From: Magallana gigas
Taxonomy: Eukaryota
Reading direction: 5' to 3'
DNA: 64,000 nucleotides
Assembly: GCF_963853765.1 (NCBI RefSeq)
Contig: NC_088856.1
Location: 14,322,001-14,386,000 of the forward strand
In this document: positions 1-64,000 of the stretch, in pieces
Layout of the letters: the number at the start of each line of letters is the position of its first letter
Position numbering within the stretch: the stretch's first letter is position 1
Position numbers and translations under genes: made by a program
Notes under the pieces: model-generated
Databases searched by the model: none
Told to the model about the DNA's origin: nothing
What the model saw: only the letters and a program-made list of their open reading frames with translations

Positions 1-171
1 AAAAGGAAAAAGCAATTTTCACGTTTAAAAAGTAATTTGAAATACATCCTATGTTTTCAAAATCAAATATAAAAAAACAAATATTTGAAAAAATATATAT
101 ATTTTGTTTTTAATTTGAATGCTACTCATTCCAATGACATATGAGTTTATTACTCTATTTTGTTTGTACAG

Positions 172-1794
172 AGAAGTAAGAAAGTCTGCAAATAAAACAA
201 CCGCCTATCAAGAAGAAAGCAGCAACTATTTCAAAACTACAATTGGATTTGCCATATGTCTTTCTTTCCTCTTTCTCGCTCTAATCATCTTTGTGATTCT
301 AAAAATAATAAAGTTCTTGAAGCAAAAATCAATTTGGTTTCAAAAAGGTACAGTTATATTATATCTTACTTACTAAAGTAATATTTGGACAATATGTGAT
401 CTTTATATGGTGTTTATACATATACTGATTTTAAAAGCTTCAATCATTTTTCTAAAATAGGTTTTTTTTTTAATTTTTAAGGACATAAATCAAAGGAAAA
501 CGCTTTAAACAAAGACGAGGAGTCTGAACTTACAGGCAAAGAAGAAGGAAAATCCAATATACGAAGATTACACGACTTGATTGTCCAGGGTACAAAACAA
601 GGGTTTACTCGTTTGATATGTGATTTCAATAAAGATGATCTGGAACAATTAAACGTACGGGGATTAAACTGCTTACATCTTGCTGCAAAAGGTGGTAATA
701 TTCAATTATTTAAAAGAATTCATAAATGCGGTGTAAGCATTGACACAAAAGCAACTGACGGAAGGAATGTTTTGCACATTGCTGCCCACCACGGGAACTA
801 TGCAATATGCGAGTACCTTTTGCAAAAACATAAGAACCTATACACGGACACTGACAGATATGCAATGAATCCTGCTCACTGGGCTGCACTTGCTGGAGAG
901 AAATCTATATTGGAGCTCTTCATGAAATATGGATGTGATCTAACTGAACTTACTCATCCATATAGAGAAAATATAGTTTTATTTGCCTGTATGGGAAAAA
1001 GTTTAGCTGTTTGCAAGTTTGTGGGATCAAACAAAAACATTTCACACCTTTTGCACGAAAAGAATAGAGAAGGATGGAGCTCTATACAATATGCAGCTAA
1101 AAGTGGAAATCTTGAGGTTTTTAAATATCTTGTTGATGAAGGTGTAGATATTGAAAACAAATCACAGAAAACTGGAAAGAATTGTCTACATACCGCATGT
1201 GAAAAGGGTCATTTGAAAATATGCGAGTATATATTGAAAACGAAACCCGGGCTTTTAACAGAACTAGACAAAAATATGCAACACGTAGGACATTTTGCTG
1301 CAAAAAGCGGGGACGTTGAAATACTGCAGCATTTGTTAGATCATTCCCTCGTCGATAACGCGTTCTTACAGAAACCAGCCACTGATAATATTCATCTACT
1401 GCATATCGCATGCAGGCATGCAAGATTTGATATGTGTCTTAAAATAGTGAAAGAGTTTCCTTTTATGATTCACGAAATCACAGAAAAAGGATGGAATGCT
1501 GCCCTATTTATCACTGAAAGAGCTGGTGCCGAAAACGAACGAATACAAATTTTGAAAACTTTAACTGATATATCATCAGAATCCCCTTTAAATGCGTATC
1601 ATGTTTCACGATCCGGAAAAACTATTTTGTTCAATGCATGCGTAAACCGGTCACCTAAACTGGTTCAATTTTTGTTAGAAAACTTTCCAGACTTACCAGA
1701 AATTGAAAAATCAATGGATCCAATAGAGTCAGCAAACTCAGAGGAGATAAAAGAAATTTTTAAAACACACTATCAAAAAAGTTACAAATGTTAA
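172..1794 (+). CDS. Receptor paralog A (5'-partial): stalk + TM exon and terminal ankyrin-repeat exon of a single-pass TM ankyrin protein
   Basis: Exon 172-347 (tgtacag|...AAAG|gtac, phase 2-1) encodes EVRKSANKTT...IGFAICLSFLFLALIIFVILKIIK. After intron 348-481, exon 482-1794 is in frame with ORF 577-1794 and holds about 10 ANK repeats (GLNCLHLAAKGGN, GRNVLHIAAHHGN, GKNCLHTACEKGH). Same exon phases as paralogs C and D. Ectodomain exons lie upstream of the window. Confidence 0.85.
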
Positions 1795-2386
1795 AGCAGC
1801 CTAGCCTCGTTTCCAGTATAAATGTTGAAACCTGTGGCTTTGTTGCTGCAGGATTCATTTTTAACAAGTAGATGTCCTTCCAAACACTTACGCATTCGGC
1901 GTAGACAACGTATATAAGATAAGGAATACGATTAAAGGCGATAAAAAAAACCGTAAGGACGTCCTTCTACAAATGTTAACAAATGAATCATTTATGAAGT
2001 AAATGAAAATTTTACCTTTGCAAAAACCTAAAAAAAAATCAGATGCTACATTTACCTGAAAACTCAAGTTTACCTAAAACTGAAGTCCTGCTCGAAATCT
2101 TTGTTGTTTTGTTCTCTATGTCTATAATGTCTGGTTTTATTATACTTTTTTTCTAAATGTATATATCCTTGACTGTAACATTATATAGTGTTAAAGTTGT
2201 TTCGTTTATATCTCTTGAAAGTGTGGTTTGCAGTGGTATATTCAAATTGTGTTTTTCTACTCCAAGTAATTTTGCGTCTTGACGAAGGAATAGGTTTTCC
2301 AAATTATTCGACAATTTTAATTGTTCATGTCATTAGCCAGTTCTTATGCTTTATATTTATCTTTAGTTTGGTTATAGTTTGTAAAA

Positions 2387-2537
2387 TCATGCGCAGATCC
2401 AGAGAGGTCGGGATGTCCAGACAATAACCCTACCCGCCTTTCAAAAAAATGATTTTTTTTTTATTCACATGGTAATTTTTTTTTAAAATAGGCCTCGGAC
2501 CCATGCCCGGGGAAACATGTCCCGGATCCGCGCATGA
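2387..2537. mobile_element. Short MITE
   Basis: Terminal inverted repeats TCATGCGCAGATCC ... GGATCCGCGCATGA around a non-coding core. Confidence 0.7.
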
Positions 2538-3666
2538 TAATAATGTACATACATCCATGTATATATTTATTGATGAATTTTATGTACTTGTTCTATAGTT
2601 TTAGATAATAAAGAAATATACATTTTAACAATATCTATTAATCATAAATTAAACTTGTAGAGCATGGTAATATAATTTATGATATTTGCATTTCAAGAGC
2701 CCTCTTAAAAATCTAGAATGTAGCTCAACTAATTATAAATGATATATCAAACCATTTTATTCAAACACATCATATATTGAATTGAGAAAGATTTCTTCGT
2801 CGGCATCATAGGAAACTGAAAAGAATTGACGTCTGCATACCGCATTCCGTCAACATCGTTGATCAACACAGCAAAATTATCTTGATCATGCGCAGCTATC
2901 AGTTTTCTCTAGAATTTAGAAGCAAAGTAAACTTATATTAACTTTATTAAACATATTTCGGGGACATATTTTGTACGAGATAATATTTGGAGTATAACAA
3001 ATGTAAACTGGCACAAAGTATACATTCTAATAAAAAAAAAAAAGAAAGGAACCCTGTTAATGGTATTATTCTGTGTGTAAAATGTCAAAGGCATACAATA
3101 TTCATTTTTTCTTTAAAGTCGTTTCTTCAAACGTAATCCTATAAAACTTTATTTTGTCAGACCGTCTTAAATGCACAATGGCAGCGCTCACCAGTACAAT
3201 AAAAAGTTAAGCAAAATGGGCAAAAATACACGATGATAACTAAAGTCGGCTTCCTTAGGTTTAAAATCTCCAGTTACTAGGTAGTAAACGTTGCCCAGAT
3301 CTGGGGCTCGTTTTATAAAGGGTCGTACGCCCAGAATTAGAGCTACGCCGGTGTAAATACGGGACTAGATCGAATATTAAACCGTTTCATTAAAACGCGC
3401 ATCTTTACCTACGACTAAAGTTAAGCCAAAATTTTACGTTCATCCACAGGTAATAGGTAGGCGTAAGTTCTAGGGTAAACATAAGTAAGAATATATATCA
3501 TGAAACGGCGATTGCATTTTATCACTAATGTAATTGAATTAAGTTATTGTCAGACATATATAGTTACTGAGAAAAAAAACTACTCATACTTTACCTTTTG
3601 AAATTTAAAAATCATCAGGTTTTTTTAATGCCATTTTTCTATTATATCCAGCAATTTTTGTGTATA

Positions 3667-3670
<4 letters not shown>

Positions 3671-3741
<71 letters not shown>

Positions 3742-3742
3742 T
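3671..3742. repeat. (TA)n microsatellite
   Basis: Direct reading. Confidence 0.95.
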
Positions 3743-5010
3743 ACTGAAAGGGTACATCTTCAAGTTTCTGAAAATGATTTTAAAAAATGTTTTTTAGAGC
3801 AACCATGTGAACGATCAATGCCTAAGTCAAAGAAAATCATTATAATTTCTTTAATTTTATCAAATAAAAGACTTTTTGGTTCTTCAAATTAATAAATAAA
3901 AATTATAATTTTTAATTTTTAATTTAAATCATCTTCTACTCTAAGTATTTTCATCCCATTTTGCCCAATTTTATTTCATTTTTGCAAATTTTCATTAATT
4001 TTATTGCTTTAATGATCCAATGCATATAAAATAGATGCAAATTTCTTTTTTCTATGACCATCACTTGTTACATATCAATACACTGATTGTTATATACACT
4101 GTTTTTATTGTTTATAATGTTTTTTTTATTTTTCTAAATATCACCCTGTTGCCATGTCAACCTTATTCAAATTGAATATTTCCATTATCATGTGTATAGA
4201 ATTGAAACAAAAAAAATCCTCTGATGAACCATTTCTAATAAAATTTGGTGGCCTCATAAATAAGAATTACCTTGAAATAAAGTCAATGACTGAACACAAG
4301 AAATAAATACAATTTTAAGAAATAAAACCCATTTTGGCCTCATACTCAAATAGGATCTGCAAACAGATATTACTTCAAAAATGGATGTCAAAATGACTCA
4401 AACGATGCATATATTACTTTGTAAATATGGCAAATGATTCAAATAATATTCACTAGAAAATTTAATAAACCTTGACATTTCAATTCATAGCAGGCTACAC
4501 ATTTTTCAAATTCAAAATGAAAAACAAAGTATCTTGCATTTTATATTCATTTAATGACCTTGAATGCTATTGGATCCTTGTCAAAAACATGACACAAACT
4601 CTCTAAACTTAATTCTTGATTATATAAATTTACGTTTCAAATTACAACCTCAAAATTAAAGTTTAAGAAGACCTAAATATGCACGAAAAAGTTATCTGCA
4701 AAAGACAGGACTTGCCCTTGAAATAGAAACATTTCATTTTTGTAATAAACCGAACTTGGCTGTGTTTATAAATGTATAAACATAGTAATAAAGAAGACTT
4801 AATACTTAGTAAAGATCTTAACCTGCTGCAAAGGTAGACACCCACGAAGTCAATGCTAGTGTTTGATCATGTACACAGATAATACACCTGAATCTGACAA
4901 AATGTACGTATTGTACATATTATGTCACAATACGAAATGTACCCCCATTGAACTATATGTACTGACATGTTTTCTTTCATGTGAAACAAAGTCATCTTAT
5001 AAGTTGATAT

Positions 5011-5450
5011 CTAAATGAAATGCCCTGAAACACTGCCCGTTACACAGATGTTATTTACAATTTTTGCAACCGTATACTCTCTCCTTTCTTTTCCTATCAC
5101 CATGCTTTGTACACCACTTGCAAGTTGATCTGGGTCGTTCCAATTTGCAGAGAATATGGGGTGCGTCCAAAGCATCCTGTGCTGACTTCCATCCTGAAAT
5201 CCGGCAGGTCAAATCTTGTTTTCAGCCGAATGTCTTTATTAGGTGTTCTGTTGAAAATTTCAGAGGCATTTATAAGGCACACTTCCATAATAAAGTTACA
5301 GAAAAACTTCCAGTATTTTTTGGATGATCTGCCGACAGGATTCTTAGCACGATGTTGCATACATCTGTCTACTCCACTAATGTATTTTTGGTAGGCAGCT
5401 ACTGGTGGAGGACACATGAACCCATCCCTGGTGCGAAGAACATCTGGACT
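5011..5450 (-). pseudogene. piggyBac-type (PGBD) transposase C-terminal remnant
   Basis: PPPVAAYQKYISGVDRCMQHRAKNPVGRSSKKYWKFF...EVCLINA resembles the PGBD YNKxMGGVDxxDQ...KKWW motif. It is followed by a Cys-rich tail WCTKHGDRKRKERVYGCKNCK*HLCNGQCFRAFH. Stops and frameshift present. Confidence 0.75.
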
Positions 5451-5589
5451 ATCTTATAATGGAGATACATTTGTACTTAGAACATGCACCAATAAAAAAT
5501 TATGAAAGTATAAACATACAAATTTGAATGACCCAATATACAGACATATGGATGGACAGACAGATGTACAAACATACAGGGCAGATATG

Positions 5590-5790
5590 TGTTAGCTAAT
5601 CTGAGCTAAACTGAGTTTTCTGATCATCTTTTGCCAGCATCTGTCCGTCCATAAATATTTTATATTTTTGACTTCTGAGTAGTTCTACTCAAGCACCACC
5701 TGGCCAAATCAACCAAACTTGGCTCAAAACATCATTTGGAAAGGGGAATTCATGTTTGTAAAAGGAAGGACCGCAATCTCTTTTCTTATA
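5590..5790 (+). mobile_element. Degraded Helentron/HINE-like fragment
   Basis: TTAGCTAATCTGAGCT...TTTTCTGATCA...CTGTCCGTCC...CAAATCAACCAAACTTGGC resembles the sub-terminal, microsatellite and core motifs of mollusc Helentron-associated elements. Confidence 0.5.
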
Positions 5791-6429
5791 CATGTAATGA
5801 GGGAACAAATTTCACATTAGCAAATCCAAATGTTGACTAATGATACCCCATCTCTGATGCGAACATACAAAATTTCAGCCATATGTGATGAATAGTTGAA
5901 TCCCATCGTATGACAAAGAGTGTGTTAAAATTTTAACCACCTGTCATTAAAAGCTGCAAAAAATGTGACAAAAAATCTGTTCTAGGATGCAACATGATCA
6001 AGCGTTATAATTTATTTTACCTGTTAAAAAAAAGGAGGCAGAAAGACAGCTTCCAGATGACAACTAAAGAGCTGTTTTTCCCGCACCCCCATTTTATACG
6101 CACGGACATTGCGCTACAACATTCTCCTCCTAATATGTAAATGCGATCAAGTGCATATTAATGATCTGACGCACCGTGGTCAGTAGTAGCATTTTATTTA
6201 GATTTCTGACCCGGCGTCGACAGGCTCATCACTGGACTTAATGACACATTTCTCCATGAACATAAATAAACATATGCTTTTTATATAACGCATGCACTTT
6301 AACCAATTTCTATATCCGTTGTGATACTAGACTAAAGTAAGGCCAAAAATATAGGACTCTTTGTGAAACGAGCCCTTGCAGCGATCTTTTCTACTTACAA
6401 TTTATACATGTAACAATATGGTCTATTTA

Positions 6430-6700
6430 TTTTTTGTCTCTTTCACCAGGTGATATACATACCAACTTATGTATTTCTTTGGGTGGGAATATGTTCCACC
6501 TATCACCAAGTTGTTGTTACCACAAAACTTTGCTAGATATTCACCATATTCATTCATGTTACCACTACTATACTTTCCCATGACTTTTTATAACCAGTGT
6601 TGTCTAATCCTTCTTTGAATCACATACTTTCAGTGAAAATGATCAACGTACATTATCAGAATTGATCCATATTTATGTTATTTTTTTGGTTTGTGTAATG
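6430..6700 (-). mobile_element. LINE (RTE-like) AP-endonuclease remnant
   Basis: Minus strand reads DNTGYKKVMGKYSSGNMNEYGEYLAKFCGNNNLVIGGT, matching the RTE/CFDP2-like endonuclease motif MGKHGxGxMNENGExxxxFCxxNNLVIGGT. Confidence 0.7.
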
Positions 6701-8372
6701 CTGTTCAATCTCCCAATTTACGTTATTTGGCCTGTATTAATTTGCTTATCTTGACAGAAATTGATTCAACCCGTTATTCAACGTTATTCTAATTTAGAGG
6801 AATTTGATGTATCAGGCACGCCAGAATGGTGGAAGCCACTGTGAATTTGGTAACAAACTAACATTTCAAATCAATATGTGTGAATGTACAAATGGAACCC
6901 AATGTCCCATATTTACGATAATTACGATAACTCACACGATGTATTTTTTACGATAATCAAAATTCTTCATGTATTCATATGTATCATGCACACACGTATC
7001 CAAAGATATATTTTTTAATTTATTTGTACTGTTTTCAACGCTGATGAAATAGCTACATGTTTTATATTCCGGATATTTAAACGTACTGTTTTGTTATTTT
7101 TATTTTTATACACTGATAAGTGAAATCGTAACACAATCCGTTCAGAAACTATGTTAAGAAAACCAAAAACCCTTGAAAGATGACATATAAGACAAATAAT
7201 CCAAACCTCTGCACTTAAAGGAGATACACGGGGCGTACATCGTGTTGTATGCTCCCCATTCGGAGCAATGAAGACAATGCAATTTCAATTTAAGTTATAA
7301 TATTAATTTTTTGTTTGTATGCATTGTTTTAGTATCAATTTCACGATGGAAAACAATATTGTGCTTTCATTCTATAAACACGACAGGTATAGGTTTTTTT
7401 AATTTAAGCTGCACATCGTTTTTTGCCTAGATCTTGTATCATTCACTTTCCAATTTTCTAAATATTATATAATTTAAGTATAAATTGGTCCTGACTCCAT
7501 CTTAAAAGTACTTTTATTTGAAGAATAGGTTTGTATTGACTTTTATTATTGATTTATTAAAATGGAGTCTCGACTCATAATGGGTTAAATTTATGGTTTT
7601 TACCAAAAACGTTTTACATAATTGATTACTATCAAACAGTTAATTTTTTTCGCCTTTAATGTGTCAACGTAACTCACTGTGATAGCAGAAGGCTCGTAGT
7701 ACATGTACTTACTTCTTCTCGATTGAGAGGGTGTTCGAATCATAAAGATTATTTCCTCGTTATTGTTGGGGCTTTTGGTTTGGATCTTACTTCATATTAC
7801 GGAAAATTGAATCATTTTACACATAACACATGGTATATTGGGACAATAAAGGAATTTGACAGAAGAAATGTAATTGAACGTGTACATCTACGAGTACGCC
7901 TGGCAGAAATTACAGTTTTAAAATTTAAAAATTCATGTATCTAACGACTAAAACATGTACACAAACAGAAGTTTAACGTATAGAAGGGTGTTATCAGTTT
8001 ACTTGACTTTAATTGAGCAAGTTTATATTCAATAGACAAATTTATTCATAAATGTGAAAAGCATTTACAAATATTTCCTTACTTCTATTTCCTCGTTATT
8101 GTTTTGGGGATCTTTCTTCATATTACGGAAAATAGAATCCTTTTACACAATAAAACATGGTAAATGTTTTTCCTTAAAGTATTAACTTTATAAAATACTA
8201 ATGCCCTGTTATCAGTTTGGGACTATAAAGGAATTTTGACAGAGATAAAGCAATTAAACATGCACATTTACGTGGCCGTGTTAAGCTAGATGTATGTTAA
8301 ATGGAACATGTACCATATGCTTCGTTTCTTTATATACGTGTAACACAACTTATTCAACATTTTTCTTCATCA

Positions 8373-10680
8373 CAGTACTGCCATCATGAAAGCTGACAAG
8401 GATAGAATAGGATGCAGGATGCACGATAAATGTTAGAAATACTTGGGTTAAATTCTATAATATCTTATCCTGCATCCTGTAGCAAATCAGATTCGAGTAT
8501 AATTTTCAGAGTGATTTTGCGAAGCGAAAATTGATGTAAATATACATTTACAACATCAGTTCAATTTTATATGTAATGCAATGTTAAACATTTTAGAATG
8601 ATAAATAATGTGATATATTCACAAAACAAAAAAGATTCACAAAAAAGAAAATTGATGCACCCTAAATTCAGAAATAGCGTAAGTATGAAGTTACTATGAA
8701 TATATTAGGTTACACAATACAGCCTAAAATTACCAAACACATAAATTTGTATTGCTTTATTTTAAAGACTTCTTCAATAGTTTAAAAAAGAACAATTCAA
8801 TCGATGAACAATTCGACATATAGATAAACAAATATATACACAAGGAGCGTACGTTGTTTGTTTGTACTTTTCACGTATGAATTTATATTTTAACAATTAA
8901 TAATTACATAACAACAAATGCGATATCTTTAAAGTTTTCCGACCATAGGCTTCCAAGTTGTTGGTTTTTTGGTTGTTGTTTTTTTTTTTTGGGGGGGGGG
9001 GGGGGTGGTCATAAAAATGTTATTTGTTCTTCAAAAATGAAATGAAATTAATTGCATTTGATAGTATCCATGCATTTTACGAAGTTATTGCATATTTGCA
9101 CACGATGGATATAATGTGATCAATTAAAAATAAGAATGTTGAACCTGGGAATCTGTGGCTCGATATATTTACATATAGTAGATATCAGAGGAACCACTAA
9201 GCCAAGTATTTCGTTGAATAAGTGATTGTAATGTTAACACCAGAAGACTGATTAATTTTTTTATATAAAAGGCTGATTTATGGTATGAAAAAAGATCTGA
9301 AGAATTAAGACTTATCGAACATGGCTTGGGATTAGATATCATAAATGATTCATTAAAAGAATTTAAAAGAATTAATTTCACGAAATGTGTTTACATTTAT
9401 CGCCGAGCGAATCAGCCGATTACCGTTAAGCTCACTATGGTATTATATGATACTGAAAAGAACTTAATAGACTGAAATGCTTTAACAAAATATAAAAGTT
9501 TTTTATCTGCTTTTTAACCATTATGATATATATATATATATCTAATGAAAACAAAAATATAATCGTTTACCGTTCTGTTTACGTAAATTTAATATTACTA
9601 ATGCAAAGGTAACGCAGAGGTGTTAAGGAAGCATATTGAATCAAAGGTGCATGTAATTCAGTGAAATAACAAATGAATAATCTGAGTTAACAAATACCTA
9701 TTCAAATATTTAAACATCAAAACGAAGACAAAGATCATTAGAATATACCAGAGACAATTTTTTTTATAAATTAGACTTCATAACCTAGATTTACACATTG
9801 ATTTACACATTGATGACGTCATAACTGAAAGTAGAATGTCGTGTGTATTTGACCGGAAAACAGATTCAAAATATAAGAAATCTAAGAACTCTAATAAAGA
9901 AGTTTGGTGTAATTTGTTGAGAATTGAAAAAAGACAGTACTGGAACATATGTTAACTCTATGAAATATTCGCTAAAAGGTATGTAAATATGCTTTTATTT
10001 CTCGGCCATGCTTCCTTCTGTCGTTGTTAACGATGTAAATATCCGACTATAGAACAACATAACCCCGTATATTTTGAAGTTCACATTAAGCACGTAACAT
10101 ATTTTGGTCAATGCTTTACTTGAAAAGTGCAGCTAGAATCCCGTGTTATCTGTTGCTTTGATGCAACATTCCGTTTTTCCCTGCAGACTTGTTCAATCTC
10201 ATTTTTTATAAAGGAATACTTGTATATGTAAACTATGTATAGTTATCACGTGATATGTACCGAGGTGGCAGTGATATTATTGCAGTGACATCTATTTAAT
10301 TTAAAAAATAATACCTTTTTGGTTATATTCAAAACAGCAATTTAATCTTACGATTTTGTAAAGTAGTGTAGTAAAGTAAAAAAAAAGACGTTAAATTGTT
10401 CATATGCTTCCTTAACCTACCAGCGAAATAAGCTACCTCGTTCTAAAGATTTCCAGTTTCTTGTATTAAGTAGACATTTTGATTATTACATTACTTAATA
10501 ATTCGTTTATAAAATTATCATATTTTTATAATTTTGTTTAATATAACTTTTTCTCTAAATATGGATGGTATGGGGAAGGATATGATATGATAGGATTGAG
10601 CTAATTTGCGGGTAGGATGCATGATACAGGATATAGGATCGATTAGAACTGTTTTGTCAACTTTCAGAATAGCAGCACTG
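8373..10680. mobile_element. Putative 2.3-kb TIR element with AGGAT sub-terminal repeats
   Basis: CAGTACTGCCATCATGAAAGCTGACAA at 8373 matches the reverse complement of TTGTCAACTTTCAGAATAGCAGCACTG ending at 10680, which is followed by TA. Both ends carry AGGATGCA/AGGATA repeats. Confidence 0.45.
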
Positions 10681-11423
10681 TACCTATGTTTACCAAATAA
10701 TCTTACTTAATCTTACTACCTTGATAAAATCATATCTCAAGAGTTCTTAGTTAATACTCTCCTTCACTGAAACATCGTCAGTTATACACAGAGTCCTTAT
10801 TTTTCAGTGAATATGAAGCTACACGTTTGTATTTTGCAACCTTTCCATTTTAAACGGACAAAACCAGACGGCTTAAGTAGTATGCAGAATTGTAAACGTA
10901 AATATGCTTCGTGGGGACTCCCTAGTTACACAAATTTGTTCTCGTACAAGTTCAAATGATGAATCTTGTCAGTCTCTTAAATTTGCATCATTTTCGTAGT
11001 GTGCTTTCAATGGTTTCTTTTTTTGAGGGGTGAGGTTGATCAAAGCACACTTAACACTTTTCGATATGCGCTACATTTATTTAATTGCTAATACTTTAAC
11101 TGCGAACTCTATCAAACTTCTAATTTTTCATTTGAAATCATAATATGCTGTAAACATTTTAAATGTATGTATTCAAACTACAATATTTACACTTAGTGTA
11201 TAATTTTCTTTATTCACATCCTGAGACGATATACATAAACATCAATATAAATATAAGCAACACGCTCTGTTCAATTTGTCTGTATGGCCTGAGGACCGAA
11301 GATATCCAAAAATAAGCAATCGATGCTTAAATGTTTACTTCAACTACAAACCATTTACGATAAGTAGTAAGCTATCAATTTGAAAACAAGAACTATTTCT
11401 TTACTTGTCAAATCATGTTTTAG

Positions 11424-14400
11424 GCTGACTACGATTTTAATGTTATTCCTGTTGAAAAATGCCCAATGAGTGAGGAAGATTGGGACATGGCATCAGCTCG
11501 ACTAAAATGTAACAATACACATGGATATCATTGTGTACCTAATAAACAATTAACTTCTCTAATTGAATTCTGCTATCCGAAAGGATACAGGTTTCCTTTT
11601 GAATCAGGTTTGTATATCTTAATGGAGATATTTTCTTTAATCTTTTCATGAAATAGATTAAAACATTAAACTTGCGACACAAAAGCACTTTCGAAAAGCA
11701 CCTTACTAATAAAGTATCAGATACAAAATCATTCCACTTTCAAATTGATTTGTGTATAAATAATGTATTTTAAAATAACATACATTATTTTAGGCACTTG
11801 ATATATATCTGTCCTTACTATTCTTTGTACATTATCTTTGTTATTCTTAAACACTATTTTTTCTAAATCTATAATTTATTGAAAAGCAAGTATAATCTTC
11901 ACTTTCATAGTTTTAACTAAAATCTAAGACTTTTCAAGTTGCACACCACATTTAGGGATTAGCTTGTATAGATTCTAAGAATACTAAAACCTAATTTTCT
12001 TTTTAATTGACAGTTTGTTATTATCATTTTTCATGTATAACATAATGACGAGCTACAATACGCAAAAACGCCAAATGAACTGTTATTTCTACACTAAGTG
12101 ACAAATATGGCGTCAAAAAAGTTAGAGTGAGACGTAAACGTACACATGATATTTTATATATCTAATAACTGACCATCTTAACACCATCTTAGTTTTCTCC
12201 GACTCATATATTTCAAAGCATTTGATCTGCATGCAATATATAATTTCTTAATTGGAAAGGTATTTCCAAAAGCCGCGTTATCTGCACAGCAGATTAGTAC
12301 ATTTATATGTACATAACTGTCTGAAGAGCCAGGAATGGCGAAAACGTTTGCGGTTAATAGGATCAATTTGTGATTTTATTCTGGATATTTATTATTTTTA
12401 AATTATTTAAAACTGTGCCGATTTATTTTTTGTTGCATTGGGAAATTATATATATATAAATCACACTAAAATATTTATAATGAATTACGGATAAAAATAT
12501 AAAGCTATAAAACATATATGTATTGAAAAGTAAAATAAAGCTCTTGATTTGTAACTTACTATTAAAGTTTGTTTCTTTTACGATCTTCTCAAATATTCTT
12601 TGTCATGCTCTAAATAATGAAACAAAAATGTTGGATAATAGTAACGTGATTGTATTAAATGTTTTTCAAATGGATAATGAAGAAAATATTTAATTTTTAC
12701 ACGATTCCCTTTATACCAGAATTTACGAAAAAGTGATTAGTACATTTAATTATGTCATTATAATGTATAAAGCACAAAAATGCACGGTGAAATCATTTGC
12801 TAGATCTTGACCTGAAACAAGTCTATAGATACTTTTTTCATATATATGCGACAAAAATGATAAATTAAAGTCGATATCCAAATTCATCATTTTATCATTA
12901 TCAATAATCTTTAGCTATAAAAATATTATAATCATATTTAATGCGCGTTTCAAAGGCAACTGTTTAAAGCTATCCGCCAATGGTACTCTGAATCAAGTTC
13001 CTTGTGCTAACACATTCGATGATGATTGCCCAGAGAACCACTACTTCAGCGATAAAATATTCAACTGTAAGTATCCACTTCAAAACATCTTTTTTTTCAA
13101 GGAAAAAATTTAAACAAAATATTAAACAAAAATAAGCTTACGTCATATCTGCCAATTTATTTAATTCTTATATTCCTGTGCATTTCTATAGACCCAAAGT
13201 GTTTGATGATCAACAGAAGGCTCAACTCAAATGCTTTGAAGCTGATAATGAATGCATTTATTTGAGGTATTCTGACATTGACATAAAAGTCTACAATATT
13301 CTCAGTTGTGGAGTTTTCCTTTTTTCTTTCCAATCATGTTTATGGTGGACCATTTGTGACAAAACTTTGCAATATTTGTTTGAAATGCAGTTAATTTCCA
13401 CATTATACTAGATTTTTGCTTTTGAAAAATTTTAGAGTACTGAAAAACAAGCAATTTGAAGAAAACGTCACTACCACCAAAACATCTGTAAAAGACACTA
13501 GCAATCAATGTAGTAATATTACGACAGAAAGCAGCCCAACAGCAGTTGTCGTAGCTTTGGCTATTTTACTGGGCATATCTGTGTCTGCTTTACTGATTAC
13601 TTGTGTTTTTATTTGTTGCAAAAGGTTAAGACGATGTAATCAACTCAGAAACGGTACATTATCAAAAATATGTATATTTTATTTCAATGTAATATTTTCA
13701 CCCAAGGTTCATCTTGATAGTTAGATTTATTTATTTATTTTTGTTGGGGGGTGTCATTTTTTTAATAGCAGCACAGGCTGTGTCAAGATACAGTTCTGTA
13801 CCATGACAGGAAATATACCTTCTTTAGTTTCACCTGTTGGAATGTATTGACAGACTTTTTGATGTCAATCAAGTTATATAACTTTTATTTTTATGAGTAA
13901 AAGGTACAAAAATTGGTAGTTACAGTTTGTTACATATACCAGCGATGGCCCAGAGGAAACAGACTCAGTGCAAACCTTTATGGTCTATAAAAACTGTACA
14001 ATTAATCTATAGATTGAAGCAAAGGTATGAAGAATGTTAAATTTTTTCTAAATAAATGCAATAATTCATAGCTATGAAACTTTTTAAGAAAAGAAATTTG
14101 ATGTTATTTGTTATTGAAAAATATCTGAAATATCGGTATAAACCGATGAAAACCCAACGTTTTATTTTACATTTACAACAATTGCCCTAATAAAAAAAAT
14201 CTTTTTCAGACACTGTTCTACTACTAGACAGGTTTGACTTCGATAGTGACGGTAACAAGCAAGGAACTTCAAAAACAAACACACAATACAAAGAGCTGTC
14301 AGTTCAAACAAAACATTATAACTATGATGATGACAGCGTTTGAAAAGGACTTGTTTGTTGCCGTAATTAGCGAGGAAAATGACACAGGAAAAGATACTAT

Positions 14401-17118
14401 AGGAAATCTACACAACATAGTTATCCATCTTTACGAACAAGCATTTGAAATATTACGTTCGCAGTATGGTAAAGATAAATATGAATCAAAGAACTGAAAG
14501 AACTGAAAAGCGTTAAGCCTGGATAAAACTGTTAAAAATATCCCAAATGTTCTAAAAATATTTGTGAAGAATCATATTTGAATCTTGATTTGTTCGTTAT
14601 TGTAAAAATGCACTCACTCAGAAATCGGATATCACTTAGTACATAGTTAAAGAATACATAAATCTTTGAAATAATTAATGCATGCTGACGTGTTACAATG
14701 AAAACTAAATATAATGCTGATGACTTAAAAAAAATCAGCATCACGGCATTTCATAAAAAATCTATGTGAATCTTTATTTTTGAAGCATAAAATATTTTAT
14801 CTATTTGACTGTAAAGTCAAAATTTCCTTTTTACAATATAAACATGTTTTAAAATATCACGATTGTTTTGAAATTTTAGCAATTTATGGAAATGGAGAAG
14901 TAATAATCTTATAAGAGCATTGCTAGACTAACTGAGTTATTTTATTTTAAACAGATTTTGCTGGTGCACAGATAAACAGTATATGCTTCTTGCAACGAAA
15001 ATAAAGTAAAATAACAAAGCTCAGATGATAATTTAAATTTATTTATGGGGTTTCAGTTTGCTAATTTTCATTTCTTTGTTATTACATCTGATAAATCGTA
15101 AGCAATAAGTGAAGAAAACTTTTTTTTTAAAACTGGCAAATTACGGTAACAAAATAAAAAGCCAAATGTTTTGACAAAGTACGACAATAATAAGATCGTA
15201 TTACAGATATGCCTAGCAGGAAATGCCACTTAGATCTATTCTTCTAAATTTTAGCTTTGGTATTCGAACATCAGGTTCGCCCCTCTGCTCCAAATCTCAT
15301 GAAAAGATGGGCATAAACACCTCCAATATATAAACATTACTGGATGTTGGAATATTATTCGAAACGAAGACGCTTCTCATCAGTTTAAGTATTGGCTAGG
15401 CAGTCTCTTCTGTGGTATATTTTAGGGAATATCGTTGAATTTAATGACGTCTAGCTCATATCTCAACAGACGTGAAGTGTCGTGTTTATAGTAAGTTTTG
15501 TCAAAGGGTGGGGGGGGGGTGTCATTGACGTCTATGTAGGTGTCACAACAGCATTTCACCGTCAAAACATGGCTGAAGCAAAATAATTTCAAATTCTCCT
15601 TTGAATTTGGTGTAATTCCTGCCACGACTGTGACCGTTTTCTTTTATGAGATGAAAAAAATTATAAGATGTCTGACTATTCAAGTTTTGTAATCAAGCGA
15701 GGTCATTTTAATTTTTTTATGCGTAATGTTTTTAAGGGGTGAGAAGGTTTGGGCTTTATTTTCAAGCACATGTATCTTCGACGTAAACAAGTTCTCATGC
15801 CTTGCAAGATGCACCTATGTTTTTGCTGCTAAATTGTAAATGAAATGTTGTTTAAAAATATGTCAAGTAGATTTTTTCCTAGAAATTCGTTTTGAATGTA
15901 TAACTTGTATCTAAAGTAAGCATCATTGCTAAGAATATATAGTAAAATTTAATATTGTTTACATAGTGACACCTGCAATACATACGATCTCTGTCGGAAA
16001 GGCTCAAGATGTTGCGATTGGATGGAAGTACTGTTTTGGCAAGCGTATCAGAATACGTAACCTGAAAAATGACCTGTAGCCTTGTAATAGGGTACGGGTT
16101 CTTTTAGAGAACTCAAACCATTAAAATGGCAAGAAGTTTTATTTTATAAATATCAATATATCGGGTATAGATGCATTGATATTTTTTATTTGTAAATTTG
16201 ATAATTTCATCACATACTACAAAATTTCATTTAAAGATTTGAGATCTTACACTTTGCTTTGAATTATTTACTGTTATTAGATGTTTTATGTATGTATAAT
16301 TTGCCAAACTGAACATATATTAAATCATCAATTATGTTATGTTTGCCCAAGATGAATCGTCCTCTAAGCAATTTTATATGAAGTATCACTTTACAGCTTT
16401 TGTTACATATATCTGCTGTCGTATTTCAAGTAACTTGACAGTTATAAGTTTTGTTAATTATATTCAAATCATTTGTGCTGTTGGATCATAATCAAATTAT
16501 AGAACTCCAAAATATGAAGGAAACATAGTTTTGTTTGCATGTATCGGTGAAAGTATTGAAATTTGTAGGATGTAACAAACATATTGCTTCCCTATTTTAT
16601 GCAACAAATAGTGAAGGATGCAATTCCATTCAATATGCAGCCAAAAGTGGTAACCCCAAAGTATTCAAATATCTTTGTTACAAGGTGTGACTATTCATAA
16701 TATACCAAGGAGTTAAAATCCCACCACTGACGATATTAACATCCTTCACATTGTCTGTAGACACGCAAAGCTGATATATGTGTCAAAATAGCCGACATAT
16801 TTCCTGACCTGATAAACGAAATAACAGAGAGAGAGGATGGAATGCAGCTCTCTTTATCACTGATAAAGCAGGAGCAGAAAGAGAAAGAATTAATATCTTA
16901 CATTTCTTAGAAAAGCGTAAATTGAATGTTTACCATGTAACTAGATCAAGAAAAACTATATTGTAAAATGCATGTGTAAATCGGTCGAGAAAACTTGTGA
17001 AATATTCAGTAAGCCGTTATCCCGATTTATTGAATATATAAAAAAAACAATGGATCCTAGAACAGCAGGCAAATCTCGCGAGATTGAAGAGCTTTTTAAA
17101 CAACATATCGAGACATAA
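11424..17118 (+). pseudogene. Receptor paralog B, pseudogenised (ectodomain and TM exons plus decayed ankyrin exon)
   Basis: Exons 11424-11607, 12956-13066 (111 nt, as in C and D), 13192-13266 (75 nt versus 70 nt in C and D; a 5-bp CTCAA duplication gives a frameshift and TGA) and 13436-13653 (TM: AVVVALAILLGISVSALLITCVFICC). The ANK remnant is at 16490-17118. The signal-peptide exon was not located. Confidence 0.8.
16490..17118 (+). pseudogene. Decayed ankyrin terminal exon of paralog B
   Basis: Fragments TPKYEGNIVLFACIG, NSEGCNSIQYAAKSGNPKVFKYL, DDINILHIVCRHAK, GWNAALFITDKAGAERERINIL and RSRKTIL*NACVNRS align to A, C and D. It has several frameshifts and stops and lacks ANK repeats 1-3 and 6-7. 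Confidence 0.88.
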
Positions 17119-19483
17119 CTCTGCATTATTTCATACTTAATATTATATTTTTAATTATGTATAACTTTTTGAAAACATGAATTACGTGAGATTTACGTTT
17201 CACGTCAACCTAAAAAAGAAATGTTCTCAGATTGTGTATATTTGACATTTTATTTAATTCAAATTTGCTGGAAATATCATGATTTTAGATGTTTAAATAT
17301 AATTGATTCCTATACATTTAAAAAAATTTTTTTCCTAATCATCAGTAGAAAGATGTTATCTATAGTTATAGCCATGTACTTTTCCATTTGTTTAGTATCA
17401 AAATAATGATTATAATTACCAACGTATCTGGAATTTTACCAACTTTAAAAGTTTTGAGTGATTTAATAAAACATTATATACAATTTTTAAAAAACTGCTT
17501 TCTAAAGTTGATCTTCTATGATATGTAATTAATAGTACACTTACTGTATTATTATGTACGCAATGATAACACGTACACATATACTGAATAATCCAATCAA
17601 GTGAAGCTTTTCTTCAATGTTTAAAGCATCAATTCTTGAGAATACACGACAAACATATCAGAGCTTTTGAAAGTTTTTCATTTCAGGATACGTTTGGGTT
17701 ACCATTTACAAAGCCAGTTTCAATAAATCATATTATTTACAAATTGATATAGCCTCTATGTCAGTAGAAGGCCCTTTGATCGGTAGAATTCATCAGGAAG
17801 ATGATAACAGCTTTATCTTTAAAAATTGATTTTTTTAAAAACTGCTAAAGATGAATTTAGATACAGCTGACACCTTTAATTTTATTAATCAAGTCGTCCA
17901 CTTTCTTTTTTTTTTTCAAACCTGGCCCCTCATAATTATTGCAATTTTATATTCATCATAATGATATTTACATGTAATTACTATAGATTTACATTTTCAG
18001 CCGAAATAACATGTCATGTTTAAACCATATATTTTATTATATCTTTGTTAAAAATATTATTCTGAATTCGTTGATGTGATGGTATTGCTTGTGTCTGTAA
18101 TGCTTGTGATTCCTATATAAAGGTCAGCATTGTTCATAAACTCAAACTTTTGTGTTCTTCGTACTACTTTTAAATAACAAGTACTAGTAATAATGAGAAA
18201 TTGATTCAAGTCACTTAAAATCTGTTTGAAACATAAGAAATATTAATGTTCTACCATAAAGGCTTTTTTTTAAATTTATTACACCTCATGTTATGCCTAC
18301 TTGTGGTTATTTAAAATGTTTTCAAGGGCACAAACTTAAGATTATTTTTAAAATATTTTTCTCTCATTAAACGTATCTCCGTGTGCTGTCTTTGTTGAAA
18401 ATTTTTTTTTCTTTTTTAAAGTAAATGTTTTTACAAAAGTAATATTTACAAATATTTTGACATTTTGTTGAAATTTGATGTAACATATAAGAATGGATCA
18501 ATTGAGATATTTACCTTATTTGGTAAAAATAAATTTTACTGAAAGTGAGTGCTTAAAATAAGAACACAAAATTATAGGAGTTTATTTTATACTTGTTAAC
18601 TGCAAAAATTTGTTAAAATGTTTTTATAAAATTTGTCTATAGTTTTGTATTGAAAGAAATGTTTAAATACAGAGTTTGTGTAAAAGCTGTCTGGAAACTT
18701 AGATTAGACATTAATCTGTAAAGTTCTGGAGTAAAGCTAGGCTGGTGTCTCTGCCTGGTGGAAAGCTTACTTACAGATATTTTATTTTCCCAATTAAACG
18801 GATTATTTGTGACTTTTCTGGCCGTCCGTAGAGATCAATGTCCTGTACAAACCTGCACACCCTTATTTTGAATAAAGATTTTTCATTTCTTTTTCTAAAT
18901 AGCACTGCCTTAAATTCCTTATAGACAATGCGTTGTTAAATATTTAATGGTTTAGTTAAATAAATAAAAGACACATATTTATATACCGCAGTAAATCAAC
19001 ATTGTGAATATGTTTATCAGTACTTTTTATTTAAGCTTGGGAGATGAAATAAGAATTATATTTTTACTTGTTTACCCTAACAATATGATACAATAAACAT
19101 AAACTATATATTTAGTGTTAAAGTAGCATGTTGACGAGTTTGGTCAAATTTAATTTTTCTATTTTTATTGTGTACAATGCTAAAGTGAAGCAATTTCTAG
19201 TAGTCAAACAAAACTCAAGTGACATTCGTAGAGTTATAAGCAAGATATTTATGTTCACAATTCTTTTAAAAATTGTTATGTAACGTTTGGCACATTCATT
19301 TTAGGTCTAAACCTTGAATTTCTTTTTAACATTCAAACTGTCAACAAAAATATCACCTTAGCTTTGTTTACAGAACAAATTATTATGAGCTATGTATCTC
19401 GACGATTGACGCTCAAATTTTGGTTAACAATAAAAACGGAAAAATGAATCTTGACAAAAATTATTACAATTAATGCATGTTAA

Positions 19484-20182
19484 AGGTACATGGTCACGAT
19501 TTTGGTCGAAAAATTATTTTTTCGATTTTATTGTTTACAATGCTTCAGTAAGGCATTTCTAATACTGTGGTTTCATTAATATTCAAGGGTATCAATTTTC
19601 GTGGATATAGAGGAAATCATAGTTTCGAGGATACGGAAATTCGTGGCCAATGGCCCTGTCAATACAAAATGTTAATAAAAATTGCACTTCAATGAACATT
19701 TAATTTCATGGATCAACTTTACAACGAAATCCCCGAAAATTGGTATTCAATTAATATTGATGAAACCACAGTAAGCAACCAAAATTTGAGTGTCATTTAT
19801 TGAGTTATAAGCACGTTACAGAGCTTACAATTCTTTGCTTTGTAAACAAAGCTTTTGTTTATATTATGAACGTTGAAGTAAATATTCCCGTTTTAGACCT
19901 TAAATGAATGCGTTTTACGTTAGGAATTGTTTATTTATGCTTAAAATGAATAAGAAGATAGAATACCAGCTTCAAAATGATTTTTTATTAGTATATTGAA
20001 CCTATGTAAACAAAAACAGAGCAAAAACCTTGTTTACATAACACAGAACGGCGTTCCCTGTATGTTGCTTGAACTTTTACAATTGACTCTAAAATGTTGG
20101 TTGATCATTACAAATGCATTCCTAAAGCCTTGTTAATAATACAAACAGAAAAAAAATTGAACAAAATCGTGAATATGCTCCT
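19484..20182. mobile_element. TTAA-flanked MITE (Kolobok-like) with a nested TA-flanked MITE
   Basis: ttaa|AGGTACATGGTCACGATTTTGGTC ... AACAAAATCGTGAATATGCTCCT|ttaa. Related copies at about 23530-23990, 30608-31047 and the split copy at 32146/41010. Confidence 0.75.
19565..19771. mobile_element. Tc1/mariner-type MITE nested in the TTAA MITE
   Basis: ta|CTGTGGTTTCATTAATATT ... AATATTGATGAAACCACAG|ta. Confidence 0.8.
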
Positions 20183-21735
20183 TTAAGCGCGTTATAAAAT
20201 GGTTATAGCGTTACTGATGTTGAATCTTTATTCAAAGGTTCGTAATAAAGTTAGTAGCTTTTGTAACACACGGAGAGTTGGGGGGGGGGGTGGGGGGGTA
20301 ATACTCTGATATTAACATTAAAAAAAACCTTTCAATACGTCAAAAGTTAATGCTAACTTATATATGCGCACAAAACATCTTCATTTTTGTGTACTTCACA
20401 AAAATATTGTGAATATTTTTTACATATATATTTTTTACTTCTATGCTTAAATTCATTATGCATTACCTTAATTTCTAGTACATCTGTCAAAGCTGATCAA
20501 ATATTTTTGACAAATGTGAACACTGTTGGTAGGTTTGTATAAATTTACTGTTGACTAATTTTTCATTTTAAAAAAAAAACACCCTAACTACTATAAAATG
20601 AATGCAGTTGAATTGGATAGTAAAAAACACTTTGAAATGAAACATTTAAAAAAATTTCTCAAATACCTAAATGGCTTAATATTATGTAAAATATATTTTA
20701 ATCCATTATCTTATGGAAATAATATAATGTAAATCATACCTATCAATTACTCAATGCAAAAAAGGTATAAGGTAATCTAATAACTTCGAAACCGACCTTT
20801 GAATGGTGTTCATTTGATTTTTGTGCATTTTAGCTTTCTATGATTTAAAAATGTGTATCTTGTGTTTCGTTCATGGTAAAAATCTGAAATTTGTACGCAA
20901 CCATTACCAGTTCTCAGAATTTATGCCCATAAAATTTCAAGGTCATGTAAAATGGGCAAAGGTCAAATATGATGACGTCATTTAGGATTTTTATCAATTT
21001 CCACCTCTGCCAAATATACTTGAACCTCAATTATCTAAAACCCACTGTCAAATTTTCATTATTGGCATGATTTTTATTACGGGGTCATGACAATCATACT
21101 GATCAATTTTATTAATTTTTGTTTTCAAAGATGATTTACAGGTGCTATTTTTTACAATACATTATAACCAAAATAAACAATTGAATATTGCACTAAGGTA
21201 ATTTCAAAAAATAATTTATTTGTTTATTTACAATAGTGTGTTAGTCTGTCGTACAAAAAATTTCCTTACGTTGCTTAAAAATACTAAAATTTCGAAACGA
21301 TGCATTAAAAAAATATCACATTTTTTGTATTTTGAATTAGAATTATAAATGGCAATTATACAAAAGTATAAAATACAGTTTTGATTATTTATTTTTTTCA
21401 TTTTCAAAAACGCTATCTTCTTTTAAAACAAATTTGTTCATTTTTTTCCAATAAGAAACATAGTGAAACAACACGAAGAAAATTAGTACATGTAGTATTT
21501 TGAAATGGCTGACATGCGTGGTATTGTACTATATTATGAAATTAAACTAAGAAAAAACACAGGTTTAACCGAAACTGTTTCTTTTATAGTTGTACATGAA
21601 CTAATTGCATACCAAAATATTTACATTTTTAAAAGGTTGCCTCCTTAGACACTTGCTAAAATTAAAGAAAACAACATTGCCTTAGATATGTAATAAGTCA
21701 GTAGTCATAATTAATAACAACACAAAAATTTATGG

Positions 21736-24222
21736 TTATTGATGTCCAACTATTTTTTGCCGATACTCATCAAGAAGTGATTTAATTTCAGTTGAATCTG
21801 TGGCAGTTTTAGCATCAATAGATCTTTCGAGACATAACAAATCAGGATAATTTTGTAATAGGTATTCGATTAATTTTGTAGACTGATTTGCACAAGCATT
21901 GTATAGAATGGTTTTTCCTGCTCTTGATGCATGATGAACGTCTAGGCCATGTTTATCAAGAAGTTTCAAAATTTCAATTCGCTTCAACTCGTTTTCAGCT
22001 CTCTCTGTTAAAAATAAAGCAGCATTCCAACCTTTCTCAGTGAGTTCAAGAACCAAATCATGAAGAATATCTAGTTTTTCGAATTCAATACACATGTCAA
22101 GCCTTGCGTATTTGCAGGCAATATGCAGAACGTTGACATTGTCTGAAGTGGCCTTTTTCCATAACGATTTATCTCTGTATTTTAACAATTCTTTAAGGAT
22201 ATTTGTATTACCACTCTTTGCCACAAAGTGACCGACATGTTTGTTATTCTTGTCCTTTTCTTGTATTAGGTCTGGACATTTTTGCAATATATATGCACAT
22301 ACGTCATTGAATCCTTTCTCACAAGCTGTATGTAAACAATTTTTCCCCGTTTTATGGGATTTGTTTTTAATATCAACGCCATTCTCGTAAAGAAACTTGA
22401 CTGCTTCGAGATTTCCATTTTTGGCTGCATACTGAATTGAATTCCAATTTTCTCTGTTTTTGGCGTGAAGTAAAGTAGCTAAATTTTCATTTTTTGCCAC
22501 AAATTTAAACACATCTAAACCCGTGTTCATACACGCAAACAATACAATGTTTTCTTCGTATTTACGAGTTTTATATGCTAAATCACAGCCATGGTTTGAC
22601 ATTAGTTCCAGAATGTTTACATGTCCGGCAAGGGCGGCCCAGTGTGCAGGATACATTTGGTTATTGTCTGTTTTCTCATACAATTCTTTCCTCTCAGTCA
22701 AAATGTACTCGCAAATATCATGATTCCCGTAATATGAGGCAATGTGCAGAATGTTGCGCCCATCTGTTGTCGTGGATGAGATATCATTACAAGCTTCATA
22801 AGTTGTCTTAAACGCATCCAAATTGCCCTCTTTAGCGGCAATATGTAAGGGATTAAATCCTCTACGGCCTAATTGTTTCCTTGCAGTTTCAACGGATGAT
22901 TGCTGTCTTCCTTCCATGATTCTTCGTCGAATGGCTGATATCGGATTCAATTCACTATGTCGACTACTTCGTGTCCTTGCTGCAGAAAATGATAACATAC
23001 TTCATTGCATTTATAAGTGTGTTCAAAATATAAGACGATATTTTACAAACAAACGAAATGGTCATTAGCCTTTACTGTCTACTGAAAAGAATAGTACTAT
23101 GTAAAAACATGGAACAATGCAAATATTTAAAGATGATTACAATTTCATTCATTATCTAAAGATAATTTTAAAGATATCTTAGCTTTATCTTATATCAAAG
23201 GTATCTTTAGAGGTCATACATTATTCAAAGCAACATCTATAATTAGTCAGCGGACAAGGATAAAAAAATAGGTGAGTTGCTAGCTAGATATGAAACGATG
23301 TTTGAATGTAGGTCATGCATTTCAAGAATTTATCGTATCAAATCTTATTTCGTGTTTTACTATGATGACAATATGGTCAGCATAACCCAGTACTAGCAAA
23401 TCATACCTGAATACCAAATCTTTTATTTATTTATTTTTTAACATTATCATATGCTTGCCTTTGAAGAAGTGGGAGATCAAGTATCGGTCGAGGTATACAC
23501 GTGTTAGTATTTAGTCAACATAAGAGTTTGTAAAGTTTGTAAGCCTTTAAGGAACATGATTACGAATTCGGTCAATTTTGTCTGTTTTTAATTTTACAGT
23601 GCTTCAATAAGGCATTCCTAATATTCAACCATAATTGAGTATCAGTCGTCAAGTTATAAGAGAGATACGAGCTCAATATTCTTTACTACGTAAATAAGCT
23701 CAGGTAGTGTTTTTGTCGACATTTTAAATGTTGCAAAGAAATTGCCAGGTTTAAACTGAAAATGAATGTTACAAACTCTAGGATCTGTTTTTTCATGTTC
23801 AAAACGAATTAGCAGATAGAAAAATCAGATTGAAAAAGTACTTTTACAAGAATTTATATAGACAAAAACATAACACGAGCCTTGTCTACATGACAAAGAA
23901 TTGCGAGTTCTTTACTTACATATAACTCTACGACTGACACTCAAACTTTGCTTGTTTGTTAGAAATGCATTACTGAAGCAGTGTAAACAATACAAATAGA
24001 AAAATAAAATTTGACTTAAATCGTTGGCCTTAACTGTTCTACTCACTCAGTGGTATATTTCCATCATTATAGGAATCTGATTCAGAAGACAACGTTTTAA
24101 CTTGTGGATCTTCAGAAGACGCAGGTGAATATTGAACAATGGGCTTACATGGCAGAGATTTGTGGTCTGCAAATAATACGTACATATTGTGAAATTCAAA
24201 AGAGGTATTTGAAGAAAAATAC

Positions 24223-24272
<50 letters not shown>

Positions 24273-25528
24273 CTGAAGACGGAAGACCCTAATAATAAAA
24301 CACTGTTTTTGTCTAAATCTTAATTAAAGAGTGTTTTTCAACTTGTTTTACAGTCAAACACCCTTTTATGTTGAATATTTTAGTTAGAAAATTAGACAAA
24401 AAGGAGAGAAAGAAATAGAGAGAAAGAACAAATCTTGGCTCTGGCGAGATTAGAACACACAGCCTTTGCAGGTGTCTCAAAACATTGCTGACGCGAAATA
24501 ATTCCCATTTTAGTAAGAAAATTAGACAAAAAGGAGAGAAAGAAATAGAGAGAAAGAACAAATCTTGGCTCTGGCGAGATTAGAACACACAGCCTTTGCA
24601 GGTGTCTCAAAACATTGCTGACGCGAAATAATTCCCGAATTTGTCTTTGAATTTTGGGAGTTTTCGCCCGGGAGAGGAGTTGAGTTTTTGTATGAGATGA
24701 AAAACAACGTGTAAGATGTCTGACTATTCAGGTTTGGTAACAGTGCGAGGTCATTTGAAATATTGATGCGTGTTTGTGTCTGCAGGGGGGGGGGATGAAA
24801 AGACCCGAGCTTGATTTTTCGTCTTAAATAAATCGAAAATAGAATTTTTAGGTGTGGATCTCGGATTCGGTTAACAACAATTAGGGGAAGTCCTAAAACA
24901 ATGACTGATGCATTTTACCCATGTATTTCAGTGTTGAGAACGTTTTTTCGTGTCGTTTACTATTATGCTTGACTGTTTTATTTCAACAGGATTGATAACA
25001 TCTTTATAAATGTAGAAATAACGAAATCAGTAACACGTAAATTTATTCGGTAAAAATTTGATGACAGTAATTTCCACAGTTCTAACATTCATAAGTAGTT
25101 CACACGCTATCGTAGATACAGATTAAACGGAAAACAAGAAATATACACGCAACAGAAATATTACGCGGCAGCTTACATGTACTGTGTAAATTTTAAGTCC
25201 CCATACAGGCTATACTCGCCGTTTGATCTCAGGAATTTCTTCTTAATTGTTCAATCTGCTGCATATTTGGCAGACAATAAGAATGGGGTCCGAGGTACAT
25301 TTACACAAAATTTCATTTGGATTGAGTAAGGGGCTCGGGAGTTAGAATTTTTTCTACAGTACATGTCAAGCACGCCAATCGAAACTCGAATTATTTGAAT
25401 CCATAGACATTATCCCGTAACTTGATATAAAATATGTATAGTTTTTGGACGCCAATGTACATTTAGCTTCTTTCCAATTTACTCCACGTTACCTGTACTA
25501 GTTCTTATTCAAATGCTAAAACATTTGT

Positions 25529-25569
<41 letters not shown>

Positions 25570-26740
25570 CATAGCGTTTTATAATGTTCAGGAAATCAAT
25601 ATATAAGCAACCTTTGTCAATAAACGCATGTATACATGCATGTGTGTATCTATATACAGCAAAACTCGGTTATAACGAAGTCACTGGGACCTAAGAAATT
25701 ACTTCGTTATATCCGTAATTCGTTATAACCGTATAAAAAATTCATGAAATTTACATAGCTGGGGATCCAAGATGACTTCGCTATATCCGTAAATTCGCAA
25801 TATTCGTGTTCGTACTAAACGAGTTTTACTATATGGGATTAAATACTAAGCAGTCCTCCTTTTTAAGCCGAGTAGAATAACTTGGGTGCATTGCTAAATG
25901 TTGTGTGCATACAGTCATTGAGTTGGCGGCATTTCTTTGATGCCGGCAAAGCGACCAAGCGAACTCTAATGCGGGCGAACTGCACTTCGGCGGCATGTCT
26001 TTGATGTCGGCGATGCGACGAGCGTCGTAATATAGAGAGCTGCTGACAGAAAAGAGCTCTATATTTGTACTAAAAAAAGCCGCTATCTTTTTTTATTTAT
26101 GACAAAAATAAAACTGAAAATATTCAAATCCATCATTTTAAAGATAAACCCATTCATCAAAACACAAATGAGAGAGAATAAAGATTCGGCACTCGGGGAC
26201 TGAACCCGGGTCGCCTGGGCACAAGTCCACCACTCTAACGACTGAGCTACGCGGACCCTCGCTTCAGAACTTTGGAGTCCAAAATCTCAAGAATGCGTGG
26301 ATTGATTTTAATACGAATTTCATATTCTGAAGTTTTGAGAGCGTCTCTATCGAATGAAAAACTAAAAAAAATTCAAATCCAAAAAATTAAAAAATTAAGG
26401 TTTTTCATTTCCTTCCGGTGACGACCGGAAGTGACGGCGGACGTTCGGATATGCGAAGGGCACTGCAGCCGTTCACTCTCTACCTTCTCTGAAAATTTGA
26501 AAGTCCTCTCTTCAATACTTTTTGAGAAAAATTGTGAACAAGCAAAAACATAAAATCTTTAATATCTCGGTACCGGAAGTGACGACTAAAAAAATCTCGT
26601 GTAATTTTCTTACAAATTTTGTCATGAGTAAGATCTGAAAGTTTCACGAAAATCGGCTGAAGCGTTTTTGAGAAAACGTGACAGAAAAAAAAAATAATAA
26701 TAATAATAATAATAGAGGAAAAGAAACAAAGCAAAAACAA

Positions 26741-26771
<31 letters not shown>

Positions 26772-29700
26772 ATAATAATAATAGAGGAAAAGAAACAAAG
26801 CAAAAACAATAAGGTTTTCCGTTTCCAACGGAAGACCTTAATAATACAACGTCGATATATTTATACATGTATGAACTTTACAATGTCTGGTATTTACACA
26901 AAAATCATTGTAGTAGATGTACTTTAAACCAAAGAGTCAAAATAGATATAGAGTTGTAAATAAATAAAATCGTTTCAATAATTTCGTATAACAGTATCAA
27001 TTTTAATCCCTCTAAAGATTTGTTGAAAGTGAATTTCTATTGACGCAATCAAACACCTTTACATTCATCTACTTTATTGTGTACTAGTATGTTCTTGAAA
27101 GAAACTTAATTCTTTGATTTATTTGAACGAGTTGAATGTATTTTATAATTGTATTACTATAGTTATGTTCGGTGCAATATTTTCACTGTATATTACTTTT
27201 AAATCAAAAAATCAACAACTGAGTTTTAAGTCCACCCAAAATTCGTGAAGCCGTGATTCATATTATACATTGTATGGTTTTTATTTAATTTATTGGATAT
27301 GAATACAAATTTTATTTTTGTAGCATTATTGTAGCATTATATAAGGATGATTTGCCAATCCTTTAAATTTTGGACAAATATTTTCTGATACAGTGTTTCA
27401 ACTTATTTTTTTACCACAACAGCATGTTTAAACATTGCACAGTTATTCTTTGAAAGAGAGTAGATGCGCAGGGGAATAATAATCTTTGTTAAGGATGTTA
27501 TTTATTCAGAGTTTGAATTATTAAATTTGGATTGTTTAAAAGTAAAGTTTCTGTCTGTTAGTCAATGATTTTTTGGCATAATATATGTAAACTTAGAGTA
27601 TAGTTTGAGTTATTCATTATCTATCAATATAAGTTGTATCAATTTGTCATGTTTAGCAAATTAAAAGAAGAAATTTGGATTGCAATATTTAAGAAGAACT
27701 TAATTTCTTTTTCAACTACATTTACCCTTCAATCTGTTATATTTTTACAATTACTAAAAACTATATCATATGTCCTATTTTATGGTACATGTATTTTTTA
27801 TTAATTTTATAAAATATTCCATGGCCACTTACTAATAAAGTATGCCATTAACCTAGTACTTGAAAGTGAAAATAACAATACAATTAAAGCTCTATAACTT
27901 ACAAAATATAGGTCTACATTATGATCAGTCGATGTTTTATTTCTTTTCATCGGAGAAAACAACATCCTTTCATACTTAACATTACTTTCTATTTTTTCTT
28001 AACCGATTTGTTTTCTTCCATGCGTTTGTGGCATCGCATGCACGAATGACAATGCCCAGTGGGCCATCAGGCGTGTTGAAGCGTGGACAACGCTTTAGTG
28101 CTGGATAATCGTATTTTAATGCATAGCATACCATTTTTTCTGTCCCGTATCCACTGCAGAAGAAAAATCATCATAATAATGATTACAGATAGAGCCAATG
28201 TCACAGTTACAGATACCACTATATCCACAGTGCACCCAACAACACAGGCGTTATCTTTTTGGTTGTCTGTATCGATGCTGTTGTTGGAATTGTTGGAATA
28301 GTTATATTCATTTTTGTTGTTTTTGTCAGTTATATAGTTGGAATAGTTGTGTGTCTTTGTCATGTTCTCCATAAATCTTAAAATAAAAATATGATAATGA
28401 TTAGTAACAGTATTATAATGCATGTCACGTAGATAAAAATGCATACATATTTACAATGCTTTAAAGGCTTTGGATGTGTTATGGAATATCTTCAGTACTG
28501 ATGATTCCTTTCTAACACAGTTTATTTCTTATATCTTTATACCATGATCAATATCTTTTAAGTTACATGTAATTTCCTTATTTTCAGGACTTTTCAGGAT
28601 ATTAGGATATAATCTCCTTTACAATAAAATATCAGTTGGCTTATTACTAATTTTGGTATTTCCTTTAGTCTTTATTTATTTATTTTGAAATCTACAGAAA
28701 ACTTAGCATTCAAATTGTATAGCTAACCTTGACACAATACATTCCATGTCCGCACTAAAGCATCCAAATTGTGGGTTTATATTTGTGCACAGTGGATCTG
28801 TATAATAAGAAGTAGATTAAATGTGAATGAATTTCTGAGAAATTTCGAAAACTATTCTGACAAAGTATTTTTTGCGTATCCGAAATTTTTAACGAATATT
28901 ATAAATAAATCAGGTCTCCTTGTGTACATTACGACGTCCGTTACAATTTGTTAGGAGACAACAACCCCTATTCATCATCTTTTTTAATTTTTTTTTACAC
29001 TTTTCACACTTTTTAACATCCATGTTACATGTTTAAAAATGTAAACTTGTTTTCTGCTTCGTGAACGGATGTATAACACTACAAATGGAAGTCCATATAA
29101 TGTGACCTTTTATCAAACGCAATTAACCTGCTGTGATTTGTTGTTGTTGTTTCAAAAAGTAGACAAGAGATATGATAACAAGACATGAAAAAGGAATAAA
29201 ATCAAAATTCAGTCACGTGTGCACCTTGCTGGATAACAAGTTCAGCCGAATTGCGTTATATCTCACCGACGTTTCTGTTCGACGTCCGTTATCATTATCC
29301 AGAAAGGTATGTCAGGAACATTTAACCTTATCATTTCATTAACCATAGAAAACAAATTAATAACAATTATTGATTTCCTCGATAGATTTATTAGGTGTAT
29401 TTTATAAGAGATAAAAATCGTTTTCGATAGGATGCAACCTCTACCTCAGACTATAGTCTGTCCCAAGTAATTGTTTCTATCATTTTTTGGGGATGATTTT
29501 TAATAAAGAATACACACACCTGTGAAAGAAATACAGTTGATATCGATAAAAGGGAAAATATACAAGATATCTTCATTGACACATTTTCATTTTTCACTCA
29601 TAAAAGTTCAAAGAAACGAAAAAGATTTCTTACGAAGATTTATAATAGGAATGTTTACAATTTTTTTCCATTCGTAACTACTCGGAATACCTCGCACAAT

Positions 29701-32056
29701 TTCTCGACGTTATCATTCAGGCCAGACTTTTTTTTTTTTGGGGGGGGGGGGGGGGGTATAGTGTATTAAAACCTGAAGGATAGAGGAGGCGTTTCAAAAC
29801 AGATAATCTGGATAAAGTGTTGGAAGCAAAAACTCAGGACAGAGTATTATAATTTTAACTCTAACCACTGTAAAATCAAAACCACCTTGTTGAAATAGTT
29901 TCATGAAAATTACAATTTTTAGTCGGGAGTCTTTTTGAAGATTTTCAAACTTGTAAATGAAGAGTTTAAATGCTTTTAAACATATTTCTTTCCTTGATAC
30001 ATGTACCTGTACTAACATTTGTAGAGTTCGTTGCTGAAGTAGAATTCATCAGGACAACCACAAAGGAAGGTCTTGTCGCATTTTACATGATTTAGAATAC
30101 CAACGTCTGCTAGTTCTAAACAGTTACCTGTAAAGTATGCGTGTTGGTAGAAAGTATTGAAAATAAGCTTTGCAGCAAAAAGACATCGCCTTTCCCTTAA
30201 ATCTTATTAATCATTGCATCAACATAGTATATAACATATTTTAGCATCAACATTAATTATCTTGAAAGACTACATTTTTCAAAGTTAAAAACATACTGTC
30301 AATTATTTATTATTTCCAAAGAGTTGCAGTTTGCCTTTTACACACTTTATCAAGAGACAGTACAGATATAATTATAGTACCCTTGTGAAATGGAATCTTT
30401 TCTCCCCTTGGATAACAAAATTCAATGAGAGATGTAAAGTTTTTGTTAGGTACACAGTGATATCCATGTGTTGTGTTGCAGTTTAACCGAAGTGATGCGT
30501 TGGTACTTTCTTCCGTGTTTCGAGGACAGACTTCAACAGGGAAAACTTCAAATTCATAATCGGAAAACTGCAATTATATTGATAAATTAGATAATAAAAT
30601 ACTTTAAAGGGCATGGTCACGATTTTGGTCAATAAATCATTATTTACAATGCTTTGGGAATGCATTTCTAATAATCAAATGAAATTTGAGAGTCGGTCGT
30701 TAAGTTATAAGCAATTCTTTGCAATGTAAACAAGTTCCGTGCCCTGTTTGTGTTTACATAGGTTCAAGATACCGGTAAAAAAAAATCAAGCAGATTTTTT
30801 TTATCTTCTCATTCATTTTAGGGCATTCATTAACAGTTCTAACGTTTAACACATTCATTTTAGGTCTAAAATTGGAATTTCACTTCAACATTCAAAACGT
30901 AAACGAAAGCTTTGATTACATAGCAAATAATTGTAAGCTCTGTAACTCGCTTATAACTCAACGACTGACACTCAAATTTTGGTTGCCTATTAAATATGCC
31001 ATAAAATCGGAAAAATAATTTTTGACCAAAATCGTCACTATGCCCCCTTAAAAAAGATTTACATTTATCGTATTTCTCGTACGTGTATCTGTGGATAATT
31101 ATATCCTTTTTAAATTCAACACAATTCAATGGTACATTTTGCTTTATTCAAGATAGGGATGTTACTAAGAAAAACAATACTGACTGCAAAACGTTTATCA
31201 GTTAAAGTCTGATATTTGTTATTCAGAAATCTCAGTTCTAACTTATTTAATATCATTGGATAATTTGCTTATTTAACAGAAAAAATAAACCAAGACTTTG
31301 TTTTAAGTGGTATGTAATTCTCTTCAATTTTGAAAGATTCATTTTATAACGTGTTCAAATGCTATGCCATGTTAAAACATTTTTCTTTGGCTTTTTGATG
31401 CAAAATACGTCATTTTAAAAGTAATTAGTAAATAATCGACACGATAATCGACATTATAACATGTTAAAGATATTCCATGGAAGATATTCATCGCATGATA
31501 AGTTAAACATCTGGTATAACAAAAGAAATCATACTTTAAAAATCCCTGCAAGAATATTGTTGAGAATTAAATTCAGTTTTAAAAACTATAATTTCCCGTC
31601 TTTCCTACAACAGGGAATTAGACGTTCGCCTAAGCAGTAAGTAATTTACCAAAGTATGTTTTTTGTCAGGTTCTATATAGATGTTAGAAGGTTCTTAAGA
31701 GCAATGTAAAATAAAAACCACTAAGACAGACAACAGATGATCGGAAAATCGTACGAAACTGATAATAAAATTGTATCCAACTGTACTTATATAACAAATG
31801 TACATGTTTTTGGTGGGTTTCATAAATACCATCGGTATTATTTGCAGAAATTGTATTATAAAACTTTTACAAAGAAAATATATTAGAATATGAGTTGGAT
31901 TCATGCATTATTTTAAAAGATTGAGCAAAAACTGATTGAAGTTTCGCATTCCTTTGATCAATTAATGTACTTATTAGCTAGGGATAGGTGTTTCATTTTA
32001 CTTACCGATATAACTAATATTGATAGTATCAGAATCAGAACTGCAGACCAAAACAT
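21736..32056 (-). CDS. Receptor paralog C, complete: signal peptide - Cys-rich ectodomain - stalk - TM - linker - about 10 ankyrin repeats (about 675 aa)
   Basis: Seven exons, all GT-AG with compatible phases: 32056-32006 (MFWSAVLILILSILVIS), 30567-30381, 30127-30017, 28797-28728, 28376-28132 (TM VVSVTVTLALSVIIIMMIFLL), 24166-24047 and 22979-21736. Total 2028 nt, open. Further micro-exons cannot be excluded. Confidence 0.88.
24380..24637. repeat. Tandem duplication of a 130-bp unit (intron of C)
   Basis: AGAAAATTAGACAAAAAGGAGAG...GCGAAATAATTCCC occurs twice, at 24386 and 24516. Confidence 0.9.
25657..25831. mobile_element. Tc1/pogo-type MITE
   Basis: ta|CAGCAAAACTCGGTTATAACGAA ... AAACGAGTTTTACTA|ta, with internal TTCGTTATA repeats. 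Confidence 0.7.
26186..26258 (-). mobile_element. tRNA-derived (SINE-like) sequence, not a functional tRNA
   Basis: Minus strand GGGTCCGCGTAGCTCAGTCGTTAGAGTGGTGGACTTGTGCCCAGGCGACCCGGGTTCAGTCCCCGAG has A-box and degenerate B-box, but poor anticodon and acceptor stems. Confidence 0.6.
26400..26845. mobile_element. Helentron/HINE-like element with duplicated terminal hairpin
   Basis: The end unit (AAT)n-AGAGGAAAAGAAACAAAGCAAAAACAATAAGGTCTTCCGTTTCCAACGGAAGACCTT is present twice in tandem. A related hairpin lies at about 24258-24290. Confidence 0.6.
30608..31047. mobile_element. Intact TTAA-flanked MITE (Kolobok-like), intron 1 of C
   Basis: ttaa|AGGGCATGGTCACGATTTTGGTCAA ... TTGACCAAAATCGTCACTATGCCCCC|ttaa. 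Confidence 0.8.
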
Positions 32057-32352
32057 ACCGACTGAAAAATAACACAATAATTTTACATAGTAGTATGTGT
32101 TTGCATCTCCATAAAACATAATTTAAATAGATATACCGTGTTTAAGCGGCATGGTCACGATTTTGGTCAAAATTTATTCTATTTTTTGCAGTGCTTAAGT
32201 AATGCATTTCTACTGTTCAACTAAAGTTTGAATGTCTTTTGTGCTCGCGCCATGTTTTGTTCACCTTAGTTCAATTAACCGGTAATCGTTCCTTTTTCAA
32301 AGTTGATTGTTCTGCTAATAGGTTTTAAACATGAATAAAAGGATTTAACCAT

Positions 32353-32634
32353 TCACAAGCAATTTGGCTTGCCAAAGAGGAAAAATCGAGAGCCGGCCAA
32401 GCCAACGACAAGGTCTAAGAGGCAACCCAGGCGCCAAGATGGGGCAGCTGCCGCTAACTCCCAAGCCCAGTCAGCGCCCATACCCATTGACCCTGTGGCA
32501 CCAGCACAGACTACAACATCGTTGTTCTCTAGCGAGCAGTTGCCACAGGTGTCCCTAGCGGTGGCGGATATTCTAGGCCAAAATGAGACCCAGCCACTGC
32601 CCATCTAGCCGCTACAGCCAAGCATGGCGGGCCA
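32353..32634 (+). mobile_element. GC-rich ORF1/gag-like fragment of an unclassified element (possibly DIRS/Ngaro); probable other end at about 40310-40715
   Basis: ORF MPKRKNREPAKPTTRSKRQPRR...AQSAPIPIDPVAPAQ is cut by the BEL LTR. Family assignment is weak inference. Confidence 0.3.
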
Positions 32635-33420
32635 TGATCAGTGTATAGGTACAGTGCCTGAAATCATTTCTGACAGTTGTTTTGCCCAAAACACAGAGTT
32701 AAAATCGCAAATGGGTAGTACGTCAATTTGGGTCTTTAAGTTGCTAACTTAGATGGGGTGACCCCAATGATGACATAAAAAGATTTTCTATTAAAGAGGG
32801 TTGTTCTGGATTAAGTGTGTACACTTATTTCCATACTTTATTAGTAAAAAGCTACAAAAGACAAATGAATTGTTGTTACATTACACATACATTTAAAAAC
32901 ATAATAACATTGACAATAATGCGACCCCATACATTTCCGTATATAAATGTATTAATGACTCAAACTGCTTTCCATAGATATAAGTTTCATCAGCAACCAC
33001 GTGTTTAGCAAACCCTTCCGAAATAACTACATTGACATTTACTTATGCATCGTAAATCTGCCAAGAACTTATGCTGCATGAGAAAATACAGCTTTATATT
33101 GGTTGCTTATACAATAAAACAATTGCATGCTATGCAAAACATGAATCTGCGCACTATGCAGAAAATAGGTCATGTCGGCCGATAGACATCAGGGAGAAAT
33201 ACAGAACTATAATGAGAATGCAAATTTATACAATCTAAATCTAAATTGAGCTCAAATCTCTGGAAAGATACATATACAATGAGATAAACATGTACTTACA
33301 CTATGGCACTACACAATTCACACAAAATGAGAAATTGCTCTGTAGCAAAACAGCTCGGCTCCGGCCGACATGTGAAACTCAAAATGTTTACTTAACAATT
33401 CGTACGTTTCTTACACATCA
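32635..33420 (-). repeat. 3' LTR of the BEL/Pao element (about 786 bp)
   Basis: Bounded by TGAT...ATCA and immediately preceded on the minus strand by polypurine tract AGGCGGGGAG (33421-33430). No 5' LTR was found near 40270. Confidence 0.65.
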
Positions 33421-33599
33421 CTCCCCGCCTAATATCCCAAGGATATTATAATCATACAAAATCTTAAAAATCATATGACACAAAAGTAGATGATTAAACT
33501 AAAGCACACTAATAAATTGAACAGGTTCAGTTAATCAGTAGCACCAATTCCGTTATTGGTTGAATATATGTTGTAACCTTGTCATACTGTTTTGACAAA

Positions 33600-34615
33600 A
33601 TATCGTATATCATCTGTTAAAAATTTGTATGATAATCATATGTTCCTTTTATATGATATTATAAGATACAATGTTTATCAATGCAATAATATAAAATACA
33701 ATATTGCATCTTATCATACTTATAATATATATCATATAATACATTAAAATACTGTAATAAACAATGATTAGATATGATATTGTAACATATGATATGAAAT
33801 TGTATTGTGTTATGAATAATTGTATTTTATCACATAATACAATATCATAATATATAATATCTAATACAATATAGTATTGTATGATACAATATTTTATCAC
33901 ATGATACATCATAATATTGTAACATATGATATTATATTGTATAATATAGTTTGATATTGTATTGTATGATACAGTATCATATTTAATACATAATATGATA
34001 TTGAATCATATGATACAATAGAATTTGATACATCATATCAAATGGTACAATATCATGTGATATAGTAAAATATTATATAATCCAATTATATATGATCCAT
34101 ATTGTATCATATGATACAATAATATATATTACAATATCATTTAATAAAATATCATGTGATATAATCAAATATAATATAAACAAATATCTATTATACAATA
34201 CCGTATGATACGATATTACGCAATATAACGATAACATATAATACAATTTCATGTAATTTAATACTATTTCATAGAAACCAAAATCATATTATACAATATC
34301 ATATGATAAAATTTTATAAAATGTACAATATTGCATCATACAATACAATATTATATATTGCAGTATCATATGTAACTGTATCATGTGATAATATAATAAA
34401 TAAATATTACAATATCATATATACAAAACTATAGATAACAATATCATGATACAATATCATATCATAAAACATCAAAAAAAAATTGATACAATATTATATC
34501 ATATAGTTTTTTACAATATAACATATGATATTATGTTGTATCATTTTAAACAATAGTGTATCATATTATACAATACTTTATCAAAAGAATCATGTAATAT
34601 CATTTAACAACAAAC
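33600..34615. repeat. AT-rich low-complexity array of degenerate ATATC/ATACA pentamers
   Basis: Direct reading; occupies part of the position of the BEL integrase core. Confidence 0.85.
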
Positions 34616-34656
34616 ACTTCTTTCTACCAAGGAGGTTTGAGAGAGGTCGGAGATTT

Positions 34657-36018
34657 TGTTAGCATCCTTCATAATGGGGATCAGGTTCTGCATCTGAAGC
34701 TGCCTCTGCGTTTTATTTATAATTTAGTTCAATCTTCTATGCAAGCTATTATCTAAAACATGTGAACTGTTCCAAACTAAACCATATCCAGCATCCGAAA
34801 CCTGTGGCTCAGTTTCAGCATTCAAGCCTGTCAGGTGCATCAGTATCAAAAGACGTATTATCCATGCAAGTTTGGTGAAGTTGGGACCAGTTATAACTAA
34901 CATATCATCATCAGAGGTCACCTGTTTCAAAAACTTTAACCAGCTAATAAAACCTTAACCACCTCCAGCATCCGAAACCTATGGCTCAGATTCAGCACCC
35001 ATGCCTGTCAGGTGCATCAGGATCATAAGACATACCATCCATTCAAGTTTGGTGAAGTTAGGAGCAGTAATAACTAAGATATAGTTTTTAGCATCCTTGA
35101 TAATGGAGATCAAGCTCTGCAACTGAAGCTACCTCCATGCGATTCATTCATATTATAGTTTAATCAACTATGCAGGTTTGAAATGCATTGTAGTACTATT
35201 ATCTATTTAACATGTGACCTGTTTCAAAACCTTATCCAGCATCCGAAACCTGTGGCTTAGATTCAGCATCAAGGCTGTCAGGTGCATCAGTATCATAAGA
35301 CGCACCATCTATGCAAGTTTGGTCAGGTTAGGACAAGTAATAAAAATATAATAAGATATCAACATCAGAGGGCACCTGAATCAAAAACTTTAACCAGTTC
35401 TTTAAACCTTAACCTCATCCAGCATCTAAAACCTATGGCTCAGATTCAGCATTCAAGCCTGTATGGTGCACCGGTATCATAAGACGCACCATCCGTGCAA
35501 GTTTGGTGAAGTTAAGACCAGTAGTAACTGGCTAATAAAGTTTGGTGAAGTTAAGACCAGTAGTAACTGGGATTTAATCATCAGAGGGCACATGCAACAA
35601 AAAACTTTAACCAGCTCTAAAAACCTTTACCTCCTCCAGCATCCGAAACCCATAGTTCAGATTCAGCATTCAAGCCTGTCTGGTGCATCAGTATTATAAG
35701 ACACACCATCCATGCAAGTTTGGTGAAGTTAGGACCAGCAGATAGATATTGCTATCAAAGGGCACCTGCAACAAAAACTTTAACCTGTTCCAAAAACCTT
35801 AACCTCCTCCAGCATCTTTACGTTAGGACCCAGATTCAACATCCAAGTCTTTCAAGTCCATAAGTATGTCCAGATGCATCATCCGTGCAACTTTGGTGAA
35901 GATAGGACAAGTAATAACTTAGATACAGGATCTGCAACAAAAACTTTAACCAGGTCTTGACGCCGACGTCGGGGGTATAGCATAAACTCCCCTTGACTTC
36001 GTCTCGGTGAGCTAAAAA
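34657..36018 (-). mobile_element. Helentron-associated (HINE-like) elements with internal 175-190-bp satellite
   Basis: About 6 units of CCAGCATCCGAAACC...GGTGCATCAGTATCATAAGAC...AAGTTTGGTGAAGTTAGGACC. Terminus TTTTTAGCTCACCGAGACGAAG (minus). The opposite terminus TAGCATCCTT..AATGG.GATCA.G.TCTGCA..TGAAGCT occurs at both about 34660 and 35088. Confidence 0.7.
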
Positions 36019-39000
36019 GTACCCCCCCCCCCATCTCTTGCTGTGCGAAAATTCTCCTCGGGTCTTGCGCTCAGCTACAGTCCACGGGCCAAACACATCG
36101 ACACCTATTGCTGAGAAAGGAGGACCAGGCGACAGTCTGTCTACAGGTAAGTCACTCATACGCTAGTGTTCCAGTTTTCCTCAGAGTTTCCGTCAGGTAA
36201 CGCACTTGTGTATTACTGAGTCATTGCATCTTCTGATATAAGTCTTCCTTGGTGATAAACTTTACTGTGGAAATGGGGCACAATAAGTCTTGCAACATGA
36301 GATTTTCCAGGGATGATTACTTGGTTCTTCTCATCAACAGGAAGGTTAGATTGGCTGAGGCGTCCGCCAACACGTACAATGCCCTGCTTGTCCATAAATG
36401 GGTCCAAGGTTACAATGCTGCTTGAAAGTGGTACAGGTTTACCGTTCATTAAGAACATTATTTCTTTCTTGTAAAAGAAATCTTGTACGTCCTGAAGGAT
36501 GAAATGCTCAGCTTCTTGCATGACCTCAACATCAAACGTTGGTGAATCTGTAGCTCCTCTTTTCAATCTGCAAATCGTCTTCAGATTATAAACAGCACGC
36601 ACCAAACTTTTCCAAGTTGAGAAGTGTTCAAATCTTGCCAAAAATGGTGTGCATATTTCTGTTTTCTTCACATTCACTTCTGGACGAACATCTTTGTCTT
36701 CTTCAGGAGAGACCAAAGGAAAGGTAAGAACTTCGTCTTTACTATGAGGAGATCTGAGTAGAAGTGATCCTCTAAGCAAGTCACTCTCTGCCAGCATTTC
36801 TACTGATGTCAAACATCTAGTCTCTATGTCTGCTGGATTCTGCGCAGTTGGTACGTAGTTCCACTGTAGAGGTTTAGAGCGTCAGTGGATGACGCCCATT
36901 CGGTTTGAGACATAGTTGTAAAATCTGCGAGTTTGGTTGTTCAGGTAACTTAGTACTACCTTACTATCTGTGTAGTACGTTGCTGCATCTGGGTCAATAT
37001 CCATGTGTTTGAACACTGTCTGAGCCAACTCTGTGCCTAGGACCGCTGCACAAATTTCGAGACGTGGGATGATTGTAGTCTAAAGTGGGGCTATCTTAGA
37101 CTTCCTAATAACGAATCCAACATGTACATCACCAGAGTTGCTGATTGTACGAAGGTACACCACTGCTGAGATAGCTTTCTCAGGGGCATCTGAGAATAAA
37201 TGTATTTCCCTCAGGTGAGAACGGCTCAAGGAAATCTGTGTAAACATTCTTGGAATGTGCAAGTCCTCTAGAGAGCAGAGGGAGTCCTTCCATCGTGCCC
37301 ACTCTTCCTCTCGGTCACTAGGTAAGAGATCATCCCAACTACTATTGCACTCGTCCACTTCTCTATACAGAATTCTGCCATGTATCACTATAGGTGCAAT
37401 AAAATCCAAAGGGTCAAAAAAGCTGTTGACAACAGAAAGAAGCCCTCGCTTTGTGAAGGGTTTTTCCAGAATGCATATGTTGTATGTGAAGCTGTCCGAG
37501 TTTATGTCCCACGACAGGCCTAGACTGTGCTGGACAGGCAAATCATTGGATCAAATGTCCAGGGACATAAAGTTCTTTTCCAGGTCCTCAGACGGAAAAG
37601 CTTCAATGACTTCCACATCGTTTGACACAATCTTATGGAGTCTGATTCTTGCATTCTTCAACGCACCTTGAGTCCTCCTTAGCAAACTAATGGTCTCTGT
37701 ACTAGAAGGCAACGAGATAAGGCCATCGTCCACATAAAAGTTCTTCATCACGTAGTTCTTCACATCACTGTCTTCATTCTCTACTGTTTCCGTAGACCAT
37801 AAGTGGCCACTGCCGGTGAAGGTGTGTTCCCGAACACGTGAACCTTCATTCTATACAGTACTCGATAAGTTTTTTCTCCGAGTCATTATTCTTGTACCAG
37901 AAAAATCTTTAAAAGTCTCTGTCCTCTTTTCTAACAAGGAATGAATAAAACATCTGCTGGATGTCCGCCATGATGGCTACTTTGTCCATACGGAAACGTA
38001 ACAGAACACCAAGCAAGTCGTTCGTTAGATTAGGTCCTGACAGTAAGACACTATTGAGAGAGAGAACTTCAAAGGTCACTGATGAGTCGAAAACACTACA
38101 TATCTTTTCGGTTTTCTTGGATGATATACCCCAAAAAGAGGTAAAAACCAGCACTCCTTTTCTGAAGGAACAAGTGGCACAATCTCTAACGCACCACTCT
38201 CTGTTATGGATTTCATAAATGTGATCATGTGCTCCTTCGTTATCGGGTTCTGCTTAAGGTCCCTGTCTAGCATATGTGCACGCTTCAACGCTTGACTTCT
38301 GTTGTTCGTGAACTGAGGTCTAGGATGCTTGAAAGGAATGGAGCTTTCCATCTCTCGTCTTCATCTTTCACAAATCCATTGTCCATAACACTGAGGAAAT
38401 TACGATCTTCGACAGAGATCCAAACTTCGTCATCATCCTTGTTTCGTTCGAAAATGCTGTACCCAACATCATGTCGGCAGAATGCGACGTCCTCCTTTAG
38501 ATGGAAACTATTAGAACAGGGTTGGAAAATGGACTGCCGTTCACAGGTAAAACGTTGGTCTTTAACACATTAACAGTCGATGGGTTGTGCGACTTGCTGA
38601 GATATACGTCTCCAATGACTAGCCACTCTAGTTTTAACTGCAATGGAAAGGTTGAGTTCTTAGGTCCAAGTCTCTGAGCCAACACATAATGGGCCTCAAG
38701 TAGGTCACGTCCAATTAGAAGTAGACTTTCCGCTTCTGGATCCATGGGAGCTAAAGGTACGTCTTGAAGATTAGGGTGGTGTTTCATTACGTCAAGCGAC
38801 GGTATTTCATGTTTTTCATTGGGAATCTCGTGACACTCGGTAATGGTAGGTAGCTCCATAACAACAGAACCATTAAATATGATATTCTACGACCACTCGT
38901 CTTCATGCGGCCCGCACAAGAGGTAAGTGTAAAGAAATGTGTCTGTGAGTGAGGCACATTCATAAAGTCAAACAGTTCTGATCTTGCCAGCGTCGAGTTG

Positions 39001-42000
39001 CACTGGTCGTCAATTAAAGCATAGATGCGTAAACGTTGTGAAGGGGTTTCTTTCGGATATACATCCACAAGAACAGCCTTTGCACATGAACGTCCGGTGA
39101 ACTGCGCACCACATAGCGCTGTGCACTTTGTGAGGATGTTTTTGCCCTCCCCGCTATTCTGTATCTTGGTTTCAGGTGGATGAAGAGCTGTTAGGTGCTG
39201 TGAGCTTCCACATTCTTCGCATCTTATATCTGCTAGGAAGAACTTGAACGTATGTGTGTCTGATCCGCAACATCTGTAACACAGGTTATGTTCTCTAGGA
39301 AATAGTTTACGGTCATGAACAGATTTTTTCCTGAAAGCCCTGCACTCGTTTATGGTATGCTCGGCATCATGAATAGGGCGTCTCTTCACTGCAGTCTTAA
39401 AGTCTCTTCCTGGGTCTTTTAAATCAGTTTTCTTGACATTCACTGATTTCACGTTTGAAGTCTGCTGGTTGAAACTTGGTGTCTCTTTGACAAAGGCTTG
39501 AGTCACTTGTAAGCCAGGGTCATTCATCATAGTCGACATTTCCTTCACGAATTGACAGAATACAGTAAATGCGGGGAAGTAACTCCATGAATCGTGTTTG
39601 TATTTCGAGGTTTTCGAAGTCCTGTTATTCTGTTAACCAGGTTTTAACTTCTGAACAATTGATGGGAAGAACTCCCACTGATGAGTCAAAATAACTAAAT
39701 TGCTGGCTGTATTTTGGATTTTCCTTTATGTCAATGTTTCGGTCAAGATATCTGAGAGTTCATACAAACGTCTTGGTACGTTCGCACTGAGTCGGTGAAA
39801 ATTCGTAAGTTTAGTCTTAATTGCTGTTTCGATCAGTTCAGGTGAGCAGTATCTTTCCTCCAGTCTAGTCCATAAGGTCTCACAGCCGTGTGTAGGATTT
39901 CCTATTGACGCTGCTCGGATGTTTAGCCTGTTCCTTGGAGTTAGGGCCCAACTATCTGATAAGGAGATTAAGTTCTTCAGAGGGAGAAACTGAGGCCTCC
40001 TGAATAACTGAGTTAAAACTGGTCTTCCAGGGTACAAAGCTCTCAGATTTATCATCAAAATTGACCAGCTTATTTATCATGAGATCTTTCTTCAGTAGAA
40101 AGCTTGAAATATCAAACACAGTGTGGTTAGGGTTAAATCCATTTATCGAAGGGCAAATAAGCTTGTTTCAAGTTTCATATGGGTCTTGTCCTGACTTTAG
40201 TATTATCAGTGTCCTCAGGCTCTTTGGCCTTTTGGATATTAGTAACCTCAGCCACATCTGTGACGTCATACGCAAATGCGTAAATCTTCTCGAAAAAATC
40301 CATCCCCTCCCTCCAAAACCCGTGAATCTTTTTTAATGTAATTAAAATGTTAACTTTTGCGATACCTAGTTCCGCTGCTCTCTCGTGTTTTTTCTTGTTA
40401 TATTTTCAGAGAAACATTCATTGGTCGATCTAACCTTCCACCAACCGAATCGTCACGGCTGTAAACAAGTTTACCAGGAATGGGAGCTCTCCTGGCGTCT
40501 ATTTGGCTCACCAGTAGGGCTCAACTGTTTCCTTTTTGACTTGGTATTTGCATTTTAATCTATGCTAGGTGATCGAGCAGGTGAGCATCTTTTCGCAGGG
40601 CTCACCAGTCTTGCTTGTATTGTTTGGGGATGCCCAACAAGGCAATATTTGGTTCCTGCCCCCCTTATTGTAAGTATCTTTGGCCTAAATCGCCAATAAA
40701 ACCATTATGAGGTAATGTTTGTATTGTTATTTTTATTACTCCTATGCCTTAGGCATCTTTGATAATCAGTTTCTAGAGTTTGTCAAATTCCAATTAGCTC
40801 TTAACCTGGAATTTTTGTTCAACATTCAAAAATATAAACCAAAACATGGCTTGGGCTTCCTTTACATAACAAAGAATTGTGAGCTCTTTACCTGGCTAAT
40901 AACTTGAGGATAGACACTCAAATTGTTTTCGACAATTCTAAACAACTTACTAAAGCATTGAAAATATCAAAAATGGTAAAATAAATTTTGACAAAAATCG
41001 TGACCATTTTAGGTAGGGATGTTGTTTAAGAATATGTCAATTTAAAGAGGGAAATGACTTAATTCAATGTCTCGTCTATCTGATACCAATTGTCTGTTTT
41101 AAGCAACAGAGGACATTTGGATATAATAAGTCACACTCTCTTCAAATTAAATTTAGCTAAATCTTCAATATTGAATTTACCTGATATTTAAGTGTAATAA
41201 TAACAATACTGTACAATTTTAAATTCATACACAAGTATATGCACGTATTAGAGTTTTGAAAATCTAATCAAAACATAAAGTTGTTTACAGTATACTCATT
41301 TGAAAGAATTCGATAATATGCTATATTATGTAACTATTTCATATTACATATAAAAAATGAACCCATTTAAGTATTTGAATGCAGCTGAATATAACCATAT
41401 TATCATTTAATAATCTATATATAATCAAACAGATCAATCGAGACAAACATGCATACATGCACTTTTTAATAAACTCACATTACTGATCAGAATGTGTATA
41501 TACCAATTAGGATAAATAATTTTTTTTTTTAAAAGAATCTTTTAATTGCAAACTCATTTATTATCTTTATTATATATGATAGACCCGTTTTTATACATTA
41601 CAATGCAAAAAAAGCTGTATTCTATTTATAATTCTTAATCTAAAAAATAATCTTACTTGCTCATTGGGTATCAAGGATATTGATTATGTATGTCAGAGTC
41701 GTTTGGTTCCAGTGCTTAGTCGTTCAAAACTATTTCAAATTGAAAACGCCCTCTCCCTGAATAAATTGAGATTACAAGTAAACGCTAACGATATAGTATA
41801 CACAATGTTAAAGCATGTACAACATGCACTTCTCATGCTAGTTAGAAGATTCATATCCTGTTTTGTGGTATAAACAAATCGACATGCGTTATCAAGTTCG
41901 ATCCCGGAAATACAATACAGTCACTTCCCAGCTTCAGATACAACCACATGAATATTTTACATGCTAAAGAATATACTTAAAATGATATGAATACTACTAA

Positions 42001-45000
42001 TGACAAAGCCATTATAAGTTACATATTGTACAGACATGCACTGCCATTGTAATAAACAGTCCGCCGCATGTTTTAAATTTGTCATGTTTACGCTATAGTG
42101 TTTAAAATAAAACAAACACAACATGATCTTTATGATATAGTTCAAAGTATGATGCAGATAGAAGTGACCTTAATAGTATAGATAGCAAGATCATAAATAT
42201 ATAAGTAAAAGCAAAATAATTGTTGTGAATGTATTATGATATTCATCAATTTTGTTCAAAATCCATTAATTTTTTATCCCGCAACATTTGCTGATATCAT
42301 TACGAGCGTGGCTGCACGTTGTCAAGGACATATTATCAGATATGAAGTATTGATCAAAATTATTAAAACCTCAGAGTATTATATAGAATGTTACAATCAG
42401 GAAATGAATGGAATTACTAGTGTTATTCAATGATTTGTATTAAAACAAAGATATACCTATAGAATATTGACAGAACATTCGCACGCATTGTCATGCATAT
42501 ATAAAAAAGTGTTTACCTTTTGCTGCTATATTTCTCTTTCAGTATTTTTCCTTTCAATTTTATGAAAAAGTTAAACAAGGAAGTTACTGGGGTTGTTTTA
42601 TTTATACAGACAAGGAAATGCATGATGCATAATTAAGTGCATTTAAACCATGCAGCTATCTTATCCAGAGAATAAATGTACTAACATCGATAAATTTCTT
42701 TAAGTTTACTAGCTTTAAAAAAATTTATGCAATATTGCATAAACAATTGCCTATCATGCATTTATACATCCTTCTACTTAAAGATGTTTTAAAACAAGTT
42801 GATGTGTTTTAAAATGAAAAAACAATAAATGCACTAATGAATTAAGTGTTAAACAAAAAAGAAATCTTATATAGAATTCTTAGTTGAAAGTTACTGAATA
42901 GGAGAAAAATTCTAATATGACAAGATCCTAAAATAATTTTTTCACAAGAGATTATTCTAAAAACATATCTTAATTATCTACATCATCAAAAACCATATAC
43001 CATTTTAATGAAGTATAGTCTTAATTGTTCATTTGTCAAAAAAATTATATTTGTAATTCACTTTATGAACTTGTTTAATGTAGGTGCGATAGCTTCTTAA
43101 TCGTTTTAAGAGTAGAGATTGTAAAAACTAACTACTAGCCTCAATACAAATATTCCTTTGCAGTTAGCTTTTTACTGATATACCAGTTGGATGTCGGGAT
43201 CCTAAAAACATATAATACTACTTGCCTCGTTCTATAAAAACCAGAAACAGAATCCATAAGGGGAAATGATGAGAATTTTTAACCCCAGCGTTAACAAAGA
43301 ATGACAACGGGTTAACAAATCTAGACCTACAAAAGTCATCTGAGAACATTGTAACTTTTACAGAGACATGCAATTCGACAGTTAGTACCTAATCATTGCA
43401 TTGATGATTGTTTTTATTTTTTTATGAATAAAGAAATTCACCTATGAATATGATACATGGTTACCTCATTTCAATATTTGTAATGGAGCATGCATATTAC
43501 TGTATACTGATATTCAATTGACGTAAAATGATAAATCAATGCCACTTTAAAATATTTGTAAATATTAAAACAACTTGATATTAGATTTGGATGCATCGAT
43601 CAGTTCGAAACTTTCATAGTTCTAATTCTTATAGTATAGCGATTAACATGAAAATGGCTTAATTTGGGCGTATTTATATTCAGTGACCTGAACACTGTTT
43701 TCAAGTCAACACACAGGTTTTGAGTGTGCAAAGTTATAATGTTACTGTATAGATATTATGGTTTCACAAAGGCATTTTTTCAATAAACATAATAAGCATA
43801 TCAAACATATAAGGCAATTTTTTTATCTACATGTTTGTACATGTTCTTGTTGTAATGGGATTTTTTGGTTTTTGTGTATTCACTGTGCTAAAAATATTAT
43901 GAGAGATGTGTGGCATCTTTGGGAATAAAATTGTAAACATTTCTTATACTGGCTTGTTTCTGCCCAAATCTTACCAAAATTGATATTAAAAGATAAAAAA
44001 GCAATAAATATGAGGTTCTACATGTTGTTTCGATGCAAATGATGCTTACAAGAACAGAATAATTCTTTCTAATGACTTAGAACTGCGCAGCTGCAGACTT
44101 GAATTCAAAATTTAAAAATCTGAAAAAATGAAGGAGGAGGCCATTAATATCCACTCTACAACCATTCTTGAGAGAAAAAATCCAAGTTTGCTTATCAGAT
44201 TTTTTACTTTGTCTCAAAATAGGGTACCCAATTCTAAAAATTGGTCTCAGAAACAATCAATTTTCACGATATGTATTTTTTTGTCTCTGTCCATTAATGT
44301 TTTATTTTTATTGAAAAATATATAATCAGGTATTTATGCTTTTCTTTAAGACAATTTACTTAAATTTATACTTAGTACTTAAAAAACAAACCTGGAAATG
44401 GTATAGATATGTCTGTCATATTCAACACAGTTTGTTTTGAATTGACAATAATTGTATTTATGAAAATTCAACATCGACACAGGGGTTCTAAGTATAGACT
44501 GTTTGTTTGTTTGTTTGTCGTTTTTAGGTTCTAAAATTAGATCACATTCCGATTGATAGAAAAAGGGTACATATGCACCTTATTTTGATACAAAGTTACA
44601 TCTATAATGTCCAAAATTCAACCTCTTTTTCCTATCCAAAGGTTGTAGAGAGGACATCAATAAACCTCTGTCATAATTTTTAAAGATTATTAACATCTTC
44701 AAAAGTTATTAAAAAGAATTGCTCTGTTCTTGAAATGTAAATTGCATACAAAAACAATACATAGAACCTCATGTTCATTGCTTTTTTATCTTTTGGCAAC
44801 AGTTTTGGTCAGTTTCTGGCGGAGACATGCATATTCAAAAAATTTTACATTTTTATCCTCAAATTCACACGTTCGCTGCACATCCCTATTAAACAATTTA
44901 GATTAATAACTTTACCGATATCCTCAAGATGTTCGAAAGACGATGTTTGAAGCTTTAAAAGTACCCTGAGTCTGTAGACGACTGGGGATTTTACAAGTAT

Positions 45001-46432
45001 TTATTTGTTTGCATAGTGTAATTTATTTATTTGTATAGCTTTATTTTCGAGGTGACATCACTTGGGGTTTTTTCTTTCAACCAATGATGCAAAAAAGTGT
45101 GTGAATAACCATTCATTGACACTTGCGATGATACGATTGTAGAAATAACAGAATGGTCACTGAACCGTGAAATCTGGAGTTATTTGGTATCAGCAAAAAT
45201 CGATTTTTTTTTAGGTGGGAAATATGTACTATGAAAACTCATATTATTTTAAGCTTTTTTAGAATGATATTTTTCAAAGGAAGAAGTAAAAACTCTAGAT
45301 AATACGTAAACATTTAAACCATCAAATAAGATTAGCTAATATTTAAAAATCAATACCCTTGCACTGGATATGCATACTTGCAATTTAAACATTCATTACC
45401 TACAGCGCAGTTTAAAACGTTCATGCCCATGCACATACGGAAATAAATATAGATAACAAATTTACAGCGGACATAACAGGTAATCGTATATTTTCAGTTG
45501 CTTGCAATCTTTAATTTGAATTTATCTTATGTTTTAAATATTCAGTAAAGCGTTATTTTGTAATCCAAAACTTAGTTTTGAATGCTAAAGGAGAGAAATC
45601 TTGTGGTTTTGCTTTCGATATCGAAAGTTTTCTACTTAAAGATATTCAGCCAGGTTTTATAATGACTGCAAATTTTAAAGAGACATGTGAATCAATGCTT
45701 ATTGATTGTTTAATAAATACAGAGAAAATTGTCCATGCTGTTTATTACTTCATTTCATTGCTTGAATTTAAGCATGCTAATATCTAATTGATATATTTAT
45801 TTGACATAAAACAAATAAACTTATATTACTTTAAAGCATACTTAGATATATAGTGATCTTTGGTTAATACGATTCATTGGATGCGATCATCTGATTGAAC
45901 GCATCGGTCAGTTCCAAACTGGTTGTTATGATGTATCTGTAACTGATGTAAAATATAATTAATTTTTTGGGATTGGGAAAAAGAATCATACACATATAAG
46001 AAAACAGTTTATAGTACATGTACTTTTTGGTTTTTGTCCTTTGACTTCATTTGTTTTGTAATTAGACCAAAAAACATTGAACAACGACAGATCATATATA
46101 GCTTATCAAAGTTAGCAAAGCAACATTAGGGGTTGAAATCCGTTTATACAGATTGTAATAAGATAATTTGACAAAAAAATGTTTTCCACAATGTCCTTTA
46201 CATTTTTATAGAGACATCATTAAAAGAATAACAAAGAATATATATCATTTTTCCTTTCACAAGGTATATCATGAAACTAGATCTACATATGCTTTTTTCT
46301 TAATTCAATGGTGTTTCTGTAATTCAGTGACATTTTAGTTTAAATAAACTTCCTTCTTTGTCTATGCAGTGACAATAAATTACAGGTAAATGTCATTTTC
46401 TATTCATAATATTTTTAGATATCATAGAGGAC

Positions 46433-49400
46433 ATGGATTGTAGTCAATATTACATCACTATTTGCCTGGTAATTTTATCCACACTGACTTCGTCGGTAAG
46501 CAATAAATGATACACGGAGATGGTTAGAGAAAACTAAAAAAAAAACCGTGTACTTTAAAATTATGTATCTGTATATATTTGATCAAAGGACTATCAATTG
46601 ATGATGAATATGCAGATTGTGTGTTTATTAAATTTTGCAAAACCTATCAAGAATTTAAACTAACCTGCAGAAAGTCCACATCTAGAGCATATTAACTTGA
46701 AAGACTTCTCTGTTACGTTCTGCGTCAGAAACCTTATTCCAAAATCGACTCCCTTTCCAGTTTCCAGTTAACTGAACGTGCTTTCATTTGTATCTCTTTA
46801 TTTTGTCTATAAAGGAATAAATAAATAGATAAGTCTGCTTTGGTTACTTTACTGCCAGTGTGTAAAACTTTATTGTAGATCAATTTGCGTATTTGTTAAG
46901 TAAAAATCCCATTTCTTGCTTTGCTTTTTGTATGTTCATTATTCATAATTAACTATAAAGCAGAAAGGCATTCTCCAACTAAATCAATTATGGTGCGTAT
47001 AAACATGAAGCGTAATTTTAGAGTATAACATTTTTGTATGAATGATTTAAAACAGATATGTGTATAATTTAGAGATTAGTGAAAATATTTCTGAAACACG
47101 TTATGTATCTGTAAATACTTATCATACAATGCATTAATCCTGATTTTTTCTCAGAAAATATCATTCTTTGTAGATGTCCGAGTACGCATTCCAAATATTT
47201 TCAGTTAAACATTGTCCTAGTAGTGAAGAAGGTTGGGGAATGGCATCCTCTCGATTAGGATGTAACAGTACACATGGATATCAGTGTGTTCCTAATAAAC
47301 ATCTGACTTCTCTCATTGAGTTTTGTTACCCAAGGGGTGTCAATATCCTGTTTGAAAAAGGTTTGAAACATTCATTTTAATATGACCTTTAAATTTGTTG
47401 AATGGGATTGGTTAAATTAAAAAAAAATTATAAGCTAGTAGGACAGCATTTTAAGCCCATTCTATCAATTTCGATCCGTTTAATTTCAAATGGTTTTTTG
47501 AACTCAGGTTTTCTATATCGTTGAGGTTAATTTGAAAACATAACCATAATATGTTTTTGACATAATCAATTTCAGCTACAAAAAAGTGCATACCAAATTG
47601 CAATGTTCAGTAATATACTGCTAACATTAGATTATGTCACAAAAACGTTAACGAAATACTATCATATATATAGTATACTTGATAATATTGTTAGGATGTC
47701 GAAAGCACGTGGAACTAAATATTGTTCTGAATAAAATATAGATTGTTTTATATTTATTTTAAATTTGTATCATAGTGACGTAAAATCAAAAATCAAGCAA
47801 TTGATCCAGTCAAATTAACAATGACATTCACTAGTTCACCAAATCTTACATAATCTGCAAAATCGTTCTCTAACTGAAAAAGGTATCACTGACCAAAGGT
47901 AATAGAAAGGCCGTGTGAGAGAATTGTCTGGTAAATAGATAAGAAACCGAGATATATATATATAATGTATATACATTTACTTCAGATAAATAAAAAAAAA
48001 ATCTTATCAAAAAATTCGAAATACCTAGTTTGAAAGAACTATATATGATAAGACTTAAAGTTTGCCCCCATAATTCGCCATTTTTTTAAGTGTTTCGGGT
48101 ACAATAAAATGTTAACTAATTTTTTAGAAGAGTTGATATAAAATATATTTTTCATCTATTTATTTGATTTATTTGCACTCGCTGGCAGTATATGACGTCA
48201 GAAGTGACGCCATTTCTATAATTCAATCAATATTAGCCCAAAATTGACATTTTTCTTATCTATTTACGAATGGGAAATATAGAGCGCATGCTTAAACAAG
48301 GAAATTTTTTGGTCACTAATAGTCTTGGCTAGATACATCTCTGATTAAAATATTTTATTTGTTCAAGAATGCGCTCTATGTTTTCGGAAAGGAAAAACTG
48401 CTCGAAAACAAGCTGTTTACGCTAAAAATGCAAAAATGGCGGGAAAAGGTTGTCTTTACAATGGCATATTTACAAATTGTGGGCACTTGAATCAAAGTGA
48501 ATATTATGTAAACACATCACATACATATCTGTACTAAGAAAACAAAGAATGATAGTAAAATGATGTATTCATCTTAGGGGGCCATTTTAGGCCCTTATCA
48601 TATATAGTCCTTTAAAGTGAACATTTTGGGTTATAGATGACAGTGTAAAAAAAACATGTCTCCCAGAAACGGCATCATTTTATGAATTTGAACACCACCC
48701 TTTTTATTCGACATCAGTAATAGGGTTGTGTTGTATGCCTGTTCACCGTTATTATATTATTTGTCTTTATGAAGGGAATTGCCTAGAATTGGCTGATGAT
48801 GGAATTCTAAATCATGTTCCTTGCAACAAAATGTTTGAGTTCGGGTGTCCAGACAAATTTTATTTAAGCAACGAAATATATAAATGTAAGCAATTTTGTT
48901 TTGGTATAACTTTTCAAAGTTAATCTCACGATTTTTGCCATGTTTTTTGTTACTTTTTTGGCACTATTGGACGTGATGTGTTTCATAACATATTTAACAA
49001 TCCTTCAAAGTATGCCAGTTTATTTTTAATGGAAGTTAAAACGGCAGAAAAATAAAAAATAAATTATTTGTAAATATTTGATGCAGACTAGATAATAATC
49101 TAATTATCATATTTTTATATCAAATCTATTTCCTTCGTTTCTAGATCCAAGTTGCCTTGCAATTAATACAACGCTGAAATGTTTTTATGCCGACTTCAAT
49201 TGCATTTACTCCAAGTTAGTGTATTTCTCATTACTCGGCAAATTGTGTTTCTACGATTATATAGGAGCTCTCATGATTTGCGATGGTATATGATTTTTAA
49301 CACACAACCAGTTGGATAAAAATCATATACCATCGCAAATCATGAGAGATTCTTTTAATCGCATGCTTAACCACAAGTTAAACCTCAATCTTTTGTTAAA

Positions 49401-52400
49401 CCTCAATTTTTCTGTAAACATAATTGTGAGCATGGAAAAAAGTTCCTTGAAGATTAGCAAACAAACATTTCATTTTGTGGTATATTTTTATCAATTTATA
49501 AAAAAAAAACACCTGAACCAGCTCTAAATGCTGCACATTTATAACTCTACGCTTTTCAATTGAATTATTTTGTTACTTTTTCAATCTACGTCAATAGTCT
49601 GCATAAAGCTACTTAATGTTAAATTATGACGTCATGTGGCGTTAGAACACATAGTGGAATATCAAAAATTTATCCCATGAGTAATATCCACCGTATATTG
49701 AGATAAACATGTGATAATGGACAATATCTTGCAAAAAGTAAACATTTATCCGATGATAAAAAACATGACCAATTTAATGTCTGATAACATTATTAACGTG
49801 AATACAAAATTGATTCTTAGAGTGAATGCATGCAGCAATTCTAATTTCTGGAGAGTCAGACGGAGAGTTAATATGTTTTCATTTTAAAATAGAATATTTT
49901 GAGCAAATATGTTTCATTAAAAATAATATTAAAAACTCTATTTTTTATAAATCATATTTTTTTGGTTCTTCTTGACCAGATCTATGATAAACCAAACCAG
50001 ATATATATTAAACCAAACTAGAGTTATGATAAACGAAACATGCGAAGAAAGCCTTATTTGTGGAATGAAAAATAGCCTCCTCAACTCGTGCAATGTTACG
50101 GCTATTGTGATGGCTGTGATATTTGGTATAATTTCTTTGATACTGGCCGTTTTGCTAGTGGTATTCATCAAGAGAAGAAACGTTACAATCAAAAGAAAAA
50201 AAGGTAAAGACGTGTATTTACATTTTGTGTTTGCTTTAACTAAATTCAATAGTGTCATATTATCATCGTTTCTGTAGTTTATCTTTATGAAAAGCAATAG
50301 GGCAATGTACGAATCGCCTTCTGTCATAGTAGTATTATATATAACATATACCATATTCATATTATCTTTTATTAATGTTTAGGCTTACAAGATTTGGAAA
50401 ACGGTATGTACGTAATTCATTTCGTTCAACATCATTATGCTATAATTACATTTAGTGTATAATTCCCCTTCTGTTTACAGGGAAATCTGTGACGTTCATT
50501 TTTAATAGCTCACCAGCCCTGATCAGGGAGTATGAGTATAAGTAAACATTATCAGGCTTTTGAATACATTTATTATTGTACTGAGATCATATGAACCGTT
50601 CAAAGTTATGCAACCAATTTGATATGAACTTATAAAAATGGTAGATGAATCATATCTATTCGTTAATAAAACAAAAATATACTTCTCGACAAAGTCTATG
50701 GTATTTTTTTTAGCAGCGGAAACAAACTAAATAACATGTAAATACACGTATGCCTGTTCCATCTTTTATTCATATCCCTGCAAAAAAGAGTATATAATGG
50801 CTTTAAAGCGATACAAAAATATGTCATGCAATTAAAAACATCAATATAAAAATGAATATTAATCTTTCGAAAGTATTTTTTTAAAATTCCTTCATTCTAA
50901 TTTAAGTCTTGATAGTCACTGTCAAGAACTAAAGTGTTTTTAAGGTGGTACGGGGCATCTCTTTATATTCATGTTTGAATTTGAATTAAAGTACATTATA
51001 ATCAAAATACTCTCAGCAGTTTAAATTTAAAATTTTACAATATTTAACCAAAAATGAGTTTTAAATGTTTAATGTTTTGGAAAAGTAAAACTTTAAAAAT
51101 CCCCAGCAAGAACTCATGACTTACAGATTCGAAGTGAACCCTCTAACCCACTGGTTTTCGCTGTTAGGTGACAATTTATGGAAAGAAACTATAAAATGAC
51201 ATTTAATTTGCAATTGATTGTTTGTTTTGATAATTAGAACGTCACAACTTAGAGGTGGCCCATACTAACTTAACACCATCGTTTCAAGTAATCATTATGC
51301 ATGTTTTGGTTTTTTAATCACAGATGAGTAAAAGTAATTGCATGTTTTGTTAGAAGCATTAATCCTCCACAACACGATGCATTTTAGTGAAAATTTATGT
51401 TTCTTCATATTCGCGTAAAGTATTAAGGATTAAGAAAAACAAGAGATGTTTTTAAAACACGTATGCCCCCTTATGAAAATGCTATGGAAACATCTGCGAA
51501 GAACATGAACGGAAACTGCAAATAATGGAAACTTTCGAATTCCATGGGGCATAACTGTGTCAAAAAATGCTTTATTGTTCCCCAAAAAGCTGGATTGTAT
51601 TTAAAATTAAACTTGACCTAGATATCATTATGATAAAACTGTATACAAAATTCCATTCCAATATGTGCATCCTCTGAAAAGAAAATGAACGGAAACTGCA
51701 AATTATCTGAATTTTTCTACGTCCAAGGGGCTTAACTCTGTCGAAAATTGCTCAATCGTACCCATTACTGCCTGACGGGTCAAATACAGTACAGAGGTTA
51801 AGCAAACCGATGTGTACACGTGAGAACACTAAGTCATCAGTTTTTGTAACGGCGAATTTCGAGTAGCGTTGACAAAAAGGACTGTATTACGTAAATGAAA
51901 TAACCTTCAATGTTTACTGGAGTTGGTATAGTTTGTTCGTATACCCAGTCTGTTCTCAATGACTAGCACATCTTTATTACACAGTTAGTGTGCAGTAAAT
52001 GCCAATATGACTGTATTAAGAAACTATCCTCACAAGCAATGTGTTTATTTTTATGTCTATTTTTGTAGGAGAAAGCCATCCTCTTCAAGAAGTGAGATTT
52101 GAACAATCGGAGATAACTATTGAACCAAACGAAGAAAGAAATGGTAACAGAGCAGTTAAAAAAAGAAGCTATTCTTCATTTTCAATAATTACAATATAAA
52201 TATTACCAAAAGATTTGATGCTAAAACCACATGCATATATATTCTCATTGCTGTGGACTCATTAAAAATCGTAGGGGCGAATTTTCATGGTTTGTATAAA
52301 ATTCACAGGTTCGAGGTTCGATAATTTCGTGTATCCTCTTATACGTACAAAAGGAAATATGACTTTAAATCCTGATTTATTAATTTGCGGTGGATGTATA

Positions 52401-54595
52401 TTCAAGGATGAGGGATACCAACGAATTCCACGAAAATTGAGCCACCACAAAATCTATTGATTTTACAGTATACCTCTGTATTTTTCTATGTAAAATTATA
52501 ACGAATGTACCTACATTTCATTCATCAATGTACTATTTCATCTAGATAGCCTTTACCGTTAAAGTGTTCGTTCTATTTGCCCAGGGTTAATAGTCATCGT
52601 AACTATTTACCAGCAACATTCGATTTCCCTTGCTTTTATGTCGGAACCCCAATCAAGATATCACAGTCGCTACCTCTAAACTCTTACTTGTTCACCATAA
52701 AAAAAACTCAGCATCACCGATAAATAATTTTTTTGTTAAAAACGAATACTTATACATGTATACTTGCATTGAAGACATAAGCCAATAAATTCTCCTGCTC
52801 GATAGCAACTACTTCCCTAGCCTCGGCTTTGCCTTTGGAAACAGCGACAATACATAAATTTTATATGTCAAACAAACATCAATATGAATATAAATATTAG
52901 GTAATAGTTGCTGTTAAGGGGGTAAACTTCCTATTGCTAGTAAATGGGGAGATAATATAAATTTTATCTCTTGCAGACAATGTACATGCGTTGCCTCCGC
53001 AACATATTAGTCAACCTCAAAACGCTGCGGATCAATTACCAATATCTTTAGTTGCAGGTGATTTTTGAACATTTCAATATATGATACATAAATTTAAAGG
53101 GCCCCTCTGAATTAATGGATAAAAGTTTACAAAGCATTTCAGAGAATTTTGCTTTGACTTTGACCTGTAACTTAGAAATTTTTCTAACTGGCATAAAACT
53201 TTAAGTCCAATCTCATTACCCGTTACATTATATAACGCATGTTTTGTTCCTCTGAGCAAGATTAAGCAAATGGGATTGACTTGGTTCAAAGTCACTGCAC
53301 ACACTTTACAGAAAAGCTCTACTTATGTGAAGTATGAGCCAAGTTAGGCTATGTGAAGTATACATAACATATTCAATATCATTGCCTACCCTTTGGCCAA
53401 ATTAAGGCACCCTGTGGTTGAAGTATGAACCAAATTCGACCAAGGAGAAAGAAGATACGCTACGGATAAGGATTTTTCTTACCATTCTGATATGACTTCA
53501 CATTTTACCTTGAAACTTGATTTAAGGTCACTGCACACCCTTTACCCAAAGGCACTCTGTGGGTGAAGTATGCGCCAATATGGGTCAAAGGGAGAGCAGA
53601 TATGCTCCGGACAAGAGATCTCAGTCGGACAGACAGACGGACGGACGGTTGGACGGACCGATAAACATCACTTTAGGTCGCCAGCAGGGTGGGGCTTTAA
53701 TAATTCGACCTAAAAGGACACTAGTATATCAAAATACGCCGGTAAAGTTAGACAGCTGGTCAATGATAAATACCATGAAAAATTTGAAGAGAGAATAATT
53801 CAATGTCGAGATGTTTTGTATATACCATAGTTTTTACATTTTGTTTTAAAATTGCAAAATGTTGACAATGTTTTGTTATTACATTAACATCCGAACAATG
53901 ATTTGTAAAGGATGGGATGTTTGGGTTTTTTTTAGACGAAATGCGTCTTATCCAAGTAGCGAATTTTAAGTTATGCTGAAACAGCGTTGTAAATTAATAT
54001 CAGTAATGCAGTAAAATAACCTCTAATGTTTACATGATTTGGTATTCTTTGTTCGTATACCCAGGTCTGTTTTCAATGACTTGCACTATAAGCGTGCAGA
54101 TACGACTGTGTGACTGTATTAAGAAAAATTAACATCACAAAAAAATGTGTTAAATATGTTTATTTAAGCAGGAGAAAGCCATCCTCTTCAAGAAATGAAT
54201 TCTGAACACATGGAAATATCTACTGTGTCAAACAAAGAAAGAGATGGTAAAAGAGCAGTTTAAATAAGTAGCTATTTTTCAATTTCGTAAATTCCAATGT
54301 TAANNNNNNNNNNNNNNNNNNNNNNNNNNNNNNNNNNNNNNNNNNNNNNNNNNNNNNNNNNNNNNNNNNNNNNNNNNNNNNNNNNNNNNNNNNNNNNNNN
54401 NNNNNNNNNNNNNNNNNNNNNNNNNNNNNNNNNNNTAAGCGCTTTCATTTTCATCTTCAGATGTTTTCAACTAACCTAGTTGTAAAACATCTGAAGATGA
54501 AAATGAAAGCGCTTATGTTTTACTCGGACTTTGTGTTTTTATTCATTTAAGTTTTCTATATTTTATCCGATCACTGTAACTTTTTCCTGGATTTA

Positions 54596-54681
<86 letters not shown>

Positions 54682-55037
54682 TAAGCACAAACATTGCAAT
54701 AACTCTCAAATTGACATATACCTGCCCATAGTGAATGATACTGACATATATATAAAGCACAGGGAAATATATATATATATATTACTGAGTATACCTCTGT
54801 ATTTTTATGTAATATTACGATGAATAAACTTTGCTATTTCATCTAGATAGCCTTCACCGTTAAAAATTGTTCGTTCTATTTGCCCAGGGTTAATAGTCAT
54901 CGTAACTATTTACCAGCAACATTCGATTTACCTTGCTTTTATGTCGGAACTCCTATCAAGATATCAAAGTTGCTACCTCTAAACTGTTACTTGTTTACCA
55001 TTAATAAAAACTCAGCATCGCCGATAAATAAAGGTGT

Positions 55038-55069
<32 letters not shown>

Positions 55070-56413
55070 AAAACAAAATACTTATTTACTTGCATTGAGG
55101 ACATTAGAAAATGTATTGTCCCCCTCGATAGCAACTTTTTCCCTTTGGAAACAGTTGCTGTAGATGGGGTAAACTTTTTATTGCTAGTGAATGGGTGGAT
55201 AATATATATTTTATTTCTTGCAGACATTGTATTGCCTCCGCAGCATATCAGCCAACCTCAAAACTCGCATCAATTACGAACATCTATAGTTACTGGTGAT
55301 TTTCCAACGTTTCAATATTTGATACATAAATTCGATAAGCATTCACTTGAAGAAGTTGATTCCAATGGGTTCAATTGTTTACATTCCGCTGCAAAAGGCG
55401 GTAATTTGAGCATTTTCAAAAGGATATGCAATATGGGAGTTTCCGTTGAGAAAAAAACAAACGATGGATCAAATATCTTGCACATTGCGGCACAACACGG
55501 ATGTTACCCAATTTGTGAATATATTTTAGAAAACTATGCAGCTTTGTTTTCTCTAAAAGACAACCTTGGTATGAATCCTGCACACTATGCAGCAAATGCT
55601 GGTCAATATCATATTCTTGATCTCATGTTGAAACAAGGTTGTGATTTATTTGCCGAAGATGAGAAAAATAACGAAAATATAGTTCATTTGGCGTGTATGG
55701 TAGGAAGCTTGGAAGTGTGCCAATTTGTAAAGGCTAACAAAAATCTGGAGAAACTACTGCATGCTAAAAACGGCGGAGGTTGGAATTCTATTCAGTATGC
55801 GACAAAAAATGGACATCTTGATATAGTGAAATTTCTTCTCGAGAATGGCGTTGATGTTAAAAACAAATCCAAAAAAATCGGCAAAAATTGTCTTCACACA
55901 GCATGTGAGTTTGGCAAACATGAAATATGCGAGTATATCATAAGTAAAGCACCAAACCTTATAACCGATACCGACTCTAGCGGACAACATGCGGGACATT
56001 ACGCAGCAAAGAATGGACATACTGATATACTACAGCTGTTGATAAACGTCGATAAATATGCCATGCAAAGACCATCTCATGACAAAATAAATATCCTCCA
56101 TGTCGCGTGCGAAAATGCACATTATGATATGGTTGTGAAAATTGCCAAGGTTTTTCCGTTTATGGTAAAGGAAATTACAGAGAAAGGTTGGAATGCAGCA
56201 CTTTTCATCACCGATAAAGCTGATGCAGAAGAAGAAAGAATCAAGATATTGAAACATCTCCTTGATCACGGCCTTGATGTATATCGTGTATCAAAGTCAG
56301 GAAAAACTATTCTCGTGAATGCACGCAAAAACAACTTAAAAGATATTGAACAGTACTTGTCACAACAGTTTCCGAACTTAATAGGTTTAAGGAGACAAAT
56401 TTCATTTCAATAA
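46433..56413 (+). CDS. Receptor paralog D, complete: signal peptide - Cys-rich ectodomain - stalk - TM - micro-exon linker - about 10 ankyrin repeats (about 671-698 aa)
   Basis: Exons 46433-46495 (MDCSQYYITICLVILSTLTSS), 47174-47360, 48775-48885, 49145-49214, 49980-50203 (TM AIVMAVIFGIISLILAVLLVVFI), 50383-50403, 52069-52143, optional 52977-53057, 54172-54246 and 55224-56413. All GT-AG with compatible phases; exons 2-4 have the same lengths as in C (187/111/70). Confidence 0.85.
48034..48611. mobile_element. TTAA-type MITE in intron 2 of D
   Basis: Left AAGAACTATATATGATAAGAC..AAAGTTTGCCCC; right GGGGCCATTTTAGGCCCTTATCATATATAGTCCT|ttaa. Confidence 0.65.
50944..51269. mobile_element. TTAA-flanked MITE with internal tRNA-like segment
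   Basis: ttaa|GGTGGTACGGGGCATCTC ... GAGGTGGCCCATACTAAC|ttaa. The core at about 51105-51160 (GAACTCATGACTTACAGATTCGAAGTGAACCCTCTAACCCACTG) resembles a reverse-strand tRNA. Confidence 0.6.
52251..52470. mobile_element. Tc1/mariner-type MITE
   Basis: CTGTGGACTCATTAAAAATCGT...TTTTCATGG ... CCACGAAAATTGAGCC...TTTTACAG|ta. Similar to the 19565 element and absent from the duplicated downstream intron copy. Confidence 0.55.
53095..53705 (+). mobile_element. Helentron/HINE-like element truncating the duplicated ankyrin-exon copy
   Basis: TTTAAGGTCACTGCACACCC...GTGAAGTATGAGCCA repeats, GACA/GACG microsatellite and a terminal GGTCGCC.GCAG.G.GGGGC..TAATAA motif. A related element lies at about 51440-51770. 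Confidence 0.6.
54304..54435. other. Assembly gap (132 N)
   Basis: Run of N. Confidence 1.
54436..54515. repeat. Near-perfect 80-bp palindrome (fold-back element) abutting the gap
   Basis: TAAGCGCTTTCATTTTCATCTTCAGATGTTTT-CAACTA acc TAGTTG-TAAAACATCTGAAGATGAAAATGAAAGCGCTTA. Confidence 0.9.
54598..54677. repeat. (TA)n microsatellite
   Basis: Direct reading. Others: (GA)n about 25531-25564, (TTG)n about 55036-55068, (GA)n about 57751-57796. Confidence 0.95.
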
Positions 56414-57079
56414 AAAGTAGTTTGAATATACATGTATATTTACACACACCCCTTACTATCATACTTATGTCCTTATTTGATCATACTGTTTATTTTTTAT
56501 TAGATTTTGACGTCCCTATTGTCTAAATTTCAATAAATAGATGTCGTAGTTTTAGCCACTTCTTTAGCAAAATGATGTGGTTTGTTTTGTTAAAATATGA
56601 TCAAATAGTCTTTTAAATCTCACAAATTAAGTAAAACTTCTTCTAAAAGAAGTAAAATAATAAGCACTATAAATTATTGCTGTGTTTCAAACTTTTTTAA
56701 AGGAAGGACTTTGGAATAGTTAAAAAATTACTTTGTTGGTTCAAAATTGATAAACCTATCGAATTGTCACTAGATGGAATTTCAAAACTTTTCAAATGAT
56801 GGAGAGATATCGTTATTAAAATTAAGAAGTAGAACTTTTCGGGTCTTGTTAATCAGTGCTGCAAGTGAAATGTTATCTACAATGTAACTGTCATTTCCCG
56901 ATACACATGTTTGTTGCAATATTTTCATCAACGAATTATCATGAAACATTATTTGTTTTTGTTTAATCAGTGGTAGACCCATTGATTTTGATACAATCTA
57001 CTAATGAGAACGTCCTTGTTGATTACATGTAACCAACTGAAATATGCTCATATTATATATCATAATATGATCATTATAA

Positions 57080-57420
57080 ATGTTTACTATTCACAGGTAT
57101 TAATATTTTCACTTTCAACGTTTTGGTAGCATAACTTTTATTCGGTAACAGAACTGCTAAGAGAAACATATTGCTTTGGACTCTGTTGATGGTCTTACAC
57201 AAGGTTTTGTTAGACGACTCCAATATTTCAGTATATATGAAATTTATTAACACCATTGCCAATACTTGAACTAGATTTAGGTTAAGGAAACCTTCATATC
57301 TTGTTGATTTCAAACAAGCATCGGATACAGTGTGGAGACCTGTTCTTGTTCATAAGCTTAAAATAACATCAACGAGGATGCTGTTTTAATTTATAGAATT
57401 ATTACTGAATGGTTCATTGT
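57080..57420 (+). mobile_element. LINE (CR1/L2-like) reverse-transcriptase remnant
   Basis: LVDFKQASDTVWRPVLVHKLK resembles the RT motif FVDFxKAFDxVWRxxLxxKL; heavily decayed. Confidence 0.5.
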
Positions 57421-57747
57421 ACTATTGTATGTGCAATATTTTAAAAAATGTGCTTTTTAAACAAATCTTTATTAAAACGGAGAGAATATGTGTCCGACAT
57501 TTGTTCGCATATCTATTTATGATTTTACAAAATATTGATGTTTCTCAAAACCATGGCCTTATTAACCTGAATAACAATCAGATTTTATTTCAAAGCAAGT
57601 TTTTGAAAATCAGAATATAAGGATGGCCAACAATCATTGGAAACATTGGAGAAGATATATTTTTGTTAATGGAATTTTTACTTAATTTACATGGATCATT
57701 ACAAGAAAGTCTTAGAAATTTTCCTACTTTTACTTAATTTATATGTA

Positions 57748-57797
<50 letters not shown>

Positions 57798-58042
57798 CTT
57801 ATTAGATCAAGTCAAGAAGTGGTGACAAGTACATATCTAAATACTGGTATTAATTATTTTATTAATGTTTGCACAAACAAAAACCATAAAGGTATTTGTG
57901 TAAAGGAATTTACCATAAAATGCATTTGTGTAAAGGGCTGATCATCTTTCTTGGGTTTGAAAAAATGACACTGAATAATGAAGAAATAAAAACACTAATT
58001 ATTATATCATTTTTATTGTTTCTACTGTTACAAAGATCTAAT

Positions 58043-61000
58043 TCAATGGATATTTTCTTTTTGAGAATTTAATATCCTTTCACTGTGTACTGATTCTACA
58101 CTGTCATCACTAACAACATCACTGTCTTCATCACTGTCATCGTCACTCACTTCACTGTCATCATCACTGTCATTGGCAGCTTGATTTATACTGACAGCTT
58201 TCAGTGAATCGACTAATACTTCTTCTGTATCACTATCTCCTTTCTCTGTATCTGCTGGATTTGTCTCTATGGATTCCAGTTCAAATCCCACATCCTCTTT
58301 TGAAATTGTTCTCTGTAAAATTAATGTAAAGATACTTATATTTGGTAAAATATTTACTGATATCCGAGGATTCATTCTACTGAGAATAAATCAAAAATAG
58401 CTCTGGTTGGGTCTTGGGTCCTTCCACTAACTCTTTTGCCATATCAAATTATTTGAAATACCAATGTTGGGAAAATCAAATGCATTTTCATAGGTTAGCT
58501 GTTGGTTTTCTCACATAATAAATATAATGCATCTGCTAACTATATTGCTTCTTGCAAATCATTTGATAGCCTTACACTGACATGATCCTGCCTTAAGGTC
58601 AGACGACACGTTCCTCAATTTTATTTAACATTTTCCAGGAATTTGTTAATGGTTTACTACTACTCTGACAAGCTTACTTACAAAAAATTAGGATACCTTA
58701 CCAGGCATTTTTGCAAAATACTAGAGAATGCAATTTCATATATAATCTTCTTGAAAATACACTTGAATTGCTGATATAAAAATAAATAAATAATACAGCA
58801 CAGCGAAATTAACTGTATTGGGCCGGGCTTTGAACTCACAACCTCTAGAACCTACGCTCATTATTGAATTATACTGTTATTTGACTTTAATGAACTATAC
58901 CTTTTCCAATGCTGATGCCAAAGTCTTGAGTCTTTTATTACTGAAATATTAAATATGAGAATTAAATACCCCCGGTAGTACATAAATGTAGTTATTTATC
59001 TTTCATTGAATTGGTCTTTTCAGTTTTATCTTTACTTTTTTAAGTGACTTCAATGTGTAAAGCCCTAAATAGACAGTTGAGGAAAGAGAGAATGCTTTCC
59101 ATATTACTTTTAATATAACCATAAAGCATATACTTTAAAAGCTAACTGCTTATCAGAATATCTACTTCTATAAAGTGAATACAGTTCTGGGAAATGAAAG
59201 CATGATTATTTCATCAGAATAAGTGCATTGTTTTCAGAATTGAAATGGTGAACACTATCCTGTATCAATTCATAAATAAAAATAAATGCAGTTCGACAAC
59301 CACACAAACGTGGCAATTATCAGTGGTAATAAATCCAATACCACAAGTTAGATTAAATTTAATGGTCTTTGAAGCCAATAGACTTCACACCTATCATGAA
59401 CACAAGTTATTTAAAAGTTAGGAGGAAGATTTAATAAAGTTGTAGAAAAGGAGACTAAATTCCAGACAAACCAAAAACATATTTCCAGCCATCATTAAGC
59501 AGTTCAATCCTAACAAAAGTGATATACATGAATACAAATAATTTGGTATTATAAATGAAGATTAAAAACATTTACTGTACTAACCTTATTGTCTGTACCC
59601 ACACACAGTAGTCTGTGATGTAGAGGTCATTGAGGATGTACCTGGGATAGGAGCTGCCCAGTATACTGTGTAAGTCCAGCAGACATTTCAACACCTGCTG
59701 TTTACCTATTACAAGAAATGTTTGCAGTGAAGAGGTAAGAGCATTGCCCCAAATCCATTGCAATGTATTCTTATCATAGTTTTAGATAAATAGTGTAAAG
59801 CATCATATAATCATATAATCATATAATCAGTCAAAAAAATCAACCTATTACATGTAACTAAGTTGTTGCAGCAACACATTAAAGCTATCCAAACATTGTA
59901 ATGGCCTTACCAGCAGCCAGTATGTTGTGTACATCCTGTAGAACGGTCTGGGAGAGGTCCCAGTGTCTGTACAGGGGATAACAGAGGCTTCTCCTGATAC
60001 AGGACCTCACCACCTCACTCACACTGCTGAACGTCTGTAATATAATAAACATAAATAGTGAGGTTATTATTCTATAGCACCTCTCCCGTACTGCAGAATG
60101 TCTGCAATATAGTTAACAAAAACATTCAATGAGGTTACTATTCTATAGCACCCCCACCTACCCCCACAAACACACATCCCCACACTGCTGAATGTCGGAA
60201 AAACAAACAAGGAGGTTACTTGTTAAAATCTATTCTGTAGCATCACAAAACTTTCTAAACAAATGAATGTCTAAAACAAAAATAATGATTATGCCACTTG
60301 TAGTTATGGTATTCTATAATGCCTTTATGTCTAAAACATAAAATAATGCAAATATCAGAATTACAAGTCTGTTTTCTATAGATCATCCCCCTCCCCCACA
60401 TATACACTGCTTAACATCAGAAACACAAACAAAGATTTTATACTTATTTTTTATTGATGAATTCATGTCGCAGGGTTAACAGGTGTGTCACTCAATGTAT
60501 CAGGTCTTAAAAGTTCAGTCGTTAGAGTACTGGCACTGTAAACCAGAGGTCCTGGGTTTGACTCCCACTTGAGACTTGACTTTTCACCACCTGTTACATA
60601 CAGAAAGTATGGCAATGTCTTACCTCTAACCAGGATAGGGTGGCACTAAGTTTACAGATTGTCCAACCAGACTCCACCTACAGATAGAACAGAGACTAGT
60701 TTACATACATGTATAAATCACAACTGAAATACCCCGTCCAATAATTTTACAAATTTACTGGTACAGTATCAGTACCGTAAATTGTTGAGTACACAAATAT
60801 AATACTTGACATTGTACCAACTTACATATTTAATTCATAATGTAGTATCATTAAGTACCACACTTTGATTTTTAATCAAGTATTATGGGTAAAGTGTAGA
60901 TAGCAACTGTATTTTGACTTTTAAAACAATATAGTAAGAAAAATGCAAACTTTAAATACATGTAGCTAATTAAGGATAGTGCTCACATTTTCATCTCCTT

Positions 61001-62067
61001 CATTTATTCTCACATTGTAGGCGTATCCAAAGAGAATGTCAATCAATCCCAAATACAAAGTTGTTACCATGGCATCATCCAATAAATCTTTTATGGTTAA
61101 GGTGGTACATGTATCATATTAATATAGAACTCAAAAATAATAAAGTCACCACAAAATATGATTACTGAGACATGGATAGCATTTATATTAACATTCAAAA
61201 GATACATTCTTTCTTGGGCAGGTTCTTCATTTTTTGTTTTTCTTCATCTGTAAATTCAACTGCAACAAACATACATTTCATGCAAATAAAATGTTGGTTT
61301 ACAGTAATCCTTCAGACCTTGTAATGAGAGTCCTACCTGTAATTTCCTCGTTCTCTGACATATAACACCAGGTAGGATCAAACTTCATTTTTTGTTGTAA
61401 TAAGAGTCCTACCTGTTATGTCCTTGTTCTCTGACATATAACACCAAGGAGGATCAAACTTCATTTTCTGTTGTATGAGAGTCCTACCTGTTATGTCCTT
61501 GACCTCTGACATATAACATCAGGGAGGATTAAACTTCATTATCTGTTGTATGAGAGTCCTACCTGTTATGTCCTTGTCCTCAGACATATAACACCAAGGA
61601 GAATTATACTTCATTATCTGTTGTATGAGAGTCCCACCTTTTATGTCCTTGTCGTCTGATATATAACATCAGGGAGGATCAAACTTCATTATCTGTTGTA
61701 TGAGAGTCCTACCTGTTATGTCCTTGACCTATGACATATAACACCAAGGAGAATCAAACTTCATTATCTGTTGTATGAGAGTCTTACATGTAATGTCCTT
61801 GTCCTCAGACATATAACACCAAGGAGGATCAAACTTCATTTTCTGTTGTATGAGAATCCTACCTGTTATGTCCTTGACCTCTGACATATAACACCAAGGA
61901 GAATCAAACTTCATTATCTGTTGTATGAGAGTCCTACGCAGGACAGATAAGGCAACACATCGTTTTGATATGCTAATGAAGGGATAATGAGTTATGACGT
62001 CATAATATACGCCCCACCTCTCTTTTACCATATTTAGAAAATATACCGAAAACAGCAGTTTAAGCAT
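58043..62067 (-). CDS. SHQ1: SHQ1 homolog (H/ACA RNP assembly factor), C-terminal SHQ1 domain plus acidic tail; N-terminal CS-domain exons not seen
   Basis: Exons 61933 (or upstream in-frame ATG 62067)-61863, 61259-61206 ([18 protein letters not shown]), 61087-60987 (LLDD...[22 protein letters not shown]), 60677-60624 ([18 protein letters not shown]), 60034-59911 ([12 protein letters not shown]), 59705-59585 (VLKCLLDLH...[16 protein letters not shown]), 58940-58901 and 58312-58043. Motifs match my recollection of human SHQ1 ([40 protein letters not shown]); all phases are compatible. Confidence 0.9.
60477..60596 (+). mobile_element. 120-bp TIR mini-element with a tRNA-derived core (SHQ1 intron)
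   Basis: ta|ACAGGTG ... CACCTGT|ta enclosing AGTTCAGTCGTTAGAGTACTGGCACTGTAAACCAGAGGTCCTGGGTTTGACTCC (A-box, anticodon arm, B-box-like). Confidence 0.65.
61320..61937 (-). repeat. 75-bp minisatellite, 8 full units plus a partial unit, made of an SHQ1 exon segment and its splice donor
   Basis: Period is 75 bp (TCCT at 61407, 61482, 61557, 61632, 61707, 61782, 61857, 61932). The minus-strand unit encodes [23 protein letters not shown], and most units end in ACAG|GTAGG. Confidence 0.95.
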
Positions 62068-62278
62068 AAAATACGACTGATTTAATACTTCCTAAGAAAA
62101 TTATAACTACGAATCACTCATATATGTTTTTATAAGTTTACAACAATCAGAATATACGAAGAATTTCCATAACGCATCTGTCGTATGGGTGTGAATCTGC
62201 GTCCCAAAAGCGCTCGTCAGACGATGTAAACACGTGTAGCTGGTATTCCCGATTATGGCGATCTTTTGATTTTATCAG
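61990..62278 (+). promoter_or_regulatory. Candidate promoter and first exon of a + strand gene, head-to-head with the SHQ1 segment
   Basis: TGACGTCA (about 61995), GC-box-like CGCCCCACC (about 62010), CACGTG (62231) and a locally CpG-richer stretch ending in donor CAG|GTATGT at 62278. A candidate downstream exon lies at 63167-63216 (ttgcag|...|gtaagt). No product can be assigned. Confidence 0.4.
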
Positions 62279-64000
62279 GTATGTAGAATAGATATAAAGT
62301 GTATTTGTAATGTACCAGATAGCTTAATAACTATTTTATTGTGATTTTATACTGTTGATGCATTTCTGATCGACTTAATGTGTTGTTTTGTTCTAAACAC
62401 GAGGAGAGACTGCATTGTTTACATTTAGGCCTATACAATGTACATTGTACATGTAGCTTTATTGCCAGTCCGTTAAATTGTTGATCTTTTTCACCAATCG
62501 ACACGAATCAGTTCATAGTACTTGTACTGACAATATTTAGCTTTACACAGCTGTTGGGTTTTTTTTCCATTTGTAAGTAAACAATACAAAGACTGTGTGA
62601 AAACAGCTGATTTGATTTTCTGAAAATCAGTACAGTGCAGGCTAAAAGATGCTGATTTCATTTTCTGGAAATTGATGAACAGCTGATCAATAACAACTTT
62701 CTACTGTGTTCAAAATTCTTCCATGACAGTTCATTTATATTTTTTTTACACATTCATCCAGTTGATATAAGATGTTTATGCACATTAATTCTTAATTATT
62801 ACTATAGTTAGTTTTTATTACTCAGTATATTACTATCATAACACTGTTTGAAATATTGTCACCTGGGTTCATACTTATGATGCTGTACTATTGGTAATAA
62901 AAAAAACCAAATAATAATAAACAAATGACTGCATGTCTCCATCTGATTTTTTCAACATTCATGGTTATACATGTATATGGTATTGTTTGTGTAGAATGTG
63001 TATGTGTATAACTTTCAAATAAAATTTGAAGTGATGGTCATTTTACCCATCCATGCAAAATATATGTAGACCTTTCACAAAAATGTTCAAATTAATGTTG
63101 ACATGTCCTTATGTGCATGTAAATTAAATTGGATGACTTTCCATAATCATATTTTGTTATTTGCAGAGTAATTTGAAAAGTGTTACACTGATTTGAAAAA
63201 AAGGCTGGAAGAAAATGTAAGTAAATAACATACATGTTTAAGTTCAATAATTTATCATTGAAATAATGACCAATCTGATTATTCTATTAGACAATTCAAT
63301 TAGAAAAAGCATTTTCATGTACGAATGGTTTTAAAATGATTGATATAAACCTATGTTATTTATAAATCTACAATTTTGAATATTGCTCATCAACAAATCA
63401 ACAATACATGGTTTGATTTAATTCACACTGACTGCGCCAGCATTATATAATATCAATCTTGTATAAATCAGTTGTGTGTGTGTATGTTTGTGTGAGAGAG
63501 AGAGTGTGTGTGTGCATTTTTAAGGTCAGGTCGGGTAAAATAAAGGGGTGTAATTAAACTAATATCATGCACATATCAGGGGTGAGGATGCGAATAAATT
63601 CAAATCGATCAAACCGAAAAACTGTATTTGAATTTGTGCAAAATTAAATGCACATCTAAACATAATGAAATTTTTATTAAGATATTAAATAAATTCCATT
63701 GACTATCAAATTGTAGAAAATCCTCCATTTCAAGTCCTTCAGCCATTTTGATAACAAAGTTAAACTTACTGAAATATATATAATTTTCATTTTAGATGGT
63801 ACCTGCTTTGTCTTGAGATTTACATAAATGATGTTCTTATTGGTGATAATTTACCCGCACCCTTATCCTGGTGTCATATATACAAGATGAAATGATGAAA
63901 AGAAAAACCTGAACTTTAAGAACCTGAAGACTGCATGTGTTTTTGAAGAGAGAAGAGGAGCAGAACTAAGAAGTCATACAATAAACACATTGACATCATA

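Follow-up and report, generated by a model that had tools for sequence, protein, structure and literature searches.

Genes at the locus

The window, meaning the whole 64-kb stretch of DNA from the Pacific oyster, Magallana (Crassostrea) gigas, that was analysed, holds a tandem cluster in which three genes are intact (A; C, which is inverted; and D) and one, B, is a pseudogene. Using the three long ankyrin ORFs as tblastn queries, we located four copies of the ankyrin exon, at 577-1791 (+), ~16430-17100 (+, broken), 21739-22998 (-) and 55224-56410 (+). Each ectodomain exon was found in three copies by tblastx and blastn, at ~11.4-13.3 kb (+), 30.6-28.7 kb (-) and 47.2-49.2 kb (+). Exon reconstruction yielded a common plan of a signal exon, exons of 187, 111 and 70 nt, an exon for stalk and transmembrane (TM) helix, phase-1 linker cassettes and a single ankyrin exon of ~1.2 kb. 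An earlier note on this DNA had described four paralogs on one exon and phase plan, arisen by tandem duplication and including an inverted copy and a pseudogene, and all of this is present at the locus. RefSeq models already exist for D (LOC117682385), for C (LOC105333226) and for an A-like gene (LOC105333239).

Gene A in the window begins exactly at the acceptor of its stalk+TM exon and its 5' exons lie outside:

172..347, +, gene A (LOC105333239-like) stalk+TM exon, 176 nt, phase 2-1; AG acceptor before 172, GT donor after 347
482..1794, +, gene A last exon, 1313 nt, juxtamembrane linker and ankyrin array; open frame; Pfam Ank_2 E=2e-43; matches P0019

The first of these exons matches aa 150-208 of the transcript-derived protein P0019 (645 aa), which comes from a 2914-nt Logan contig, i.e. 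a spliced mRNA. Since the stalk+TM exon splices straight to the 1313-nt last exon, gene A has no separate linker exon, a deviation from the common plan; in B, exons 2 and 4 are altered in length.

Copy B retains the following parts:

11424..11607, +, pseudogene B ectodomain exon 2, 184 nt instead of 187, still open; AG/GT splice sites; 62 aa align to P0064 at 93.5% identity
12956..13066, +, pseudogene B ectodomain exon 3, 111 nt
13192..13266, +, pseudogene B ectodomain exon 4, 75 nt (70 nt in the common plan); frame shift, then premature stop
13436..13653, +, pseudogene B stalk+TM exon, frame uninterrupted within the exon; 76-83% identity with intact paralogs
14209..14563, +, pseudogene B start of linker/ankyrin exon; frameshift near 14340, stops near 14500 (tblastn with P0068, P0064, P0066)
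16426..17115, +, pseudogene B remainder of ankyrin exon; many stops and frameshifts

The additional length of exon 4 shifts the frame into a stop, and ~1.9 kb of unrelated DNA (~14560-16430) splits the ankyrin exon; a search for a signal exon of B found none. With its changed exon lengths, frameshifts, stops and interrupted ankyrin exon, B is a pseudogene.

Gene C lies on the reverse strand:

32006..32056, -, gene C (LOC105333226) signal-peptide exon, 51 nt
30381..30567, -, gene C ectodomain exon 2, 187 nt, phase 0-1
30017..30127, -, gene C ectodomain exon 3, 111 nt, phase 1-1
28728..28797, -, gene C ectodomain exon 4, 70 nt, phase 1-2
28132..28376, -, gene C stalk+TM exon, 245 nt, phase 2-1; TM helix aa 192-210
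24047..24166, -, gene C linker exon, 120 nt, phase 1-1
21736..22979, -, gene C ankyrin exon, 1244 nt with stop; Pfam Ank_2 E=2.6e-39

Gene D is accompanied by additional linker cassettes, a duplicated piece of its ankyrin exon and an assembly gap:

46433..46495, +, gene D (LOC117682385) signal-peptide exon, 63 nt
47174..47360, +, gene D ectodomain exon 2, 187 nt, phase 0-1
48775..48885, +, gene D ectodomain exon 3, 111 nt, phase 1-1
49145..49214, +, gene D ectodomain exon 4, 70 nt, phase 1-2
49980..50203, +, gene D stalk+TM exon, 224 nt, phase 2-1; TM helix aa 189-207
50383..50403, +, gene D optional 21-nt linker cassette, phase 1-1; in P0008; joints 50201>50381 and 50402>52068
52069..52143, +, gene D optional 75-nt linker cassette, phase 1-1; joints to 54168/54171 and directly to 55223
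52978..53094 (approx.), +, duplicated start of ankyrin exon; acceptor kept, in-frame stop (alignment A3)
54169..54246, +, gene D optional 78-nt linker cassette, phase 1-1; contigs of X1 and X2 show joint 54245>55223
54304..54435, no strand, assembly gap of 132 N, left unfilled, inside the last intron of gene D (54246 to 55224)
55224..56413, +, gene D ankyrin exon, 1190 nt with stop; Pfam Ank_2 E=2.2e-56; contig cover at 12-35x word depth

As the earlier note had stated, C and D are complete open genes: C is open for 675 aa and 95.4% identical to XP_011434393.1, while the translation of D agrees with RefSeq XP_034305641.1 in 665 of 665 residues and every one of its introns is GT-AG.

Transcripts and splicing

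The predicted junctions were checked in sequencing runs, and the order of TM exon, linkers and ankyrin exon was found with GT..AG joints in contigs from two studies. The joint from the stalk+TM exon of D to the next exon is supported by contigs from two runs and by a single raw read, and three of the GT..AG joints also agree with single polyA RNA reads; runs X1 and X2, of low read depth, were taken as RNA from their spliced contigs. Alternative splicing of D varies the length of the juxtamembrane linker. The 78-nt cassette is a paralog of the 75-nt cassette and a product of intragenic duplication. The same gene carries a duplicated start of the ankyrin exon, which had been interpreted as a decoy-type exon. 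The duplicate exists, but no read or contig in the four (low-depth) runs splices into it, and its use as a decoy is therefore unsupported.

In D an assembly gap separates the last linker exon from the ankyrin exon, which might suggest that the architecture is an artefact of annotation, with the ectodomain/TM exons and the ankyrin exon belonging to separate genes or with a misjoin hidden in the gap. This is barely conceivable, as spliced GT..AG contigs from two studies (and two runs for the first joint) connect 54245 to 55223, across the gap-bearing intron, and 52142 to 55223, and the flanks of the gap are collinear with the older copy of the intragenic duplication. Moreover, full-length mRNAs of paralogs (P0019, P0294 and P0296) hold both the ectodomain/TM and the ankyrin parts on Logan contigs of 2.3-2.9 kb.

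Protein architecture and the ectodomain

The intact genes encode type-I membrane proteins of ~650-675 aa, composed of a signal peptide, a 120-residue ectodomain, a stalk, one TM helix, a linker and an ankyrin array. The topology is indicated by a hydrophobic signal at the N-terminus, the single TM helix, a stalk rich in N-glycosylation sites (6-8 N-X-S/T outside versus 2 inside in D and C) and a basic cytoplasmic flank, a Lys/Arg-rich segment after the helix. The linker is unconserved, with ~90 low-complexity residues encoded by symmetric phase-1 cassette exons, and is followed by an ankyrin array of ~360 residues from a single exon. Pfam finds ankyrin families alone; its Ank models recognise the tandem 33-residue repeats, with Ank_2 matched in A, C and D at the E-values listed above. 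The protein layout put forward in the earlier note, from signal and 10-Cys ectodomain through one TM helix to a cytoplasmic ankyrin array, is real, and its exons are spliced as predicted. Among the paralogs the ectodomain is the best-conserved part, at 55-63% identity compared with 47-59% for the ankyrin array.

Ten cysteines are invariant or nearly so in the alignments of 18 and of 34 ectodomains (A1 and A2). No Pfam family was found for the ectodomain with matches scanned up to E=10, in line with the earlier observation that it has no EGF or LNR pattern. The PDB contains no sequence relative of the ectodomain and no solved chain matching its modelled fold. The AF2 model is mixed beta/alpha (pLDDT 88.7, pTM 0.82) and is matched at TM 0.85-0.91 by ESM Atlas models of mollusc clusters, some of them combining nSTAND3 with Ank. 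The Frizzled-type cysteine-rich domain also has ten cysteines, and one Atlas cluster is automatically named 'FZ domain-containing'. This candidate was rejected, as there was no Fz match at E up to 10 and the model is mixed beta/alpha whereas Fz is mainly helical. The PAN/Apple domain was rejected as well, since its helix packed on a five-stranded sheet with characteristic disulfides is not what the ectodomain displays.

An oyster superfamily with a constant ectodomain

A profile built from the ectodomain retrieved 730 representative protein clusters, and all matches whose source was looked up were from oysters. According to Pfam scoring, ectodomain and TM helix precede nSTAND3-ankyrin, Roc-COR-ankyrin, HEPN(-nSTAND3-ankyrin), PARP14-like or Ig modules, and the TM helix follows the ectodomain in every class inspected. 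The search for copy number and partner domains proposed in the earlier note showed that the ectodomain is not peculiar to this ankyrin family: the domain heads hundreds of oyster proteins with other modules. Judged by sequence, ectodomain and TM helix are the constant module of a large, receptor-like oyster superfamily. Genes A, C and D have its defining features, ten conserved cysteines in an ectodomain of ~120 aa, followed by stalk and single TM helix, and because the ectodomain is shared with hundreds of oyster proteins, we place them as its ankyrin-only branch.

A close comparison is with the ectodomain-TM-Roc-COR- and nSTAND3-ankyrin proteins (e.g. P0144, P0165, P0261 and P0211), which have a homologous ectodomain (E down to 1e-36 against the profile), the same stalk and TM layout and a C-terminal ankyrin array. 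These relatives carry a nucleotide-driven switch between membrane and ankyrins, whereas the cluster genes do not: in A, C and D Pfam detects neither a STAND NTPase (NACHT, NB-ARC, nSTAND), present in ectodomain-sharing relatives, nor the Roc GTPase and COR tandem, present in P0141, P0144 and P0165. The closest counterpart of the cluster genes' ankyrin array is found at the C-terminus of the Roc-COR-ankyrin members, where the array aligns end to end with that of gene D at 32% identity over 363 aa. The ankyrin-only subfamily is kept as intact genes in Crassostrea, Saccostrea and Ostrea.

Possible function

The best overall explanation, and in our view a probable one, is that the cluster encodes ankyrin-only oyster surface proteins which would serve sensing, recruitment and innate-immune or cell-death signalling. 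The ectodomain may bind a conserved extracellular cue or partner, the ankyrin solenoid would recruit cytosolic proteins to the membrane, and the proteins could act as sensors, co-receptors or regulators in signalling of the innate-immune or cell-death type. The link to immunity and cell death is taken from the domains of the sister architectures, and the putative immune role of the cluster genes is one of guilt by association; A, C and D themselves have no domain diagnostic of immunity and ankyrin repeats are generic. The earlier proposal of a birth-and-death immune receptor family therefore stands in part. Duplication, inversion and pseudogene formation agree with it, whereas immunity enters by association only and the ectodomain, being best conserved rather than hypervariable, is unlike a diversifying recognition receptor.

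The conserved ectodomain, the missing immune-specific domain and the Ig or NHL modules of some relatives, typical of adhesion proteins, would suit a non-immune surface role in adhesion, larval settlement, gamete or tissue recognition or sensing, with the ankyrins tethering to cytoskeleton or channels as in classical ankyrin-binding systems. We consider this rather unlikely, given that most sister architectures bear STAND NTPases, Roc-COR, HEPN or PARP14-like modules and that the expansion is lineage-specific and includes pseudogenes. The shared ectodomain and the collinearity of the gene D array with the Roc-COR-ankyrin array are also what would be expected if the ankyrin-only genes were cut-down Roc-COR-ankyrin (or STAND-ankyrin) receptors, putative decoys or dominant-negative regulators without the nucleotide switch. 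Such proteins would compete for the same ligand or the same ankyrin-binding partner. The intact subfamily in three oyster genera fits an independent function as well, and we regard a cut-down origin as unlikely.

A Notch-like mechanism, in which ligand binding would lead to a cut in or close to the membrane and set the ankyrin domain free to act in nucleus or cytosol, has its sole parallel in the overall layout, a single-pass protein whose intracellular ankyrin array follows a long unstructured juxtamembrane linker; Pfam finds none of the EGF, LNR, NOD, RAM or PEST elements of Notch in the cluster genes, and this mechanism is highly improbable. An extension of the preferred explanation is offered tentatively, as a possibility: the ectodomain might be a new fold and the shared sensor of oyster-specific, membrane-anchored immune receptors of STAND, ROCO, HEPN and PARP type, with the ankyrin-only genes as co-receptors or brakes. 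The members would then do at the cell surface what NLR-like machines do in the cytosol of other animals, and the ankyrin-only proteins might pair with switch-bearing members via the common ectodomain or ankyrin module.

Oysters meet a dense microbial exposure by innate immunity alone and have huge expansions of unexplained receptor-like genes. This locus is a clean, compact and expressed representative of a family whose one small extracellular domain is wired to many intracellular outputs, among them a bare ankyrin scaffold as well as STAND ATPase, Roc-COR GTPase, HEPN RNase and PARP14-like modules. Should the ectodomain prove to be a ligand sensor, NLR-type and LRRK-type switches would be directly under the control of an extracellular signal, an arrangement of which, to our knowledge, model animals offer no example. 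For ectodomain expression and crystallisation, ligand search and fishing for cytosolic partners, the ankyrin-only genes are the simplest of the superfamily to work with. Furthermore, RefSeq uses the names 'latrotoxin-like', 'ankyrin-3' and 'phosphatase 6 regulatory subunit', misleading labels that will send enrichment analyses of oyster disease transcriptomes astray.

Comparison with known systems

Notch, too, crosses the membrane once in type-I orientation and carries ankyrin repeats inside the cell, seven of them compared with the ~360-residue array of the cluster genes. RefSeq names in use for the family include 'alpha-latrocrustotoxin-Lt1a-like' and 'alpha-latrotoxin-Lhe1a', yet ankyrin repeats are the only feature shared with latrotoxins. 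The large N-terminal toxin body and the latrotoxin C-terminal domain are lacking, and the cluster proteins are membrane-anchored and of 640-675 aa, with signal peptide, Cys-rich ectodomain and TM helix. The latrotoxin name looks like a by-product of automatic naming.

The designation as an undescribed family holds insofar as a literature search by gene id and key words found no functional paper on these genes and the ectodomain has no Pfam family; it fails in that the genes are RefSeq models, that the ectodomain is so widespread in oysters and that a similar oyster design has been mentioned by Kaur, Iyer, Burroughs and Aravind 2021 (eLife, PMC8195603). In passing, these authors described an oyster receptor-like expansion with a constant cysteine-rich extracellular domain, a TM helix, a DED, an NCOA6-clade TRADD-N and a variable C-terminus. 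Among the variable intracellular modules they name STAND NTPases, HEPN and ankyrins, and they interpret the expansion as immune or apoptotic. Their cysteine-rich domain has no name, model or alignment in the paper, and its identity with the present ectodomain is unproven. DED and TRADD-N gave no Pfam match in A, C or D, nor in 21 longer family members scanned one by one, and, in contrast to that expansion, the cluster genes comprise linker and ankyrins without DED, TRADD-N, NTPase or effector. Nevertheless, both are oyster-specific, both place a constant cysteine-rich ectodomain before one TM helix, and their partner modules overlap.

Organization of the gene cluster

Copies A-D make up a genuine cluster shaped by gene birth and death; it is expressed and belongs to a lineage-specific family of membrane proteins. 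The G+C content is 32% across the window and there is a single run of 132 N (54304-54435). In a six-frame ORF list of the window, the only entries were some retroelement ORFs and three long ORFs with ankyrin repeats, in agreement with the earlier note, according to which the ORF track exposes only isolated ankyrin ORFs. Using the three long ORFs as tblastn queries, we located a fourth, degraded ankyrin copy at ~16.4-17.1 kb, and self-comparison of the window at the DNA and protein levels revealed each Cys-rich exon in three copies. When the D ankyrin exon was searched against a protein database, a Crassostrea (Magallana) gigas RefSeq protein of 665 aa matched with 100% identity; numerous relatives, 640-720 aa long, were found in C. 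gigas, C. angulata, C. virginica, Saccostrea and Ostrea. Genes A, C and D correspond to LOC105333239, LOC105333226 and LOC117682385, respectively. Their automatic RefSeq names, among them “alpha-latrocrustotoxin-Lt1a-like”, “ankyrin-3” and “putative ankyrin repeat protein RF_0381”, mirror the ankyrin repeats only and are misleading.

The splice sites of gene D were fitted so that the spliced coding sequence translates exactly into the RefSeq protein (XP_034305641.1); all introns are GT-AG.

Exons of gene D
46433-46495, plus strand: exon of 63 nt, splice fit to the RefSeq protein
47174-47360, plus strand: exon of 187 nt, phase 0-1, splice fit
48775-48885, plus strand: exon of 111 nt, phase 1-1, splice fit
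49145-49214, plus strand: exon of 70 nt, phase 1-2, splice fit
49980-50203, plus strand: exon of 224 nt, phase 2-1, splice fit
50383-50403, plus strand: linker cassette of 21 nt, other isoform
52069-52143, plus strand: exon of 75 nt, phase 1-1, splice fit
54169-54246, plus strand: exon of 78 nt, phase 1-1, splice fit
55224-56413, plus strand: exon of 1190 nt, splice fit

Gene C, on the minus strand, follows the plan of D with exons of 51, 187, 111, 70, 245, 120 and 1244 nt, and its frame is open over 675 aa with 95.4% identity to XP_011434393.1. Both genes are thus complete and open, as previously reconstructed. The C allele (21736-32056, minus strand) differs from the older RefSeq XP_011434393.1 at 31 of 675 residues; as read from the match segments, the differences fall mostly in the signal peptide, stalk, transmembrane (TM) helix and linker, with approximately three in the ectodomain core and three in the ankyrin array. 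The C intron upstream of the linker exon carries a perfect-looking 130-bp tandem duplication (24377-24636, 99% identity).

Only the 3' part of gene A lies in the window: it begins with the stalk and TM exon, whose acceptor is exactly at 172, and this exon is spliced straight to a last exon of 1313 nt. Pseudogene B retains exons 2-5, its exon 4 measuring 75 nt instead of 70, so that the spliced frame hits a stop. The B ankyrin exon is frameshifted, contains many stops and is interrupted by ~1.9 kb of unrelated sequence, and no signal exon was found in 1800-11430. The exon plan proposed for the paralogs was accurate, with two small corrections: A lacks a separate linker exon and exon 2 of B is 184 nt long.

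The interval between C and D contains, on the minus strand (36213-39548), broken ORFs belonging to a BEL/Pao-type LTR retrotransposon; one matches the Pao retrotransposon peptidase (Peptidase_A17, E=2.5e-29) and the neighbouring ORFs are interrupted. Upstream of C and adjoining the retroelement are degenerate tandem and inverted repeats (33650-35950, 65-85% identity, unit ~180-450 bp). One interspersed repeat (19134-20186, 23585-24024, 30603-31045 and 40764-41006; 67-77% identity, both orientations) is located in the introns and flanks of B, C and D, and its copies could be mediators of rearrangements in the cluster. Self-blastn also detected tandem repeats of ~75 bp at 61319-61937 (copies 85-91% identical).

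Splicing of gene D and its paralogs

Gene D contains an intragenic tandem duplication of ~2.1 kb (51898-53094 matches 54014-55332 at 75-81% identity), which gave rise to another linker cassette, used alternatively, and to a duplicate of the beginning of the ankyrin exon that carries a stop. The sequence gap follows the donor of the 78-nt cassette after 58 nt, and a further 788 nt separate it from the acceptor of the ankyrin exon downstream; hence it is intronic and the frame is unaffected. Both gap flanks match the older duplicate copy, with order and orientation kept.

For region 49950-55949, RNA evidence came from contigs of two Logan sets that stem from separate studies (X1 and X2) and from the raw reads of two polyA RNA-seq runs. 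The contigs contained GT..AG joints 50201>50381, 50402>52068 and 52142>54168, the last with a NAGNAG variant at 54171, where the acceptor choice (54169 or 54172) varies between runs. Joints 52142>55223 and 54245>55223, likewise GT..AG, both span the gap-bearing intron. Three contig joints were backed by single raw reads, and in the raw-read exon coverage the first mate was on the minus strand, the pattern that a standard stranded library should give for mRNA from the plus strand. The spliced contigs rule out separate genes as well as a misjoin at the gap. That the gene model is an annotation artefact is unlikely, since spliced contigs join the cassettes to the ankyrin exon.

An 805-nt contig reaches 527 nt upstream of the D TM exon, a stretch which, judged from its length alone, fits the four upstream coding exons and a 5' UTR. 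Contigs of 2.3-2.9 kb, whose only possible origin is spliced mRNA, encode complete ectodomain-TM-ankyrin proteins of the paralogs: P0019 for gene A, and P0294 and P0296 for C-like copies. Together with the D joints, these contigs demonstrate that the ectodomain exons do splice to the ankyrin exon, against the possibility that the two are never joined. The earlier note had also invoked “decoy-type” exons. The duplicated stop-bearing ankyrin-exon start (~52978-53094) retains its acceptor, yet zero joints into it were present in the two contig sets and two raw polyA runs, and the decoy reading found no support.

Protein topology and the ectodomain superfamily

D and C possess an N-terminal hydrophobic signal and a single strong TM helix, which spans aa 189-207 in D and 192-210 in C and is followed by a Lys/Arg-rich stretch, with 6-8 N-X-S/T sequons on the N-terminal side versus 2 on the much longer C-terminal side. 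The signal, the single helix with its Lys/Arg-rich flank and the sequon bias fit a type-I protein whose Cys-rich domain is extracellular. Identity between paralogs is 55-63% in the ectodomain, 47-59% in the ankyrin array and only 15-23% in the stalk, TM helix and linker. Thus the ectodomain, as the best conserved part, is a constant module and not a hypervariable one. At the ~50-60% protein identity between paralogs, synonymous sites are saturated. The ectodomain gave noise only against Pfam (E up to 10), as did its profile against PDB sequences.

Word-indexed searches with just the ectodomain as query retrieved no more than 26 and 13 proteins, which made an exhaustive profile search necessary. 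In a set of 1.84 billion representative proteins, the profile matched 730 clusters at E <=0.001, of which 335 at <=1e-10. Inspection covered the matches ranking above the weaker 580; all those whose source was looked up came from oysters (Crassostrea/Magallana, Saccostrea, Ostrea), and the ectodomain may still occur outside Ostreidae. Pfam scans of the longer profile matches revealed the following outputs.

Outputs behind the ectodomain, stalk and TM helix
ankyrin alone
nSTAND3 and a long ankyrin array
Roc-COR with or without ankyrin
HEPN_DZIP3-nSTAND3-ankyrin
PARP14-like RRM/KH-macro-PARP body
Ig domains with Roc-COR or NHL
scramblase or ApoL, in single cases

With the ectodomain and TM helix in common and the outputs varied, the cluster represents one variant, with ankyrin as its sole output, of a receptor-like superfamily built by domain shuffling. 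The D ankyrin array aligned over its full length with the C-terminal array of Roc-COR-ankyrin members (28.7-32% over 341-363 aa) and aligned worse with nSTAND3 members. In addition, two ectodomain-less proteins, P0098 (C. virginica LOC111110570) and P0009 (Saccostrea cucullata), carry the same, collinear ankyrin module of ~350 residues (35-37% identity) behind unrelated N-terminal regions, so the ankyrin array is a shuffled unit too. Of the proposed new receptor family, the membrane architecture proved real, but it is a branch of a larger oyster superfamily and its genes are already in RefSeq.

Possible function and relation to known systems

In our model, the ectodomain would bind a conserved extracellular cue or pair with other ectodomains, the ankyrin solenoid would bring in cytosolic partners, and the alternatively spliced phase-1 cassettes may merely alter the length of a flexible tether. 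The biological setting would likely be signalling of the innate-immune or cell-death type, for which the sister architectures seem to be designed. The immune role suggested in the earlier note is thus favoured by association, and the conservation of the ectodomain, unlike that of an arms-race recognition surface, speaks against it. A non-immune role in adhesion or sensing is a reasonable alternative, as is that of a decoy or regulator relative to the switch-bearing paralogs. Notch-like signalling by cleavage appears unlikely. The cluster would gain in interest should the ectodomain prove to be a sensor that membrane-anchored STAND and ROCO receptors share.

No paper was found on these gene ids, and key words (oyster, ankyrin, transmembrane, ROCO, nSTAND3) retrieved no functional study of the genes. 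In our literature search, only Kaur et al. 2021 (eLife, PMC8195603) touches a module of this kind; the literature thus mentions a broadly similar design, though without naming, modelling or testing it. That work describes a C. virginica expansion of about 50 proteins, whose constant N-terminal region comprises a cysteine-rich extracellular domain, a TM helix and then DED and an NCOA6-type TRADD-N, followed by variable C-terminal modules (among them Death-like domains, STAND NTPases, HEPN RNases, AIG GTPases and ankyrins). An outside trigger by pathogens, or even transmissible tumour cells, was proposed. DED and TRADD-N belong to those proteins and are absent from A, C and D. The partner domains overlap strongly with those behind the ectodomain of the cluster and its relatives, and for this reason the cysteine-rich module of Kaur et al. 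is probably the ectodomain described here.

What the first reader, a model, noticed from the sequence alone, without database searches (positions are those of the whole stretch)
47174..49214. Unnamed 10-cysteine ectodomain with an invariant core and variable flanks
Seen: B, C and D align gap-poor over about 120 aa as CP-x14-RLxC-NxT-HGYxCVPNKxxTSLIEFCYPxG-x8-GNCLxLxxxGxLNxVxC-x7-CP-x3-YxSxxxxxYPxC-x2-IN-x4-CFxADxxC. The core CNxTHGYxCVPNKxxTSLIEFCYP, with a conserved N-glycan sequon, is nearly identical, while residues between cysteines vary. C has an extra 11th Cys (FLCGCP). Inference: a disulfide-stabilised ligand-binding fold, possibly distantly TNFR-CRD-like, with diversified specificity loops.
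Basis: partly seen in the sequence, partly recalled or inferred. Interest (0 to 1): 0.72.

Follow-up and report, generated by a model that had tools for sequence, protein, structure and literature searches.

The report
Oyster-only ten-cysteine receptor head domain
The stretch encodes the outer, disulfide-rich domain of a real, expressed Pacific-oyster membrane protein; this domain has no named family or known fold, is found only in oysters, and heads well over a hundred receptor-like genes wired to ankyrin, STAND-NTPase or ROCO modules inside the cell.

Summary
Window 47174-49214 carries three AG/GT-bounded exons (187, 111 and 70 nt) encoding a ~122-aa domain with 10 invariant cysteines. It is the ectodomain of paralogue D, Crassostrea/Magallana gigas LOC117682385 (= P0174, 665 aa): signal peptide, ectodomain, glycosylated stalk, TM helix, linker, ankyrin repeats. 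Transcript-type contigs confirm every splice junction. Copies C and A are intact.

The exon-1 core recurs at 138 or more places in this genome. All named members come from oysters. The same head is joined to ankyrin-only, nSTAND3-ankyrin, Roc-COR-ankyrin or scramblase tails.

The "invariant core, variable flanks" pattern is real, but the domain is under purifying selection (dN/dS 0.08-0.37). No diversifying selection was detected; stalk, TM and linker evolve faster.

The scan noted this module before on other DNA of this genome (s1-403331, s1-394906, s1-403185). Ligand and function remain inferred.

The parts
46433..46495 (+). Paralogue D (LOC117682385): start codon and signal-peptide exon (MDCSQYYITICLVILSTLTSS)
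   Evidence: tblastn of P0174; GT donor; spliced contigs join 46494/5 to 47173/4
47174..47360 (+). D ectodomain exon 1: N-flank, Cys1-Cys4, conserved core CNSTHGYQCVPNKHLTSLIEFCYP
   Evidence: AG/GT borders; 100% identical to P0174 residues 22-83; junctions seen in runs X1 and X2
48775..48885 (+). D ectodomain exon 2: Cys5-Cys7, the most variable part of the domain
   Evidence: AG/GT borders; 100% identical to P0174; junctions 47357>48772 and 48885>49145 in contigs; dN/dS 0.26-0.33 in paralogues
49145..49214 (+). D ectodomain exon 3: Cys8-Cys10 (YPSCLAINTTLKCFYADFNC)
   Evidence: AG/GT borders; junctions 48885>49145 and 49214>49980 in X1, X2 and X3
49980..50203 (+). D stalk (four N-x-T sequons, three non-conserved Cys) plus TM helix and basic stop-transfer (KRRNVTIKRKK)
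   Evidence: Translation; weak TM-type Pfam hits only; 100% identical to P0174 residues 145-218
52069..52143 (+). D cytoplasmic linker exon (GESHPLQEVRFEQ...)
   Evidence: tblastn of P0174; borders read
54169..54246 (+). D second linker exon, a duplicate of the first (GESHPLQEMNSEH...)
   Evidence: tblastn of P0174, 100%; borders read
55224..56413 (+). D ankyrin-repeat exon, to the stop codon
   Evidence: Pfam Ank_2 E 6e-45; 100% identical to P0174 residues 270-665
28728..30567 (-). Paralogue C (LOC105333226) ectodomain, three exons (30567-30381, 30127-30017, 28797-28728), with the extra 11th Cys (FLCGCP)
   Evidence: 97-100% identical to P0183
21817..22878 (-). Paralogue C ankyrin-repeat exon
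   Evidence: tblastn; Pfam Ank_2 E 2.6e-39; 99.7% identical to P0183
11424..13266 (+). Paralogue B ectodomain, three exons (11424-11607, 12956-13066, 13192-13266); exon 3 is broken by a 5-bp tandem duplication
   Evidence: alignment to the intact transcript L042 shows 5 extra bases, and the original frame runs into a stop
16532..17038 (+). Paralogue B ankyrin-exon remnants with in-frame stops
   Evidence: tblastn hits containing '*'
556..1794 (+). Paralogue A (LOC105333239-type) ankyrin exon; its ectodomain exons lie just upstream of the window (locus L031)
   Evidence: 98% identical to P0167

Best explanation
Shown. Window 47174-49214 encodes, in three exons, the extracellular domain of an expressed type-I membrane protein of the Pacific oyster (LOC117682385). 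The protein reads: signal peptide, a ~122-aa domain with ten invariant cysteines, an N-glycosylated stalk, one TM helix, a fast-evolving linker, and about ten ankyrin repeats. The domain is predicted with high confidence to be one compact alpha/beta unit (six strands, three to four short helices) that resembles no solved structure and no Pfam family. It is the common 'head' of an oyster-restricted family with at least 138 exon-1 copies in this genome. Through one TM helix it is joined to ankyrin repeats alone (this tandem cluster A-D), to an nSTAND3 NTPase plus ankyrin repeats, to Roc-COR plus ankyrin repeats, or to a scramblase.

Inferred. The head is a ligand-binding sensor. The invariant Cys2-Cys4 hairpin and the hydrophobic residues are fold-determining. 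The loops that vary between paralogues (before Cys1, after Cys4, Cys5-Cys6, Cys6-Cys7, after Cys7) form the candidate binding surface. Ligand-driven clustering would then bring the cytoplasmic ankyrin scaffolds together, or in sister clades trigger the STAND or ROCO nucleotide switches, to start an innate-immune or cell-death-type signal. Specificity differences would come from old divergence between many paralogues, not from ongoing positive selection.
For: Gene model and expression. Exon borders and phases are consistent. All exons are 100% identical to P0174. Spliced GT..AG junctions are seen in three runs, including one 805-nt contig running from the signal-peptide exon to the TM exon.

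Domain definition. Ten Cys, one Gly and one Pro are invariant in 47 sequences.

No known family. Pfam finds nothing on the exon peptides, on full-length proteins or on the 47 ectodomains at E<=1. The PDB sequence profile finds nothing.

One unit. The C-terminal half alone folds poorly (pLDDT 74, pTM 0.38) and matches nothing.

Family size and range. 138 genome matches and 486 database proteins. All named members are Ostreidae.

Architectures. Pfam on full-length proteins shows Ank, nSTAND3, Roc-COR and scramblase tails. In a census of retrieved proteins, 221 carry the domain, it starts at a median residue of 28, and 191 of 204 have a TM-like segment within 140 aa after it.

Constraint. dN/dS is 0.08-0.37 for the ectodomain, against 0.13-0.23 for the ankyrin domain and 0.2-1.0 for stalk, TM and linker. 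For exons 1/2/3 in nSTAND3-type paralogues it is 0.15/0.33/0.20. The entropy minimum lies in the Cys2-Cys4 segment.
Against: No ligand, binding assay or expression pattern is known, so the immune or cell-death role rests only on the company the domain keeps (STAND, ROCO, ankyrin). The domain is among the most conserved parts of these proteins and shows no excess of non-synonymous change. That fits a conserved ligand or a structural role at least as well as a diversified sensor. Disulfide pairing could not be read because model coordinates are not exposed. The AF2 alignment consists of oyster paralogues only. Sixty-two of 204 family members in the sample have tails with nothing recognisable.
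Confidence: 0.6

Rival explanations
1. The head is a constant module rather than a diversified sensor. It would bind one conserved endogenous partner (a secreted oyster adaptor, a matrix component or a co-receptor), or mediate self-association of the receptors. Functional diversity would then lie in the interchangeable cytoplasmic modules.
For: Purifying selection acts on the whole domain, even among young tandem duplicates: dN/dS is 0.07/0.26/0.11 for exons 1/2/3 in the C10 cluster and 0.08-0.37 in ANK-type pairs. The same head is reused with four different tails. An unpaired 11th Cys recurs two residues before Cys7 in several members and could form an intermolecular disulfide. The eLife 2021 paper describes a 'constant' cysteine-rich extracellular region with variable C-termini in a Crassostrea expansion.
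Against: Ectodomains of different subfamilies are only 35-40% identical, with the differences concentrated in loops. That much divergence is more than a single shared partner would need. Pattern-recognition receptors also commonly show dN/dS below 1, so the selection data do not discriminate between the two readings. The homodimer prediction gave no verdict.
Confidence: 0.28
2. The domain is a very divergent member of a known cysteine-rich receptor domain: a TNFR-type CRD, or a Frizzled-type CRD, as one UniProt automatic name (P0370) and one ESM Atlas cluster name suggest.
For: It has ten cysteines in about 120 residues, the same count as a Frizzled CRD. UniProt and the Atlas label some members 'FZ domain-containing protein'. 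GITR chains appear in the Foldseek list.
Confidence: 0.03
3. The stretch is a decaying or non-functional gene copy, or an annotation artefact.
For: The neighbouring copy B is a pseudogene. D carries internal duplications and a stop-containing copy of its ankyrin-exon start (note s1-403251).
Against: D's exons are open, spliced exactly as modelled in transcript-type contigs, and identical to NCBI models with at least 10 isoforms. Relatives evolve under purifying selection.
Confidence: 0.02

Closest known systems
Oyster 'cysteine-rich-region + TM + DED + TRADD-N(NCOA6) + variable C-terminus' expansion described in silico by Kaur, Burroughs, Iyer and Aravind, eLife 2021 (PMC8195603)
   Same: Same genus. 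Same logic of a constant cysteine-rich extracellular region, one TM helix and interchangeable apoptosis/immunity-type cytoplasmic modules (STAND NTPases and ankyrins are listed among them). The same paper defined nSTAND3, the NTPase found behind this head.
   Different: The window genes and all relatives examined lack DED and TRADD-N. None of 12 regions upstream of DED hits in this genome holds the head. None of 12 LOC or accession numbers of my hits occurs in that paper's tables. Whether their unnamed 'cysteine-rich region' is this same domain could not be tested. The paper gives it no name, alignment or structure.
Frizzled cysteine-rich domain (Pfam PF01392)
   Same: An extracellular domain of about 120 aa with ten conserved cysteines. 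Some members carry the automatic name 'FZ domain-containing protein'.
   Different: There is no profile match and no structural match. The predicted secondary structure is six strands plus short helices, whereas a Fz CRD is mainly helical by established knowledge. The cysteine spacing also differs.
TNF-receptor cysteine-rich domains (Pfam PF00020)
   Same: A disulfide-rich ectodomain on a single-pass type-I receptor.
   Different: TNFR ectodomains are ladders of ~40-aa six-Cys pseudo-repeats. This is one non-repetitive 122-aa unit. There is no profile hit, and Foldseek hits to GITR are at noise level.
NLR/STAND innate-immune receptors and ROCO proteins (for example Apaf-1, NLRs and LRRK2-type Roc-COR)
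   Same: Sister clades of this family carry a STAND (nSTAND3) or Roc-COR switch followed by repeats, the classical sensor-switch layout. Cytosolic HEPN-nSTAND3-ANK relatives exist in the same oysters.
   Different: Classical STAND and ROCO proteins are cytosolic. Here the switch, or in the window genes only the ankyrin scaffold, hangs behind a TM helix and an extracellular head. The window genes themselves have no NTPase.

Membership tests
TNFR cysteine-rich domain (PF00020) | Significant match to the TNFR_c6 profile | tested here: not met
   No hit at E<=1 on exon peptides or on 47 ectodomains
TNFR cysteine-rich domain (PF00020) | Tandem ~40-aa modules with six Cys each | tested here: not met
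   The alignment shows one non-periodic 10-Cys unit; gaps between successive Cys in the reference P0011 are 15, 7, 12, 13, 13, 7, 15, 8 and 6 residues
TNFR cysteine-rich domain (PF00020) | Structural similarity to solved TNFR ectodomains | tested here: not met
   GITR chains only at Foldseek E 2.2-4.7 and TM 0.19-0.22; none in the VIA list
Frizzled CRD (PF01392) | Ten conserved Cys in about 120 aa | tested here: met
   The count and length agree, but the spacing differs from my recollection of Fz CRDs, which is a lead and not a test
Frizzled CRD (PF01392) | Significant match to the Fz profile | tested here: not met
   No Fz hit in 47 members at E<=1, nor in the UniProt 'FZ domain-containing' member P0370 at E<=10
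Frizzled CRD (PF01392) | Mainly alpha-helical CRD fold and a structural match to solved Fz, ROR or sFRP CRDs | tested here: not met
Crassostrea Cys-rich-region-TM-DED-TRADD-N expansion (eLife 2021) | Cysteine-rich extracellular region followed by one TM helix | tested here: met
Crassostrea Cys-rich-region-TM-DED-TRADD-N expansion (eLife 2021) | Intracellular DED plus NCOA6-clade TRADD-N | tested here: not met
   No DED or TRADD-N in P0174, P0183 or any scanned relative. No ectodomain lies within 10 kb upstream of any PF01335 hit, and the single PF13820 hit is not near one
Crassostrea Cys-rich-region-TM-DED-TRADD-N expansion (eLife 2021) | Their cysteine-rich region is homologous to this domain | not testable with these tools
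   The listed proteins (XP_022304237.1, XP_022305084.1, XP_022303703.1) could not be fetched by accession, and LOC cross-matches were negative
Oyster 10-Cys head receptor-like family (defined here by alignment A2) | Ten invariant Cys with the family spacing plus the LxEFCY core | tested here: met
   B, C and D match profiles A1/A2 at E 1e-22 to 1e-25
Oyster 10-Cys head receptor-like family (defined here by alignment A2) | Three-exon structure of the domain (187/111/70 nt, end phases 1, 1, 2) | tested here: met
   Identical in B, C and D. The same three-exon split is seen in nSTAND3-type loci
Oyster 10-Cys head receptor-like family (defined here by alignment A2) | N-terminal signal peptide, and a TM helix within about 140 aa after the domain | tested here: met
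   P0174 sequence; 191 of 204 family members in the sample. Both rest on sequence inspection and a hydrophobicity rule, not on a dedicated predictor
Ankyrin-repeat proteins (PF12796) | Multiple ankyrin repeats over the curated cut-off in the cytoplasmic part | tested here: met
   Ank_2 at 152 bits against a cut-off of 27.3 for D; A and C likewise

The most novel reading that the evidence does not exclude
The 10-Cys head is a new protein fold that arose in oysters. It serves as the shared extracellular sensor of a large family of membrane-anchored STAND, ROCO and ankyrin receptors, in effect transmembrane counterparts of NLRs in which recognition outside the cell is wired directly to a nucleotide switch or scaffold inside. 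The tandem ankyrin-only genes of this window would be its simplest output form.
Probability: 0.35. Interest if true: 0.8.

Novelty: new variant of a known kind. Interest (0 to 1): 0.55.

Why it matters
Oysters lack adaptive immunity, suffer mass mortalities from OsHV-1 and vibrios, and are known for huge lineage-specific expansions of immune-type genes. Here one undescribed extracellular domain heads well over a hundred single-pass proteins whose cytoplasmic parts are classic signalling switches and scaffolds (STAND NTPase, Roc-COR, ankyrin).

Public annotation hides the family under misleading names such as 'alpha-latrotoxin-like', 'ankyrin-3-like' and 'protein phosphatase 6 regulatory subunit'. 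Defining the domain by alignment, exon structure and a confident model would let the family be annotated properly. It would also give structural biology a small, probably new, disulfide-rich fold to solve.

It further makes a concrete question testable: can a STAND or ROCO switch be driven directly by an extracellular ligand? For this particular window the result is more modest. The genes are the ankyrin-only branch, and the domain evolves conservatively.

Tried and rejected
- Homodimer prediction of the ectodomain: 'no answer' (score 0.00). This is not evidence either way.
- Viral structure library, to test for a shared domain with oyster viruses: nothing (best E 0.8).
- Folding the C-terminal half alone, to test for an independent small Cys module: lower confidence and no match. 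I read the domain as one unit.
- Link to the eLife 'cysteine-rich-region+TM+DED+TRADD-N' proteins. DED and NCOA6-TRADD-N searches of the genome, a scan of 12 regions upstream of DED hits with the domain profile, and a look-up of 12 LOC/accession ids in the supplement were all negative or uninformative. The question stays open.
- Genome-wide pairing of ectodomain exons with nSTAND3 exons: only 21 of 234 candidates were scored, so no census was possible.
- The look-up of encoding contigs for the C. angulata relative of D (P0173): not on record, so there is no dN/dS for D's own closest relative.
- ESM Atlas feature search: only unnamed mollusc clusters.
- Literature searches for the family, its LOC numbers and nSTAND3: only the eLife paper is relevant.
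- dN/dS among A, C and D themselves: rejected because they are only 50-60% identical (saturated).
Exons were searched by reference, and the stored database protein P0174, identical to D exon by exon, stood in for the whole protein. In some searches exons were concatenated inside a script only to check the reading frame.
- The N run at 54304-54435 was left untouched.
Full report
WHAT IS THERE

The window is AT-rich eukaryotic DNA (about 30% GC).

For D, reading the DNA and checking borders gives three ectodomain exons: 47174-47360, 48775-48885 and 49145-49214. All have AG/GT borders, and the frame runs on into a stalk-plus-TM exon at 49980-50203. C (minus strand) and B (plus strand) have the same three exons with the same lengths, 187/111/70 nt. 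B exon 1 is one codon shorter.

The sequon beside Cys2 and the extra Cys of C (FLCGCP) are both real.

One correction is needed. B's exon 3 has 5 extra bases, a tandem duplication, relative to an intact transcript of a close relative (L042). The original frame then runs into a stop. B's ankyrin exon also carries stops.

WHOSE GENE IT IS

A profile of the three exon-1 peptides (A1) was searched against 1.84 billion representative proteins. It gave 486 hits at E<=1e-3.

Word-index searches with stored full-length hits returned named proteins. D is 100% identical, exon by exon, to P0174, which is XP_034305641.1, 'alpha-latrocrustotoxin-Lt1a-like isoform X5 [Crassostrea gigas]', gene LOC117682385. 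C is P0183/LOC105333226. A matches P0167/LOC105333239. The genome is therefore the Pacific oyster.

Mapping P0174 back onto the window gives the whole gene:
- signal-peptide exon, 46433-46495
- three ectodomain exons
- stalk/TM exon
- two duplicated linker exons, 52069-52143 and 54169-54246
- ankyrin exon, 55224-56413 (Ank_2 E 6e-45)

P0174 served as the stored reference for the whole protein.

IS IT EXPRESSED AND SPLICED AS MODELLED?

Yes. Contigs of three public runs skip exactly the modelled introns with GT..AG ends: 46494>47173, 47357>48772, 48885>49145 and 49214>49980. One 805-nt contig of run X2 runs from the signal-peptide exon to the TM exon with at most one differing letter. The runs are only guessed to be RNA, but intron-less contigs are cDNA-like.

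Nine relatives were also recovered as single intron-less transcript contigs with complete reading frames.

WHAT THE DOMAIN IS

Forty-seven database proteins carry the complete domain. In their alignment (A2) all ten cysteines, one Gly and one Pro are invariant. W22, Y37, P41, L48, E50, F51, Y53 and others are at least 90% conserved.

No Pfam family matches:
- the exon peptides
- the full-length proteins outside their ankyrin, NTPase, Roc-COR or scramblase parts
- the 47 ectodomains at E<=1

A profile search of all PDB sequences finds nothing (best E 1.3).

AlphaFold2 on A2 gives a very confident single-domain model: pLDDT 94.5, pTM 0.86, strands at 9-12, 36-42, 48-53, 65-69 and 75-79, and helices at 19-28, 95-105 and 118-125.

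| Structure search with the whole model | Best result |
|---|---|
| Foldseek vs PDB | E 1.4, TM <=0.22 |
| Viral library (BFVD) | E 0.8 |
| ESM Atlas | Only Mollusca clusters at TM 0.85-0.94, one of them 99% nSTAND3 |

THE TWO NAMED RESEMBLANCES FAIL

TNFR CRD. There is no PF00020 hit and no 6-Cys repeat, and GITR appears only at noise level.

Frizzled CRD. UniProt auto-names one member (P0370) 'FZ domain-containing protein', and one ESM Atlas cluster carries the same automatic name. However, there is no Fz profile hit even at E<=10, no Fz-type chain in either structure list, and the predicted alpha/beta architecture differs from the mainly helical Fz CRD known from the literature.

THE FAMILY AROUND IT

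The exon-1 profile hits 138 places in the 564-Mb genome, clustered on five chromosomes. This is a lower bound, because only 150 of 222 candidates were scored.

All named members come from Ostreidae: C. gigas, C. angulata, C. virginica, Ostrea edulis and Saccostrea cucullata.

The head is followed by a TM helix and then by one of several tails:
- ankyrin repeats only (this window's clade)
- nSTAND3 NTPase with or without ankyrin repeats (for example P0132, 1347 aa)
- Roc-COR plus ankyrin repeats (P0108, Ostrea)
- a scramblase (P0147 cluster, seen in several transcript contigs)

It is a biased sample, and ANK, nSTAND3, Roc and scramblase were called there by local BLAST against reference segments rather than by Pfam. 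In it, 221 proteins carry the domain, starting at a median residue of 28. Of the 204 with enough sequence after the domain, 191 have a TM-like segment within 140 aa. Tails were ANK only in 81, nSTAND3 with or without ANK in 54, scramblase in 6, Roc plus ANK in 1, and unrecognised in 62.

Cytosolic HEPN-nSTAND3-ANK proteins without the head also exist in the same oysters. One C. virginica protein (P0029) carries two heads in tandem.

SELECTION

I computed Nei-Gojobori dN/dS on nine transcript CDSs.

| Region | dN/dS |
|---|---|
| Ectodomain | 0.08-0.37 |
| Ankyrin domain | 0.13-0.23 |
| Stalk | 0.2-1.0 |
| TM | 0.3-1.1 |
| Linker | 0.35-0.55 |

Exon-wise analysis of genomic nSTAND3-type paralogues gives 0.15, 0.33 and 0.20 for exons 1, 2 and 3. 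In a young cluster on C10 the values are 0.07, 0.26 and 0.11. Only one position reaches the global synonymous rate.

The most variable positions sit before Cys1, after Cys4, in the Cys5-Cys6 and Cys6-Cys7 loops, and after Cys7. Column entropy is lowest in the Cys2-Cys4 segment.

A divergent allele or copy of D in run X3 shows the same contrast. In ectodomain exons 2-3 it has 3 synonymous and 2 non-synonymous changes. In the stalk/TM exon it has 1 synonymous and 6 non-synonymous changes plus a one-codon deletion, including the loss of two stalk cysteines.

So 'invariant core, variable flanks' is a fair description. Selection is purifying throughout, yet variability is clearly localised. My methods are crude (pairwise counts, no site models, no surface mapping).

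HOW IT PROBABLY WORKS

Shown: a secreted-pathway, disulfide-rich, glycosylated head on a type-I membrane protein with a cytoplasmic ankyrin platform.

Inferred: the head binds something outside the cell, and clustering is passed to the ankyrin scaffold, or in sister clades to STAND or ROCO switches that work by induced oligomerisation. The company it keeps points to innate-immune or cell-death-type signalling. That is guilt by association.

The main rival is that the head is a constant module binding one endogenous partner, or self-associating. The selection data suit that reading equally well. The dimer prediction gave no verdict.

PRIOR KNOWLEDGE

The genes are annotated, but only through their ankyrin repeats, under misleading names. 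No paper in the library cites the loci.

Kaur et al. (eLife 2021, PMC8195603) defined nSTAND3 and described a Crassostrea expansion with a 'constant' cysteine-rich extracellular region, a TM helix, DED plus TRADD-N and variable C-termini. I could not show that their region is this domain:
- The relatives examined have no DED or TRADD-N.
- No head lies upstream of any DED hit in this genome.
- No identifiers overlap.

Earlier notes of this scan report the same module elsewhere on this genome (s1-403331) and its nSTAND3 and ROCO versions (s1-394906, s1-403185). I confirmed those architectures independently on database proteins.

VERDICT

This is a real, expressed gene segment. It encodes an undescribed, oyster-restricted 10-Cys ectodomain with a confidently predicted fold that matches nothing known, and it heads a very large receptor-like family. 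Function remains inferred.

Noticed in passing
window 13192-13266 and 16532-17038: Paralogue B is a pseudogene in this assembly. A 5-bp tandem duplication in ectodomain exon 3 shifts the frame into a stop, and the ankyrin-exon remnants contain stops. Close relatives (P0001, P0155) are intact.
   Followed up: yes
window 47972-48626 (intron between D ectodomain exons 1 and 2): An interspersed repeat with very high summed contig depth (up to about 9000) in transcript-type runs and many variant copies. It is probably an abundant transposable element and is not part of the gene.
   Followed up: no
window 37080-37541 (-), within the GC-richer block at about 36-40 kb: An ORF matching the Pao retrotransposon peptidase (PF05380, E 2.5e-29). 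This is a BEL/Pao-type retroelement fragment between paralogues C and D.
   Followed up: partly
window 52069-52143, 54169-54246 and 52753-53095: D's two cytoplasmic linker exons are duplicates of each other (GESHPLQE...). A stop-containing copy of the start of the ankyrin exon lies between them. This matches the sibling note s1-403251.
   Followed up: partly
P0029 (C. virginica LOC111102848); P0147 cluster (C. gigas LOC117685933 / scramblase 1-like): Unusual family members. One protein has two tandem 10-Cys heads and no ankyrin domain. Another architecture, head-TM-phospholipid scramblase, is seen in several independent transcript contigs but is split into two gene models in NCBI.
   Followed up: partly
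window 49980-50203, run X3: A divergent allele or copy of D has six amino-acid changes and a one-codon deletion in the stalk/TM exon, removing two of the three stalk cysteines. Its ectodomain exons 2-3 carry only two amino-acid changes.
   Followed up: partly
database proteins P0312, P0340, P0355, P0382 and others: Oysters also have many HEPN(PF18738)-nSTAND3-ankyrin proteins without the extracellular head. The same NTPase-ankyrin chassis therefore exists in a cytosolic and a membrane-anchored form.
   Followed up: no
window 54304-54435: A run of 132 N inside D's last intron.
   Followed up: no

What the first reader, a model, noticed from the sequence alone, without database searches (positions are those of the whole stretch)
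51850..55330. Intragenic duplication in paralog D creates a stop-containing copy of the ankyrin exon start, a candidate decoy switch
Seen: about 51850-53095 duplicates about 53955-55330 (75-nt GESHPLQE exon, intron and the start of the ANK exon). In the upstream copy (acceptor 52977) CCA is replaced by TGA at 53066-53068 and the rest is cut off by a Helentron-like insertion. The copy also has a GCAG|GTGATT donor at 53057/58 that makes an in-frame 81-nt cassette. Inference: three outcomes are possible, namely skipping (full receptor), cassette inclusion (longer linker) or terminal use (membrane receptor with no ANK domain, a decoy or dominant negative).
Basis: partly seen in the sequence, partly recalled or inferred. 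Interest (0 to 1): 0.72.

Follow-up and report, generated by a model that had tools for sequence, protein, structure and literature searches.

The report
Duplicated exons give alternative receptor linkers
An old 1.2-kb duplication inside a Pacific-oyster membrane-ankyrin gene made two optional in-frame mini-exons that NCBI already annotates as isoforms; all of them keep the ankyrin domain, and nothing supports a truncated decoy form.

Summary
Window 51898-53094 and 54014-55332 are diverged direct copies, 80-88% identical at aligned positions. The upstream copy has a 75-nt exon, acceptor 52977, TGA at 53066-68 and CAG|GTGATT at 53057/58.

The gene is Crassostrea (Magallana) gigas LOC117682385: a ten-cysteine ectodomain, a TM segment, a linker and an ankyrin domain. 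Eight RefSeq isoform proteins rebuild exactly from the window.
- All contain the upstream 75-nt exon.
- After it comes nothing, or the 81-nt cassette 52977-53057 spliced straight to the ankyrin exon at 55224, or the downstream 75/78-nt exon.
- So cassette inclusion and skipping are already annotated, though the cassette joins 55224, not 54172.

The decoy outcome has no support:
- no truncated protein was found;
- there is no AATAAA or ATTAAA in the 1.1 kb after the stop;
- the cassette changes at the neutral rate between C. gigas and C. angulata;
- C. angulata carries CAT|GT at the donor and has no annotated cassette isoform.

The duplication is not an assembly artefact, because C. angulata has the same layout. 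The N gap lies in an intron.

The repeat at 53095-~53714 fits a Cg_HINE Helentron derivative. It probably predates the upstream copy rather than cutting it.

No RNA reads could be examined. This is an ordinary case of exon duplication plus exonization. Interest is low.

The parts
46433..46495 (+). Coding exon 1 of LOC117682385 (start codon, signal peptide)
   Evidence: Exact rebuild of RefSeq isoforms from the window
47174..49214 (+). Three ectodomain exons (47174-47360, 48775-48885, 49145-49214). Exon 48775-48885 is skipped in isoform P0120.
   Evidence: No Pfam hit for these exons.
49980..50203 (+). Exon with the transmembrane segment and the KRRNVTIKRKK stop-transfer stretch; ends in phase 1
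50383..50403 (+). Optional 21-nt micro-exon (LQDLEN), phase 1-1
   Evidence: Present in P0118, P0121, P0124 and P0123; absent in P0122, P0001 and P0119
51898..53094 (+). Upstream copy of the duplicated unit
   Evidence: Three collinear BLASTN blocks against 54014-55332; 80-88% identity
52069..52143 (+). 75-nt linker exon, upstream copy (GESHPLQEVRFEQSEITIEPNEERN); present in every isoform
   Evidence: The spliced Logan contig L009 joins 52143 to 55224.
52977..53057 (+). 81-nt alternative cassette, made from the duplicated 5' end of the ankyrin exon. Acceptor TTGCAG|AC, donor CAG|GTGATT. It encodes NVHALPPQHISQPQNAADQLPISLVA, and the split codon at each end gives D.
   Evidence: Five RefSeq isoforms contain it, spliced 52143>52977 and 53057>55224
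53066..53068 (+). TGA in the copy's frame, 9 nt beyond the cassette donor, so intronic in all annotated isoforms. Related oysters have CGA at this codon of the ankyrin exon.
53095..53714 (-). Dispersed repeat of Cg_HINE (non-autonomous Helentron) type in minus orientation: (CGGA)8 at 53626-53658 (GTCC on the minus strand), a 9-nt inverted pair at 53672-80/53706-14, and internal direct repeats
   Evidence: Element structure as described in PMC7492417.
53715..54013 (.). Single-copy spacer between the repeat and the downstream unit; no similarity to neighbouring DNA
54014..55332 (+). Downstream copy of the unit, continuous with the full ankyrin exon; includes the intronic N gap 54304-54435
54169..54246 (+). 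Optional 78/75-nt linker exon, downstream copy ((A)GESHPLQEMNSEHMEISTVSNKERD), with tandem acceptors AAG|CAG| at 54169 and 54172
   Evidence: Isoforms P0121 and P0001 (78 nt) and P0124 (75 nt); also C. angulata P0133 and P0132
55224..56413 (+). Last coding exon: end of the linker plus the whole ankyrin-repeat domain and the stop codon; 3' UTR reaches at least 56588
   Evidence: Pfam Ank_2 E 5.7e-45

Best explanation
The gene is oyster gene LOC117682385. It encodes a ten-cysteine ectodomain, one transmembrane helix, a cytoplasmic linker and an ankyrin-repeat domain.

A ~1.2-kb piece holding the 75-nt linker exon, the following intron and the first ~110 nt of the last (ankyrin) exon was copied once. 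The copy lies upstream, directly against the end of a Helentron-derived repeat that (inferred) was already in the intron.

Both the linker exon and the copied exon start are phase 1-1, which had two consequences.
1. The gene now has two homologous 75-nt exons. The upstream one kept the ancestral-like sequence and is in every model. The downstream one diverged and is optional.
2. The copied start of the last exon brought its acceptor and an internal CAG|GTGAT. In a last exon that site has no acceptor downstream and is harmless. Placed upstream of real acceptors it works as a 5' splice site, giving an 81-nt in-frame cassette that is spliced straight to the ankyrin exon.

The TGA sits 9 nt past that donor and is removed with the intron. 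The outcome is a set of isoforms that differ only in the length and sequence of the juxtamembrane linker (plus 0, 25/26 or 27 residues). All of them have the complete ankyrin domain.

Shown: the duplication, the coordinates, that the annotated isoforms are exactly encoded here, one real spliced contig for the skipped form, and the same layout in C. angulata.
Inferred: the order of events, the latent-donor mechanism, and that the cassette is near-neutral splicing variation rather than a regulated switch.
For: Duplication and its details.

Gene identity and isoforms:
- The ankyrin exon is 100% identical to XP_034305641 and its cluster of 10 named LOC117682385 isoforms.
- The same isoform X1 sequence carries accessions from two NCBI annotation releases, XP_034305637 and XP_065937466.
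- The isoform alignment shows three alternatives after the upstream 75-nt exon.
- Eight isoforms are rebuilt exactly from the window with GT-AG introns.

Other support:
- Splice-site contexts are good for all these exons.
- Logan contig L009 from run SRR8856663 joins 52143 to 55224.
- The C. angulata locus L010 is collinear at 96.5% through the upstream copy, the repeat and the downstream copy.
- Related-oyster contigs have GCAG|GTGATT and CGA inside the ankyrin exon, so the donor-like site is ancestral and the stop is one CpG transition away.
- In L014 the exon next to the ankyrin exon encodes a peptide resembling the upstream copy.
Against: - I saw no RNA reads.
- Only the skipped form has a real assembled transcript contig here.
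- Relative abundance and tissue or stress regulation are unknown.
- Distances among the copies and the L014 unit are mixed: L014 is closer to the upstream copy in the 5' part and to the downstream copy in the 3' part. The timing of the duplication is therefore not resolved, and gene conversion is possible.
- L011 could be a paralogous locus or a secondary deletion.
Confidence: 0.78

Rival explanations
1. Decoy switch. Acceptor 52977 is used without the 53057 donor, the transcript ends by polyadenylation inside the repeat, and a membrane receptor lacking the ankyrin domain is made that titrates ligand or acts as a dominant negative.
For: The acceptor at 52977 is as good as the real one at 55224. 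An in-frame TGA follows 90 nt later. Truncated decoy receptors made by intronic polyadenylation are an established mechanism in animals (general knowledge).
Against: - No ~280-aa product among the named members of the cluster.
- No 152-485-aa protein carrying these peptides. This is a weak negative, because 90% clustering hides members.
- No AATAAA or ATTAAA in 53060-54170.
- A strong donor lies 9 nt before the stop and is the one used in five models.
- Any transcript retaining the TGA but spliced further downstream would be a target for nonsense-mediated decay.
- The three C. gigas/C. angulata differences in the 81 nt are two amino-acid changes and one change at donor position -1, which is the neutral rate.
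Confidence: 0.06
2. The cassette is not used in vivo. The five RefSeq models containing it are prediction artefacts, chosen because the copy is in frame, has consensus sites and resembles the start of the ankyrin exon. Biologically the upstream ankyrin fragment is a dead pseudo-exon that is always skipped.
For: - The only real spliced contig seen (L009) skips it.
- The Ensembl/UniRef model P0008 skips it.
- C. angulata has no cassette isoform.
- The cassette evolves neutrally.
Against: - The cassette isoforms were predicted again in a second NCBI release on another assembly (two accessions for P0118, P0122 and P0120).
- To my knowledge NCBI reports alternative Gnomon variants only with transcript or RNA-seq support.
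- The cassette's splice sites are among the best in the gene.
- C. angulata's lack of the isoform is matched by a G-to-T change at donor position -1, as expected if the site works in C. gigas.
Confidence: 0.14
3. Assembly artefact: the two copies are haplotypes or a collapsed or expanded repeat stitched in tandem around the N gap.
For: An N gap and a palindrome (54436-54515) lie inside the downstream copy.
Against: - The copies differ at 12-20% of aligned positions and by many indels, far more than haplotypes do.
- The independent C. angulata assembly has the same order at 96.5% identity.
- Identical isoform proteins containing both copies come from two C. gigas annotation releases.
- The gap lies in an intron, well away from the copy boundaries.
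Confidence: 0.02

Closest known systems
Tandem exon duplication giving alternatively spliced homologous exons (general phenomenon described by Kondrashov & Koonin and by Letunic, Copley & Bork; recalled from memory, not read here)
   Same: Two adjacent homologous exons of the same length (75 nt) and phase (1-1), one present in every model and one optional. Post-duplication divergence is concentrated in one copy.
   Different: The exons are not strictly mutually exclusive, since both 75-nt exons occur together in isoforms P0121, P0124 and P0001. The duplicated unit also carried part of the next exon, which became a third, unrelated cassette.
Exonization of a duplicated exon fragment through a latent 5' splice site
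   Same: A sequence that was internal coding sequence (GCAG|GTGATT inside the last exon, seen in related oysters) acts as a donor once an acceptor lies downstream of it. The new exon is symmetrical and in frame.
   Different: The source is the gene's own terminal exon rather than a transposable element such as Alu, so the new exon repeats the following protein segment (PPQHISQPQN occurs twice in tandem in isoform X1).
Cg_HINE, non-autonomous Helentrons of C. gigas (PMC7492417)
   Same: Over a thousand dispersed copies, internal direct repeats, a short GTCC-type microsatellite next to a subterminal inverted pair, and an intronic location.
   Different: I had no Cg_HINE consensus sequences to align. 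I did not identify the 3' subterminal repeat and palindrome. The conserved segment at the presumed 3' side is about 180 nt, not about 60 nt.
Soluble or truncated decoy receptor isoforms made by intronic polyadenylation (e.g. sFlt-1; general knowledge)
   Same: A premature stop in an alternative exon upstream of the signalling domain would give a receptor without its cytoplasmic module.
   Different: There is no poly(A) signal, no annotated product and no sequence constraint here. A strong donor precedes the stop.

Membership tests
Tandemly duplicated alternative exons | Adjacent exons homologous in sequence, with equal length and phase | tested here: met
   52069-52143 against 54172-54246: 60 of 75 nt identical, the first 23 nt identical, both phase 1-1
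Tandemly duplicated alternative exons | Alternative use in transcripts | tested here: met
   RefSeq isoforms with and without 54169/54172-54246 in C. gigas and C. angulata. This is model-level evidence only, apart from contig L009.
Tandemly duplicated alternative exons | Strict mutual exclusion of the homologous exons | tested here: not met
   P0121, P0124 and P0001 contain both 75-nt exons. The 81-nt cassette and the downstream 75-nt exon never occur together in the models, but that is based on only 10 models.
Exonized duplicate of a terminal-exon start | The cassette is homologous to the 5' end of the downstream exon and bounded by AG and GT | tested here: met
   52897-53094 against 55144-55332, 81-86% identical; acceptor and donor contexts
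Exonized duplicate of a terminal-exon start | Junction reads in RNA | not testable with these tools
Cg_HINE / non-autonomous Helentron | High-copy dispersed element | tested here: met
   1,247 first-look candidates and 127 scored matches on many chromosomes, with matches starting at query position 1-3 and ending near 610
Cg_HINE / non-autonomous Helentron | Left flank with subterminal repeat, complementary IR and a GTCY/GTCC microsatellite; central tandem repeats | tested here: met
   (CGGA)8 at 53626-53658, which reads GTCC on the minus strand; 9-nt perfect inverted pair 53672-80/53706-14; internal direct repeats 53279-53342/53515-53578 and 53371-53470/53520-53615. Criteria taken from PMC7492417.
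Cg_HINE / non-autonomous Helentron | Right flank with 3' subterminal repeat and palindrome; insertion at TT without target duplication | tested here: inconclusive
   No convincing 3' subterminal repeat or palindrome near 53095-53160. The flank reads AAATT|T-AAAGGG. No empty site was available.
Truncated decoy receptor isoform | A transcript or protein ending in the stop-bearing exon | tested here: not met
   None among the cluster's named members; none at 152-485 aa; no canonical poly(A) signal. RNA 3' ends were not examined.
Oyster ten-cysteine ectodomain / TM / ankyrin receptor-like family | Cysteine-rich ectodomain with the HGYxCVPN core, a single TM segment and a C-terminal ankyrin domain | tested here: met
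   Isoform sequences; Ank families only by Pfam; dozens of oyster relatives with the same layout
Alpha-latrotoxin / latrocrustotoxin (the name given by RefSeq) | Latrotoxin N-terminal wing and body domains in front of the ankyrin repeats | tested here: not met
   Only ankyrin-repeat Pfam families hit, and the upstream exons have no Pfam hit. The protein is a type-I membrane protein with a short ectodomain. The name reflects ankyrin similarity only.

The most novel reading that the evidence does not exclude
The 81-nt cassette is a lineage-specific new exon whose use depends on one base. C. gigas has CAG|GT at the donor and annotated cassette isoforms. Its sister C. angulata has CAT|GT and none. 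If inclusion also responds to tissue or immune challenge, this would be a natural, datable example of exon birth from a gene's own terminal exon, with an on/off pair of closely related species. Less likely, the perfectly conserved GESHPLQE start of both 75-nt exons contains a PxQE (TRAF-type) docking motif, and splicing sets its copy number to 1 or 2. That idea has no support in the paralogues' linkers.
Probability: 0.12. Interest if true: 0.45.

Novelty: new member of a known kind. Interest (0 to 1): 0.2.

Why it matters
It matters little beyond annotation. The result explains where three of the alternative linker exons of one oyster receptor-like gene come from. It also shows that the stop codon that looked like a switch is intronic in every annotated isoform.

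It is a clean teaching example of two known routes to alternative splicing acting in one duplication: exon duplication, and activation of a latent donor copied from a terminal exon.

The family is oyster-specific, large, and possibly involved in recognition or immunity. Linker variants could matter for signalling geometry, but nothing here shows that they do.

Tried and rejected
2. Truncated product. A word search with residues 215-277 of isoform X1, length range 152-485 aa, found nothing. Because members of 90% clusters are hidden behind their representative, this is only a weak negative.
3. The look-up of encoding contigs for isoform X1 returned nothing, because records of this genome are left out. 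No Logan contig carrying the cassette could be fetched.
4. The idea that 53707-54013 continues the duplicate or the ankyrin exon was rejected. Local alignment scores equal those of shuffled sequence, and the stretch is single-copy in the genome.
5. The idea of a PxQE/TRAF motif conserved across the family was rejected. Paralogue linkers are unrelated and lack it.
6. A literature search for the locus name gave no paper.
7. Joined (spliced) protein models were not sent to any search tool. Exon joins were only checked inside a script against proteins the tools had returned.
8. The letters under the N gap were not looked up.
Full report
**What is there**

- BLASTN of 51000-53400 against 53400-56500 gives three collinear blocks: 51898-52195/54014-54298, 52452-52818/54771-55144 and 52897-53094/55144-55332. 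Their E values are 6e-54, 3e-83 and 3e-51. The repeat finder shows the same blocks.
- Identity at aligned positions is 82% in the upstream intron part, 80% in the 75-nt exon, 88% in the 3' intron part and 86% in the copied start of the ankyrin exon.
- Within the exon, the first 23 nt are identical and the last 51 nt are 72.5% identical.
- The upstream copy has the 75-nt exon 52069-52143, the acceptor at 52976/52977, TGA at 53066-68 and GCAG|GTGATT at 53057/58. Its homology stops at 53094.

**The N gap**

The gap (54304-54435) begins 58 nt after the donor of exon 54172-54246, inside an intron, so no reading frame depends on it.
- Its two flanks are collinear with the upstream copy.
- They lie in the same order and orientation in the C. 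angulata chromosome record.
- Isoforms that splice across it are reproduced exactly.

**Which gene**

The ankyrin exon (55224-56413) hits only ankyrin-repeat families in Pfam, with Ank_2 at E 5.7e-45. It is 100% identical to XP_034305641 of Crassostrea (Magallana) gigas.

Its 90% cluster holds ten named isoforms of LOC117682385. Several of them carry accessions from two NCBI annotation releases.

RefSeq's names, such as 'alpha-latrocrustotoxin-Lt1a-like' and 'ankyrin repeat protein RF_0381', reflect ankyrin similarity only. The protein has a signal peptide, a cysteine-rich ectodomain with no Pfam hit, one TM helix, a linker and the ankyrin domain. I did not retest that.

**Isoforms**

I aligned the isoforms and rebuilt eight of them exactly from the window using only GT-AG introns. 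The exons are as follows; square brackets mark optional exons.
- 46433-46495
- 47174-47360
- 48775-48885
- 49145-49214
- 49980-50203 (TM)
- [50383-50403]
- 52069-52143
- [52977-53057]
- [54169 or 54172-54246]
- 55224-56413

Every exon from the TM exon onward is phase 1-1, so any combination stays in frame. The upstream 75-nt exon is in all models. After it, three alternatives occur.
- Nothing: P0123, P0119, the Ensembl/UniRef model P0008, and C. angulata P0002.
- The 81-nt cassette, spliced directly to 55224: P0118 (isoform X1), P0122, P0127, P0120 and P0126.
- The downstream 75/78-nt exon: P0121, P0124 and P0001, plus C. angulata P0133 and P0132.

No model has both the cassette and the downstream exon. 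No model ends at the TGA.

The 'nothing' form is also seen in real data. Logan contig L009 from run SRR8856663 joins 52143 to 55224 while retaining the intron upstream of 52069.

Skipping and cassette inclusion are both annotated, so that part of the inference was right. The cassette's partner is 55224 rather than 54172.

The TGA lies 9 nt past the donor used in those models and is therefore intronic. For the third outcome, terminal use giving an ankyrin-less decoy, I found nothing.
- No such protein among the cluster's named members.
- None in a targeted search. This is a weak negative because of clustering.
- No AATAAA or ATTAAA between 53060 and 54170, whereas the real 3' end has two AATAAA within 130 nt of the stop.

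**Comparison with C. angulata**

The orthologous locus L010 (GCA_025612915.2) is collinear with window 49430-54303 in one 96.5% block, and again from 54438 to 56390. The duplication and the repeat are therefore real and older than the split of these two oysters.

Within the 81-nt cassette there are three differences. Two change amino acids and one changes the last exon base, so CAG|GT becomes CAT|GT. Three differences in 81 nt is 3.7%, the same as the regional rate of 3.5%.

By contrast, the downstream 75-nt exon and its flanks have no difference in 106 nt. The TGA is retained in C. angulata. C. angulata has only three annotated isoforms, none with the cassette. This fits a weakened donor, but it could also reflect less RNA data.

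**Origin**

Genomic Logan contigs from more distant oysters (L011, L013, L014) show that the ankyrin exon ancestrally read GTTGCAGGTGATTTTCGA.
- The donor-like CAG|GTGAT was therefore already inside the terminal exon, where no acceptor follows it.
- The codon that is TGA in the copy was CGA, one CpG transition away. The C. gigas functional exon changed it to CCA, and changed GCA to ACT.

In L014 the 75-nt exon next to the ankyrin exon encodes GESHPLQEVNFEQSEMSTEPNEERN. This is closer to the C. gigas upstream copy than to the downstream one. It suggests the upstream copy kept the ancestral sequence and role while the positional original drifted and became optional.

Pairwise distances are mixed between segments, so the timing relative to that species is unresolved.

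**The repeat**

Window 53095-~53714 is a dispersed repeat. The search gave 1,247 first-look candidates, with matches starting at query base 1-3 and ending near base 610.

It contains internal direct repeats, (CGGA)8 at 53626-53658, which reads GTCC on the minus strand, and a 9-nt inverted pair at 53672-80/53706-14. This fits the left-flank, central-repeat plan of Cg_HINE non-autonomous Helentrons (PMC7492417), in minus orientation. I could not confirm the 3' substructures and had no consensus to align.

The next ~300 nt (to 54013) are single-copy and unrelated to neighbouring DNA.

In contig L011 the repeat's first 79 nt are followed by the same unique DNA and then a single unit. The DNA to the left of the repeat is unrelated to the cassette. 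The simplest reading is that the repeat was in the intron first, and that the copy was later laid down exactly against its end. On that reading the copy was never longer and was not 'cut off'. A secondary deletion or a paralogous locus cannot be excluded.

**Verdict**

This is a real, old intragenic duplication. It produced one extra homologous linker exon and one exonized fragment of the terminal exon, and both are already represented in public isoform models.

All known products keep the ankyrin domain. The variation lies in a poorly conserved cytoplasmic linker that differs completely among paralogues. The decoy-switch idea is unsupported.

The main gap is direct RNA evidence.

Noticed in passing
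window 54436-54515: An 80-nt near-perfect palindrome directly abuts the right edge of the N gap. A palindromic match is also seen in the C. angulata locus, so it is probably real foldback DNA and may be why the assembly broke there.
   Followed up: partly
window 48775-48885: Isoform P0120 skips this 111-nt ectodomain exon in frame. That removes 37 residues, including several of the conserved cysteines of the ten-cysteine domain, so the variant probably cannot fold like the others.
   Followed up: no
window 50383-50403: An optional 21-nt micro-exon (LQDLEN) lies between the TM exon and the first 75-nt exon. It is present in about half of the RefSeq isoforms and in all three C. angulata isoforms.
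   Followed up: partly
L010:10560-10680 (C. angulata), equivalent to window 55232-55310: In C. angulata the functional ankyrin exon reads ACAG|GTGATT where C. gigas has ACTG|GTGATT. The donor-like site is therefore stronger in the real exon of C. angulata and weaker in its cassette copy, the reverse of C. gigas.
   Followed up: no
window 556-1716 (+), 21817-22878 (-), 16532-17038 (+): Further paralogues of the ankyrin exon (about 50-52% protein identity, one of them partial) lie in the same window. None shares DNA similarity with the duplicated linker unit.
   Followed up: partly
window 54598-54683 and 55036-55070: Long (TA)n and (GTT)n microsatellites sit in the intron of the downstream copy and are absent from the upstream copy. 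They account for part of the length difference between the copies.
   Followed up: no
L011:245-823: About 580 nt lie between the homologue of window 51297-51453 and the repeat start in a related oyster. They have no clear counterpart in C. gigas, so the intron has been remodelled more than once.
   Followed up: no
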